From the NCBI GenBank assembly GCA_002269645.1, contig NIVC01000362.1:558001-622000 (forward strand): a DNA stretch of 64,000 nucleotides, in the 5' to 3' direction. Position 1 is the first letter of the stretch; every line of letters begins with the position of its first letter. The notes below the pieces were generated by a model. It had not been told where the DNA came from, did no database searches, and was given only the letters and a program-made list of their open reading frames with translations. This document shows positions 1 to 64,000 of the stretch, one piece after another. The position numbers were made by a program, and so were the translations under genes. Source of the DNA: Macrostomum lignano. Taxonomy: Eukaryota.

Positions 1-758
1 TCTCTCTCCCTGCCTCCTCTCCCCCTGCCTCCTCTCCCCCTGCCTCGTCTCTCTCCCCCTGCCCCTGCCTCTTCTCTCTCCCCCTGCTTCCTCTCTCTCC
101 CCATGTCTCTCTCTTCTCCTGCCTCCTCTCTCTCCCCCTGCCTCTTCTCTCTCCCCCTGCCTCTTCTCTCTCCCCCTGCCTCCTCTCTTCCCCTGCCTTC
201 TCTCTTCCCCTGCCTCCTCTCTCCCCTGCCTCCTCTCTCCCCCTGCCTCCTCTCTCCCCTGCCTCCTCTCCCCCTGCCTCCTCTCTCCCCCTGCCTCCTC
301 TCCCCCTGCCTCTTCTCTCTCCCCCTGCCTCTACTCTCTCCCCCTGCCTCTTCTCTCTCTCCCCCTGCTTCTACTCTCTCCCCTGCCTCTTCTCTCTCTC
401 CCCCTGTCTCTTCTCTCCCCCTGCCTCCTCTCTCTCCCTCTGCCTCTTCTCTCTCTGCTTCGTCTCTCTCTTCTGCCTCCTCTCTCTCCCTGCTTCTTCT
501 CTCTCTCCCTGCCTCTTCTCTCTCTCCCTGCTTCTTCTCTCTCCCCCTGCCTCCTCTCTCTCCCCCTGCCTCCTCTCTCTCCCTCTCCCTCTGCCTCTTC
601 TCTCCCTGCTTCTTCTCTCTCTCCTGCCTCTCCTCTCTCCCCCTGCCTTCTCTCTCCCCCTGCCTTCTCTCTCACCTGCCTCTTCTCTCTCTCCCCCTGC
701 CTCCTCTCTCCCCCTGCCTCCTCTCTCTCCCTGCCTTCTCTCTCCCCTGCCTCTTCTC
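1..758. repeat. CT-rich degenerate satellite (ctgcctcttctctctcccc-like)
   Basis: Almost pure C/T on + with periodic ctg. Confidence 0.95.
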
Positions 759-1016
759 TAAAGATTAACTGACCTTTGTCGAAGTGGGTGATCCTTTTTA
801 ACAAATTTGATCAATTTGATCCACGTTAAAGCGTACAATGTGGAAAACCTTTTTTCGATGCATATCGACGATCCGATAAGAGAATTGAAAAGATCTTAGA
901 AGCCCCTCCACGAGTCAGGCGCGAATGACTACTGCGCGTATTTGTAATGAGCGACACGTTTTTTAACAATTCTGACAAGGACTTGTCGTACATGCAAGTG
1001 AATCGATAAATTGCAG

Positions 1017-1136
1017 AAAGTAAAATCCATTGGAGCATCGAACATTCAACTGCTGCTGTTGGGAACCGGAATGCTTCCCGTGTCTGTGAGTACTACTAGG
1101 TACTACTACCATTACTACTACTACTACTACTACTCG

Positions 1137-1169
<33 letters not shown>

Positions 1170-1204
1170 TACTACTACTACTACTACCACTACTTCTACT
1201 ACTA

Positions 1205-1242
<38 letters not shown>

Positions 1243-1293
1243 GCTACTACTACTACTACAACTACTACTACTACCACCACTACTACTACTACT

Positions 1294-1331
<38 letters not shown>

Positions 1332-1348
1332 CACTACTTCTACTACTA

Positions 1349-1381
<33 letters not shown>

Positions 1382-1444
1382 GTAATACTAGTACTACTAA
1401 CATTACTACTACTACTACTACTCGTACTACTACTACTACTACTT

Positions 1445-1503
<59 letters not shown>

Positions 1504-1585
1504 GCTACTACTACTACTACTAGTAATACTAGTACTACTAACATTACTACTACTACTACTACTCGTACTACTACTACTACTACTT

Positions 1586-1623
<38 letters not shown>

Positions 1624-4600
1624 GCTACTACTACTACTACTAGTAATACTAGTACTACTACCATTACTACTACTACTATTACTACCACTACTACTACTAC
1701 TCGTACTACTACTACTACTACTACTCCTACTAACTACTACTATTCCAGCCCATCCCCAGCTTACTATTGCAACGCTATCAGCTGGGAGCAGTCGGCTGCC
1801 TCGTGTCTAACTGGCTGTTTCATCTGGGCAGCGCGCTGGTGTACACCTGCATCGGACTGCACTGCTGGAGGTAAATTAAACTTACGGGTAGAGCATACAA
1901 ATCCTTTAGCTTCAACATCGAATCCATAGGTTGATATCTGACCATACGCATCCAGACTCTCCGTCATCCTGAGCTTCAATCGGTCCAGTCGAGATCTGCT
2001 GCTGGACGCCAGCTGTGCTGGCAGGAGAATTCGAGTCGCTGTGCTGATCTGGTGCATCGGCCTGGCTGCTCAGAGCGGCTTAGAGGCCGCTGATCTTCAT
2101 GGCACACGGATGGATTCTGGGCAGCAGCGCTGCTTCAGGCCAAGCAGAGATGCCCTGCTGTACTCAGGTGAGATGAATAGGTTTGAGTCTATTGCTTCTC
2201 CTGAGTTTTCACATATTTTTGGAGGCCAGGTGTCGGTGGATAAAGGGAGAGATTTTTGATGGATGGAGGGTGAGATTCTCGATAGATATAGGATGAGATT
2301 CTCGATGGATACAGGGTGAGATCACGATGGATATAGGGTGAGAATCTCGGAGGATAGAGGATGAGATTCTCGGAGGATAGAGGGTGAGATTCTCGATGGA
2401 TATAGGGTGAGATTCTCGATGGATAGAGGGTGAGATTCTCGATGGATAGAGGGTGAGATTATTGATGGATATAAGGTGAGATTCTCGATGGATATTGGGT
2501 GAGATACTCTATGGATATAGGGTGAGATTTTTTATGGATAGAGGGTGAGATCCTTGATGGATAGAGGATGAGATTCTAAATGGATACAGTGAGATTATCG
2601 ATGGAAATAATGTGAGATTATCGATAAATGGAGGGTGAGATTTTGGATTGATAGAGGGTACGATTCTTGATATATAGAGAATTGCTGAGTAGAGTATGAT
2701 ATTAATTCTTCAGAAAATCCAATCTCATAATTTCCTTAGCTGTTTGTCACTTTCTATTTTTGCCTGACAAAATTTCCAGTTCACCTCCTGCTGAGCAGCT
2801 GGTCCGCTCTGCAGGTCTTCAAATCGCGCTTGGCGCCGAAGTCTTGCAGCGTTGCCACTGGCGCCGGATTTGTGATGTACAATTTTATTGCTGGCTTGTT
2901 CATCGCGTACTGCGCCCAGTGAGTGTACCGGGGCTATGACACATGAGCACTTCCGGTGTCTAACAGGTTGGGGTGCCTCAATATCTAACAGGTGTGCCAC
3001 CTCAATATCTAACAGGTGTGCCACCTCAATATCTAACAGGTGTGCCACCTCAATATCTAACAGGTTGGTTGCCAGCTCAATATCTAACAGGTAGGGTGCC
3101 ACCTCAATATCTAACAGGTTTGGGAGCCACCTCAATATCTAACAGGTAGGGTGCCACCTTAATATCTAACAGGTTGGGTGCCAGCTCAATATCTAACAGG
3201 TTGGGTGCCAGCTCAATATCTAACAGGTTTGGTTGCCAGCTCAATATCTAACATGTTTGGTTGCCAGCTCAATATCTAACAGGTTTGGTTGCCAGCTCAA
3301 TATCTAATATGTTTGGTTGCCAGCTCAATATCTAACAGGTTGGGTGCCACCTCAATATCTAACAGGTTATGTGCCAGCTCAATATCTAACAGGTTTGGGT
3401 GCCACCTCAATATCTAATATGCTGGCACCTGCTCGTTTCACTTCAATGCACATTAACAACCCCACCAAAGGCTCACACTGCACCTGGCTGGCCAACCGAA
3501 CTCCCTGTTTCTTACCTGGCGCCTCGGTTTCGCCACGTGGGTTTGCGTCACGGCCAATTCTGTGTTTGTGTGGCCGCTGGTAAGTCAATGCCAGGTGTAT
3601 GCATTGTTACGATTGTATTTTTTTGAGTATACAAGACTTTTCCGATGGATTTCGAAAGTGGTCAATTACTAAATACGTGAGTGTAGGTGAGAGCAAAGGG
3701 GAAGAGAGGGAGTATTAAGGGGGGTGGAGGAGAAAAGATCAGGAGGGTTTGAAGGAGGGGATGGTGAGAAAGAGAGGAGGGTATGGAGGAGGGGGGATGG
3801 TGAGAAAGAGAGGAGGGTATGGAGGAGGGGGGATGGTGAGAAAGAGAGGAGGGTATGGAGGAGGGGGGATGGTGAGAAAGAGAGGAGGGTATGGAGGAGG
3901 GGGGATGGTGAGGAAGAGAGGAGGGTATGGAGGAGGGGGGATGGTGAGGAAGAGAGGAGAGTATGGAGGAGGGGGGATGGTGAGGAAGAGAGGAGGGTAT
4001 GGAGGAGGGGGGATGGTGAGGAAGAGAGGAGAGTATGGAGGAGGGGGGATGGTGAGGAAGAGAAGAGGCTATGGAGGAGGGGATGGTGAGGAAGAGAGGA
4101 GGGTATGAATGAAAGGATGGTGAGGAAGAGAGGAGGGTATGAATGAAAGGATGGTGAGGAAGAGAGGAGGGTATGAAGGAAAGGATGGTGAGGAAGAGAG
4201 GAGGGTATGAATGAAAGGATGGTGAGGAAGAGAGGAGGGTATGAATGAAAGGATGGTGAGGAAGAGAGGAGGGTATGAATGAAAGGATGGTGAGGAAGAG
4301 GGGAGGGTATGAATGAAAGGATGGTGAGGAAGAGAGGAGGGTATGAATGAAAGGATGGTGAGGAAGAGAGGAGGGTATGAATGAAAGGATGGTGAGGAAG
4401 AGAGGAGGGTATGAATGAAAGGATGGTGAGGAAGAGAGGAGGGTATGAATGAAAGGATGGTGAGGAAGAGAGGAGGGTATGAATGAAAGGATGGTGAGGA
4501 AGAGAGGAGGGTATGAATGAAAGGATGGTGAGGAAGAGAGGAGGGTATGAATGAAAGGATGGTGAGGAAGAGGGGAGGGTATGAAGGAAAGGATGGTGAG

Positions 4601-7600
4601 GAAGAGGGGAGGGTATGAAGGAAAGGATGGTGAGGAAGAGGGGAGGGTATGAAGGAAAGGATGGTGAGGAAGAGGGGAGGGTATGAATGAAAGGATGGTG
4701 AGGAAGAGAGGAGGGTATGAATGAAAGTATGGTGAGGAAGAGGGGAGGGTATGAAGGAAAGGATGGTGAGGAAGAGGGGAGGGTATGAAGGAAAGGATGG
4801 TGAGGAAGAGGGGAGGGTATGAAGGAAAGGATGGTGAGGAAGAGGGGAGGGTATGAATGAAAGGATGGTGAGGAAGAGAGGAGGGTATGAAGGAAAGGAT
4901 GGTGAGGAAGAGAGGAGGGTATGAATGAAAGGATGGTGAGGAAGAGAGGAGGGTATTGAGGAGGGGATGGTGAGGAAGAGAGGAGGGTATGAAGGAAAGG
5001 ATGGTGAGGAAGAGGGGAGGGTATGAAGGAAAGGATGGTGAGGATGAGGGGAGGGTATGAATGAAAGGATGGTGAGGAAGAGAGGAGTGTATGAATGAAA
5101 GGATGGTGAGGAAGAGAGGAGGGTATGAATGAAAGGATGGTGAGGATGAGGGGAGGGTATGAAGGAAAGGATGGTGAGGAAGAGAGGAGGGTATGAAGGA
5201 AAGGATGGTGAGGAAGAGAGGAGGGTATGAAGGAAAGGATGGTGAGGAAGAGAGGAGGGTATGAAGGAAAGGATGGTGAGGAAGAGAGGAGGGGATAAAG
5301 GGGTAGGAGGAAAGAACAGAAAGGAGCGGGCAAGGAAGCAAGGAGACAGAGGATTTCGGAAAGCTATTCGCAAGCAGGAAACGAGCTCATACTCACTTTC
5401 AATTTTTCCCAAGTTCCTAAACTTGAGTTTCAGAAGGCATATGAAGGCCAAGCATACATGACTACTGCAGCCCTCGAATCGAATAAAACCAACTTGTTTA
5501 CCGCTAGCAACGCATCGTCAGAGAAACGAGATAATGAGATAACTTTTTTCTGGGAGCGAGCAGCACAGTGCTGGAGCAGAGCTGGCACCAGGGAGCCCAT
5601 TGAGAATGCAATGCCGACCTCGCTTGAGAAGGAGATGAGCTGGCCGGCTCAGGAAATGTCTTGCGATTAAATTGGACGACATCATCGGAGCAGTAGAGTA
5701 GTTATCTATTTTCTCTGCTGGGGGTTAATCGATTTTCTCGGGGCTGTGGAGGGGGTTGGAGCGCGCGGGGGTGGGTCAGTCACTGACGTCTGCCTGCACT
5801 GGCGAGACTATAGCGATTCCTAGAGATGAGAGAGATAAGGAGAACTACATGGCGCACACGGCGGCAGATAATTAGCCGAACCATCATCAAGCAGGAAGCG
5901 ATCCCAATTATCTCTGATCGACACGCTCAGTGTCAGGCACCCGTATATGAATGCCGGTCTGGTTGCTATGGGAAAATTGCTCGAGGCTACAGGCGGATCT
6001 TATAGAAGGGGAAAAATTCGTCCGGCAGGCATACATCTGAGCTCCGCGGGTTGTCAGGGACGGCGCCGATTCTGGGTGTCAGGGACGGCGCCGATTCTGG
6101 GTGTCAGGGATGGCGCCAATTCTCGATGTCAGGGACGGCGCCGATTCTGGGTGTCAAAGATGGCGCCAATTCTCGGTGTCAGGGACGGCGCCGATTCTGG
6201 GTGTCAGGGACGGCGCCGATTCTGGGTGTCAGGGATGGCGCCGATTCTGGGTGTCAGGGATGGCGCCGATTCTGGGTGTCAGGGATGTCGCCAATTCTCG
6301 ATGTCAGGGACGGCGCCGATTCTGGGTGTCAGGGACGGCGCCGATTCTGGGTGTCAGGGATGGCGCCGATTCTGGGTGTCAGGGACGACGCCTGCGGGAC
6401 GTTTGCCAGCCGACGTTTGCCTGCCGGACATTTGCAGGCGGCAATTGGTTAAAGAAGTAGGCCCTCTCTAGGCTTACATGTACTTGCATTTGAAAACTGT
6501 GGACATCGCACTAATCTAATTCCACCTCGCTCCCTACTACTGCTATTAAATATACAGCTTACTAACAAACTACTGTTCAGGCTTATTGAAGTTATTGCTC
6601 TTGTCTGCCTAAATATAAAGGTAAAAATACAAAATAGGAGTTTCCATTGTCACGGTTGATGTCTATGAATGCCATGGAATGGCCCTTTCCATCTCAGTGG
6701 CCAAACAAGCTAAGTGTTTACAAGCTAAATGGGAAAAGACTGAGACATCCATAATGGTATTGGCTTAGTCTCGCCTATATAAACTTAACTCAAAAGCCAA
6801 ACTCTGCTTAACGGAGTGCACTTGACAAGCTGCATTGCAAGCGGTACACGCAATGCGTAAGGTTTTCATCTATTGAGTAAAACTTTTTGATTTTTCAGGT
6901 GTCGCCGAATTCCAATCGGCACACAGTTGGCTACGAGTTGATCAGCTGCGGCTCTGTGCCCGTGACCGAGGCTGCGGGCGGTCGACTGCTCATCCACCAC
7001 CCGGTTGATGCCCGCCTGGGCCCAGGTGGCACACTAATTAGCCTACGATGCGCTCCATGCGGCCAGCTTCTGCTCCTGCCTGACAGGCTGTTTCTTGAGC
7101 CGCCGGAGACGACGGAGACAACGGCGGACACGCTGACAGCGAATCCGGAAGTTGCAGCCACCGAAACTGCTCAAGATGGGGAGGTGTTCAAGGGCTACAC
7201 TGAGGTGTGCTAATTGCTTGCACTCTTGAACGGATAATTACTTGATTGCTTTTTAAATAGGCGTTTGCCACTCAGCCCACTCCCCAATCCATCCGCCCTC
7301 TCCCCAATCCATCCACCCTCTCTCCAATCCATCCGCCTTCTCCCAAATCCATCCGCCTTCTCCTCAATCCATCCGCCCTCTCCCCAATCCACCCGCCCTC
7401 TCCCCAATCCACCCGCCCTCTCCCCAATCCACCCGCCCTCTCCCCAATCCATCCGCCCTCTCCCCAATCCATCCGCCCTCTCCCCAATCCATCCGCCCTC
7501 TCCCCAATCCATTCGCCTTCTCCTCAATCCATCCGCCCTCTCCCCAATCCATTCGCCTTCTCCTCAATCCATCCGCCCTCTCCCCAATCCATCCGCCCTC

Positions 7601-8297
7601 TCCCCAATCCATTCGCCCTCTCCTCAATCCATCCGCCCTCTCCTCAATCCACCCGCCCTCTCCCCAATCCACCCGCCCTCTCCCCAATCCATCCGCCCTC
7701 TCCCCAATCCATTCGCCTTCTCCTCAATCCATCCGCCTTCTCCCCAATCCATTCGCCTTCTCCTCAATCCATCCGCCCTCTCCCCAATCCATCCGCCCTC
7801 TCCCCAATCCATCCGCCCTCTCCCCAATTCATTCGCCTTCTCCTCAATCCATCCGCCCTCTCCCCAATCCATCCGCCCTCTCCCCAATCCATCCGCCCTC
7901 TCCCCAATTCATCCTACACGACTCCCCCTGACAGGCGGAGTTCGACCGCCTAGTGGACATGTTCCAGCAGCTGAAGTCGCACAACCAGCACCTAATAAAT
8001 CGACTGGAGTCCCTAGAGAGTCGGAACTGTTCGTCAACTGATTGTTACGACAACAACCAAACCGACCATCTGTGGACTTCGACAGACACGTTGGAGACCA
8101 ATGTTGACTCTGGATCGGCTGCTGGACCCTCAGATCTCCATAGCAACAGTGACTACTGCTTGAGACTACTCAATCGTCGACGTTGCTGTCGTGCGTGTCA
8201 CCGGAGAGGGATACCAAAATCGATCAGCTTCCTGTCTGCAGGTCGATGCACAACTGCTCAAGACGGCCTCAGTCTGGCTGCGGATTCTGAGGGCTGA
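1017..8297 (+). CDS. Divergent class C GPCR (GABA-B/GPR156-like 7TM with C-terminal coiled coil), 5'-partial; receptor 1
   Basis: GT-AG exons 1017-1085, 1749-1870, 1956-2167, 2780-2918, 3471-3579, 6899-7204, 7935-8297 join in one frame. Motifs: KVKSIGASNIQLLLLG (cf. GABA-B IKMSSPNLNNLIILG), GCLVSNWLFHLGSALVYTCIGLHCWRL (TM3, cf. KTWRV), GFVMYN (TM6, cf. GMSVYN), VFVWP (TM7), LKSHNQHLINRLESLE (coiled coil). The TM1 exon was not found and is presumably upstream of the window. Confidence 0.75.
1091..1740. repeat. (TAC)n microsatellite with higher-order duplications
   Basis: Trinucleotide run with repeated tagtaatactagtac variants; intronic in receptor 1. Confidence 0.97.
2268..2680. repeat. ~22-bp minisatellite (gagattctcgatggatatagggt)
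   Basis: Degenerate tandem units in a receptor 1 intron. Confidence 0.9.
2962..3418. repeat. 24-26-bp minisatellite (gccacctcaatatctaacaggt...)
   Basis: About 17 tandem copies, intronic. Confidence 0.93.
3740..5290. repeat. 34-36-bp GA-rich minisatellite
   Basis: Unit ggatggtgaggaagagaggagggtatgaatgaaa; a 36-bp variant block precedes the 34-bp block. Confidence 0.95.
6020..6429. repeat. 25-bp tandem array bounded by a 12-15-bp inverted repeat
   Basis: Unit gtcagggacggcgccgattctgggt; gtccggcaggca (6020-6031) and tgcctgccggac (6418-6429). Confidence 0.85.
7275..7910. repeat. 20-bp minisatellite (ccaatccatccgccctctcc)
   Basis: Tandem array in the last intron of receptor 1. Confidence 0.95.
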
Positions 8298-8502
8298 TTG
8301 AATTACCGTTTCTACTGCTTTTATATAGATTTAGCTGGCAATATTCTCTAGTACTCTACTGATTAGTAGTCTGATACAAACTGTTGGTCCAATGTATCGT
8401 AGGCTAGGCATTTTGTTGTAATTTTGATCATTTCTATACTCGTATACGGGAGAATTGACTGTCTGTCACAATCTGAACGCCGACAATAACCCTACACCTA
8501 CC

Positions 8503-11500
8503 CAAGGACCACTAGAAGTTACCGTTGTATCAGGACGCAACACTCGTAAATATTGTAAAATTATTTGAAGGCCCGCTTGTTTACGTGTATTTATCGGTAC
8601 TTGCCTTCAAAAAAGCATCTACTCGACTTAAGTCGACTGTTTTAAAGAAGCATACACTACATTTGAGCCTCAGAAGCTTCATATAATATGTGTATTTATA
8701 GTTTATTTAGGCTGTAATCTAGATATTTTGAGTAATTATATCATTAAATGCAACTCGTTTTAATATTTCCTAGGCCCCCTAAGGTTTTATGCAGACAGCA
8801 GATACTGCTAGTCATAGTACTGAGAATTCAACAAAGCTTGAGAAAAGGTCAAAGGATCAGAAGGGCTTCTAACTAACTTACTATCAACCAGAAAGTAATT
8901 TAACCAGTAGGTCTATATTATTTTATAACTTATAAGCTTAGCCTTTACACTTTAGCTAGCTATGACAGGCTATCATATGACATTAGGCCTATCATACTGA
9001 AACTCCAACAGCTACTAGGCCTATGCCTAGGCCTACCATGATTATTAGGCCTAGTTATTATTATTATTAATATTATTATTAGGCCTATTATTATTACTAT
9101 TGAAGACTAGGACTAATTCATGTACTCATGCTTGATGTTAGTATCAGACAAGTTAAATGATAGTTTATTTGTTTTTAATGTATCCAACCAATAAGATGTT
9201 GCTTTAGCTAACTAACCTATGCTTTTTATTCTTTTGTCCTTTTGTAGCAGACATATTTTAGCATATTAAAAGTTGGTTTCCCACTAGAAACAACAAGGCT
9301 AAAGTTTATTATACTGGCTTTTCAATTTCTTTAGGCCTATTTATTTTTGTGTTGAAAACACTATTTTTTCCAATTTTTATCAGTGTAATAATATTGTAAT
9401 GTATTACTGTCTTGAAGACATTTGCAGCACCTATTTTTAATGTCAAATAGCAGCTTTTCAATTGTGTTAGGTACAATTTTTTAAAAGGCCTTTATTTATT
9501 AATATTGGTGTTTTTTTAGAAGAAAAAATATTTCTGCTACTTTTTTATTTGTTTTTCTTTTATTACCAGTTTGTGTTCACTTTCAAATCTGTGCATTAAT
9601 ATAATACACAGTTATTCACTTATTAAAACCCTTTTTGGCTTTCATTTGTTTTTTCATAGTTTATGTTTTGGGTCTAATATTTTAAAATGTAAAGTGAAAT
9701 AACTGAAATGTTTCAATTTTTTGGTTTATAAATCTAACAATTTCAGTGTACTCACAAAAAATTATCAAACCATGCCCATGAAATGTTGCATACCATCTTG
9801 TAGAAGTAACTATCGCAATGAAGAGAAGGTAGCTATATTTGGCTTTCCTAAAGATGAGGCTGAGCATTGCCGATGGATTAATGCATTGCCATCGTCTATT
9901 AAGGTGAATAAAATGACCTTTTAATGAGTTACTTTATTCTTTAAAAGTAAATAATTGAGATCAATATAATTTTTGAATAATTAAAATGTATAGTAAAAAT
10001 AATTAACTTTCTAAAGTTTATATATAAATTGTAGAATGTCTCTAAGTTCATGGGCATTTGCCGAAAGCATTGGGAAGATGATGCCCCCATGGTAAAAGTC
10101 AAGCGGTTCACAAGACCTAGGGACCCACCTTCTATTTTTCAATTTGCTAAGAAAAGTGATATGCGCCAAACATATCCAAGTAAGTTAACAATATGCCCTA
10201 TCATATAGCATGTTATATAACCTATAGCTCAGGTAAAGTTGGATTGCCTTTTATAATGTGTTGTTGTTTGTAATTCAAAAATATTTTTAGAGAAGTCAAG
10301 GCAGGCTGTTAAAAGAGGCATTTCCCTGTCACAGCGTGGTCAAGAACCAGATCAAATGCCTGCATTTAACAAAGCCGATCGAATCTGTTCGTGGAATGCT
10401 TTCCAAGTTGCTGCTTTAGCTCTTCCCTTCTTAGTTGGCTGGCTTGTGCAAGTTTCGGATTCGAATGTTTTGTTCTTGACCATATTTGAACGTGCAGTTG
10501 AATTCTATATCTGTGTTAATAGTGACTTCACTGTTGAAGCCTATCGACAGAACAGTGTTGTCAAGGTAACTGACCTCCTAGGATTTCAATGGAAACTAGA
10601 ACGCTTTAGTCAACTTGAAGCTATTGTCAATAGGGTCAAACAGGCCCCATTGACAATTAGTGATGAGATCAAGTCTAGTGTGGCAACCATTCGAAAGTTA
10701 CCATGTAGCTCCAAGCAACTGTTTCTTCTTCGTCAACTGGAATTGTCCTTATCATCAAATGGGCACTATTATAATTCATCAGACATTTTAACAGCCATGT
10801 ATTATCAGCAGTATTAACAGCAATATATTAGAGTATATAAATTCACAATTGAATATACTTTGAAGTCTAAATGTGTATAATTCTCTTTCCTTATTTATTA
10901 GGCCTAAGACAATTCTGTATAGCTGGATGTATACCATTTATAGACTTATCTAAAGCTATTGTTCTAACTATCTTTATACAAGATTGTAAACCTTATCTTG
11001 TTTTTCATCAGTGCAATAAGTAGGTTGTTAGTCTTGTCATTGACAATTATTTTATGAACCATATTGTTTACAAATGTTGCAGATTGACGGTTGAGATGTT
11101 TGTTTAGTTTAACTACAGTTTCTTATTATCATTACCTTTATATCCATATTCAATGTACTTTAATTTGTTAGTTTGTCAGTTTCATGTTAGTTAAACCAGC
11201 TGTGATTTGATGGTTTAAGCTTTGTTTCATACATATTAGGTTATAGAGAAAATGTATTCATTTACTCAAAACAAGGCTTGTTTTGTTGTTCATTGCAAAG
11301 CAGGTATTTATTAATCCCAAATTGGTTTCATTTCAGGTGTGCCAAATCATCCAATCTAGATGTTCATCCATCAATGTCTGCTGAGCTAACATGGTGAAGT
11401 ACTGTGATTCATTATGCTTTGTGATTTTAAGAGATTTTTTAGACAGAATGACTTGATTGGTATGAAAGTTTAAGTTTAAAATACATTGGCTTATTGTTGC

Positions 11501-12144
11501 TTTTTGACTTTGTTTTCTTATTTCGCATGTATTCTTTATGAAATTAGAGGTTTTTATATCGAAATTGAACTTAAATACAAATAAAGTTGTGCTACTGTAC
11601 AAGTTTTATTTGACTCCTACTGTTCATTTGAACAGCAAAAGAAAGATTATGAATGTTGGAGTTCTTGTTGGGCAGGTGTGCCAAGATTTCAAAAATACTG
11701 CGCCTTTCTGATTTTTATAATACTGGTTTTTGATAGTGAAGTGACGCCTTTGCAGCCCACTGAACTCTGTACAGATTATCCGCTTTATAAAGCTTCCAAC
11801 TACAGAGTATGTTGTATGGTCTGCTACTTTATCGAGACTAGGAGGCAATAATTGAAGTAACTGAAACTTTATTCATTTTGTATGCAATGAAATATTGTGT
11901 ATTGCCGTTACTTTACTGTACGCCCGCCGCTCCTACATGTAGATATAGCGCTAAAGTTTGTTATATGTTTAAGAGAACAAAATTTCGAGCAACCTGGCGA
12001 AAAAATTATCTTTCAAAGTGCAACCAGTCCGGAGTTATGAGCATTTAAAGTTAAGCTGCAATGCAAACAAGCGGGCCTTCAAATAATTTTGCAATATTTA
12101 CGAGTGTTGCGTCCTGATACAACGGTAACTTCTAGTGGTCCTTG
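8503..12144 (+). mobile_element. P-superfamily DNA transposon, non-autonomous (3642 bp)
   Basis: 80-bp TIRs at 8503-8582 and 12065-12144 (one mismatch) start with CAAGG; 8-bp TSD CACCTACC at 8495-8502 and 12145-12152; internal THAP ORF. Confidence 0.92.
9772..10817 (+). CDS. THAP-domain protein (~267 aa), N-terminal part of a P-like transposase
   Basis: Exons 9772-9903, 10035-10179, 10291-10817 in frame. THAP C2CH signature MKCCIPSC...FGFPKDE...RW...ICRKHW...PPSIF. Later LFLLRQLEL...YYNSSDILTA resembles the pre-catalytic region of P transposases; a stop follows before any DDE domain. Confidence 0.85.
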
Positions 12145-12935
12145 CACCTACCCTAACCGCATGCGGCCGCAAAACCTCTCATTTCGTCCCTCGGGTGCTT
12201 TGAAAGTTCACAATGGCAATCCAGCCATCTCATCTCTGTTTTCTTTTCTCTCCTCTCTCCTCTCCTCTCTTCCTCTCCTCTCACACGCTATATTGTGTAT
12301 CTGTCCCTTAAGGTAAAAACAATTATATACTCTGCCACCGTACACGAACTGCAGGCCATTGTTAAAGCCTTGCCATGTTTTTACATGATCTACATGATGT
12401 CAGTGAGATGGGGCGACAAGTTTAGTTTATGTTTATTTAAAACTACCCGGTTGTTTGAGTTTTCAAAATTTTAGTTTAAGAAGGTCTTCTTGGTTTCTCA
12501 CAAAGTTTTTCTGTTCTGTCCCGTTATATTATATTATATTATCTATGCTTGCTTATAATCGATTGAACAAGTCAATTAAATTGCATAAGAGCTTGAATTT
12601 TATGGAGATCTCTTACCTGGCGCCGCAAAAGTTTATATAACGCCAGTAGAAGACAGTATAATATGCAGCAGAGGTTGGCACTTTTTGAATGGCATGCTGT
12701 AATAAGACAACAGTGCAACTTGTACATGCATGTAATGCTTCTGACTTCAGACCCTTGACTTTTATCCACCCACCATATGCATAAGATCTGCCCTGCCGCC
12801 ACTCATTGCTCAGGTTCCGCCCCCTCATTGCTCAGGTTCCGCCCCCTCATTGCTCAGTTTCCACCCCCTCATTGCTCAGTTTCCGTCCCCTCATTGCCCA
12901 GATTCCGCCACTCATTGCTCAGGTTCCGCCCCCTC

Positions 12936-15748
12936 CCCAGTGAAAAATGATTCATGGATTCCACGTGGGTTCCACGTGGCCATGTGGAATTTAAATGTTT
13001 CTTTAATTTTTGCAAATTAATGACTTAAAGATGACATAATGGTATGCAAAGTATTTTTTATGCATTATTTTTTTATTTTTACTGTCCTAATGTTGATGTG
13101 GATTTTACAAGGAATTCATGAGAAATAAGCGTATATTGATTCAACATGGAATCCACTTCGATAAAAAACTGTGATACACCTTATTTAGACGTTTTTATGA
13201 AATTACTAAAATTAATTATTATATTTATATGCTTTTAAGTAAAAGTTATTATCTAAAAGCTAAATTATAATCGGAAAATAAGACACTGTTTGTTAAAATA
13301 GACAAAATAGAAGTTAACAATAAAAAACGTTTCGTACGTTTTAAAATTAAATTAATTTTATTTTATATTCGTCAATGGGCCTTTTCATATAACCAATTCC
13401 AGAACCAGAATCGGTTCGGTATTCCAAGAAAAACAGCAGTATAACTACTAAACTCTGTTAATATTTGACTGCCTTAACAACCTAACTTAGCACAATTTTT
13501 CACTTTCTTCTTGGCGATTTTCATTCAATAATAAAAACTTTATAGCACGTATCTCCCTCTAGTTATGGAGACAAAAAGTTATACTTCACAAATTGGTTCT
13601 GGTTCTGGAACCAGAGCAAGCAATATGAAAAGGCCCAATGTCTTGGTCCAAGGCCTTGAAAGATAAAGTGCCTTGTTTATGGCTATTTAAGCACCTTAAA
13701 AATTTTAGTAGACCTAGCCTATAGGCAATAACTTACGAGTATAAGGCCATGGCCTCCATGGGATTAGAAATTAGATAAATCAGTATTTTATCATAGATAG
13801 GCCTAATACTTTTGGTAAAATCCATGATAAATTTATTTAGGCCTAGGCCCTATCCAATTTCTAGGAATCCCATGGCCATGTCCATAGATTGGCTACTCAT
13901 TTTTTAACTTAAATAGGCCTTTAGAAGTTCATAATTTCCTCTTAGTCCTACCTATCTATTTATATGTATGCTTATTAGGCCTATTTTAAGCTAGGCCTAT
14001 AACTATCAATTTAGGTCCTTCTATTTTAATTAAGGTTGGGAGTTGGGACTAGCTTGACTTTGTGAATTGTGACTAGTCAATCTAGTTAATCTGTTAAAAA
14101 TCTATTAATTTATGATTTTCTTCAAAAAAGCCTATTAGCATCTTTTGGACTTGTTGCATTTTTAAAAACAGTATTATTAATTATAATAAATAATTCTGCA
14201 TTTACACTTGCAACTTGCTTTTGGCATAGCTAGCCTAGCAGATCCCTAAGGTTGCTATTATAAATAAATAATGATTATTGTAAATTTGATCTGATTTAGG
14301 CCAAGTCCAGAATTTAATAGCCATAGGCATAGGGCATAGCTATTTAGGCTTAGGCCTAATGTTAAATCATACTAGGCCAGCAAATATAAAAAAACATGCA
14401 TTGCTTTGCCTAAATACTTTATAGTTTAAAATCAATTTTAAAATAAAAAATTAAATTTATAGAAACATAGGAATATTAATTATTTTTGTATTTATTATTT
14501 TATTGGTTTCTTGATTGACTTAGGTAGGGTTTTCTTTTTTGCTAGAGACAAAGTGCAAAATTATATCCTATGCTCACTTTCAGGGTTTTATGATTTTAAG
14601 GCTTAGAATGCAATTTCTCTTTTTTCTTATATAAAGGCAGTGCAAATAAGGCTTCAACAGAAAAATAGGTAATGAAATCGCACCTAAACTGTATCCACTT
14701 TTTAATTTCAATTTTCAAGGTGCAATTTTAAAATTTAAGGCGCATATGCACACTTTGCGCTTAAAAAAATAAACCTAGAACTTAGGCCTAGTTAATTTTA
14801 AAATAAACTTTATTAAGTATTCATCCTTAAATTAGTTTTATGAATTATATCAATATAATCTATCAATCTTAATTGGCAACAATTATTTTTCTATTTCATT
14901 TCAGCCTAACATTACATGGCCCATCCTCAAACTTGGATGTCACCTTGGTCTTTCCTTTGAAGAAGCATGCAAAGCTACTTGGAATTTGAATATAATATCT
15001 AGAATGCTACCTTTTGTGAAGCAATGGTAAGTTTTAGTTATAAACTGATTTTTTTCTGTTATCAAAATCTGTTATAAGATCAAAATCTATCAAAATCTAT
15101 TACAAAATCTATCATCAATCTGTTATAAAATTCTGTAATTTAACCCCTTTCTTTTCTAAGGTTTCTCACCTGACCTGAAGAAGCAGCATTCTGGCAATTG
15201 GCAGCAGCATGTTTCTGACTGTTCTAATTCTGGTGCATTATATTATTGTTAATTAATTAATGCTATTGACAATGTCAATTTCAAATTATATATTATATCA
15301 TATGCGCAGTGCAACTTTAAAGATATCAATATCTATATCTGTGTGTTTATTCTTTGTGTGCCAGTGACTCACTACTGTATATAAATACACCTTACTTATT
15401 GAGACATCCTTTTTGAATATATTTTTGTGCAGAAATATTTTTTCGCTATAGCTAGTGTTTTTATCTGTGTTTCAGTTTCTTTTATATGGTATTGAGATCT
15501 GGGGTTCATATGAAGTTTTGAGATCTGATATTATTTTGAGATTTAGGATGCAACAATTTATTATGGCAACCAGTATAATGGCTGTTTACTCAATGACAAT
15601 GTGGATTCTATGTGAAATACATAATTACTTCCATGTGGATCTTCCATGTGGAATCCATCTCAATTCCACATGGATGGACGGAGACAAATGCACATATGGA
15701 TTTCATATGAAAAATCCACATGGAATCCATATACTTTTTTTCACTGGG
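12936..15748. mobile_element. Non-autonomous CMC/EnSpm-type element (2813 bp)
   Basis: Termini CCCAGTGAAAAA...TTTTTCACTGGG with imperfect extended IR (atggattccacgtgg). 2-bp TSD TC; removing the element restores the 22-bp minisatellite unit ccgccccc-TC-attgctcag. Confidence 0.85.
13377..13636. mobile_element. PIF/Harbinger-group (PHIS) MITE nested in the CMC element
   Basis: TIR GGGCCTTTTCATAT / ATATGAAAAGGCCC with AAT duplicated (equivalently a GGCC TIR with a CAATG 5-bp TSD); inner IR aaccaatt/aattggtt. Confidence 0.75.
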
Positions 15749-16148
15749 TCATTGCTCAGTTTCCGCCCCCTCATTGCTCAGGTTCCACCCCTCCTCATTG
15801 CTCAGTTTCCGCCCCCTCATTGCTCAGTTTCCGACCCCTCATTGCTCAGGTTCCACCCCTCCTCATTGCTCAGTTTCCGCCCCCTCATTGCTCAGGTTCC
15901 GCCCCCTCATTGCTCAGTTTCCGACCCCTCATTGCTCAGGTTCCACCCCTCCTCATTGCTCAGTTTCCGCCCCCTCATTGCTCAGGTTCCACCCCTCCTC
16001 ATTGCTCAGTTTCCGCCCCCTCATTGCTCAGTTTCCGCCCCCTCATTGCTCAGTTTTCGCCCCCTCATTGCTCAGTTTCCGCCCCCTCATTGCTCAGTTT
16101 CCGCCCCCTCATTGCTCAAGTTCCGCGGCTCCGCCCCCTCATTGCTCA
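15749..16148. repeat. 22-bp minisatellite (tcattgctcagtttccgccccc); the other half lies at ~12803-12935
   Basis: One array split by the CMC insertion at 12936-15748. Confidence 0.93.
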
Positions 16149-16757
16149 GAGACGGCCAGGTGCAAACTTTAGTTTTGATCAATTAAACTGGTTTTAAGTT
16201 CAAACTAAGCTATAGTAGCTTCATATACTGTATCCAGCTATAAATTCCTGCAGTCCGTTACACTTAATAGCTGGGGAATAAAAACTGTCATAATAGCTTT
16301 TATTCCCTATACCCTACCTGGCCGATATGATGAGCTAGATAATTTAGTCAGCGCATATTCAGTCCTGCTATATTAGCCTTATCGGATAGGCGATGAGCTC
16401 TTATCTATTTTCCAATCTAAAAGCCGAGGCTGCAGTGCGAATTGTGTAAATCACCCAACAATAGAAATTTCGCGCCTCCATAAATCTGTAATTTCTTTAT
16501 CTCTTTTCCACATCGAAATCTGTGCGCCTGGAAAGGATATTGAGACCAATTATTAGATTAGATAAGATAAGCGAGCACACGTGGCTCACCTGCAGTTTTC
16601 GCACCTGGAGCTATAACTGAATTTGCTAATACCTCGCACCCGCTGAGGAAGGCGCTGAAATGCTGAATCAGTGCGTCCTGTGCCGTGCAATCTCATCAGC
16701 TGATTGAGCTGAAATCAAATAGGTGGGTGGGGGTCGGAGAACCTCTATCCCGGTTCT

Positions 16758-16824
16758 CATTGGCTGGTGATTTCTGAATCGCAGCCAATGGCGGAAAAAC
16801 TATATATTGAATACTATATAAAAA
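16758..16824 (+). promoter_or_regulatory. Putative Pol II core promoter of receptor 2 (inverted CCAAT pair plus TATA box)
   Basis: cattggctg (16758-16766) and cagccaatg (16782-16790) form a perfect inverted pair; TATATAAAAA at 16815-16824 is ~95 nt upstream of the ATG. Confidence 0.5.
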
Positions 16825-16918
16825 GTTGAAGATAGAAGACTCCCATAGTGGAATGAAAACAAACTTTGAAAGACTGAAGACTGAAATTTTGAACCAAGAA
16901 AGAACTAATAAATAAGTT

Positions 16919-19900
16919 ATGAGTTCGAGATTAGAGCACCCGGCAAACTTAGTGGCGTTCAGCTGTTTGACAATAGCCAATGCTTTGCTGATTGCTCTGT
17001 TGGCTGTCTTCAATGTGGCCTGGCGCAATGAGAGGTGAGTTGAGTACATACATCCTTTTGATTTTGTGTAAGATTACTCGCGCTTCTGCTCCCTTATTCT
17101 GAGTTTCTCTTGAGTTTTCAGAGTTTCCCCTGATTTCCTCTGAGTTCCCCTGAGTTCGCTGGAGTTTCCCAGAGTTTTCTGGAGTACCCATGAGTTCCTC
17201 TCTCTTCTTTGAGTTCTTTTGAGCTTCCCCGAGTTTCCTGAGTTGAGTTCCACTGAGTTGAGTTCCTCAGAGTTCCCCTGAGTTCCCATAATCTTCGTTG
17301 AGTTCACGTAAGTTTATCTGAGTTCCCATAAGTTTTCCCAGAATTCCTGTGAGTTTTTCTGAGTTCCTCATGAGTTTCCTTGAGTTCCACTCCCTTCTCC
17401 GTTCTCCACCTCTCGAGAATTACACGAATTTTGTTTTGACAGTTTAAATCGTATCTCTAATCTAGAAGATAAGGAGAAACATGGCAGACACAAAATTACG
17501 CACAACTTTGATTGACACGTTACTTTTTCTCAAAGTTTTAAACAAACTCAAAACTCGTGCATCCAGTCAGAGTCAGACACAGCTGTCGCATCCTACGCTA
17601 TGGAGTATTGAGCTGTCAAACTCTCAAGCTGTCAATCATTGAGCTTTCACAAATCCCATAAAACAGATGCGCATCATTTTTGAGACGATCGCCGGTTATA
17701 TTTCTCATTTCGCCTGCGAGAGTCTCAGCCAGTGTTGTGCACGGAGTTAATACTTCGGAATTAGTCTATACCCCTCAGACACCCCGTGACCGTCCTCAGC
17801 TCAGCCAGACACCCCTCAGACACCCCGCCGTCTCCAGGCACATCGGTAGCTGCCTTCAGCCAGACACCCCTCAGACACCCCGCTGTCTTCACAGACCCAT
17901 CGGTAACTGTCTTCTCCTCAGCCAGACACCCTTCAGACACCCCTCAGACACCCTGCTGTCTCCACAGACCCATCGGTAGCTGTCTTCAGCCAGACACCCC
18001 TCAGACACCCCGCTGTCTCCACAGACTCATCGGTAACTGTCCTCAGCCAGACACCCCTCAGACACCCCGCTGTCTCCACAGACCCATCGGTAACTGTCCT
18101 CAGCCAGACACCCCTCAGACACCCCGCTGTCTCCACAGACCCATCGGTAACTGTCCTCTCCTCAGCCAGACACCCCTCAGACACCCCGCTGTCTTCACAG
18201 ACCCATCGGTAACTGTCCTCAGCCAGACACCCCTCAGACACCCCGCTGTCTCCACAGACTCATCGGTAACTGTCCTCAGCCAGACACCCCTCAGACACCC
18301 CGCTGTCTCCACAGACTCATCGGTAACTGTCCTCAGCCAGACACCCCTCAGACACCCCGCTGTCTCCACAGACCCATCGGTAACTGTCCTCTCCTCAGCC
18401 AGACACCCCTCAGACACCCTGCTGTCTCCACAGACCCATCGGTAACTGTCCTCAGCCAGACACCCCTCAGACACCCCGCTGTCTCCACAGACTCATCGGT
18501 AACTGTCCTCAGCCAGACACCCCTCAGACACCCCGCTGTCTCCACAGACCCATCGGTAACTGTCCTCTCCTCAGCCAGACACCCCTCAGACACCCCGCTG
18601 TCTCCACAGACTCATCAGTAACTGTCCTCTCCTCAGCCAGACACCCCTCAGACACCCCGCTGTCTTCACAGACCCATCGGTAACTGTCCTCAGCCAGACA
18701 CCCCTCAGACACCCCGCTGTCTCCACAGACTCATCGGTAACTGTCCTCAGCCAGACACCCCTCAGACACCCCGCTGTCTCCACAGACTCATCGGTAACTG
18801 TCCTCAGCCAGACACCCCTCAGACACCCCGCTGTCTCCACAGACCCATCGGTAACTGTCCTCAGCCAGGATCCAATGACTTAAGAGAGGGGTTGTAGCCT
18901 AGTGATTAGAGCGTCGGACTCACGGCGGAAAGGTCGGGGGTTCGTTCCTCGACCCACTCGGAACAATTTGTGTCCTTGAGCAAGACACTTAACTCTGCAT
19001 TGCTTCAGTTCACCCAGCTGTAAAATGGGTGTCATTCAGCATTAGCTGAGGTAATTGAGGGTGTGTGTGGCGACCCCCCACATCTTGGACTGAACAGCCG
19101 TATGCAGCCTTGTACGACTGGCACCCACAGAGCTAGGCAGACAAGTCATTAACCAACAGCTGTAGAGGAAGAGGTTTGTAGAGGAAAACGCTCTCTTCAC
19201 ACGCAGATTCGTCAAGATGACCAGCCCGCGCATCAACCTGCTGTCTCTTCTCGGCTCAGCACTCATCTTAGCAGCATCGGTGCTGCCTGTCGCTGCCGCC
19301 GACGCCGAATTCTGGCGCCTGGCGCTACACCGGGGCGGCCTGGCGGGCGCGGGCATCAGCCTCTCCATGGCCGCCGCCGGAGCGAAATGCTTCAGAGCTT
19401 GGCTGGCCTTCCGAGTCACCGGCGGTTGCTTCCGGCAGCGGCAACTGTCGAAGTCACCGAGCGGCTGCTGCTGTGATTGGAGGCCGTCTTGGAGGTCGGT
19501 GCTTACAAAGGACGCCGGCTTGGCGGCGTTGACAGTCGCTGCCGCGCTGCCGAATGCACTGATTGTCTGCTGCCTGCGGCTGATGTCGTCCTCTGACCTG
19601 GTGAGATGTCTGAAATTGTGACACTGCGGTGCCATGCATTTAAAATGAACGGCATCAAGACACTCGCAATCGAACGTAACACAGACAAATTTTCTACCAT
19701 TGTCAACATCATTATAACCTGCCACAATACTAAAAAACAAATTTTCTGTCCTATGTCTACTGAAGAAATGCCATTCTACCCATCTTTCTAAGAATTGGGC
19801 GGCTCTTTATACAGTTGCCATCCTCCACTGTCTTCCTCGAAAACTCTCTAACATCATTTCCATGTCTCGTTTTTTCATCTTAAGTCAGCCATTCTAAGAA

Positions 19901-22900
19901 AAAATATTGATCTCCCGTCAAACTAAAATTTTTGCATTTTTCATTTACCATTTACCATTTTTTCACTGCTACTAATACGAGTATTTTTTTATTGCCTTTT
20001 CTAAGAAACGGTACTGACTATCTTGTTATTAATAATAACCCCTGTCTAGTGTCTCTAGCGGATTTCCAGGAAACACAAATTTCTACCGGATTTCTAGGAA
20101 ACATCAATTTCTACAGGATTTCTAGGAAACATCGATTTCTACAGTATTTCTAGGAAACATCGATTTCTACAGTATTTCTAGGAAACACCTATTTCTAACT
20201 GATTTCCAGGAAACATCGATTTCTACAGTATTTCTAGGAAACAACAATTTTTGCAGGATTTCCAGGAAACATCAATTTCTACAGGATTTCTAGGAAACAA
20301 CAATTTCTACAGGATTTCTAGGAAACATCAATTTCTACAGGATTTCTACCCAGTGGTTAGAAAAATTGGGGCGTACCCTCTAGGCCGGCGCCCCGGCGGC
20401 CCTCAAGGGTACGCCCCATCCCGCAAGATAAAAGTTTGTAGGTTTTCTTCTTTGTGCGTATGAAATATTTTTGTGAGGAAATTATGTAAAGAGCAGAATT
20501 TTTAAAGTTGATTTTTTTAGTTTCGGGTGTTTTTGTGCTCAAACCTGACAGTACGCCTTTCAGTACGTGCAGTGGACAGTGGGGCGAACTATTGATATCC
20601 TTATTAATTATTTTCTTGTATAATGAGCTCATTATTTATTTGCATTGACCAATCCTCATACTACAGCTAACTTGAACTTTTAACCCTTTGAGCAGCCATC
20701 TCTTTGAAAAAATTGCTGCAAGCTCCAAAGTGGGGTATAGGCGACTCGTGCAAATTTTTCTGAGTTTCATACACTTCAGAAATTGGATGTGAACGCAAAA
20801 GTGTGCGTTTTAGCCTACCTACTTATAAGTAATACCTTTTGATCTTCGAAATCAACGCAACAAAAAATATATTTTTTAATACTCCACTACTTAAGCACTA
20901 GCGCATGTACAATGTTGCTTGTATTCTTAAGTTTTCATTTAGATGAGTCCGATTTGGTGGTCAATTCAGGATTTTTAAAGTAGTGGGGGCAGATTTGCCC
21001 AAATTTTTGTTTTGGCCTAAAAAGCCAAAGTAAGCTCAAAATTTACCCCCCTTATATGCAAGTCTAGCCATGGCAAAGGGGGCGGCCGCCGGGTCTACTA
21101 CATCTACGAGTACATTTGACCGCCACAATTTGATCGCCGTTCTATTCAAGGTGAAATAGGGCGGCGGGCAAATTGTCTGGCGGGCAAATTGTCTGGCGGG
21201 CAAATTGTCTGGCGGGCAAATTGTCTGGCGGGCAAATTGTCTGGCGGGCAAATTGTCTGGCGGGCAAATTGTCTGGCGGGCAAATTGTCTGGCGGGCAAA
21301 TTGTCTGGCGGGAAAATTGTCTGGCGGGAAAATTGTCTGGCGGGCAAATTGTGGCGGTCTCCGCTGTCGGTCTCCCGCGGCCGCGCCCCCCCCCCCTTGG
21401 ATAGTGGCGTAAATAAATACTCATTTCAAAGTTTTACATGTAAGTAGGCGGCATACCCTTGCACAAGGTTGCATAATTATTTGAAAGCCGTATGCTTGTA
21501 TGGGGTGGACAGTTGACAGTCAAAATGCCTATATCTACATGTACCTCCATACAGTAATACTTTTCCTATTAAACAACAATTAAGGTCAAAGATAACATAT
21601 GCGTATGCCAGCAAAGGTTTAAAATTTTCAATAATTAATTGTACGGTACAATGCGATAGCAAAACAAACTAATCTTAGATGCAGCTATTATCTAGAATCT
21701 CGATTTATCTTCCAGAATTTTAGAGAAATACAACTAGGACAGGGGAAATCCCGGAAAATCAATCAGGTTTGCCAAGCTGTATTAAAGGGGGACCAAGCGC
21801 ATTTTTACCAAAATACAGAGCCACCCCTCCGCCCCCCTTGGGTCTTTACCCTTCAGAATCCGCCCCCCCCCCACATAAGAAATTTCTGCTTGCGCCACTG
21901 CTAACAGTTCAAGTAATTCTGGAGAGCACAGAGTGCTGTCTAGAGAAGCTGTTCAGGCTTGGCACAACGCGCCCGCCAAAATTTTGTTAATGTCAACTTT
22001 TGCTCATTGTAATGTTCGAAATTCCTTGCCAGGGATTGGCTAACTATTTTACTTTAAGTGCCAGATAGAGAATCTAGCTCAAGACTGCGGGCCAGAAGGA
22101 GGAGAGTGGAGGGGAGAGGGGAGAGATGTGAGATGTGAGAGGAGGGAAGAGAGGAGAGAGGCGAGATGAGAGAAAGAAGGGAGATAAGGGGAGAGAGGAG
22201 AGAGGCGAAAGGAGAGATGTCAGAGGAAGGGAGCAAGCAGTAGCGCAACCAGAAATTTTTTGAGGGGGGCGGATTCTGGAAGGTAAAGTCCCGTGAGGGG
22301 GGGCGAAGGGGAGGCTCTGTTTTTGGCGAAAATTCGCTTGGTCCCCCTTCAATTTTTTCTGAGTCTCCGCCTAAGGGGGGGACCGCCCCCCCCACGCCCC
22401 CCCCCCGCCCCCCCCTGGTTGCGCCACTGGGAGCAAGGAAAGAGGGGAAAGGAGGAGAGAGGGGAGATTTTGATGAGAAAAGGAGAAGAAATTAGCAAAA
22501 AGCTGAGAAGAGATGCAAACCTTGAGCGGGCTGGATTGTTATTGGCATGGGAAGTTAGAAAGGACCCGAGGGCCGGATAGAGAGACTGCGGGCCGCATGT
22601 GGCCCGTGGGCTGGAGTTTGCTGACCCCTGCAGCCTGCAGTAGGCTATGCATGACGGGCCCAGTTAAGTGCATAATGGCAAATAAGAGACATGGGAGATT
22701 GGAGATAGGAGACTGTCTCCCCTGTCTCCCCTTCATTTATCTCCCCGATTACGAGTAGGGCACAGTCACTCAGTCACATTTTGATACATAGACATAGATA
22801 TTTTCTCAGTTTTCATATTCATAGGCGGTCAGAGCTCAAATGGGACAGGTCATGAATAAATAACAATCTAACCCCCGCCTTGTCATTTTTCCGGATGAAT

Positions 22901-23498
22901 AAATCCACTGAATCATAAAGGTTTCAAAGTGCATTTGCGTTCTCATGACAGTTTTTGCCACTCAATTATTCTAGTCTTACTGAATCCCCGAGTTAACAGA
23001 AAATTATAGCTCGGCGCACGTCCGCCAGCTTGAATATTCTCGCTATATTGTTCTCTATTTGCGATCGTCTTTTACAACCCGACATCAATAAAACCTGTGT
23101 GGGCTTTATCTCTCATTAACAGAAATCTCTCATCAATTATAGCCTGTATAAAGCTTACTCATTTAGAGTTGCTCTTAGAAAAATGTTTTGAATTTCCTGG
23201 CCAGTGGCAATAACCCGTAATGACAGGGCAATGCAAGGAATTATTTTAACCTAGAGGTGACAGCTAATTTTGGCCAATTCATTTCAGTTGGGGTGGGGGG
23301 GTTAGAAGAAAGGCTAGAGAAGTGATATGGGAATTTCTACGTTGTACCGTTCTTGCCTGCTTAAGCGAACCTATGCGAAACAAACAAACTGTCCTGACTC
23401 CTTATCAGTGCAGGTCATCAAGTTTTTTCTATTCCCATATTGCACCAAAGATAAAGGAAGAACAAAGACGAATTTCGTGCGAGGCTTGACAAGGTCTG

Positions 23499-23535
<37 letters not shown>

Positions 23536-26500
23536 ATAAGTTACAACCTAGCATAAACACATAAATACTTTGATACGGAAAGTATTGATTCGATCTGACC
23601 TAAAATAGGTGCCAGCAAAAGAAAGAAAATATTCATAGCATTTTATATGTGCTTAAAAGTAAAACCAGATGGTAACAGATGGAAATTGCAGTTGTGCAGC
23701 TAGTTGATTATTATCAATGGGATAAGTAAAATATTACAAAAATTCTGTTGGCTTGAATTGGAGGTAGGAATACTGTATACAATACCATTAGTATTTCATA
23801 TACTGGGGTTTAAGAAAATAAATCCCCCATTTCAGCCGCATCACCTCCCACTAAGTTTCCGGCCCCTCCACCCCTCCTACACAGTTTTGAGCTAAATTAC
23901 CCCTCCGGCCTCTATAACACCGAATTTTAAGCTGTACCTAATTCTAGGGTTCAAGAATGTAAACAATAAAGATAGAAGCAATATAATCAGTCTCTAAAAT
24001 AACTCCAGTTCATGAATGACCGATCGCCAGGCTTGTAGTAAACTCGTGAAACTGCGGATCCTAAAAGTAAAGATAAAATGGCAGTTTGCGATCGAGTATG
24101 CATCGTAATATACTAATATTTAACTCACAATCTACAATCATGTCTGCGTGTTGAAGCTGAGAACATATACAGGAAGAAATTGCAGAATTGCAGAATACAG
24201 GGAATACGAGAATCGAGATAGAAGGAAATCGGATTGATATAAAAAACAGAGAAAGATATTTTTAGTACTCACTTGCGACTCACGCGTCCTACATCAGGCC
24301 TCCTCGGAGTCACCTGTCAGAGGAATGACAAAAAAATGGCTTGCTGGATCCCTGTCCGCTCCAGCAAGATTGGCAAGCAGATTCGCAGGCAAAATCCAGC
24401 ACTTTCGCTCAGGTGTGCCAGTTAGAACACCAGATGTCATCCTGTACAAGCCGATTCCCAGACGCAAAGATGGATATGGGTTGGCGTAGATGTTGTCAAC
24501 TGGGTGTAAAATCCTGCCAGTGACTTGATTAGCTTCACTTACAGCTTCGATTAGGACGCATACTTTGTCGATTATGCAACAATTATCACCTCGCTTTGTG
24601 CTGAATTTCAACGGTGGAATGCGCTGCTCATTCAACAGAAGATCGCGAACTCTGAGCACCTGCTTAACTGAATGCGCTGCCATGTGCCTTGTCACCTTTA
24701 CGCGGCGCTTTACAGATCCAAGAAAGTTTTCGAAAGGGAAAGTCGAAAAGTTGTTTAAACTGCCTAGCTTTCGGACAAACTCATCCAAATGAAGAATAGT
24801 GTGAAGATTGAAACTTATAAACTTCTGGCCGTAAAGATGGGCAGCCCGTTCAACAAAAACTTCAATGCAAGTTTTTGCCTGCGTCCACCACTTGGAGTAC
24901 CTTTCGTTGGAGTATGCGTAAATGGCGAAATGGAGGTAAAGAAAGTGGTTATACCTTTCTTCATTTAAAATGCCTTTGAAGAGGACAGGTCCTAGGTACA
25001 GCAAGTACTGTCTGAATTCAGTAGCCTTCATGTGCTTTAGTTCCAAGTCGATTTTCCGGGGTCTTCGTTGAAAGTTTGAAGGTGTCCAACCGGCAGCCAT
25101 AGTAATTCGGTCGCCCAATAGGCTCATCGGACCGGGATAGACGAGACACTTCTTGCCATTAGATTTGTCGAAAAATAGGTAAAAAGCTTCCTTGTGACTC
25201 CAAGGCAGACGGCATGCTGGTAGTCAGGGGGAAAAGCATCGACAAAACTAATGTTAGGCAAATTTAGAAGGGGCGATAGAGCGATTTTTTTATTTTCCTG
25301 GTTAGACTCCTTTCCCTCTCGGTATTGTTGGCTGCTACGAGACTCCCCGACGCTCGTTGAAAATGTTACTCTGTTGTCGGTATAAGGTCCAGTAGCCCTG
25401 CAGTACATGCAACCGACGTACGACATGTGCCCTTGAGTTACTGAGACCCAGGCTCGAGCAGGCGCATCGCAAACAAATCGGATAGTCGAGAAGCTGATGC
25501 TTAAATTTTCGATAATTTTATGGACCCGTAAGAAAACGTTTAGCCTCGTCGCAAAATTGTCGAAGATAATCATTCAGAGGTGGCTTGCCACAACCAGCCC
25601 ATACGGCTACTGGAAAAGGTCTGCTGAATACGCTGGGAATAGACATTAGTATGGGCCAAAGACCGAAGTGGCTTGCTCGGTACAAAGGCAAGCCGTCAAA
25701 ATTAACGATGGCTTCAATTTTGTAAACCTTCTCAGTTTCACTATCGTGTTGTAGATATTCTGGCTTCATGTGCAGCTGGTTTTTGCGAAACATTAGTTCT
25801 AGATTTTTCAGAATCGAAATGTAGCGAAAATGGCCTTTTCCCATGGACTCCAATTTTTCCGTTGGATCGCCAGCATTGATGACGGCCTCAATAGAGTTGA
25901 CAGACTTCGGCGCAGGCAAGCCTATGTCTCTTAGACCATCAACAAGGAATTTTTTAGATCCACGACTTAGGTTGAAACAAGAAAAGTAGACTACCAGCAA
26001 GGCGAATATTTTATCTTCTAAAGAGCGGTCATCCTCTTTCTTGTCAATCTCCTCATCTTCATCGCTGCAAACTCGCGCGAACTCGTCAAAATCAGGATAG
26101 CTGCCATTGTCGTTGCCAAGATCTGGATCAGTACCTTCATTGATTTCTGCTACAGAGGACTCCGAAGCGATGAAACCGGCGACTCTCCCAGAATCATCTG
26201 CTTCGACTACTTTTCTTTTTTTCTCTTGCAGTGCGATGTCTTCCAAAGCTTCTTGTTCTCCTTCCATGAACAAGCCCAGCAAATCCTTATTTGCTTGTCG
26301 CCTCAATTGCCTTGTCATTGTTTTCGTCCGAATCAGACTTTGATGATAGTTGACTGTTGTAATAAAGTAATTACTACGATTGCTTATTTCGTATTAAAGA
26401 AAGGATATGAACAAAAGCTGGGAAGAATTGAAAACTATTCCTTTGGGGGTTTGTGCGCGCTGATTGGACAGGTATGGGTGCGGGGACGGTAGGGCCAATG

Positions 26501-29500
26501 AAATTGGAAAAGCCATTGCGGCCTTTTTCATTCGAAGAACTATAGAAGACAATTGCTTCTAGAAGCAACCTAAACCACTGAATCATTAAATAAGCATAAA
26601 CTATAGTGTGAGCTCCAAACTCTTGCTTTATTTGGTACTCAGTTTTGCACTAGCATAGTCTAGTCTGCATGCTACAATGAAGTTTTTAGTGATCTTTAAA
26701 GACGACCGTCAAATTGTTGAGGTCCGGAAAGCGAACTGAAGCTTCCTGAAGGCTTTCAAAACCTTAAGGAAGAGGAATGGTTAGAAAAGAGGGACTCCAC
26801 TGAGAAGTGGAAGTGTGAAGCCTTGTATGAAGGCTGTTTTTACTCTGCTCTAATTATTCAGGTAAGCAACCGATCCCAACGATATTTGAAATGTTAAAAT
26901 TCTTGAATCGATCTAATATTTGTACGCTCATATTTTCTCATTAATTTAAAGGTAATACTAAGCAACAACCTAGAGCCTGGGAGCTTCCGCTTTGTGCGTG
27001 AATTGGTGGCCAAAAAGACCCGACTGAACCGAATTCTCGAGTTGGTTCAACCCAGAGTCTTTCAGGAGCGTGACATGAAGAAAGCACGAAGGCATTACCA
27101 GACTAAGGTAAAATTAAGCACAGCCCATATAATTTTTATCGAGAACTTTGTTTTCTCCGTTTTACCTTTTAAACTAATTTTTAAGAAAAGGGAAGAAATT
27201 AAATGTGAGAATAATCTTTAAAACTGACATTACCTTGATAATTTCTCATGCCGTAACCATCCCAAACAGAATCTGTCAGACGGCTCAGCCACCGATTCCG
27301 AGGCAATCTTCGAAGATAAGAGCAGCCGCTGTTTGCAACCTCCAGCTTTGCTGCCTAAACAACATCCGCCTACGATTGCACAGTTAGCGCCAATGCCTCC
27401 TATTAGTGATGATGAAGCAGAAGCTGGCGTAGACGCCGATATGGAAGCTGAGGCGGAAGCTGAAGTGGAAGCTGAGGTGGAAGCTGAGGTGGAAGCTGAG
27501 GCGGAAGCTGAAGTGGAAGATGAGGCGGAAGCTGAAGTGGAAGCTGAGGCGGAAGCTGAAGTGGAAGCTGAGGTGGAAGCTGAGATCGGAGCTGAGGTGG
27601 AAGCTGAGATGGGAGCTGAGGCGGAAGCTGAGGCGGAAGCTGAGGTGGAAGCTGAGATGGGAGCTGAGGTGGAAGCTGAGGCGGAAGCTGAAATAGAAGC
27701 TGAGTTCGTAGCAGATGATCGATCGACGATTCCTAAGTCGCCTCCCACCATTTCATCTTTTAATTTTGGTTCTGGCTTTCTTAGAAAACTAGAAGAGCAG
27801 ATCCAAGCCGGTGTTAGCTTTGAGCTGGAAAGTCCAAGAGGCATCAAGTTTCTGTCCTTATATGCCCTACGCGAACTTACTATGCGCAAGAATGAATTGA
27901 AAGCATTAGAAAATGGTTTGACCAAACAAATCACCGCAATGCGCACTGAAGTGCAGAGCGTGCTACGCTTTTTGGAACCGGTTGGCGCTGACATTCCAAC
28001 TGATAATTCTGAGCCTTCATTCTGGCCGATCAACTCCTGGGAAAAATATGTGCAATTCGCTTCCAATCCAAATGAATATATTTCTACTTTGGTAAGTTCA
28101 TGACTGAGTTTTTTATTTTCTTTTCATTAAAAGAAATGCTCTAACTACTACTCAAAGCGCACTAGTACTATCACTGTGAAATAACAATCTATAAGTATTC
28201 TCACCTGTAAAAATCTAAACAGAAGAGCCTGCTACGTTCATGCAAGCGAGACAAGTGGTCCGATGCTTTAATGGCAATGCTTAACGAGAGCTTGTCGAAA
28301 GAGATGCAGGCGGTTATTAATTTAATCGGGTCAGACATGCGAAGCCGAGCTGTTGCTGCTGGAGTTGCGACCAACCTTGCTGATGCGCAGCTTGGATTTC
28401 AGAGCACTCTGCTCAGCCATTTCCAAAGTAAGTCTACTTAATCAACGTTCAATGAGACTTTTAAAGCTAAATATCAAGAAATTAGTCGAGCACAGCGCAT
28501 GCTATTCATAGTAACTTTCAACTTTTTTCCTAACAGAAGCAATCACATTCATCTATGGCGCGACCGCTGAAGCCGGCAGGCCCTCTGAACAATCTGTAAG
28601 AAATACTTGCAGACAGCAGCTAAAGCATGGCGGTGACCGATTAAAGGGGCGGTCGCATCGCACAGGAAGCCAGCTGCTTTCCGGAGTCCAGACTCAAAGC
28701 CCCGCTTCTGACAGCACCGTACAAAGACAGTCTCTGGTGGCAGCGACTCCAAGCCCCGCTTCTGGCAGCGCCGTACAAAGACAGTCTCTGGTGGCAGCGA
28801 CTCAAAGTCCCGCTTCTGGCAGCGCTGTGCAAAGACGATCTCTGGTGGCAGCGACTCAAAGTCCCGCTTCTGGCAGCGCCGTGCAAAGACAGTCTCTGGT
28901 GGCAGCGACTCCAAGCCCCGCTTCTGGCAGCGCCGTGCAAAGACAGTCTCTGGTGGCAGCGACTCCAAGCCCCGCTTCTGGCAGCGCCGTGCAAAGACAG
29001 TCTCTGGTGGCAGCGACTCCAAGCCCCGCTTCTGGCAGCGCCGTGCAAAGACAGTCTCTGGTGGCAGCGACTCAAAGCCCCGCTTCTGGCAGCGCCGTGC
29101 AAAGACAGTCTCTGGTGGCAGCGACTCAAAGTCCCGCTTCTGGCAGCGCCGTGCAAAGACAGTCTCTGGTGGCAGCGACTCAAAGTCCCGCTTCTGGCAG
29201 CGCCGTGCAAAGACACAGCCATTCATCTTCTTTTTCCCTAGTGAGTAAAAACGTATCTAAACTGAATAATGAACGATGAATACGATGATTGATAAGCATT
29301 AAATACTACTGTCAGTAAGATAAAATGTGCATGCAGTAATTTTTTGTTTTCTTTCCAATGTCACAGACACCATCGCGACTATCAGCGGGAGAAGTGCCGC
29401 CAGCGGTGACAGCAAAGCCGAGCTCCCAATCCAGAAAGCGAGCGAGTATTCAGTTGGATTCTCAGCCTCGAAAGCGGAACAACCATCGCCCCCGTTCAGC

Positions 29501-32236
29501 AAAGTCAAAAAACAACTACCGCACTGACTGCTCTCTCGAATCTGATGACGAAACCGAATCAAGTGGATCAAACTGGTCCGAAGATCAGCGAGAGCTGGGT
29601 GATGGACAATTTAAAATCTTCTAATTATGAGAGCACGTATTTTACGAGTAAATGCTGTCACAAAATGATTCTAAAACTGACATTCTTTCAACACCTTTGT
29701 TGCCAACTATTTTTCGTTCTAATATTGTGTTTTAATATCAGTTCCATTTAACTTCGCTAAATAAATTCAAATTTCATTAGATTTAAGTTTCTTATTCGAT
29801 TTCATTCATAGACTCAAACTAATTTTCTAAAAAACTGCAAAAAATTCACAAAAGGCAAACTTCGTAAGCAAGTAGCAGCAAGGTTGTTTAAATTTATAAT
29901 GGAAGAGACAATTGCTTAAAAAAATCAGATAGCTCTGAAAATTATTTGGAAATAAATTCAATTTTGAAACAACCAGAAAGCTAGCCTGCTGCCAGAGCAA
30001 AATATATCAGTAAAAGCCATGCATACTACTGTTAGTAGAGTAAACCAATTCTTGCCTTAATTTATTGGGCAGTCCACCGGGCGCCGGGTATAAGGCCGGC
30101 GCCCCGACTGGACAAAGAGTGCGCCCCGCTACCGGCCACAGGCCACCGGGCGCCGCGGTCTGCGCACCCTTGGGCGTACCAGAATTTCCCACTGGGTAGG
30201 AAACAACAATTTCTACAGGATTTCTAGGAAACAACAATTTCTACAGGATTTCTAGGAAACATCAATTTCTACAGGATTTCTAGGAAACAACAATTTCTAC
30301 AGGATTTCTAGGAAACATCAATTTCTGCAGGATTTCCAGGAAACATCAATTTCTACAGGATTTCTAGGAAACAACAATTTCTACAGGATTTCTAGGAAAC
30401 AACAATTTCTACAGGATTTCTAGGAAACATCAATTTCTACAGGATTTCTAGGAAACAACAATTTCTACAGGATTTCTAGGAAACAACAATTTCTACAGGA
30501 TTTCTAGGAAACATCAAATTCTACTGGATTTCCAGGAAACACCAATTTCTACCTGATTTCTATGAAACACCGATTTCTACTAGATTTCTAGGAAAAATCA
30601 ATTCCTACCGGATTTCTATGAAAAACAATTTTATACAGAATTTTTAGGAAGCACCGATTTCTACTGTATTTCTAGGAAACACAGATTTCTACTGTATTTC
30701 TAGGAAACACCGATTTCTACTGTATTTCTAGGAAACACCGATTTCTATTGTATTTATAGGAAACGCCGATTTCTACTGGATTTCTAGGAAACACCGATTT
30801 CTATTGATTTTTTAAGAAATGCATTTGTTTACATTTTTCTCAGATACCCGAACCTGCTACTATTTTGACAAGAATTGTCACTTAATTCCCTCAACACCTC
30901 CTCGATCTTTAGGTGTCGGTCACCTGGTGGCAGCCAGTCGCGTTGCACTCCGTCCTGACTGCCTGGCAGCTGGTCGTTGCCTCCGGCTGCCTCGCCGCCG
31001 CCTGGGCCGCCCGTCGAGCGGCTGACGCCCTGCCAGCCCTGGCCGAATCAGCCGGTCTCCTGACGGCCGTGGCTGGCTGGCTGGCATCTGCTGGCCTGCT
31101 GGCTCCATGGGCGCTGGTGCTGTATCAACGCCAGCAGCTGGGAGCAGACTGGCGCGTTGGATTGATGGAGCAGCTTGCGTTGCAGCTGCCGCTGCTCATC
31201 AGCCTGCTGGCTACTCAGGGCCTGCGAGCGGTGGCCTATTTGAAGTCACCGGCTGAGCACAACCAGGCCCGGTGCAGACGGCCTTTGAACAGCAGCCCGG
31301 AGACTGCCGTGGGTCGCGACCGGTAGGTTTCAGTGAGCTCTGGGAGGCTGCCCAGCAACTGGGGATTTGGGAGGCTGGCCCAGCAACTAGGGATTTGGGA
31401 TGGCCCAGCAACTGGGGATTTAGGAGGCTGGCCCAGCAACTGGGGATTTGGGAGGCTGGCCCAGCAACTGACACTCTGGGAGGCTGGCCCAGCAACTGAC
31501 ACTCTGGGAGGCTGGCCCAGCAACTGACACTCTGGGAGGCTTGCTCAGCAACTGAGGATCTAGGAGGCTGGCTGACGATCGCAGACTGAAATTTATCACT
31601 GAATCTGTCCCTCAATCTCGCAGGGGTGGCGCCTCCACTTGGCTTGTCCAAGGCCAACATCAGCAGCCGCCGCAGCAGCAAGATTCCTCACCTTCGGGCT
31701 CTTCAACAGCCACGGCAGCAACATCCGCATCGCCGACCCCACCGACCGTGCCGCCGACATCGTCGCGAGCCTCCAGCAGCCAGCAGCAGCTGCTGCGCCA
31801 GAACCGCCAGCTCCGACGCCAGCTGGAGGAGCTTCGTCGACAGCTCAACCGACAGGACCAAGAAGTCGCCGACTGCGACGAGCAGCAGGACGACACGGCC
31901 AGGAGCATCGTGGACATCTACCAGCTGGATGACACCTGGGAGACTCGCTCCTACCTGAGCTGCCAGCTGCAGCAGAATCTGCGCCAGCTGCCTAGCGACC
32001 GACTCTACCCGGATTCGGTGACGGTTGACAGCAGGCCGATGAAGTTGCCAGCTGGCAGTCGGGTTTGTGAGGCTGGCACTCCGATGAAGAGAGCTGCTGC
32101 CCCATCACGCGCAGCAGCGATGCACAGCAGGAGGAAAGCTACCAGACGAGGATCTCGGTTGGCAACAAAACAACAAAGGACAACCGACATTGACAATCAG
32201 CTGGCCAGTGCTGCCTGTACTTATTTTATGGTGTAG
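16919..32236 (+). CDS. Class C GPCR, GABA-B2/GPR156-like, lacking the Venus flytrap ectodomain; receptor 2
   Basis: Exons 16919-17032, 19207-19600, 30913-31322, 31624-32236 splice in frame. FNVAWRNER|[16 protein letters not shown] matches GABBR2-type [33 protein letters not shown] matches AKTWRVH; [17 protein letters not shown] matches AWETRNVSIPALNDS; [19 protein letters not shown] is a coiled coil. In-frame TAA at 16913-16915 lies just upstream of the ATG. Confidence 0.85.
17772..18867. repeat. 57/62-bp minisatellite in intron 1 of receptor 2
   Basis: Unit cagacacccctcagacaccccgctgtctccacagacccatcggtaactgtcctcagc, about 19 copies. Confidence 0.95.
18888..19030 (+). mobile_element. tRNA-derived SINE with a CORE/Meta-like central domain
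   Basis: A-box-like TAGCCTAGTGA and B-box-like GGTTCGTTCC (18939-18948), followed by tgtgtccttgagcaagacacttaac...cacccagctgtaaaatgggt. The 3' end was not defined. Confidence 0.75.
21118..21359. repeat. 16-bp array (gggcaaattgtctggc) bounded by a perfect 15-bp inverted repeat
   Basis: gaccgccacaatttg at 21118-21132 and caaattgtggcggtc at 21345-21359. Confidence 0.88.
22238..22429. mobile_element. hAT-type MITE (192 bp) nested in the large EnSpm element
   Basis: TIR CAGT(A/G)GCGCAACCAG; 8-bp TSD GGAGCAAG at 22230-22237 and 22430-22437. A diverged inverted partial copy lies at ~21785-21900. Confidence 0.85.
24294..26318 (-). CDS. CMC/EnSpm transposase (~675 aa) with two single-base frameshifts
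   Basis: Three overlapping ORFs carry [47 protein letters not shown]...[20 protein letters not shown] and FPFENFLG, all typical of animal EnSpm transposases. Frameshifts near 25525 and 25180 fall in short homopolymers. Confidence 0.88.
26677..29624 (+). CDS. EnSpm accessory ORF2 (DUF4806/BEN-like), six exons, with coding tandem repeats
   Basis: Exons 26677-26861 (1-nt frameshift near 26725), 26952-27107, 27270-28091, 28223-28427, 28537-29240, 29367-29624 with consistent phases. [22 protein letters not shown] resembles the DUF4806 C-terminus; (AEAEVE)n tract and 16-aa (48-bp) repeats. Confidence 0.72.
30197..30810. repeat. 28-bp minisatellite (atttctacaggatttctaggaaacaaca); the other half lies at ~20050-20348
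   Basis: Array split by the 9.8-kb EnSpm element. Confidence 0.93.
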
Positions 32237-32791
32237 ATTGTGCTAAATGGCTCTGTACATGTATAAACTCTAGAGCTGGATCAGAACTTTAATGCCCAAC
32301 TGCACTTTTTGTTCCTTGTATCCTGGAAATGGGCTCCACTGACTCACTACTCAAAACAGAAATGGGCACTCCACTGACTCACTACACAAAACAGAAATGG
32401 GCACTCCACTGACTCACTACACAAAACAGAAATGGGCACTCCACTGAATCACTACTCAAAACAGAAATGGGCACTCCACTGACTCACTACTCAAAACAGA
32501 AATGGGCACTCCACTGACTCACTACTCAAAACAGAAATGGGCACTCCACTGACTCACTACTCAAAACAGAAATGGGCACTCCACTGACTCACTACACAAA
32601 ACAGAAATGGGCACTCCACTCACTCACTACTCAAAACAGAAATGGGCACTCCACTGACTCACTACACAAAACAGAAATGGGCACTCCACTGACTCACTAC
32701 TCAAAACAGAAATGGGCACTCCACTGACTCACTACTCAAAACAGAAATGGGCACTCCACTGACTCACTACACAAAACAGAAATGGGCACTC

Positions 32792-35700
32792 CCCACGTAA
32801 CCAAGAATCTCGCCAAAGGCTTGCGTCCCCATCGCGTGGCAATATTAGGCGATATCTCGCCTGGCGATATCTAAGCAATATCTAAGCGATATCGATCGGC
32901 GATAAATCAATACGATAGGAAATTGCCTCTAAAGTCCTATATATATGTCTAAAAGACACTAAAACGAAGTTCAAACCTATATTGGCCCATCTTGCGCGCA
33001 TTCTTGCGAAATCGCCAAAACCTTGAGTTTCGATGCCTTGGCGATAATTGCACTATCGCCGAGCGATAGAACAACGTTGGGAATGCGATCCATGCTTAAT
33101 TCACATGTATTTTAGCCCACTCACATGTATTATTCGCAATTTAAGGTCACTTCGTGAATGGTGAGTTGCAAGCGAGTGATGCTCTTCTGTTTTAGCATTA
33201 TCTTCTTGGTCTATCGTACCGTACATATAAACAAGTTCGTGCATCGCGGCGCGATATTTTAGCGGTTGGCTGGCGCTGTTTTTAAGTTCATCTTGAAACT
33301 TTGATGCCAATAAGATGTATATCAAGGTAAATTTGCAGTTTTGATATATGAAAATAAAAAATATGTTCTTTTGTCGTCTTGTCCTGCTTTGTGTTTCTGA
33401 CTGCAAAATTCATTTATTAATTTGATAAAATACGCGTTAAATGTATGCTCTTTTAAAAATGACGCTGCACAACTAGTCAGAGGTCTTCATCGAATTAAGA
33501 CAGATCATCAGATCGCATGTTCCCTTTTTACATATGTTATACATGTCTTACGCTCAAGATTATTTGTGAAACAAAAAACTGTGGTAAATAGTGGTAGATA
33601 GTAACAGTAGTCCAGTGCTCAGAGTTTTATTTTGTCAAACTGTGTTTTTAGCACTTCATTTTTAGATTTCTTTTGCACATCCAGATGCCAATTTTGCACC
33701 TCGAAATGTTGGTAGACGCATACTTTTAATTACATTTCTAGAATTCAAATGCATTTTGGCTCTTTTAGAGAAATTATAACTATTACTGAACTTAGATCAG
33801 TGCCAACTGCCAATGTAGTTGATTAGGGCCTAGGCCTAACTTAAATTTCCTTCATTGTTCATTTCAATTTCAACCTGATCTAGCATTGATTAGGTTTTGG
33901 AAAATTCTAAATAGCTAAACTAGCTCCAGCCTATATTCTACAAGTAGAAGATAGCTTTTGTGGACTTCTTAAGGATCAGATGTATAAAATACTTGCTGAT
34001 GTCCAAATCTTAAACTGCTTTTGTCAAATGTCAATACTATTACTAATGTAAAATTTAGGATTTTGGAGGATTTTTGACAAGTGGAAATTTTTATACCTAG
34101 CTATTAATGGTGATATTGATCTTCTTGAATAGAACAATAGGCCTTTCCAACCATAACCCATAGGCCATATTCCCCATGGTCCAAGTATTAAGGTTAACTT
34201 ATTTTAGACTTTGACTTCTTGTTAAATGCTAACTAGAAACTTATTTTATAGAATATAATGGCCATTGATCTTGAAATTAGATAGAACAGTGAGTCTCTAT
34301 TAAAGATCAATTACAATATAGGCCTAGTAGTCTATACTATATGTGGCTATAGTTTATTGTCATTTTTCCATATCTATATTTTTTGACTTAGCCATTTTCT
34401 TATGCCATGGTTTTTGGTGTTTAGGTTAGCTACCCTAGGGCTAGGCCTAGTCATTTCAAATTGACTAGATCTCAATTTTTAATATATTTTATAGTAGCTA
34501 TTTATCTTAAATAGAAAAGTGGGCTTCTTTTAAAGATTAGGCTAGGCCTAATACTATATTAATACTATATTATATTATACTTCTACCTACCCTAATACCT
34601 TGTTCCCTATACAGGTTATAGCTATGGTACTTAGCATTGATATTAGGATTATCCTAGTTATTTTTTGTAGTAAAAATGGATGCATTATTTGAACTCTCCA
34701 TACCAAAAGACCTCTATTTAGACTATAGCTACAAATTTATGAACTGATATAAAATGGAACTATCCTAGTTATTTTATCATTTGGACCAAAAATGCTAGTT
34801 TTACTGGTTTAATAAAATTTGTTCACATCTTTTTTATGCAAGCAATTATATCCTTTCTTTCAGCTGTTCTACAATCTCAATTTTGGGGGCCAGTTTGTCA
34901 AGTATGCTCCCGAAGCATGAATTATCAGCCTACCAACATGCCAATGGCCTTGAGTGAGCAATGAATGACTGAAGGTCCTCAGAAGCAAAGGTTCAATTCC
35001 GGAGACTGACTGGGAGGCCCATTCCTGTACCATCCTGTCAAAGTGTGGTAAATACTTTAAAGTTCTAGACTTCCTTTGAATTACTTATTTGGTGACTAAC
35101 TGAACTGCATACTTCTGATGTGGGTGATATTCTGCACAAGCATGATAAGTCAAAGTAACTGGAATTTTACTTTGTTACATTTAATTTTTCCATTGTGAAG
35201 TAACCGATATTTACTGTCGAATTGCTTGTTAAAGAAGTCGGAAATATTTAATATTTTGTTTTTTTTAGTCATCTGGGTTTTTCACCTTAGACTTCAAGTC
35301 ATGTAATGACATGACCGTCATTCTATTAGCATGACCAAATTGAGACAGGTTCATGCCAGCCTGGTATTATCAAGAAATTTTATTGTTATGGGTGTCATTT
35401 TGACTTGGCTTAGGTTTTGTAAAGGGCAAAAATTTATTAAGTTACGAATTTTGAGTCATTTAAAGATTCGAGGAGTCTGACAAGAATGCATCATACTTGT
35501 CAAATGTATGTTTTTTCTTATTGCCAACCAGCCCAGCATTTGTCTTCAATATTTGTCAAATGAAAGTAGTGCTCAAGTCTAACTATTGCTATTTTTCTCC
35601 TATATTATATTTTTCTCTCCCTGCCTGCTGCATATTTATAGCTGAATTTTCACCATACATGCTGCTGTAAGTAGCATCATTAGAAGTAAAATATATATTC

Positions 35701-36042
35701 AAAAATCGGGAGGCATTAATAAGAACTTGTGGAGTTTTCGTCTCCAGCGACTTGAAGGAAAGCTATAGGCTATCTGATGGAATAATAAATTTGCAGTATT
35801 GAGCTGTGTCTGTTGATTCTTTCAATCATTTTTAATGCTATCATTTAAACAAGAATTATAACTGTATCGTCAATTCATCGCCAATTGCTCGCCAAACGAT
35901 ATCGCCGGGCGATACGGGACGATATCGCCCCTGCGGACAGCCGCGATATTTCGGCGAGATGAGGGCGATCGCTCGGCGATGTTTAGACGAATCGCCGGGC
36001 GGTATCGCCCCGATGTGGAGGCGAGGTTTTTGGTTATGTGGG
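32792..36042. mobile_element. Non-autonomous CMC-type element (3251 bp)
   Basis: TIRs CCCACGTAACCAAGAATCTCGCC vs CCCACATAACCAAAAACCTCGCC; 2-bp TSD TC (empty site gggcac-TC-cactg of a 35-bp minisatellite); subterminal GATATCGC repeats at both ends. Confidence 0.88.
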
Positions 36043-37412
36043 TCCACTCACTCACTACTCAAAACAGAAATGGGCACTCCACTGACTCACTACTCAAAAC
36101 AGAAATAGGCACTCCACTGACTCACTACTCAAAACAGAAATGGGCACTCCACTGGCTCACTACACAAAACAGAAATGGGCACTCCACTGACTCACTACAC
36201 AAAACAGAAATGGGCACTCCACTGACTCACTACTCAAAACAGAAATGGGCACTCCACTGACTCACTACACAAAACAGAAATGGGCACTCCACTCACTCAC
36301 TACTCAAAACAGAAATGGGCACTCCACTGACTAACTACACAAAACAGAAATGGGCACTCCACTGACTCACTACACAAAACAGAAATGGGCACTCCACTGA
36401 CTCACTACACAAAACAGAAATGGGCACTCCACTGACTCACTACACAAAACAGAAATGGGCACTCCACTGACTCACTACACAAAACAGAAATGGGCACTCC
36501 ACTGACTCACTACACAAAACAGAAATGGGCACTCCACTGACTCACTACACAAAACAGAAATGGGCACTCCACTGACTCACTACTCAAAACAGAAATGGGC
36601 ACTCCACTGACTCACTACACAAAACAGAAATGGGCACTCCACTGACTCACTACACAAAACAGAAATGGGCACTCCACTGACTCACTACACAAAACAGAAA
36701 TGGGCACTCCACTGACTCACTACACAAAACAGAAATGGGCACTCCACTGACTCACTACACAACAGAAATGGGCACTCCACTGACTCACTACACAAAACAG
36801 AAATGGGCACTTCACTGACTCACTACACAAAACAGAAATGGGCACTCCACTGACTCACTACACAAAACAGAAATGGGCACTCCACTGACTCACTACACAA
36901 CAGAAATGGGCACTCCACTGACTCACTACACAAAACAGAAATGGGCACTCCACTGACTCACTACACAACAGAAATGGGCACTCCACTGACTCACTACACA
37001 AAACAGAAATGGGCACTCCACTGACTCACTACACAAAACAGAAATGGGCACTCCACTGACTCACTACACAACAGAAATGGGCACTCCACTGACTCACTAC
37101 ACAAAACAGAAATGGGCACTCCACTGACTCACTACACAAAACAGAAATGGGCACTCTACTGACTCACTACACAAAACAGAAATGGGCACTCCACTGACTC
37201 ACCACTCAAAACAGAAATGGGCACTCCACTGACTCACCACTCAAAACAGAAATGGGCACTCCACTGACTCACTACACAAAACAGAAATGGGCACTCCACT
37301 GACTCACTACTCAAAACAGAAATGGGCACTCCACTGACTCACTACACAAAACAGAAATGGGCACTCCACTGACTCACCACTCAAAACAGAAATGGGCACT
37401 CCACTGACTCAC
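36043..37412. repeat. 35-bp minisatellite (actccactgactcactacacaaaacagaaatgggc); the other half lies at ~32332-32791
   Basis: Array split by the 32792-36042 element. Confidence 0.95.
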
Positions 37413-39177
37413 CACCCCACAGAAATGTCTTCTTTTACTGAACTTCAGTTCCGTCATATAGAATAGCTTACACAGACGACTGTAAATAAGTTTTTAACAC
37501 ACAGAATCAACAGCCACATTGAGTTCTTTAGTCCCGTAGTAAATATGTATATACTACGCGCGTAAATACAATATTTTTGTTTTGTAAAATTATAATAAAA
37601 GGAAAATATATTATAGCTTCTCTAACCTTAATAAATAAAAACAGAAGTTCCCAAGCAATGCAAGCCCAGCCAGGTGTTTTTTTTCGGTTCGCTTTGTTTT
37701 CATTTCGCGTGGCAGCGATTTTCGTGGAATTCTGTTGTCCATTTACGCATCCAGGGGTGAGTCCGAGCTCCCGCCCGCCAAGCCTCTCCGTCCGGGTCCT
37801 TAAAACTTCTCAATAGCAATCCGGCCCGCTCAAGGTATGTCTATTCTCAGCTCTCTCCTCTCTTCTTTTATCTCTTCCTCTCTCTCTGCTCTCCTCTCTC
37901 TTCTCTTTCCCTCTCTTTGCTCTCACCTCTTCTCTCCTCTCATCTCTTCTCTATCCCTCTTTCTGCTCTGCTCTCTTCTCTTATCTCTCCCTCTCTCTGC
38001 TCTGCTCTCTTCTCTTATCTCTCCCTCTGCTCTGCTCTGCTCTCTTCTCTTATCTCTCCCTCTCTCTGCTCTGCTCTCACTTCTTCTCTCTCCCTCTCTC
38101 TGCTCTGCCCTCTTCTCTTATCTCTCCCTCTCTCTACTCTCCTCTCTCCCCTCTCTTCCCTCCTTTCTTCTCTTAACTCACCTCTCCTCTCCTCTCTCTC
38201 TCCTGACATGCAGTCATATGCCAGATTCTTGATCTGGCCCTTGAGGTAAAAATGTTAACCAAACCCTTGGTAAGTGTGCCTCAGCAAAAGCCACATAATC
38301 AGACTAAAATTGGGTGTGTGCTTGAGTCACTGACGTACTCCTGGCGACATATTTGTTAGTCAGTCTAGTTTTCTATGATAGATATGCATGGGAATTTGAG
38401 AGTACAATAAGCAATAAATAGCGACTGAAGTCTCCGCCTTAAACACCAACCCTGTCAGCTGCGAACAAAGGAACAAAACTAGTTCCCACGCGCTGGCTCA
38501 TTCCCCAATCCCCACACGTTGCGCTTCCAGATCTCTTCGTTCCAGGCTTCCCCCGTGTTCCCTCCCTCGTTGCTTCATTTTTATCTCATGATCATTTATT
38601 TACCTGCCCTGCTCTCCCATCCTTTGCTTTGCAGTTAGAATCAAGTGTTGAGAATTCAGTGTTCTACTCGTAGCTTTTCTCACTGTCATCCCTCTCTCCT
38701 CACTGTTCTCTCTCTCTCTCTCTCTCCCCCTCTCTCCTTCTTTAGCATTCCCTCTCTCTCCTGTCCTAGTCCTAGACAAGAAACCACAAGCAATAAAAAG
38801 TTTCTTAGCAGGAATTATTTGTTGGAAAACTGTTTTCCAAATAGCGCAGCTGACTTGCACTCGCATGAGTTTCTCCAAGCCAGGTGTTGTTCAGGGTTTT
38901 TTGTGTATTTATTTGCCAATTTAAAACAACAACAAAATAACATAAGTGAGCGTATTGCACTAAAAAAACTTAAAAAATTGCACATATATAGCAAGTGTGC
39001 TAGGAATTAGTTGAAGCTGAAAATGAATAGCGTAGACTTCAATTGAGACGGTTTCAGAGCTGAGCATGTATATTGCATTTCAGTAATTAAATATTGAATA
39101 TTTTACCCGCAACTGAAAGCAAAGCGGCAGATAGCTCGTACAAGACAAAGATGAAACTGAATTCCTGATGTTGTTCG

Positions 39178-40110
39178 TAACTGAGGATCTGGGAGGCTGG
39201 GCCAGCAACTGAGGATCTGGGAGGCTGGGCCAGCAACTGAGGATCTGGGAGGCTGGGCCAGCAACTGAGGATCTGGGAGGCTGGGCCAGCAACTGAGGAT
39301 CTGGGAGGCTGGGCCAGCAACTGAGGATCTGGGAGGCTGGGCCAGCAACTGAGGATCTGGGAGGCTGGGCCAGCAACTGAGGATCTGGGAGGCTGGGCCA
39401 GCAACTGAGGATCTGGGAGGCTGGGCCAGCAACTGAGGATCTGGGAGGCTGGGCCAGCAACTGAGGATCTGGGAGGCTGGGCCAGCAACTGAGGATCTGG
39501 GAGGCTGGGCCAGCAACTGAGGATCTGGGAGGCTGGGCCAGCAACTGAGGATCTGGGAGGCTGGGCCAGCAACTGAGGATCTGGGAGGCTGGGCCAGCAA
39601 CTGAGGATCTGGGAGGCTGGGCCAGCAACTGAGGATCTGGGAGGCTGGGCCAGCAACTGAGGATCTGGGAGGCTGGGCCAGCAACTGAGGATCTGGGAGG
39701 CTGGGCCAGCAACTGAGGATCTGGGAGGCTGGGCCAGCAACTGAGGATCTGGGAGGCTGGGCCAGCAACTGAGGATCTGGGAGGCTGGGCCAGCAACTGA
39801 GGATCTGGGAGGCTGGGCCAGCAACTGAGGATCTGGGAGGCTGGGCCAGCAACTGAGGATCTGGGAGGCTGGGCTAGCAACTGAGGATCTGGGAGGCTGG
39901 GCCAGCAACTGAGGATCTGGGAGGCTGGGCCAGCAACTGAGGATCTGGGAGGCTGGGCCAGCAACTGAGGATCTGGGAGGCTGGGCCAGCAACTGAGGAT
40001 CTGGGAGGCTGGGCCAGCAACTGAGGATCTGGGAGGCTGGGCCAGCAACTGAGGATCTGGGAGGCTGGCCTAGCAACTGACACTCTGGGAGGCTGGCCCA
40101 GCAACTGAGG
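39178..40110. repeat. 28-bp minisatellite (ctgaggatctgggaggctgggccagcaa); same family at ~31345-31570 and ~49585-50345
   Basis: About 30 essentially identical copies here; more variable copies at the other two sites. Confidence 0.97.
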
Positions 40111-40644
40111 CTCTGGGGAGCTTGGTTTTCCGCTCAAGTGATCCAGGTAATTCAGTTAAAGGCTTCTGATTTTGAAAAGCCTTTATAATATTTTTAGCAC
40201 GCTTTTAAACAACAAAGACCCATGAATTAAGAAGAATCATCATTTTATAATTAGGAGATTATAAGCTAAAAATATAATTGAGATTATAACACTGATAAAA
40301 AGATTGCATGTTATGCATTGATAAAGGAAGTGCAGAGCAAGCACCCACATACCCACTAGAGCGTACTAGCAGTAGCGAGTGCAATAAAATACTGCGTGAC
40401 CATATCGCGAGGCCAAATGCAGGGCTGATATTGCAACCAACAGATGAAAGAGTGTACAGAAGCAGAATAGCACAGATTTTTATTGGACAAATCGACACCA
40501 AAAATATCAATTTGAAAATGAAATCTTCGATTGATAAAGCGATTAAAATTAACTGACTTATAAACTGTAGGATAGGGACTTGCGCATGTACATGTGGAAC
40601 ACAGAAGACTATGCGCTCAAGTGAATTGAGCGAGGTCATAGACA

Positions 40645-41278
40645 ATGCGTTTGGGTGTACACAGACCCAGCACAACAGGTGTTTGGGTGTACACAGACCC
40701 CAGTACAGCAAGTGTTTGAGTGTACACAGACCCAAGTACAACAGGTTCTTGGGTGTACAACACAGACCCCAGTACAACAGGTGTTTGGGTGTACACAGCC
40801 CCAGTACAACAGGTGTTTGGGTGTACACAGACCCCAGTACAACAGGTGTTTGGGTGTACACAGACCCTAGTACAACAGGTGTTTGGGTGTACACAGACCC
40901 TAGTACAACAGGTGTTTGGGTGTACACAGACCCCAGTACAACAGGTGCTTGGGTGTACAACACAGACCCCAGTACAACAGGTGCTTGGGTGTACACAGAC
41001 CCCAGTACAACAGGTGTTTGGGTGTACACAGACCCCAGTACAACAGGTGTTTGGGTGTACACAGACCCCAGTACAACAGGTGTTTGGGTGTACACAGACC
41101 CAAGTACAACAGGTGTTTGGGTGTACACAGACCCCAGTACAACAGGTGTTTGGGTGTACACAGCCCCAGTACAACAGGTGTTTGGGTGTTCACAGCCCCA
41201 GTACAACAGGTGTTTGGGTGTTCACAGCCCCAGTACAACAGGTGTTTGGGTGTACACAGACCCCAGTACAACAGGTGT
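40645..41278. repeat. 33-bp minisatellite (ggtgtacacagaccccagtacaacaggtgtttg)
   Basis: Tandem copies downstream of the CHP1-like gene. Confidence 0.95.
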
Positions 41279-41381
41279 TTTGTAGGCACACTATACTCGT
41301 AAAGTGATAAAATTTTAGTCAAATCATTCAAACAAGCACCAGTATAGTTAATCATGGTTTCAGTTCGGAATCAACGCACTT

Positions 41382-42516
41382 CTAGAGGACGCACTGATTG
41401 AATGGAACGGACATCTTCTGTTCCACATCTAGGCCTTCCATTGCTTCTAAAAATTCTTTGTTCGTGATGCGATTATGCTTGTCTTTGTCCACCTCGGACA
41501 GGGCGCGGCAGGCGATTGATTGCACCTGCGGGATGCGGATTAGTTGGCGGATTGGCGAGGCTTCTCTAGGATTAACTCTGGGGAGTGGGGTTGGAGGGAT
41601 AGGGAGTGGGGTTGAAGGCATGGGGAGTGGGGTTGAAGGGATGGGGAGTGGGGTTGAAGGGATGGGGAGTGGGGTTGAAGGCATGGGGAGTGGGGTTGAA
41701 GGGATGGGGAGTGGGGTTGAAGGCATGGGAGTGGGGTTGAAGGGATGGGGAGTGGGGTTGAAGGCATGGGGAGTGGGGTTGAAGGCATGGGGAGTGGGGT
41801 TGAAGGGATGGGGAGTGGGGTTGAAGGCATGGGGAGTGGGGTTGAAGGGATGGGGAGTGGGGTTGAAGGGATGGGGAGTGGGGTTGAAGGCATGGGGAGT
41901 GGGGTTGAAGGCATGGGGAGTGGGGTTGAAGGGATGGGGAGTGGGGTTGAAGGCATGGGGAGTGGGGTTGAAGGCATGGGGAGTGGGGTTGAAGGCATGG
42001 GGAGTGGGGTTGAAGGCATGGGGAGTGGGGTTGAAGGCATGGAAAGTGTTTTACCTGTTCCAAAGGCAGACGATTGCCAACCAGCATCTGCAGCAGTGAG
42101 CAGAGCTCAAAGGCTGTTAAAAACTCATTGCCCTCAATAGCCAGCATTCGATAGACGAATTGCACTTTAGCCAGCCGGCTGTCGGAGTCCGTAGCCGGCC
42201 GAAATACGGCCACAGCTGAGCAGAACTCCGGAAAGGTGAGCGTGTCAGCCGAGCCGGGGAACATGGCGGCAACGATGCGCTCAGCAAGAGGATTCGAGCT
42301 GAGCTCGGGATCGCTCAGCAGCTGACGGCGGGACAGAAGTTTCGGCGCGTCGGCTGGCGGTGCGGCAGCTGAAGGCCGACCGTCGCAGGTGCGCAGGCAG
42401 AGCTGACAGTAGCGCTGGTGCAGCTGGCGGACATTGGAGGCAGACAGGCCTGTGCTGGACACGATCGAGGCCACGTCGTATTGGGCCAGCGGGGAATGAG
42501 AGTAGGAGCCGCCCAT
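41382..42516 (-). CDS. CHP1: Calcineurin B homologous protein (CHP1-like EF-hand protein)
   Basis: Exons 42516-42055 and 41525-41382. MGGSYS myristoylation motif; PELSSNPLAERIV (cf. PELAINPLGDRII), AVFRP, MLVG and DVEQKMS all match CHP1. Confidence 0.88.
41580..42042. repeat. 21-bp G-rich minisatellite (ggggagtggggttgaagggat)
   Basis: Fills the single CHP1-like intron. Confidence 0.95.
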
Positions 42517-42649
42517 GGCGCCGCTGCGGGGGGAGCGATTAATACTACTGAGTTAGCTGCGATTGGGCAGTAGTGTGATAAATAGTCTGCGGTAGCTATG
42601 ATCCAGTAGCTTGATAATGCGATAGGCTGATTTAATGAAGGGTATAGAT

Positions 42650-42951
<302 letters not shown>

Positions 42952-43219
42952 CCAGTCCATTTTATCCGCAAATATAGAAAACCAGGAAGTAAAAAATTAA
43001 ATTAAAAAGCCAGGAATGACACATGAATTCATCATTTACTGTATTGCATTTAAATGAAAAAAAATATTGCAATTCCTACGTCAATATGATGTAAGGCAAA
43101 GGTGCTAGCACCTGAGACAAACTATTTATAATACTAAATTAATTTGCAAATATGATTTTTAATTAAAATATGGTACATAATTATTGTGATATTTTAAACA
43201 ATTTACTAACAGTGCTCAT

Positions 43220-44155
43220 GCTCACAATCTCACCATTCCTTGTGTCTTATACACAAAATTCACTATTCCTAGAATCTCCTGCTCAAAATATCACCATTCC
43301 AAGAATCTCCTGCTCAAAACCTCACCATTCCAAGAATCTCCTGCTCAAAATCTCACCATTCCAAGAATCTCCTGCTCAAAATCCCACCATTCCTAGAATC
43401 TCCGGCTCAAAATCTCACCATTCCAAGAATCTCCTGCTCAAAATCTCACCATTCCAAGAATCTCCTGCTCAAAATCCCACCATTCCTAGAATCTCATTCT
43501 TAAAATCTCACCATTCCAAGAATCTCCTGCTCAAAATCTCACCATTCCAAGAATCTCCTGCTCAAAATCCCACCATTCCTAGAATCTCATGCTCAAAATC
43601 TCACCATTCCAAGAATCTCCTGCTCAAAATCTCACCATTCCAAGAATCTCCGGCTCAAAATCTCACCATTCCTAGAATCTCCTGCTCAAAATCTAACCAT
43701 TCCAAGAATCTCCGGCTCAAAATCTCACCATTCCTAGAATCTCCTGCTCAAAATCTAACCATTCCTAGAATCTCCTGCTCAAAATCTCACCATTCCTAGA
43801 ATCTCATGCTTAAAATCACACCATTCTTAGAGCCTCATGCTTAAAATCTCACCATTCCTAGAATCTCCTGCATAAAATCCCACCATTCTTAGAGCCTCAT
43901 GGTCAAAATCTCACTATTCCAAGAATCTCATGCTCAAAATCTCACTATTCCTAGAATCTCCTGCATAAAATCCCACCATTCTTAGAGCCTCATGGTCAAA
44001 ATCTCATGCTCAAAATCTCACTATTCCTAGAATCTCCTGCTCAAAATCTCACCATTCCTAGAATCTCCTGCTCAAAATCCCACCATTCTTAGAACCTCAT
44101 GGTCAAAATCTCACTATTCCAAGAATCTCATGCTCAAAATCTCACTATTCCTAGT
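43220..44155. repeat. 31-bp minisatellite (ccattccaagaatctcctgctcaaaatctca)
   Basis: Tandem copies downstream of the DERA stop. Confidence 0.93.
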
Positions 44156-44253
44156 CTCAGGCAAAAAATCGGCAAAAATCTCACAACTATTAGAGTCAAA
44201 ACGCTAAAAAGTTCAGCGTACTTAGCTACTCAAACTCATAACCAACTCAACTA

Positions 44254-47200
44254 TCAAGCCATCGGCAAATCCCCAGCAGTGGCGTCCCGGCCAATCAGCA
44301 AGCGAAACGCGGATTTCTCAATTTCGCCCAGCAGACTGCTGGCTCCGATCCTGAGCAGGTTTGGCTGCAGCCAGTCAGGCCCCAGAGCGAACTGCACCAG
44401 GTGCAAATAGTCCAGCGCGTCCGCCGCAGTCCGGATGCCGCCTGCCGGCTTGAACCCGACTCGCCGGCCGGTGCGAGCGTGAAATTCGCTGATGGCTCGG
44501 AGCATCACCAGCGACAGGGGCAGGGTGGCGTTCACCGACTCCTGGGGTGCGAGGGGCGTTGGGTCATTTGGTAGCTGATTATTTGTCATTTGATAGCTTA
44601 TGACCAGTTACTATTGGTAGCTTATGACCTGTCATTTGGTAGCTTAAGACCAGTTACTTTTGGTAGCTTATGATCTGTCATTTGTTAGCTTATGACCTGT
44701 CATTTGGTAGCTTATGACCAGTTACTATTGGTAGCTTATGACCTGTCATTTGGTAGCTTATGACCAGTTACTATTGGTAGCTTATGATCTGTCATTTGGT
44801 AGCTTATGACCAGTTACTATTGGTAGCTTATGATCTGTCATTTGGTAGCTTATGACCTGTCATTTGGTAGCTTATGACCTGTCATTTGGTAGCTTATGAC
44901 CTGTCATTTGGTAGCTTATGACCTGTCATTTGCTAGCTTATGACCAGTTACTATTGGTAGCTTATGATCTGTCATTTGGTAGCTTATGACCTGTCATTTG
45001 GTAGCTTATGACCTGTCATTTGGTAGCTTATGACCTGTCATTTGGTAGCTTATGACCTGTCATTTGGTAGCTTATGACCTGTCATTTGGTAGCTTATGAC
45101 CAGTTACTATTGGTAGCTTATGATCTGTAATCTGGTAGCTTAAGACCTGTCATTTGGTAGCTTATGACCAGTTACTATTGGTAGCTTATGATCTGTCATT
45201 TGGTAGCATATGACCTGTCATTTGGTAGCTTATGATCTGTCATTTCGTAGCTTATGACCAGTTACTATTGGTAGCTTATGATTATGACCTGTCATTTGGT
45301 AGCTTAAGACCAGTTACTATTGGTAGCTTATGATCTGTCATCTGGTAGCATATGACCAGTTACTATTGGTAGCTTATGATCTGTCATCTGGTAGCTTATG
45401 ACCAGTTACTATTGGTAGCTTATGACCTGTCATTTGGTAGCTTAAGACCAGTTACTATTGGTAGCTTATGATCTGTCATCTGGTAGCATATGACCAGTTA
45501 CTATTGGTAGCTTATGATCTGTCATCTGGTAGCTTATGACCTGTCATCTGGTAGCTTATGACCTGTCATCTGGTAGCTTATGACCAGTTACTATTGGTAG
45601 CTTATGATCTGTCATTTGGTAGCATATGACCAGTTACTATTGGTAGCTTATGACCTGTCATTTGGTAGCTTAAGACCAGTTACTATTGGTAGCTTATGAT
45701 CTGTCATCTGGTAGCATATGACCAGTTACTATTGGTAGCTTATGATCTGTCATCTGGTAGCTTATGACCAGTTACTATTGGTAGCTTATGACCTGTCATT
45801 TGGTAGCTTAAGACCAGTTACTATTGGTAGCTTATGATCTGTCATCTGGTAGCATATGACCAGTTACTATTGGTAGCTTATGATCTGTCATCTGGTAGCT
45901 TATGACCTGTCATCTGGTAGCTTATGACCTGTCATCTGGTAGCTTATGACCAGTTACTATTGGTAGCTTATGATCTGTCATTTGGTAGCATATGACCAGT
46001 TACTATTGGTAGCTTATGATCTGTCATTTCGTAGCTTATGACCAGTTACTATTGGTAGCTTATGATTATGACCTGTCATTTGGTAGCTTAAGACCAGTTA
46101 CTATTGGTAGCTTATGATCTGTCATCTGGTAGCATATGACCAGTTACTATTGGTAGCTTATGATCTGTCATCTGGTAGCTTATGACCAGTTACTATTGGT
46201 AGCTTATGACCTGTCATTTGGTAGCTTAAGACCAGTTACTATTGGTAGCTTATGATCTGTCATCTGGTAGCATATGACCAGTTACTATTGGTAGCTTATG
46301 ATCTGTCATCTGGTAGCTTATGACCTGTCATCTGGTAGCTTATGACCTGTCATCTGGTAGCTTATGACCAGTTACTATTGGTAGCTTATGATCTGTCATT
46401 TGGTAGCATATGACCAGTTACTATTGGTAGCTTATGATCTGTCATTTGGTAGCATATGACCAGTTACTATTGGTAGCTTATGATCTGTCATCTGGTAGCA
46501 TATGACCAGTTACTATTGGTAGCTTATGATCTGTCATCTGGTAGCATATGACCAGTTACTATTGGTAGCTTATGATCTGTCATTTGGTAGCATATGACCA
46601 GTTACTATTGGTAGCTTATGATCTGTCATTTGGTAGCATATGACCAGTTACTATTGGTAGCTTATGATCTGTCATCTGGTAGCATATGACCAGTTACTAT
46701 TGGTAGCTTATGATCTGTCATCTGGTAGCTTATGACCTGTCATCTGGTAGCTTATGACCAGTTACTATTGGTAGCTTATGATCTGTCATCTGGTAGCTTA
46801 TGACCTGTCATTTGGTAGCTTAAGACCAGTTACTATTGGTAGCTTATGATCTGTCATCTGGTAGCTTATGACCTGTCATTTGGTAGCTTAAGACCAGTTA
46901 CTATTGGTAGCTATGATCTGTCATTTGGTAGCTTATGACCAGTTACTATTGGTAGCTTATGATCTGTCATTTCGTAGCTTATGACCAGTTACTATTGGTA
47001 GCTTATGATCTGTCATTTCGTAGCTTATGACCAGTTACTACTGGTAGCTTATGATCTGTCATTTGGTAGCTTATTATCTGTCATTTGGTAGCTCTTGAGA
47101 GGTATCTATCTCTCGCCTGTCATTGGGTATTTTTCTGACACTCAATGAGTCAATTGAGTACTTTCTGACACTATGTTAGCTGGAGCTTAAGAATCAACTG

Positions 47201-48778
47201 AGAATTGAAAATAAAGCCAATAGAACCAAACAAACCTTTCCCGTGCTGGTCTTAATAAAATCGGCCCCAGCGTACATGCAGACCAAGCTGGCCTTGTACA
47301 CAGTCTCGTAGGCGGCCAGCTCCCCAACGCCCAGTATAGTTTTTAGGCAGACAGAGGGTCCGCAGGCCTCTCGCATCGCGCGCACCTCCTCGTAGACATC
47401 TGACCAGCGACCCTATTACAGGTAGGAGTAATTTGATTGTACAAATCATATTTTATACTGCAGTTAATTATCGTGAAAAATATTTGCCAGCCAGCTTACT
47501 TTTTAAATTAAGTAGCAAGCAAAGAAAACAGCAGCTATTTTACAAGAGAAAAGTCGATGTAAATAAAAGTACAAGCGGTGCAGACTTCAAATTTCCCCAA
47601 AGACGACTTCAGAACAATTAAAATTTGTGTGCGATTCTCAAAACTTAATATTCATCAGATTTCATAGCTCCCGATTTTCATATCCCCTTAACTTCACATT
47701 TCCCAATCTTTACATTCCCTGTCACATTCCCCAATCTTCCTCAATCTTCACATTTCTTAATCTTTACATTCTCCAATCCTCAAATTCCCCAATTTTCACA
47801 TTCCCTAATCTTGACATTCCCCAATCTTGACATTCCCCAATCTGCATATTGCCTAAGCTTCACATTCCCTAACCTTGACATTCCCCAATCTTTACATTCT
47901 CCAATCTGCGCATTCTCTAACTGTCACATTCCCCAATCTTCATCAATCTTCCTCAATCTTCACATTTCTTAATCTTTACATTCTCCAATCCTCAACTTCT
48001 CCAATTTTCACATTCCCTAATCTTGACATTCCCCAATCTGCATATTGCCTAATCTTCACATTCCCGAATCTTGACATTCCCCAATCTGCATATTGCCTAA
48101 TCTTCACATTCCCTAATCTTGACTTTCCCCAATCTTTACATTCTCCAATCTGCACATTCCCTAACTGTCAAATTTCCCAATCTTCATCAATCTTCCCCAA
48201 TCTTGACATTCCCCAATCCTTACATTCCTCAATCTGCTCACCTGCAGGGCCAGTGTCCGATTAATCACAATATCAACCTCATTAGCGCCCTGCTCAACAG
48301 CCCACCGGATCTCGGCCAGGCGACTCTCCAAGCCGTACTGGCCGCTAGGAAAGCCGGTAGCAACGCAGGCCAGCCGAATTCGGTTGGAGGCGCCGATCTG
48401 ATCCAGTGCAGACTTGGCCGCGGCAAGCTGGTAAGGATACAGGCACACAGCCGCAGTGTGCAGCTCATCTTTATCGATGCCGTGCTCAAACTCTAACTTG
48501 TCCAGCACAGCGAATGCGAAAGGTCGGCGAGCCTTGTGACACAGACGGACAACATTGCTGGGACAGTCGTCCCCGGCCAGTGTGGTCAAGTCTATTAAAC
48601 TGGCCGCTTTCAATAGCCAGCCAAGGCGATATAGTTTACCATCGTTACTACTGTTAGCGGTTTCACTGTCCAGTCGATAGCGCCTGGTACCCCAGCGACA
48701 GTGCTCAGCGAGACTGTTGGCGCTGATGCACACGCCGTCAAGCAGATGAGTAGGCAACGGTAGAGCCGTGTGCTTCGC
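44254..48778 (-). CDS. DERA: Deoxyribose-phosphate aldolase
   Basis: Exons 48778-48242, 47412-47236, 44541-44254 (phase-0 introns). Motifs IDLTTLAGDD, VATGFPSGQ, EVDIVINR, LKTIL, DFIKTSTGK|ESVNAT, GFKPAGGIR, RIGASSLL. No in-frame ATG after the acceptor at 48779-48780. Confidence 0.95.
44590..47090. repeat. 22/24-bp two-variant minisatellite (tggtagcttatgacctgtcatt / tggtagcttatgaccagttactat)
   Basis: 2.5-kb array with higher-order blocks filling DERA intron 2. Confidence 0.97.
47690..48232. repeat. Degenerate ~18-bp repeat (cacattccccaatctt)
   Basis: Fills DERA intron 1. Confidence 0.85.
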
Positions 48779-50362
48779 CTTTTTGTTTGAAAAAATTAAA
48801 AAATGTTGTACATTTCGTTATTAAACTACTGACATGACAATGAAAGTAGCATGATGCAGATATTCAATTTAGATTTTTTTACTGCTAGCTTTTCTATATT
48901 GTTACTGTCAGTAGAGTAGACTGAAAATGACCAGTTAAAAATAATTAACTACTTCAGCTACAGACTGCACTACTGGGTTGACACTGTTGAGTAGCATGGT
49001 GCAAATATATGACATTTATTGAGGTTACCTATACCATCCCTATTATGCTATTTTTTAAGGTATTGAATTGTAAAGCGAAGCCAAATCTCACAAAGTCTAT
49101 AGGATGTGGTAGGTAATTAGCAGATCTACAACCGTGTTCATAAAGATAAATGTTCTGGCAAAGTAATCAGACTTTTTTATTACACGGAAGCAAGAAATGA
49201 AGAAATGACACGCAAGTTATACTGATAATTATCAAAACTTTACAACTGACTCTCGTACTGGATCGCATTTAATAGGAGAATTGAAAGACTCAACGTCAGT
49301 AGTATGCATCGGTTTTTATTGCTACAGAATAGTGTGCGTGTGTTGTGTGTGTGTGAAAAATGCAAACAATTAACAGTTCAATTTCCACAAGAAATAAGCG
49401 GTAGGTCTTCAGTAATTTATATTGGCATCGTCAATCGCATACAACAGATATAATACTAGGCTGAAGTTACGCGTGCAAGAATAAAGTTTTTATTGACAAA
49501 AAGTTATTAAAAATATAAAAAATCATTGTGAAGCACTGCTTGCTTTAACACCTGTGGTAGAGGGAAGTGGGAAGGCGGCGATGGCCCAGCAACTGAGGAT
49601 ATGGGAGGCTGGTAAAGCAACTGAAGATCTGGGAGGCTGGCCCAGCAACTGACACTCTGGGAGGCTGGCCCAGTAACTGAGGATCTGGGAGGCTGGCCCA
49701 GCAACTGAGGATCTGGGAGGCTGGCCCAGCAACTGAGAATCTGGGAGGCTGGCCCAGCAACTGAGAATCTGGGAGGCTGGCCCAGCAACTGAGAATCTAG
49801 GAGGCTGGCCCAGCAACTGAGGATCTGGGAGGCTGGCCCAGCAACTGAGAATCTGGGAGGCTGGCCCAGCAACTGAGAATCTGGGAGGCTGGCCCAGCAG
49901 CAACTGAGATCTGGGAGGCTGGCTGGCCCAGCAACTGAGGATCTGGGAGGCTGGTAAAGCAACTGAGAATCTGGGAGGCTGGCCCAGCAACTGAGGATCT
50001 GGGAGGCTGGCCCAGTAACTGAGGATCTGGGAGGCTGGCCCAGCAACTGAGGATCTGGGAGGCTGGCCCAACAACTGGGGATCTGGGAGGCTGGCCCAGC
50101 AACTGACACTCTGGGAGGCTGGCCCAGCAACTGACACTCTGGGAGGCTGGCCCAGCAACTGAGGATCTGGGAGGCTGGCCCAACTGGGGATCTGGGAGGC
50201 TGGCCCAGCAACTGACACTCTGGGAGGCTGGCCCAGCAACTGACACTCTGGGAGGCTGGCCCAGCAACTGACACTCTGGGAGGCTGGCCCAGCAACTGAG
50301 GATCTGGGAGACTGGCCCAGCAACTGACACTCTGTTAGGCTGGCTCAGCCGCGACAACACTA

Positions 50363-51505
50363 CTATACAACAGAAATGTCTTCAATAACATCGTCAACTG
50401 ACATCAGCGTAGTCGGATAGGATAGTCCATCGCTGACTGGCGGACAAGTGGACGGCAGCAAGACGTGTCTCCAGAACGACCTCCCAGGTGCATCGATGCA
50501 CAAGGCTTGTCTAAGATTTTTACGCCAGCCTAAATCGTACGGATTACGATAAGTCAATCCTTTAGCTAGCATAGATTTGGCCATACGCCGATTAATATGA
50601 GTCTCAATGCAGGTCTCATTGCGGCTGGCCAGAAACACGTGATAGGCTGTCAAACAGCCCAATACCAGAGCTACAGCCGAGGTGAGAACAATCTCATAAT
50701 AGACCATGTGGTGCACAGTGGCATACTGGAATAGCCAATCCAGTGCCGGTCTCTCCGCAGCCATAAAGGTCGAAGCATCAATGGAAGCTGCATCAACATC
50801 ATCGTCCCGATCCCAGCTGTAAAAGTGGTCATTATAAACCGGAGCAGCCACCAGCGCAACGTACACACAGCCGGCTAGCATGTACACGCAGAACAGTACA
50901 AAATGCTTATAATTGTACAATCCAACGCAAGAGTTAATCCACGGACAGTGATGATCCATGCGTAGGACGCATCGTTTGCATACGGCGCAATGATGCGCCC
51001 GAGGCGGCTTAGGGGCGACGCATCGCCGACAGACGCCAACAACTGGAAAAGTGCAACCGGCTGGCGGGGACCCGGGGTCGGAGAAGGCGGCGCAGTAGTA
51101 ATGAAACACAATGTTCACCAGCAGCCAGTGGCCGAACAGCAGGTGCCATAGACAGCGCAGCCGGCTCTCAAAGTACACGGCCGGCAATAGGCAAGTGTAG
51201 AATACGAATACTACTGAGGCGGTGAGTAGTATAACCAGGCAGACAAGTAGGGCGCCGAGTCTTTGAGCAACGGATTCGCCGATGCGAACCAGCGGCCAAA
51301 TGGCTGTCTCTATGCTGTAGTAGAAATCCGCGTGATGATTGTAGCAGAAGGCGCCGCAGAAGACTGCCAATTGGCGGCGGAGTTGGCGCCACAGGCGGTG
51401 CCTGCGGATCCGGCGGCAGCAGCGGCCGATCAGCAGCGCTGGCACTCGGCGTGTGCAGCGCTGAGGTGAGCGGAGGCGACGAGGCAAAACATTATTGGAG
51501 ATCAT
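50363..51505 (-). CDS. ZDHHC16: DHHC palmitoyltransferase, ZDHHC16-like, intronless (380 aa)
   Basis: CRRCVAPKPPRAHHCAVCKRCVLRMDHHCPWINSCVG DHHC domain. The N-terminal TM region (LVILLTASVV..Y.C.LP; WHLLFGHW...VFHYY) and the NETCIE motif fit ZDHHC16. Confidence 0.92.
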   Translation of the reverse strand: MISNNVLPRRLRSPQRCTRRVPALLIGRCCRRIRRHRLWRQLRRQLAVFCGAFCYNHHADFYYSIETAIWPLVRIGESVAQRLGALLVCLVILLTASVVFVFYTCLLPAVYFESRLRCLWHLLFGHWLLVNIVFHYYCAAFSDPGSPPAGCTFPVVGVCRRCVAPKPPRAHHCAVCKRCVLRMDHHCPWINSCVGLYNYKHFVLFCVYMLAGCVYVALVAAPVYNDHFYSWDRDDDVDAASIDASTFMAAERPALDWLFQYATVHHMVYYEIVLTSAVALVLGCLTAYHVFLASRNETCIETHINRRMAKSMLAKGLTYRNPYDLGWRKNLRQALCIDAPGRSFWRHVLLPSTCPPVSDGLSYPTTLMSVDDVIEDISVV

Positions 51506-51552
51506 GCGCAGTAAGGATGTCGGAAAAACATGTCTATTTCTAAAAGCACATG

Positions 51553-52255
51553 TGCCATTTCTGAATATTGAGATGCCATTTCTGAATATTGAGATGCCAT
51601 TCCTGAATATTGAGATGCCATTTCTAAATATTGAGATGCCATTTCTAAATATTGAGATGCCAATTCTAATATTGAGATGCCATTTCTGAATATTGGGTTG
51701 TCATTTCTGAATATTGAGATGCCATTTCTGAATATTGAGATGCCATTCCTGAATATTGAGATGCCATTTCTGAATATTGAGATGCCATTTCTAAATATTG
51801 AGATGCCAATTCTATATATTGAGATGCCATTTCTGAATATTGGGTTGTCATTTCTGAATATTGAGATGCCATTTCTGAATATTGAGATGCCATTCCTGAA
51901 TATTGAGATGCCATTTCTGAATATTGAGATGCCATTTCTAAATATTGAGATGCCAATTCTATATATTGAGATGCCATTTCTGAATATTGGGTTGTCATTT
52001 CTGAATATTGAGATGCCATTTCTGAATATTGAGATGCCATTCCTGAATATTGAGATGCCATTTCTGAATATTGAGATGCCATTTCTAAATATTGAGATGC
52101 CATTTCTACATATTGGGTTGTCATTTCTGAATATTGAGATGCCATTTCTGAATATTGGGTTGTCATTTCTGAATATTGAGATGCCATTTCTGAATATTGA
52201 GATGCCATTTCTGAATATTGAGATGCCATTTCTGAATATTGAGATGCCATTTCTA
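51553..52255. repeat. 21-bp minisatellite (gagatgccatttctgaatatt)
   Basis: Immediately upstream of the ZDHHC16 acceptor. Confidence 0.95.
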
Positions 52256-52869
52256 AAGACTTTTCTCTACTAATGCCATTTCTAAAACTCGATTTCGATT
52301 AAAATAAAAAGAAATAATACAACTAATTTCTGAAGGTGTAATTACCAGTTGAAATAAAATTGATAGATTCTTTCAGTTGCATTAACCAGAAGAAGGCTAA
52401 TAAGTGGTGTACAAAAATAAAAAAATGTATTAAAAACAGAAATATTAAAACAGGGATTGCAAATAAAAAACTGTACCTGAAATGACAAAGTGAATGATAA
52501 TTTACAAAGCTTGAAAGATAATTATAGAGAAAAATGGCAAATGGCAAAAAAGTTTTTAATAATACAGTACCGGTTTGTAGGAACTATTTTACAGTTGGAT
52601 TCGTTCTGTATAGTATGATAGTATGAAATAAAATGTAAGATGAATAAAACTATCAATATGAATAGTTCGGGAACTTATAATAAAACACGTATGAGCGGAA
52701 AAATTGTTATTAACAGCAAATGGATAATTAAGGGTTAGGAATTTCTTGCTGCACCCCAATAAAGTAACGCAGGCACATGAAAGGTGTTTATAATTTTTAT
52801 TGATTTTTTATACTTAGATTCTGCTAATTGCTAATTTAATAATACGGAGTCTCTATTGACTTTGGAGAA

Positions 52870-54330
52870 CTTCTAGAAGGATACCGAAGGTCTTTGTAGC
52901 TCTCTAAATGACATCTCTAGAAGGATACTGATGGTCTTTGTAGCTCTCTAAATGACATCTCTAGAAGGACACTGATGGTCTTTGTAGCTCTCTAAATGAC
53001 ATCTCTAGAAGGATACTGATGGTCTTTGTAGCTCTCTAAATGACATCTCTAGAAGGATACCGATGGTCTTTGTAGCTCTCTAAATAACCTTTGTAGAAGG
53101 ACACTGATGGTCTTTGTAGCTCTCTAAATAACATTTCTAGAAGGATACTGATGGTCTTTGTAGCTCTCTAAATGACATCTCTAGAAGGATACCGATGGTC
53201 TTTGTAGCTCTCTAAATAACATTTCTAGAAGGATACCGATGGTCTTTGTAGCTCTCTAAATGACATTTCTAAAAGGATACCGATGGTCTTTGTATAGCTC
53301 CCTAAATTTTACCTCTAAAAGCAGTCAATAGTCTTTGTTTAGCTCTTAAGTGCCGGCGACTCTCCCGTTGTCAGGAGTAGCAGCAAAAAATTACGTAACT
53401 CTACATCAGTGCAAATAGTCCTCACACCTATTAATAATATCAGTCAGTTGTCAATCACCAAAACCACCTGTAGTTAGCTCGAAGATCAATCGAGTTGAAT
53501 CAGATTTTATCAACGTCGATATCTTCTTCGGCAGCATTATTGCCGTCATTATTATTAGTAGCCGAAGACTTTCTGCGCACAGCATCGGCCACAGTTTTCG
53601 GTCCGGGGTGCAAATTTTTGGCCATGCTGTTCAGTCGATTGTTGCGCAATTTCTCAACAGCGATTCGATCCTGACGGTTGCCGTTGCTAGGCACCAGTTT
53701 GTGCTCCGCGGCGGCCCGTTTTGAGCGACCTTTGCCGCCTTTGCCGCCGAGATAGCGCTCAGCGTCGTAGTTGTACTCATCGTAGGCGGACATGTCGACT
53801 GCTGCATGCAATAAATAAAGCGCATGTGACTACTTTTAGTGGTTGATAACGCAACTTTTGATTGAATTTGAAACAAAAAATCTAACTAAAAGCTTGTATT
53901 ATTTATTGGAAGTGGTCTTTGTAGATCTCTAAAAATTATCTCTAGAAGACTATTATGGTCTTTGTAGCTCTCTAAACTAAATCTCGCCTCTAGAAGAGGG
54001 GTTGTGGTCTTTGTAGCTGTCCAGATACCGTCTCTAGAACAATGGTTTCGTCTGTGTAGCTCTCTAAATGCCGTCTCTTGAACAATGTCTATGGTCTTTG
54101 TAGCTGTCTAAATTCAGTCTCTTGAACAATGTCTATGGTCTCTGTAGCTGTCTAAATGCTTTCTCTGGAACAATGTCTATGGTCTTTGTAGCTCTCTAAA
54201 TGCCGTCTCTGGAACAATGTCTATGGGCTTTGTAGCTCTCTAAATTCCGTTTCTGGAACAATGTCTATGGGCTTTGTAGCTCTCTAAATTCCGTTTCTAG
54301 AACAATGTCTGTGGTCTTTGTAGCCCTTGA
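52870..54330. repeat. ~44-bp minisatellite family on both sides of NUPR1-like (52870-53340 and 53915-54330)
   Basis: Unit gatggtctttgtagctctctaaatgacatctctagaaggatacc, same orientation on each side. Confidence 0.85.
53500..53793 (-). CDS. NUPR1: NUPR1/p8-like small nuclear protein (97 aa)
   Basis: MSAYDEYNY...YLGGKGGKGRSKRAAAEH...AVEKLRNN resembles p8 YLGGGGRKGRTKREAAAN...LVTKLQNS. Confidence 0.68.
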   Translation of the reverse strand: MSAYDEYNYDAERYLGGKGGKGRSKRAAAEHKLVPSNGNRQDRIAVEKLRNNRLNSMAKNLHPGPKTVADAVRRKSSATNNNDGNNAAEEDIDVDKI

Positions 54331-55611
54331 AAAAAGCCGTTTTTAACAAATAAAAAAACAAGAGCAAACTGAGACTATCAGAAAACAAAAGTTAGGCTTG
54401 ACTACTACGCTAGCAAGCGAGCATTCATAATCAGGTGAAAAGTAGTACAAAATGATTAGAGAACTATAGAGCAATCAGCAAATTACTCATGAAAAATATA
54501 GCGACAATATGATAATAGTAAAATAAATATAGTGGGAAAGCTGGAAGCATTAGGGTTAGAAAAAAAGACAAAGCTAACAACAACAATATCCGAACTGCTT
54601 TTTTGGACAAAGACTACATATATATAACAATCGGCACGATAAATATATGCAAGAAATTAGAGTTAAAGCATTTGGTAGCTATTAGTCAAGTTGAGGTGAA
54701 AATGCAGCATATGCTTAGATTTATTATATATAAGAATTAGATAAAATAGCTATAGAAGCTAAGCCAGGCAAAGCCAAAACGATATATAAGCGACTATAAT
54801 GTTAAAGCTTAATAAGGCAACGAGTGTTTGATGCACAACAAGCGCGTTATCAGCATAAAACAACACAGTTTTCTTAGTTTGATTTGCAGGCATTCTGATT
54901 AAACTGCAGTGCGGTTATCATTTAGAATAATCGGCGCTATGGGTTAGCAAAAATATTACCAAATATTTACGAATATTGTCGATATTGCAGACATTTTGAG
55001 TTAATTTCTACAGTTAGCAGATATTCATCCTTCAGGTTCAGCTACCCTCCCTGATCCTTCAGTGGGTCCAGCTACCCCTCCCTGATCCTTCCGTGGGTCC
55101 AGCTACCCTCCCTGATCCTTCAGTGGGTCGCCGCTACTCCCTCCCTGATCCTTCAGGGAGGCACTCACTCGAAGATACAATATCGTACCCTTATAACATA
55201 ACTAGAAGTACGATTTTGCAAACTTCTTTAAGAAAACGGAACAGAAAAGTGGCGTCAAAAGAAACGTTCCGTCCTATTAAAGAACCGTCAAGTTTTAAAT
55301 CAACTTTATGCAAAACAATATAGTTACTAGCTAACTGTTATTGCACTAATTAAAAATCACGCAAATAAATATAGTTTTATTGTTCGTCTGATTGTTATAA
55401 TGCTGCAAGTTGATTTTTAGTTCTATTTGACAGCGCGGAAACCGCTGTCATTTTCAAACTCGTACGTTGACCAATCCCCTTCATCGTTGCTGCCGCTTAT
55501 TGGCGCACAATACATCATAGACTGTTATTATTGAAGACTGCATGGCCATAGACAAATCAGCTTCAACGCTTGCATAGATAAAGACTGTGGAGGAGGACAG
55601 TGGAAAGCATG

Positions 55612-56160
55612 AACGACCATAGACTATTTTAACTAAACTCCCTCCTTTGCCTTCGCCTCTCTCGCGGTTCTTTCTCTCTTCGACCATAGACTATTTTAAC
55701 TAAACTCCCTCCTTTGCCTTCGCCTCTCTCGCAGTTCTTTCTCTCTTCGACCATAGACTATTTTAACTAAACTCCCTCCTTTGCCTTCGCCTCTCTCGCA
55801 GTTCTTTCTCTCTTCGACCATAGACTATTTTAACTAAACTCCCTCTTTTGCCTTCGCCTCTCTCGCGGTTCTTTCTCTCTTCGACCATAGACTATTTTAA
55901 CTAAACTCCCTCCTTTGCCTTTGCCTCTCTCGCAGTTCTTTCTCTCTTCGACCATAGACTATTTTAACTAAACTCCCTCCTTTGCCTTCGCCTCTCTCGC
56001 AGTTCTTTCTCTCTTCGACCATAGACTATTTTAACTGCACTGACTCTTTTTTGCCCCCCTCCTCTCTCGCGGTGAACATAGACTATTTCAACTACACTGA
56101 CTATCCTCCCTCTCGGTTCTTCCTCTCTTCGACCATAGACTATTTTAACTACACTCTATC
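55612..56160. repeat. 67-bp minisatellite (cgaccatagactattttaactaaactccc...)
   Basis: About 8 copies, decaying to the right. Confidence 0.9.
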
Positions 56161-56436
56161 TCTCTATGCTATCCAAAAACAAGTGTAACAACAGGAACGA
56201 AGAACGTATAATGAAGCTCATGCGTAAAAAAAACGATAGAAGAAGTGCAACAGAGGGCAGATGACAAGTTGGAAGAGTATTTTTGTTTTTTAATTACTTT
56301 TGATTTGAAGAAGGCGTAGAGGCTTACTTGTTAAAAGTTTGGCCATAGACAAATTTCAACTTAAATCAAACAGCAGTGCAGCACAAGGAAATCAAATGAC
56401 TAAACTAGTAAGCTATGAAAATCTTATTTAAATAAT

Positions 56437-56970
56437 TTACAAATCGAAGTCTTCACTAGGCGCTAATTGAGCTTTCTCTTTCGGCGACCGCCTCGGCGCA
56501 GGCACAGGAGGTGAAGAAAGATTAGGCTGCTGTTGTTGCTGCTTTTGCTTCTGCTGTTCGCGCATGTCTTTCATCTGTTGCCTGAGAGCTCGCTGCTTTC
56601 TATCGGCAATCATCTGTTCCAGACCTTCGCCGCTTCCGCCAGCGAGTTCGCCACGGTCGCTGTCGCCGCAGCTTGACCCATAGTCGTCCAGTTCCGAGTC
56701 GGAGTCCGAGCTGGCTAATCTGTCGTCTTCGCGTTGAAAATCGAAAGTTCGATTCATGGCCGCGATTAGGCCGCCAACGTCGCTCACTCCACCGCCAGTG
56801 TCGCCGGCGTCGTCGGCCAAGCAATCGACGGAGGCGGCGGATTCGTCGCTGATTCCGCAGGAGGCGCCGCCGCTGCCGCTGGCGCCGGCACTGGCGCCTT
56901 CAGCGGTTGAAGCGGTTCGTTTGGCGCCAGCTCGAGGCGCCGGCACTGGCGGCTGTCTGACGGTGGACAT
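56437..56970 (-). CDS. Unknown acidic, low-complexity protein (177 aa) with two PPVPAPR motifs
   Basis: Single GC-rich ORF with the same compositional style as neighbouring genes; acceptors 9 and 27 nt upstream of the ATG; no recognised family. Confidence 0.55.
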   Translation of the reverse strand: MSTVRQPPVPAPRAGAKRTASTAEGASAGASGSGGASCGISDESAASVDCLADDAGDTGGGVSDVGGLIAAMNRTFDFQREDDRLASSDSDSELDDYGSSCGDSDRGELAGGSGEGLEQMIADRKQRALRQQMKDMREQQKQKQQQQQPNLSSPPVPAPRRSPKEKAQLAPSEDFDL

Positions 56971-57103
56971 TGTGAATTGCTGTCTCTCTCTTGCAAACTG
57001 CAGATGAGCATCAAGATGGTTGCGTAGGCTTCAAGACATTGGCTTTTCCAATCGAAAATAAATCCAGGTAGATAGTAGAAGACAGGCAGACAGAGTGATA
57101 GAT

Positions 57104-58005
57104 GATCTACCTGCTCAGTGATCTACTTGCTCAGTGATCTACCTGCTCAGTGATCTACCTGCTCAGTGATCTACTTGCTCAGTGATCTACCTGCTCAGTG
57201 ATCTACTTGCTCAGTGATCTACCTGCTTAGTGATCTACATGCTCAGTGATCTACCTGCTCAGTGATCTACCTGCTCAGTGATTTACTTGCTCAGTGATTT
57301 ACTTGCTCAGTGATCTACCTGCTCAGTGATCTACCTGCTCAGTGATCTACCTGGTCAGTGATCTACCCGACTAGTGATCTACCTGCTTAGTGATCTACCT
57401 GCTCAGTGATCTACCTGCCTAGTGATCTACCTGCCTTGTGATCTACCTGCCTTGTGATCTACCTGCTTAGTGATCTACCTGCTCAGTGATCTACCTGCTT
57501 AGTGATCTACCTGCTCAGTGATCTACCTGCTCAGTGATCTACTTGCTCAGTGATCTACCTGCTCAGTGATCTACCCGACTAGTGATCTACGTGCTTAGTG
57601 ATCTACCTGCTCAGTGATCTACCTGCTCAGTGATCTACCCGACTAGTGATCTACCTGCTTAGTGATCTACCTGCTCAGTGATCTACCTGCCTAGTGATCT
57701 ACCTGCTTAGTGATCTACCTGCTCAGTGATCTACCTGCTCAGTGATCTACCTGCTCAGTGATCTACCTGCTCAGTGATCTACCTGCTTAGTGATCTACCT
57801 GCTCAGTGATCTACCTGCTTAGTGATCTACGTGCTTAGTGATCTACCTGCTCAGTGATCTACCTGCTTAGTGATCTACGTGCTTAGTGATCTACCTGCTC
57901 AGTGATCTACCTGCTCAGTGATCTACCTGCTCAGTGATCTACCTGCTTAGTGATCTACCTGCTCAGTGATCTACCTGCTTAGTGATCTACCTGCTTAGTG
58001 ATCTA
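57104..58005. repeat. 16-bp minisatellite (gtgatctacctgctca); same family at ~60912-61382
   Basis: One array is intergenic and one is in a DHX16 intron. Confidence 0.95.
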
Positions 58006-58263
58006 TTCTACATTTGGTATTTTATAAAAATGATAATGAAAACCAACAACACGGATTCAATATGATAATTAGCGCATACATAAGTTACCAATAAAGTTGA
58101 AATGCAAATTAACAGCAAGCATATATACCGTATTATCGCGTTTATTTAAAAATATTTGCAAACATGATAGCATTGAGAGTCGCAGAAAATATAAGTATAT
58201 AATAAACAGTTACATTTATTAAACGCAGAAAATCATTTATACTCGTAGTTTACCAAATAAGCG

Positions 58264-61200
58264 TCAACCTTTAACAGCCGGAGCAGACGAATAATCCCTA
58301 GTAACGTCTTCTTTGGCTTTGCCTGTCTGTTTGGGCATTTTTCTGGTCTCCGCCTCGATGTCTTTAGCCTTGTAGTAGTGCGGCGCCACCTCCAGCAGCC
58401 AGCGCGGATCGATCTCGACGACCTGACGCATGAACTCCTTAGTGGTGAACACTAGCTCGAAGTAGATCACCCAGGGCGGTCGGTCTTCTACTACGGACGA
58501 GTTCGGGTGCACCTGCGGTTTTTAAGATTAGCGGCGGTAGGTAGATTTACCGCTCAATCAAGTTTAGAAAAACGGCTCCTCCCTGATCCTTCAGTGGGTG
58601 CCGCTAACCCTCCCCGTTCCTTCAGTGGGTGCCGCTAACCCTCCCCGATCCTTCAGTGGGTGCCGCTAACCCTCCCTGATCCTTCAGTGGGTGCCGCTAA
58701 CCCTCCCCGTTCCTTCAGTGGGTGCCGCTAACCCTCCCCGATCCTTCAGTGGGTGCCGCTAACCCTCCCCGTTCCTTCAGTGGGTGCCGCTAACCCTCCC
58801 TGATCCTTCAGTGGGTGCCGCTAACCCTCCCCGATCCTTCAGTGGGTGCCGCTAACCCTCCCTGATCATTCAGTGGGTGCCGCTAACCCTCCCCGATCCT
58901 TCAGTGGGTGTCGCTAACCCTCCCCGATCATTCAGTGGGTGCCGCTAACCCTCCCCGATCCTTCAGTGGGTGCCGCTAACCCTCCCCGATCATTCAGTGG
59001 GTGCCGCTAACCCTCCCCGATCCTTCAGTGGGTGCCGCTAACCCTCCCTGATCATTCAGTGGGTGCCGCTACCCTCTCCCTGATACTTGAGCAGGTTCAG
59101 AGGTTCAGATACCCTCTCTAAAGCTTGAGCAGGCTCAGATACCCCTCTCTAAAGCTTGAGCAGGCTCAGATATCCCTCTCTAAAGCTTGAGCAGGCTCAG
59201 ATATCCCTCTCTAAAGCTTGAGCAGGCTCAGATATCCCTCTCTAAAGCTTGAGCAGGCTCAGATATCCCTCTCTAAAGCTTGAGCAGGCTCAGATACCCC
59301 TCTCTAAAGCTTGACCAGGCTCAGATACCCTCTCTAAAGCTTGAGCAGGCTCAGATATCCCTCTCTAAAGCTTGAGCAGGTTCAGATATCCCTCTCTAAA
59401 GCTTGAGCAGGCTCAGATATCCCTCTCTAAAGCTTGAGCAGGCTCAGATACCCCTCTCTAAAGCTTGAGCAGGCTCAGATGCCCCTAAAGCTTGAGCAGG
59501 CTCAGATACCCCTCTCTAAAGCTTGAGCAGGCTCAGATACCCCTCTCTAAAGCTTGAGCAGGCTCAGATATCCCTCTCTAAAGCTTGAGCAGGCTCAGAT
59601 ATCCCTCTCTAAAGCTTGAGCAGGCTCAGATATCCCTCTCTAAAGCTTGAGCAGGCTCAGATATCCCTCTCTAAAGCTTGAGCAGGCTCAGATACCCCTC
59701 TCTAAAGCTTGACCAGGCTCAGATACCCTCTCTAAAGCTTGAGCAGGCTCAGATATCCCTCTCTAAAGCTTGAGCAGGTTCAGATATCCCTCTCTAAAGC
59801 TTGAGCAGGCTCAGATATCCCTCTCTAAAGCTTGAGCAGGCTCAGATACCCCTCTCTAAAGCTTGACCAGGCTCAGATACCCTCTCTAAAGCTTGAGCAG
59901 GCTCAGATATCCCTCTCTAAAGCTTGAGCAGGTTCAGATATCCCTCTCTAAAGCTTGAGCAGGCTCAGACACCCTCTCTAAAACTTGAGCACGCTCAGAT
60001 ACCCCTCTCTAAAGCTTGAGCAGGCTCAGATACCCCTCTCTTGAGCACAGCACGCACCTGCACAGTGTGCTGATGCTTCACAGTCCGGTAGCCGTCCCTG
60101 CTAAACTTGGCAGTGTGATAAAAGAATCCAGCAGTAATAGCCTTGCGAATAGGCACCGAGTCGCTATTGCAGGAGACTAAATCAACTTCAACGCGTTCCA
60201 ACAGGCCTTCAAATTGATCTCGAATATCTCTGGCCCGTTTCATCGATCGGTGCTGAATAAAATTTTCGTAGCACCATTGAACGGAATAGTTAGCCAATTT
60301 CCACTGGTTGAACACGTTCAACAGAGTGAGATGGTCGCCGCCTGGTCTGTAGAAACTCTTCCTAGCCGTGTCGGCATGTATTGCCTTGTCCTTAGGCCGA
60401 TAGAATATCGCATTATTAACTGACAGCATTGCCGCTATGGTGATAATCTCGTCAGAGCATTTGTACTTCTCCGATGCCAGAATCATTTTCGATAGCATGG
60501 GATCGCACGGCAACTCGGCCATTCGCCTACCCAGTTTAGTCAGCTCGCCTTTGTGATTGAGCGCGCCCAGCGCGTATAGCTGCTCCAGCGCCATCACCAG
60601 AGTGTCATTCGGCGGCGGGTCCATGAAATCAAAGTGCAATAAATCATTGATGCCAAGAGACTTCAATAATAGGACAACGTTGCCTAGATTAGTCCGCTGG
60701 ATCTCCGGGACTGGCTGGCTCTCCAGCTCGTGCTTGTAGGTCCAGGCCGTGTACAAGCGGAAACATTTGCCGTCCCTGACTCGGCCGGCCCGGCCGGCGC
60801 GCTGGTCTGCGCCAGCCTTGGATATTGGCTGCACTAGCAGCGACTCCATGCCCGTGCGGGCGTTGTACGACTTCACCTGGGTTGGCGGGGTGGGGCAATG
60901 GTGTGTATCGTGACCTACCTAGTGATCTGCCTAGTGATCTGCTTAGTGATCTACCTGCCTTGTGATCTACCTGCCTTGTGATCTACCTGCCTAGTGATCT
61001 ACCTGCCTTGTGATCTACCTGCCTTGTGATCTACCTGCCTTGTGATCTACCTGCCTTGTGATCTACCTGCCTTGTGATCTACCTGCCTAGTGATCTACCT
61101 GCCTAGTGATCTACTTGCCTAGTGATCTACCGGCCTAGTGATCTACCTGCCTTGTGATCTACCTGCCTTGTGATCTACTTGCCTAGTGATCTACTTGCCT

Positions 61201-63386
61201 AGTGATCTACCTGCCTTGTGATCTACCTGCCTTGTGATCTACCTGCCTAGTGATCTACCTGCCTAGTGATCTACCTGCCTAGTGGTCTACCTGTCTAGTG
61301 ATCTACCTGCCTAGTGATCTACCTGCCTAGTGGTCTACCTGCCTAGTGATCTGCCTGCCTAGTGATCTACCTGCCTAGTGATCAATCGGTAGATAGATCC
61401 GTCCATTTACAGATTCGTTCATCTATCTACCGATTCATCAATCTATCTACCAATTCATCCATCTATATACTGATTCATCAATCTATCTACCGATTCATCT
61501 ATTCATCTACCAATTAATCCATCCACTGATTAATCTAATCAATAAATCTACCGATAGATCTGAACATAATTACTAATTGAGTGTCTATAAAGAATACAGC
61601 TAGCTCATATCTACCATAGCGCAGACGCAAAAGTCAAAAAATCAATAATCACCTTGCTATATCCAGTATCGATGACGTACACAATGCCGTCAATAGTAAG
61701 CGAAGTCTCGGCAATATTAGTACCAATAACAACCTTCCTAGCGTTAGGCGGAGTCGGCTCAAATATTTTGCCTTGCATATCCGAGGGCAGAGTGGAATAG
61801 ATTGGCGTTATGATCAGTTCGCGCATTTTCGAACCCAATCGTCGAGTTTTCTCTTTGAGAATCTCTTCGGCAGTTTCAATCTCTTCTTGGCCAGTGAGGA
61901 ATACTAGAATATCGCCAGGCAGAGGCTGGGTGAGATGAATTTGCAGCACCGACACTACAGCGGCGTCAACGTAATCAGCCTCGGGCGCTTTCGTATAGTA
62001 GATATCGACATTGTACCGCCGGCCAGGTATGCGAAAGATATTCGCGTCGTCAAAGAATGTAGAGAATTTATCGGCATCCAAAGTGGCCGAACTAATCAAT
62101 AGCTTGAGCTCGGGACGGAATCTGGCAATGTCTTTTACTAAACCGAAAAGTACATCAGTGTGCAGAGTCCGCTCGTGCGCCTCGTCAATAATCATAACGC
62201 TATAGGAGCCCAGATCCGGCTCGGTTAGGAATTCGCGCAGCAGCATGCCGTCTGTCATGTACTTGACCACGGTTCGATCGCTGGTGCAGTCCTCGAATCG
62301 GATGCTGTAGCCAACCTCGTTGCCTAGCTTCACGCCCATCTCTTGGGCTACGCGAGCGGCTACTGACATGGCGGCTACGCGGCGAGGCTGGGTGCAGCCA
62401 ATCTTTTTACCGTCGCGACAATAGCCGGCCTCGTATAGGTACTGCGGTATCTGCGTGGACTTGCCGCTGCCCGTCTCGCCCTCGATAATTAGCACCTGCG
62501 CGTGGCAGAGGGGGGCGATTTTGGGGCGATTATCAGGGCGATTGTTGGGGCGATTATCAGGGCGATTGTTGGGGCGATTATCAAGGCGATTGTTGGGGCG
62601 ATTATCAGGGCGATTGTTGGGGCGATTATCAGGGCGATTGTTGGGGCGATTATCAGGGCGATTGTTGGGGCGATTATCAGGGCGATTGTTGGGGCGATTA
62701 TCAGGGCGATTGTTGGGCAATTGTTGGGGCGATTATCGGGGCGATTATCGGGGCGATTATTGGGGCGATTATCGTGATTGTTGGGGCGATTATCAGGGCG
62801 ATTGTTGAGGCGATTATCGGGGCGATTGTTGGGGCGATTATCGTGGTGATTGTTGGGGCGATTATCAGGGCGATTATCGGGGCGATTGTTGGGGCGATTA
62901 TCGGGGCGATTGTTGGGGTTGTTGGGGCGATTATCGGGACGATTGTGGGAGCGATTGTCGTGGTGATTTTGGGGCGATTATCGAAGTGAATTTGAAAATT
63001 AGAGGTTCTTCTAATTTCCCACTGCAAACCTGGTTAGTCTCGATCGCTTTTAACAGATCGTCGCGAAACGGATACACCGGCAGGCTCTGCCGCGTCTCCT
63101 GCAGCGTCAGCCGCCGCTTCTGCGCCTCGGTCAGTTGAGACTTGCCTCCCTCACTGTCCTCATCCTGTTGATCCTGACTGCCGCGCATAGTAACCGCTCG
63201 AACAAAATCGATCTCGTCGTCCAGCAGATAGCCGCCATATTCGTCGTCGTCTTTGGCTTTGGCGACTTTTCTGGCGTCGCGAGCACCGACGGAGAAGGTG
63301 GCAGCGGCCAGGTGCTCGGTCTCCCAGCGTTTCTGCTCGCCATGGGGACCTTTCTCATGCTCGTCCTCCAGGTAGCGGTCTTCAAT
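58264..63386 (-). CDS. DHX16: DEAH-box pre-mRNA splicing helicase DHX16 (Prp2), 5'-partial
   Basis: Exons 63386-63030, 62495-61653, 60876-60058, 58512-58264, all phase 0. Motifs [25 protein letters not shown] and QRAGRAGR, plus DHX16-type EQKRWE..L.AA..S.GARDA. AATAAA at 58220-58215. Earlier exons lie beyond the window. Confidence 0.97.
58580..60045. repeat. Two abutting 31-bp minisatellites filling the last DHX16 intron
   Basis: ccctccccgatccttcagtgggtgccgctaa (58580-59095; related copies at ~55030-55155), then gagcaggctcagatatccctctctaaagctt (59088-60045). Confidence 0.95.
62515..62985. repeat. 24-bp (2 x 12) minisatellite (ggggcgattatcagggcgattgtt)
   Basis: Fills a DHX16 intron. Confidence 0.93.
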
Positions 63387-63439
63387 CTGAGCGGTTTGAG
63401 ACAATTGGAGCAAATACTTGAGTTGTACGAATTTTGTAA

Positions 63440-64000
63440 TAGAGATTATTCAAGTCTGGAATCCCATCATGGGGATTATTCAAGTCTGGAATCCCATCAT
63501 GGGGATTATTCAAGTCTGGAATCCCATCATGGGGATTATTCAAGTCTGGAATCCCATCATGGGGATTATTCAAGTCTGGAATCCCATCATGGGGATTATT
63601 CCTGTTCGGATTCCCATCATGGGGATTATTCCTGTTCGGATTCCCATCATGGGGATTATTCCTGTTCGGAGTCTCATAATGGGGATTATTCAAGTTTGAA
63701 ATCCCTATCATGGGGATTATTCGAGTTCGGAATCTTATCATGGGGATTATTCCTGTTCGGATTCCCATCATGGGGATTATTCCTGTTCGGATTCCCATCA
63801 TGGGGATTATTCCTGTTCGGAGTCTCATAATGGGGATTATTCAAGTTTGAAATCCCTATCATGGGGATTATTCGAGTTCGGAATCTTATCATGGGGATTA
63901 TTCCTGTTCGGATTCCCATCATGGGGATTGTTCCTGTTCGGATTCCCATCATGGGGATTATTCCTGTTCGGAGTCTCATAATGGGGATTATTCAAGTTTG
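63440..64000. repeat. 30-bp minisatellite (atcatggggattattcctgttcggattccc)
   Basis: DHX16 intron, runs off the window end. Confidence 0.93.

What the first reader, a model, noticed from the sequence alone, without database searches (positions are those of the whole stretch)
41382..63386. Six co-oriented housekeeping-type genes with acceptors at their starts: candidate SL trans-spliced operon with minisatellite spacers
Seen: DHX16, a 177-aa ORF, NUPR1-like, ZDHHC16, DERA and CHP1-like all lie on the - strand, 1.3-2.6 kb apart, and most of each gap is tandem repeat. Every downstream gene has an AG acceptor just before its coding start: 56998-56999 or 56980-56981 (27 or 9 nt before ATG), 53802-53803 or 53799-53800 (8 or 5 nt), 51540-51541 (34 nt), 48779-48780 (0 nt) and 42524-42525 (7 nt). 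I found no convincing upstream first exons or promoters. Known: flatworms, nematodes and tunicates resolve polycistronic pre-mRNAs by SL trans-splicing. Inference: this is one polycistronic unit whose intercistronic regions have become minisatellites.
Basis: partly seen in the sequence, partly recalled or inferred. Interest (0 to 1): 0.72.

Follow-up and report, generated by a model that had tools for sequence, protein, structure and literature searches.

The report
Annotated Macrostomum trans-spliced gene cluster
This is a six-gene, same-strand cluster in the flatworm Macrostomum lignano that the published genome annotation already treats as one spliced-leader trans-spliced transcription unit; its repeat-filled spacers are a known, genome-wide trait of this species, so the finding is real but ordinary.

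Summary
The window is identical to Macrostomum lignano Mlig_3_7 scaffold NIVC01000362.1 (window x = record x + 558000).

The AGs carry no weight: 92% of random ATGs in the window have an AG within 36 nt upstream. The minisatellites are not specific to the spacers. They fill 87% of intron bases and 56% of spacer bases.

The operon reading is still supported, by outside evidence:
- The authors' annotation names DHX16, DERA and CHP1-like Mlig020924 g11, g16 and g17, sharing one transcriptional-unit prefix.
- All five downstream coding sequences are 5'-partial and begin within about 10 nt of an acceptor.
- Older UniProt models begin without Met directly after acceptors.
- DERA has no ATG of its own, so it needs the AUG at the end of the spliced leader.
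- Ustyantsev & Berezikov (2021) already describe M. lignano operons whose spacers are inflated by repeats.

Corrections: 63386 is an internal DHX16 exon, and the real ATG lies 1.8 kb beyond the window. The likely ZDHHC16 acceptor is 51461-51462, not 51540-51541.

Side lead: the last 12 nt of the spliced leader are encoded in the genome next to the NUPR1-like start.

The parts
58264..63386 (-). DHX16 (Prp2-type DEAH helicase), the part of the gene inside the window. Exons: 63386-63030, 62495-61653, 60876-60058, 58512-58264 (stop codon 58264-58266). The first about 217 codons and the ATG lie beyond the window end, at window-equivalent position 65807.
   Evidence: The exon model reads through with GT..AG introns and is 100% identical to PAA84805.1 'BOX15_Mlig020924g11', 972 aa. 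UniProt A0A1I8ISN2 starts 'LTVHSTM', directly after a CAG acceptor 18 nt before the ATG.
56437..56970 (-). 177-aa acidic, low-complexity ORF with no known homologues; intronless.
   Evidence: ORF. No Pfam hit. No homologue among 1.84e9 representative proteins. The annotated coding sequence is 189 aa, 5'-partial, and begins at 57006.
56998..56999 (-). Candidate SL acceptor for ORF177 (CATCTGCAG|TTTGC), 27 nt before the ATG. It is the only listed site that matches YTNCAG. An SL AUG joined here would be in frame (MFARERQQFT-MSTV...).
   Evidence: The annotated 5' end lies 9-11 nt upstream of it.
53500..53793 (-). NUPR1/p8-like gene, 97 aa, intronless.
   Evidence: Pfam Phospho_p8, 28 bits against a cut-off of 25. 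The annotated 100-aa 5'-partial coding sequence begins at 53802.
53805..53816 (-). Genome-encoded ATTTATTGCATG, identical to the last 12 nt of the M. lignano SL. It directly abuts the annotated NUPR1-like 5' end (53804-53802) and is followed by CAG|CAG| (AG at 53802-53803 and 53799-53800).
   Evidence: Longest SL match in the whole window, and the top-scoring 48-nt segment out of 25,582 sampled. It is identical in the paralogous locus.
50363..51505 (-). ZDHHC16-type DHHC palmitoyltransferase. Intronless ORF of 380 aa counted from the genomic ATG; probably expressed from the SL AUG joined at 51460.
   Evidence: Pfam DHHC, E = 6e-32. Homologues are ZDHHC16. The annotated 362-aa 5'-partial coding sequence begins at 51451.
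51461..51462 (-). Likely true SL acceptor of ZDHHC16 (CTCCGCTCACCTCAG|CGCTGC), 45 nt inside the genomic-ATG ORF. An SL AUG joined here is in frame (MRCTRRVPALL...).
   Evidence: UniProt A0A1I8F879 begins 'RCTRRVPALL', directly after this CAG. The GenBank coding sequence begins 9 nt downstream. Frames checked.
44254..48778 (-). DERA (deoxyribose-phosphate aldolase). Exons: 48778-48242, 47412-47236, 44541-44254. There is no in-frame ATG of its own.
   Evidence: Exon model. It is 100% identical to PAA84801.1 'BOX15_Mlig020924g16, partial'. An upstream in-frame TAA lies 14 codons before the exon start with no ATG in between, read from the sequence.
48779..48780 (-). SL acceptor of DERA (AAAAAG|GCGAAG). 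The SL's terminal AUG supplies the start codon (M-AKHTALPLP...). A second in-frame AG lies at 48773-48774.
   Evidence: Three independent M. lignano DERA models begin 'AKHTALPLP' without Met, directly after this AG: PAA85201.1 with its identical UniProt entry A0A1I8GIW0, A0A1I8IRQ2 and A0A1I8F717. Frames checked.
41382..42516 (-). CHP1-like EF-hand protein, 201 aa, with an MG... N-myristoylation-type start. Exons: 42516-42055 and 41525-41382.
   Evidence: Exon model. Best PDB hit is CHP1/p22, E = 6.7e-22. The annotated entry PAA84800.1 'BOX15_Mlig020924g17, partial' begins at 42513.
42524..42525 (-). Candidate SL acceptor for CHP1-like (CGCTCCCCCCGCAG|CGGCGCC-ATG), with a strong polypyrimidine tract. 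An SL AUG joined here is out of frame and opens an 81-codon overlapping uORF.
   Evidence: The annotated 5' end lies 8-10 nt downstream.
57103..58005 (.). Spacer 1 minisatellite: 16-mer, 56 copies. AATAAA signals at 58220 and 58146 precede it. The same 16-mer family fills the DHX16 intron at 60939-61383.
   Evidence: The paralogous locus has 30 copies at the same place.
53913..56155 (.). Spacer 2 arrays: 67-mer at 55614-56155, 31-mer at 55035-55156, 44-mer at 53913-54324. This is the largest spacer: 2643 nt, or 1567 nt after tandem repeats are subtracted.
   Evidence: The unique parts have no ORF of 80 aa or more and no Rfam match.
51553..53307 (.). Spacer 3 arrays: 44-mer at 52872-53307 and 21-mer at 51553-52254. 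The first AATAAA after the NUPR1-like stop is at 52801, beyond the 44-mer array.
49582..50349 (.). Spacer 4 array: 28-mer, 27 copies, starting 14 nt after the ZDHHC16 stop. The first AATAAA is at 49494, beyond the array. The same family occurs at 39179-40117 and 31339-31572.
42649..44201 (.). Spacer 5 arrays: 31-mer at 43215-44201 and (TCTG)n at 42649-42950. ATTAAA at 43163 follows the first array.
44563..47093 (.). Example of an intron made of minisatellite: DERA intron 2 holds a 22/46-mer array of 2.5 kb. All seven introns in the cluster are 60-94% tandem repeat.

Best explanation
The region is a six-gene island in the Macrostomum lignano genome (NIVC01000362.1, about 599,382-623,807, - strand). 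The genes, in order, are DHX16, an orphan 177-aa ORF, NUPR1-like, ZDHHC16, DERA and CHP1-like.

It is most likely transcribed as one long Pol II precursor. That precursor would be cut into monocistronic mRNAs by 3'-end cleavage and polyadenylation of each upstream cistron, and by trans-splicing of the single 35-nt SL (ending in AUG) onto a YAG acceptor 0-45 nt from the start of each coding region.

What the SL AUG does at each gene:
- DERA: the SL AUG is the only available start codon.
- ZDHHC16: it is very probably also the start codon.
- DHX16 and ORF177: it is in frame and would add a few residues.
- NUPR1-like and CHP1-like: it is out of frame and opens an overlapping uORF.

The kb-scale spacers are short unique intercistronic segments inflated by minisatellite arrays. 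The same array families fill the introns and the flanks, so the arrays are best read as neutral, fast-evolving passengers of this genome rather than operon-specific parts.

Shown here: gene content, order and strand; the absence of an ATG in DERA; the annotation names and the 5'-partial coding sequences; the repeat anatomy. Inferred: co-transcription from one promoter, and the exact acceptors for ORF177, NUPR1-like and CHP1-like.
For: - Species and locus. The window equals Mlig_3_7 NIVC01000362.1 exactly.
- Annotation. It lists the same six genes on one strand, with no other called gene in the 10 kb upstream or the 7 kb downstream.
- Shared unit name. DHX16 is Mlig020924g11 (complete), DERA is g16 (partial) and CHP1-like is g17 (partial). 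In the duplicate locus, DHX16 is Mlig005237g1 and DERA is g5. The authors give one prefix to transcriptional units that cluster at 95% identity, and cut units into genes at SL-read and poly(A) peaks (PMC5730564). Unrelated genes can therefore share a prefix only through a unit that spans them.
- 5'-partial coding sequences. All five downstream coding sequences are 5'-partial and begin at most about 10 nt from an acceptor.
- Older models. ML2 UniProt models begin without Met directly after acceptors: DHX16 with LTVHSTM, ZDHHC16 with RCTRRV and DERA with AKHTALP.
- DERA start codon. DERA exon 1 has no in-frame ATG, and both nearby AGs put the SL AUG in frame.
- Spacer lengths. Stop-to-start gaps after tandem repeats are subtracted are 390, 1567, 817, 816 and 448 nt. 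Four of the five pass the published criterion of less than 1 kb after repeat adjustment (PMC8629364).
- Literature. That paper reports repeat-inflated operon spacers and operons of up to nine genes in this species. Use of the SL 3'-AUG as initiator is known in flatworms (Cheng et al. 2006, cited in PMC9851317).
Against: - I could not inspect SL-read tracks, RAMPAGE data or the coordinates of the transcriptional unit. Co-transcription rests on my reading of the naming rule.
- A StringTie/TACO unit could be bridged by reads that map to several places in the minisatellites.
- The annotated 5' ends are offset from the nearest AG by 1-11 nt, and not in a consistent direction.
- The annotated NUPR1-like 5' end directly abuts a genome-encoded 12-nt SL suffix. 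This could have produced false 'SL reads'.
- The ORF177 to NUPR1-like spacer stays at about 1.4-1.6 kb after tandem repeats are subtracted. That is above the published 1-kb cut-off and leaves room for a promoter.
- Only one acceptor fits YTNCAG.
- The numbering g11-g17 implies g1-g10 somewhere that I could not locate.
- DERA's neighbours in Schistosoma haematobium and Mesocestoides corti are PDE4 and NOT2/3/5-domain genes, so the gene order is not ancient.
Confidence: 0.7

Rival explanations
1. Each gene, or some of them, has its own promoter in the unique part of its upstream spacer. Each makes a short outron-bearing primary transcript that is SL trans-spliced on its own. The co-orientation would then be a gene-dense island, not an operon.
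For: About 60% of SL trans-spliced M. lignano genes are not assigned to operons (PMC8629364). The spacers keep 390-1567 nt of unique DNA, far more than the roughly 100-nt mode reported for operon spacers. The region upstream of DHX16 looks just like the internal spacers: an array, then about 110 nt of unique sequence, then a CAG 18 nt before the ATG. Sequence alone therefore cannot tell a promoter region from an intercistronic one. 5'-partial coding sequences would also arise for monocistronic trans-spliced genes.
Against: DHX16, DERA and CHP1-like share one transcriptional-unit prefix in two independent loci. Six of six genes share one strand, p about 0.03 by chance. Four of the five gaps pass the published operon distance criterion.
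Confidence: 0.22
2. The genes are conventional and not trans-spliced. The 5'-partial coding sequences and the shared prefix would be artefacts of the annotation pipeline: imprecise cutting, SL-like genomic sequence, and repeat-bridged assemblies.
For: The annotated starts are offset from AGs by up to 11 nt. A genome-encoded SL suffix sits at the NUPR1-like 5' end. AG acceptors near ATGs are expected by chance.
Against: DERA has no start codon of its own. Three independent models from two different assemblies begin directly after the same AG. The same pattern holds for ZDHHC16 and DHX16. No upstream first exon is annotated for any of the five genes.
Confidence: 0.05
3. The minisatellite arrays are functional operon parts, for example spacers that uncouple 3'-end formation from downstream trans-splicing or that slow Pol II, rather than neutral passengers.
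For: Every spacer carries at least one array. In four genes the array lies between the stop codon and the first canonical poly(A) signal. All 21 arrays keep their position in the duplicate locus.
Against: Arrays are denser in introns (87%) than in spacers (56%), and they fill the gene-free flanks too. The same families occur in introns, spacers and flanks. Copy numbers differ up to three-fold between the two copies. The duplication is recent, with unique DNA 92-99.6% identical, so retained positions say little about constraint.
Confidence: 0.03

Closest known systems
Macrostomum lignano 'transcriptional units' and operons (Wudarski et al. 2017, PMC5730564; Ustyantsev & Berezikov 2021, PMC8629364)
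   Same: Same species, same assembly and the same SL. The cluster has same-strand neighbours, trans-spliced downstream genes and spacers swollen by tandem repeats, and it collapses to sub-kb distances once repeats are subtracted. Conserved housekeeping genes are typical of the class. This locus is already split into Mlig020924 g11-g17 in the deposited annotation.
   Different: One spacer (ORF177 to NUPR1-like) stays above 1 kb after subtracting tandem repeats only, so the published rule might split the cluster into 2 + 4 genes. Most published operons have two or three genes; six or seven is in the upper tail, with a reported maximum of nine.
Caenorhabditis elegans SL2-type operons
   Same: A polycistronic Pol II precursor is resolved by 3'-end formation coupled to SL trans-splicing. 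Genes are housekeeping-biased, with 2-8 genes per operon.
   Different: C. elegans uses a dedicated SL2 family and spacers of about 100 nt with a Ur element. Here there is a single SL, the raw spacers are 1.3-2.6 kb, and no SL2-like specialisation is known.
Operons of parasitic flatworms (Schistosoma, Echinococcus and others; PMC12582326)
   Same: Flatworm SLs end in AUG, operons are resolved by SL trans-splicing, and the SL AUG can act as initiator (Cheng et al. 2006).
   Different: Candidate operons there are defined by spacers of 300 bp or less (200-1000 bp in earlier work). DERA's neighbours in a schistosome and a cestode are different genes, so this cluster is not shared with them.
Kinetoplastid polycistronic transcription units
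   Same: Long co-oriented arrays of unrelated genes, each mRNA capped by SL trans-splicing, with few recognisable promoters.
   Different: In kinetoplastids all genes are trans-spliced, the units hold tens to hundreds of intronless genes, and the spacers are not arrays of minisatellites.
Dinoflagellate relict-SL retrogenes (PMC6050394, PMC5585692)
   Same: A piece of the SL is encoded in the genome directly upstream of a coding region, as seen here at the NUPR1-like gene and perhaps at ZDHHC16.
   Different: Dinoflagellate relics are widespread, often repeated in series, and well supported. Here there is one 12-nt and one 9-nt match, with no poly(A) tract or clear target-site duplication.

Membership tests
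M. lignano SL operon (criteria of PMC8629364) | Immediately adjacent genes on the same strand, not interrupted by a gene on the other strand | tested here: met
   Six of six genes are on the - strand, and no opposite-strand gene is called between them.
M. lignano SL operon (criteria of PMC8629364) | The downstream gene of each pair is SL trans-spliced (SL-containing reads at its 5' end) | tested here: inconclusive
The indirect evidence is as follows. All five coding sequences are 5'-partial and begin at most about 10 nt from an acceptor. Models for DERA and ZDHHC16 begin without Met directly after an AG. DERA lacks an ATG of its own. The NUPR1-like call may be confounded by a genomic SL-like 12-mer.
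M. lignano SL operon (criteria of PMC8629364) | Repeat-adjusted intergenic distance below 1 kb | tested here: inconclusive
   With tandem repeats only subtracted, stop-to-start gaps are 390, 1567, 817, 816 and 448 nt. Four of five pass and one fails. The paper measures from transcript end to transcript start and also subtracts RepeatMasker hits, which I could not reproduce.
M. lignano SL operon (criteria of PMC8629364) | Trans-acceptor motif [T/C]TNCAG at the junction (present at about 44% of published sites) | tested here: not met
   Only ORF177's 56998-56999 matches. The others are CCTCAG, CCGCAG, ATGCAG and AAAAAG. The motif is not obligatory in the paper, so this weighs little.
Polycistronic operon in the strict sense | One promoter and one primary transcript spanning all cistrons | not testable with these tools
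   There is only the shared transcriptional-unit prefix, Mlig020924 g11/g16/g17 and Mlig005237 g1/g5, read against the authors' naming rule.
SL-AUG-initiated ORF (Cheng et al. 2006; slORF, PMC9851317) | No usable in-frame AUG in the exon, and the SL's terminal AUG falls in frame at the acceptor | tested here: met
   In DERA an in-frame TAA lies 14 codons upstream, there is no ATG, and both AGs give an in-frame M-AKHT... or M-HTAL.... Translation itself was not tested.
Relict-SL retrogene (dinoflagellate type) | Genome-encoded SL remnant at the 5' end, intronless copy, poly(A) remnant, target-site duplication | tested here: inconclusive
   A 12-nt SL suffix sits at the NUPR1-like gene and a 9-nt SL core plus CATG at ZDHHC16. 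Both genes are intronless. There is no A-tract and no convincing duplication. About 97 nt of unrelated sequence lies between the upstream array and the remnant.

The most novel reading that the evidence does not exclude
The genome-encoded SL remnants would be scars of retroposed, SL-capped mRNAs that landed inside an existing polycistronic unit. The remnants are the last 12 nt of the SL at 53805-53816 next to the intronless NUPR1-like gene, and the SL core CTTACTGCG fused to CATG at the ZDHHC16 ATG. The NUPR1-like gene sits between two related 44-bp arrays. Such a copy could be expressed at once, because trans-splicing removes the need for its own promoter. That would make retroposition a route of operon growth in an animal, mirroring the relict-SL retrogenes of dinoflagellates.
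Probability: 0.12. Interest if true: 0.55.

Novelty: already known. Interest (0 to 1): 0.15.

Why it matters
The finding does not change what is known. M. lignano operons, their repeat-inflated spacers and flatworm use of the SL AUG are all published, and this locus is already cut into trans-spliced genes in GenBank.

Its use is as a clean worked example:
- A six-gene cluster in which one enzyme, DERA, has no start codon of its own.
- Every intron and every spacer is built around a minisatellite.
- A recent duplicate shows how fast the arrays change length.

It also shows that an 'AG before the ATG' carries no information on its own. The one thread worth a genome-wide follow-up is whether SL remnants encoded next to gene starts mark retroposed genes.

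Tried and rejected
Searches that found nothing:
- Exact look-ups of the window's ZDHHC16 and ORF177 proteins in the contig index.
- Supplement searches of the eLife 2016 and Sci Rep 2018 M. lignano papers, by gene name and by unit id. Their tables are truncated.
- A full-text search for Mlig020924 and Mlig005237.
- Exact look-ups of ten alternative N-termini for ORF177, NUPR1-like, CHP1-like and ZDHHC16.
- Rfam on the whole window.
- The full 35-nt SL with up to 3 mismatches. It is absent from the window, so there is no SL RNA gene here.
- Pfam on ORFs in the left 40 kb of the window. No gene was recognised.
- ORFs and self-similarity in the large ORF177 to NUPR1-like spacer. I found no hidden gene and no dispersed repeat beyond the 31-mer.

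Analyses that were uninformative:
- Comparing the two paralogous loci for constraint on spacers. The copies are too similar, at 92-99.6% identity, to say anything.
- Synteny. DERA's neighbours in S. haematobium and M. corti are unrelated genes.

Rejected readings:
- 63386 as the start of DHX16. It is an internal exon.
- 51540-51541 as the ZDHHC16 acceptor. The SL AUG joined there hits a stop after 2 codons.
- A simple retrocopy model for the NUPR1-like gene. There is no poly(A) remnant and no clear target-site duplication.

The bacterial promoter/terminator scanner was not used because it does not apply to a flatworm.


Full report
**Where the window comes from.** The 380-aa DHHC ORF has a Macrostomum lignano UniProt entry as its best hit. 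A homologue search with the DERA model returned GenBank protein PAA84801.1 at 100% identity. The contig that encodes it, NIVC01000362.1 of assembly GCA_002269645.1 (Mlig_3_7), matches the window base for base over 24.5 kb. Window coordinate x equals record coordinate x + 558000. This is the annotated genome of Wudarski et al. 2017 (PMC5730564).

**Checking the observation.**
- All six genes are on the - strand, and their identities hold. The 177-aa ORF has no detectable homologue.
- I rebuilt the spliced genes with canonical GT..AG introns:
  - DHX16 exons: 63386-63030, 62495-61653, 60876-60058, 58512-58264.
  - DERA exons: 48778-48242, 47412-47236, 44541-44254.
  - CHP1-like exons: 42516-42055, 41525-41382.
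- Stop-to-start gaps are 1293, 2643, 1994, 1584 and 1737 nt. Tandem repeats make up 70, 41, 59, 48 and 74% of them.
- That observation has no statistical weight. Of 1992 ATGs in the window, 92% have an AG within 36 nt upstream and 42% have a CAG. Only one listed site, 56998-56999, fits the published trans-acceptor motif YTNCAG.
- Position 63386 is not the start of DHX16. The annotated protein has 972 aa, and its ATG lies at window-equivalent position 65807.

**The repeats are not a spacer feature.**
- Tandem repeats cover 0% of exon bases, 87% of intron bases and 56% of spacer bases in the cluster. They cover 37.5% of the whole window.
- Each of the seven introns is essentially two splice sites around one or two arrays.
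- The same unit families occur in introns and in spacers. The 16-mer is at 57103-58005 and 60939-61383. The 31-mer is at 55035-55156 and 58578-59088. The 28-mer is at 49582-50349, 39179-40117 and 31339-31572.
- The 10 kb upstream of DHX16 is built the same way.
- A duplicate locus, NIVC01000341.1, is colinear. It carries all 21 arrays at the same positions but with copy numbers that differ up to three-fold. Unique DNA there is 92-99.6% identical.
- The arrays therefore predate a recent duplication and change length quickly. They look like passengers of this genome. The authors report 15% of it as simple and tandem repeats.

**Evidence for SL trans-splicing at these gene starts.**
- The M. lignano SL is a single 35-mer ending in ATG.
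- In the GenBank annotation, gene boundaries were set by cutting RNA-seq 'transcriptional units' at SL-read and poly(A) peaks.
- All five downstream coding sequences are 5'-partial. They begin at 57006, 53802, 51451, 48769 and 42513, each within about 10 nt of an acceptor. None has an upstream exon.
- Gene models from the older ML2 assembly begin without methionine directly after an acceptor:
  - DHX16 A0A1I8ISN2 begins 'LTVHSTMSSS', after CTCAG|, 18 nt before the ATG.
  - ZDHHC16 A0A1I8F879 begins 'RCTRRVPALL', after CACCTCAG| at 51461-51462.
  - DERA A0A1I8IRQ2 and A0A1I8F717, and the paralogue PAA85201.1, all begin 'AKHTALPLP', after AAAAAG| at 48779-48780.
- DERA exon 1 has no in-frame ATG between an upstream stop and the conserved core. 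Both nearby AGs put the SL's AUG in frame. DERA therefore depends on the SL for its start codon, a mechanism shown for schistosomes (Cheng et al. 2006, cited in PMC9851317).
The site at 51461-51462 gives an open in-frame product.
- The SL AUG is also in frame for DHX16 and ORF177. It is out of frame for NUPR1-like and CHP1-like, where it opens overlapping uORFs of 56-81 codons.

**Evidence for one transcription unit.**
- DHX16, DERA and CHP1-like are named BOX15_Mlig020924 g11, g16 and g17. In the duplicate locus, DHX16 is Mlig005237 g1 and DERA is g5.
- According to the Methods, a prefix is shared by units that cluster at 95% identity, and genes are pieces cut from units.
- Unrelated genes can share a prefix only if some assembled unit spans them. 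That this holds in two loci makes an accident less likely.
- The island is bounded by at least 10 kb (upstream) and at least 7 kb (downstream) without called genes.
- Subtracting tandem repeats leaves 390, 1567, 817, 816 and 448 nt between stop and start. Four of the five gaps meet the published operon rule for this species: same strand, downstream gene trans-spliced, less than 1 kb after repeat subtraction.
- The same paper states that repeats contribute substantially to operon spacers, and that operons reach nine genes (PMC8629364).

**What remains open.**
- I could not view SL reads, RAMPAGE data or unit coordinates.
- The annotated 5' ends are offset from AGs by 1-11 nt in both directions.
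- One spacer stays above 1 kb after tandem repeats are subtracted.
- The DHX16 upstream region looks like any internal spacer, so sequence alone cannot place the promoter.
- The numbering leaves g1-g10 unaccounted for, and one number between g11 and g16 has no protein.
- A model with separate promoters plus independent trans-splicing therefore keeps about 0.2 probability.
- Gene order is not shared with a schistosome or a cestode.

**Comparison and verdict.** The cluster works like the published M. lignano operons and appears to be one of them. It differs from C. elegans operons, which use a dedicated SL2 and spacers of about 100 nt. It also differs from operons of parasitic flatworms, where spacers are 300 bp or less (PMC12582326), by its single SL and its kb-scale, repeat-filled spacers. 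Those are known traits of this species.

**Side lead.**
- The longest match to the SL anywhere in the window is its last 12 nt, at 53805-53816. It sits directly against the annotated 5' end of the intronless NUPR1-like gene.
- A 9-nt SL core (CTTACTGCG) is fused to CATG at the genomic ATG of the intronless ZDHHC16.
- Both remnants are identical in the duplicate locus.
- The NUPR1-like gene lies between two related 44-bp arrays.
- This could be a scar of retroposed SL-capped mRNAs, as in dinoflagellates. It could equally be chance, or a source of false SL reads in the annotation.
- I found no poly(A) remnant and no clear target-site duplication, so I rate the retroposition reading at about 0.12.

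Noticed in passing
window 53805-53816 (-): ATTTATTGCATG, the last 12 nt of the M. lignano spliced leader, is encoded in the genome. It directly abuts the annotated 5' end of the intronless NUPR1-like gene and is the best SL match in the whole window. It may be a retroposition scar, or a source of false SL-read calls.
   Followed up: partly
window 51505-51515 (-): CTTACTGCG (SL positions 7-15) is fused to CATG, which is the genomic ATG of ZDHHC16. It looks like an SL with an internal deletion. It scores in the top 1.5% of background segments, so on its own it is weak.
   Followed up: partly
window 52872-53307 and 53913-54324: The NUPR1-like gene sits in about 600 nt of unique DNA between two related 44-bp minisatellite arrays that share a core of about 23 nt. 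It looks as if the gene had been inserted into one array. No clear target-site duplication was found.
   Followed up: partly
window 41526-42054, 44542-47235, 47413-48241, 58513-60057, 60877-61652, 62496-63029, 63387-64000: Every intron in the cluster is 60-94% minisatellite (87% overall), so each is essentially two splice sites around an array. Introns are richer in repeats than the spacers.
   Followed up: yes
window 48778 (-); GenBank PAA84801.1 and PAA85201.1: DERA has no start codon of its own, and all public M. lignano DERA models lack an initial Met. The enzyme appears to depend on the AUG at the 3' end of the spliced leader.
   Followed up: yes
window 32793-36042: The 35-bp array is split in the window (32326-32792 and 36043-37412) by about 3.25 kb of AT-rich DNA. 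This DNA is absent from the duplicate locus, where the array is continuous. I found no terminal repeats and no recognisable transposase ORF.
   Followed up: partly
window 24294-26318 (-): Three consecutive ORFs of 266, 149 and 277 aa look like one broken gene of about 690 aa, possibly from a mobile element. They have no Pfam match.
   Followed up: partly
window 50349-50363, 44201-44254, 41280-41382, 53307-53500: For ZDHHC16, DERA, CHP1-like and NUPR1-like, the first canonical AATAAA/ATTAAA comes only after a minisatellite that starts 14-190 nt past the stop codon. The arrays may therefore lie inside the 3' UTRs.
   Followed up: partly
L003 5-8985 (upstream of DHX16, beyond the window): One 47-bp minisatellite occurs as four separate arrays within 9 kb upstream of DHX16, separated by unique blocks. 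There is no ORF of 120 aa or more apart from a read-through of the repeats.
   Followed up: no
window 1091-1742: A (TAC)n microsatellite of about 217 copies. The left 8 kb of the window is almost wholly made of arrays with strong strand-composition skew.
   Followed up: no
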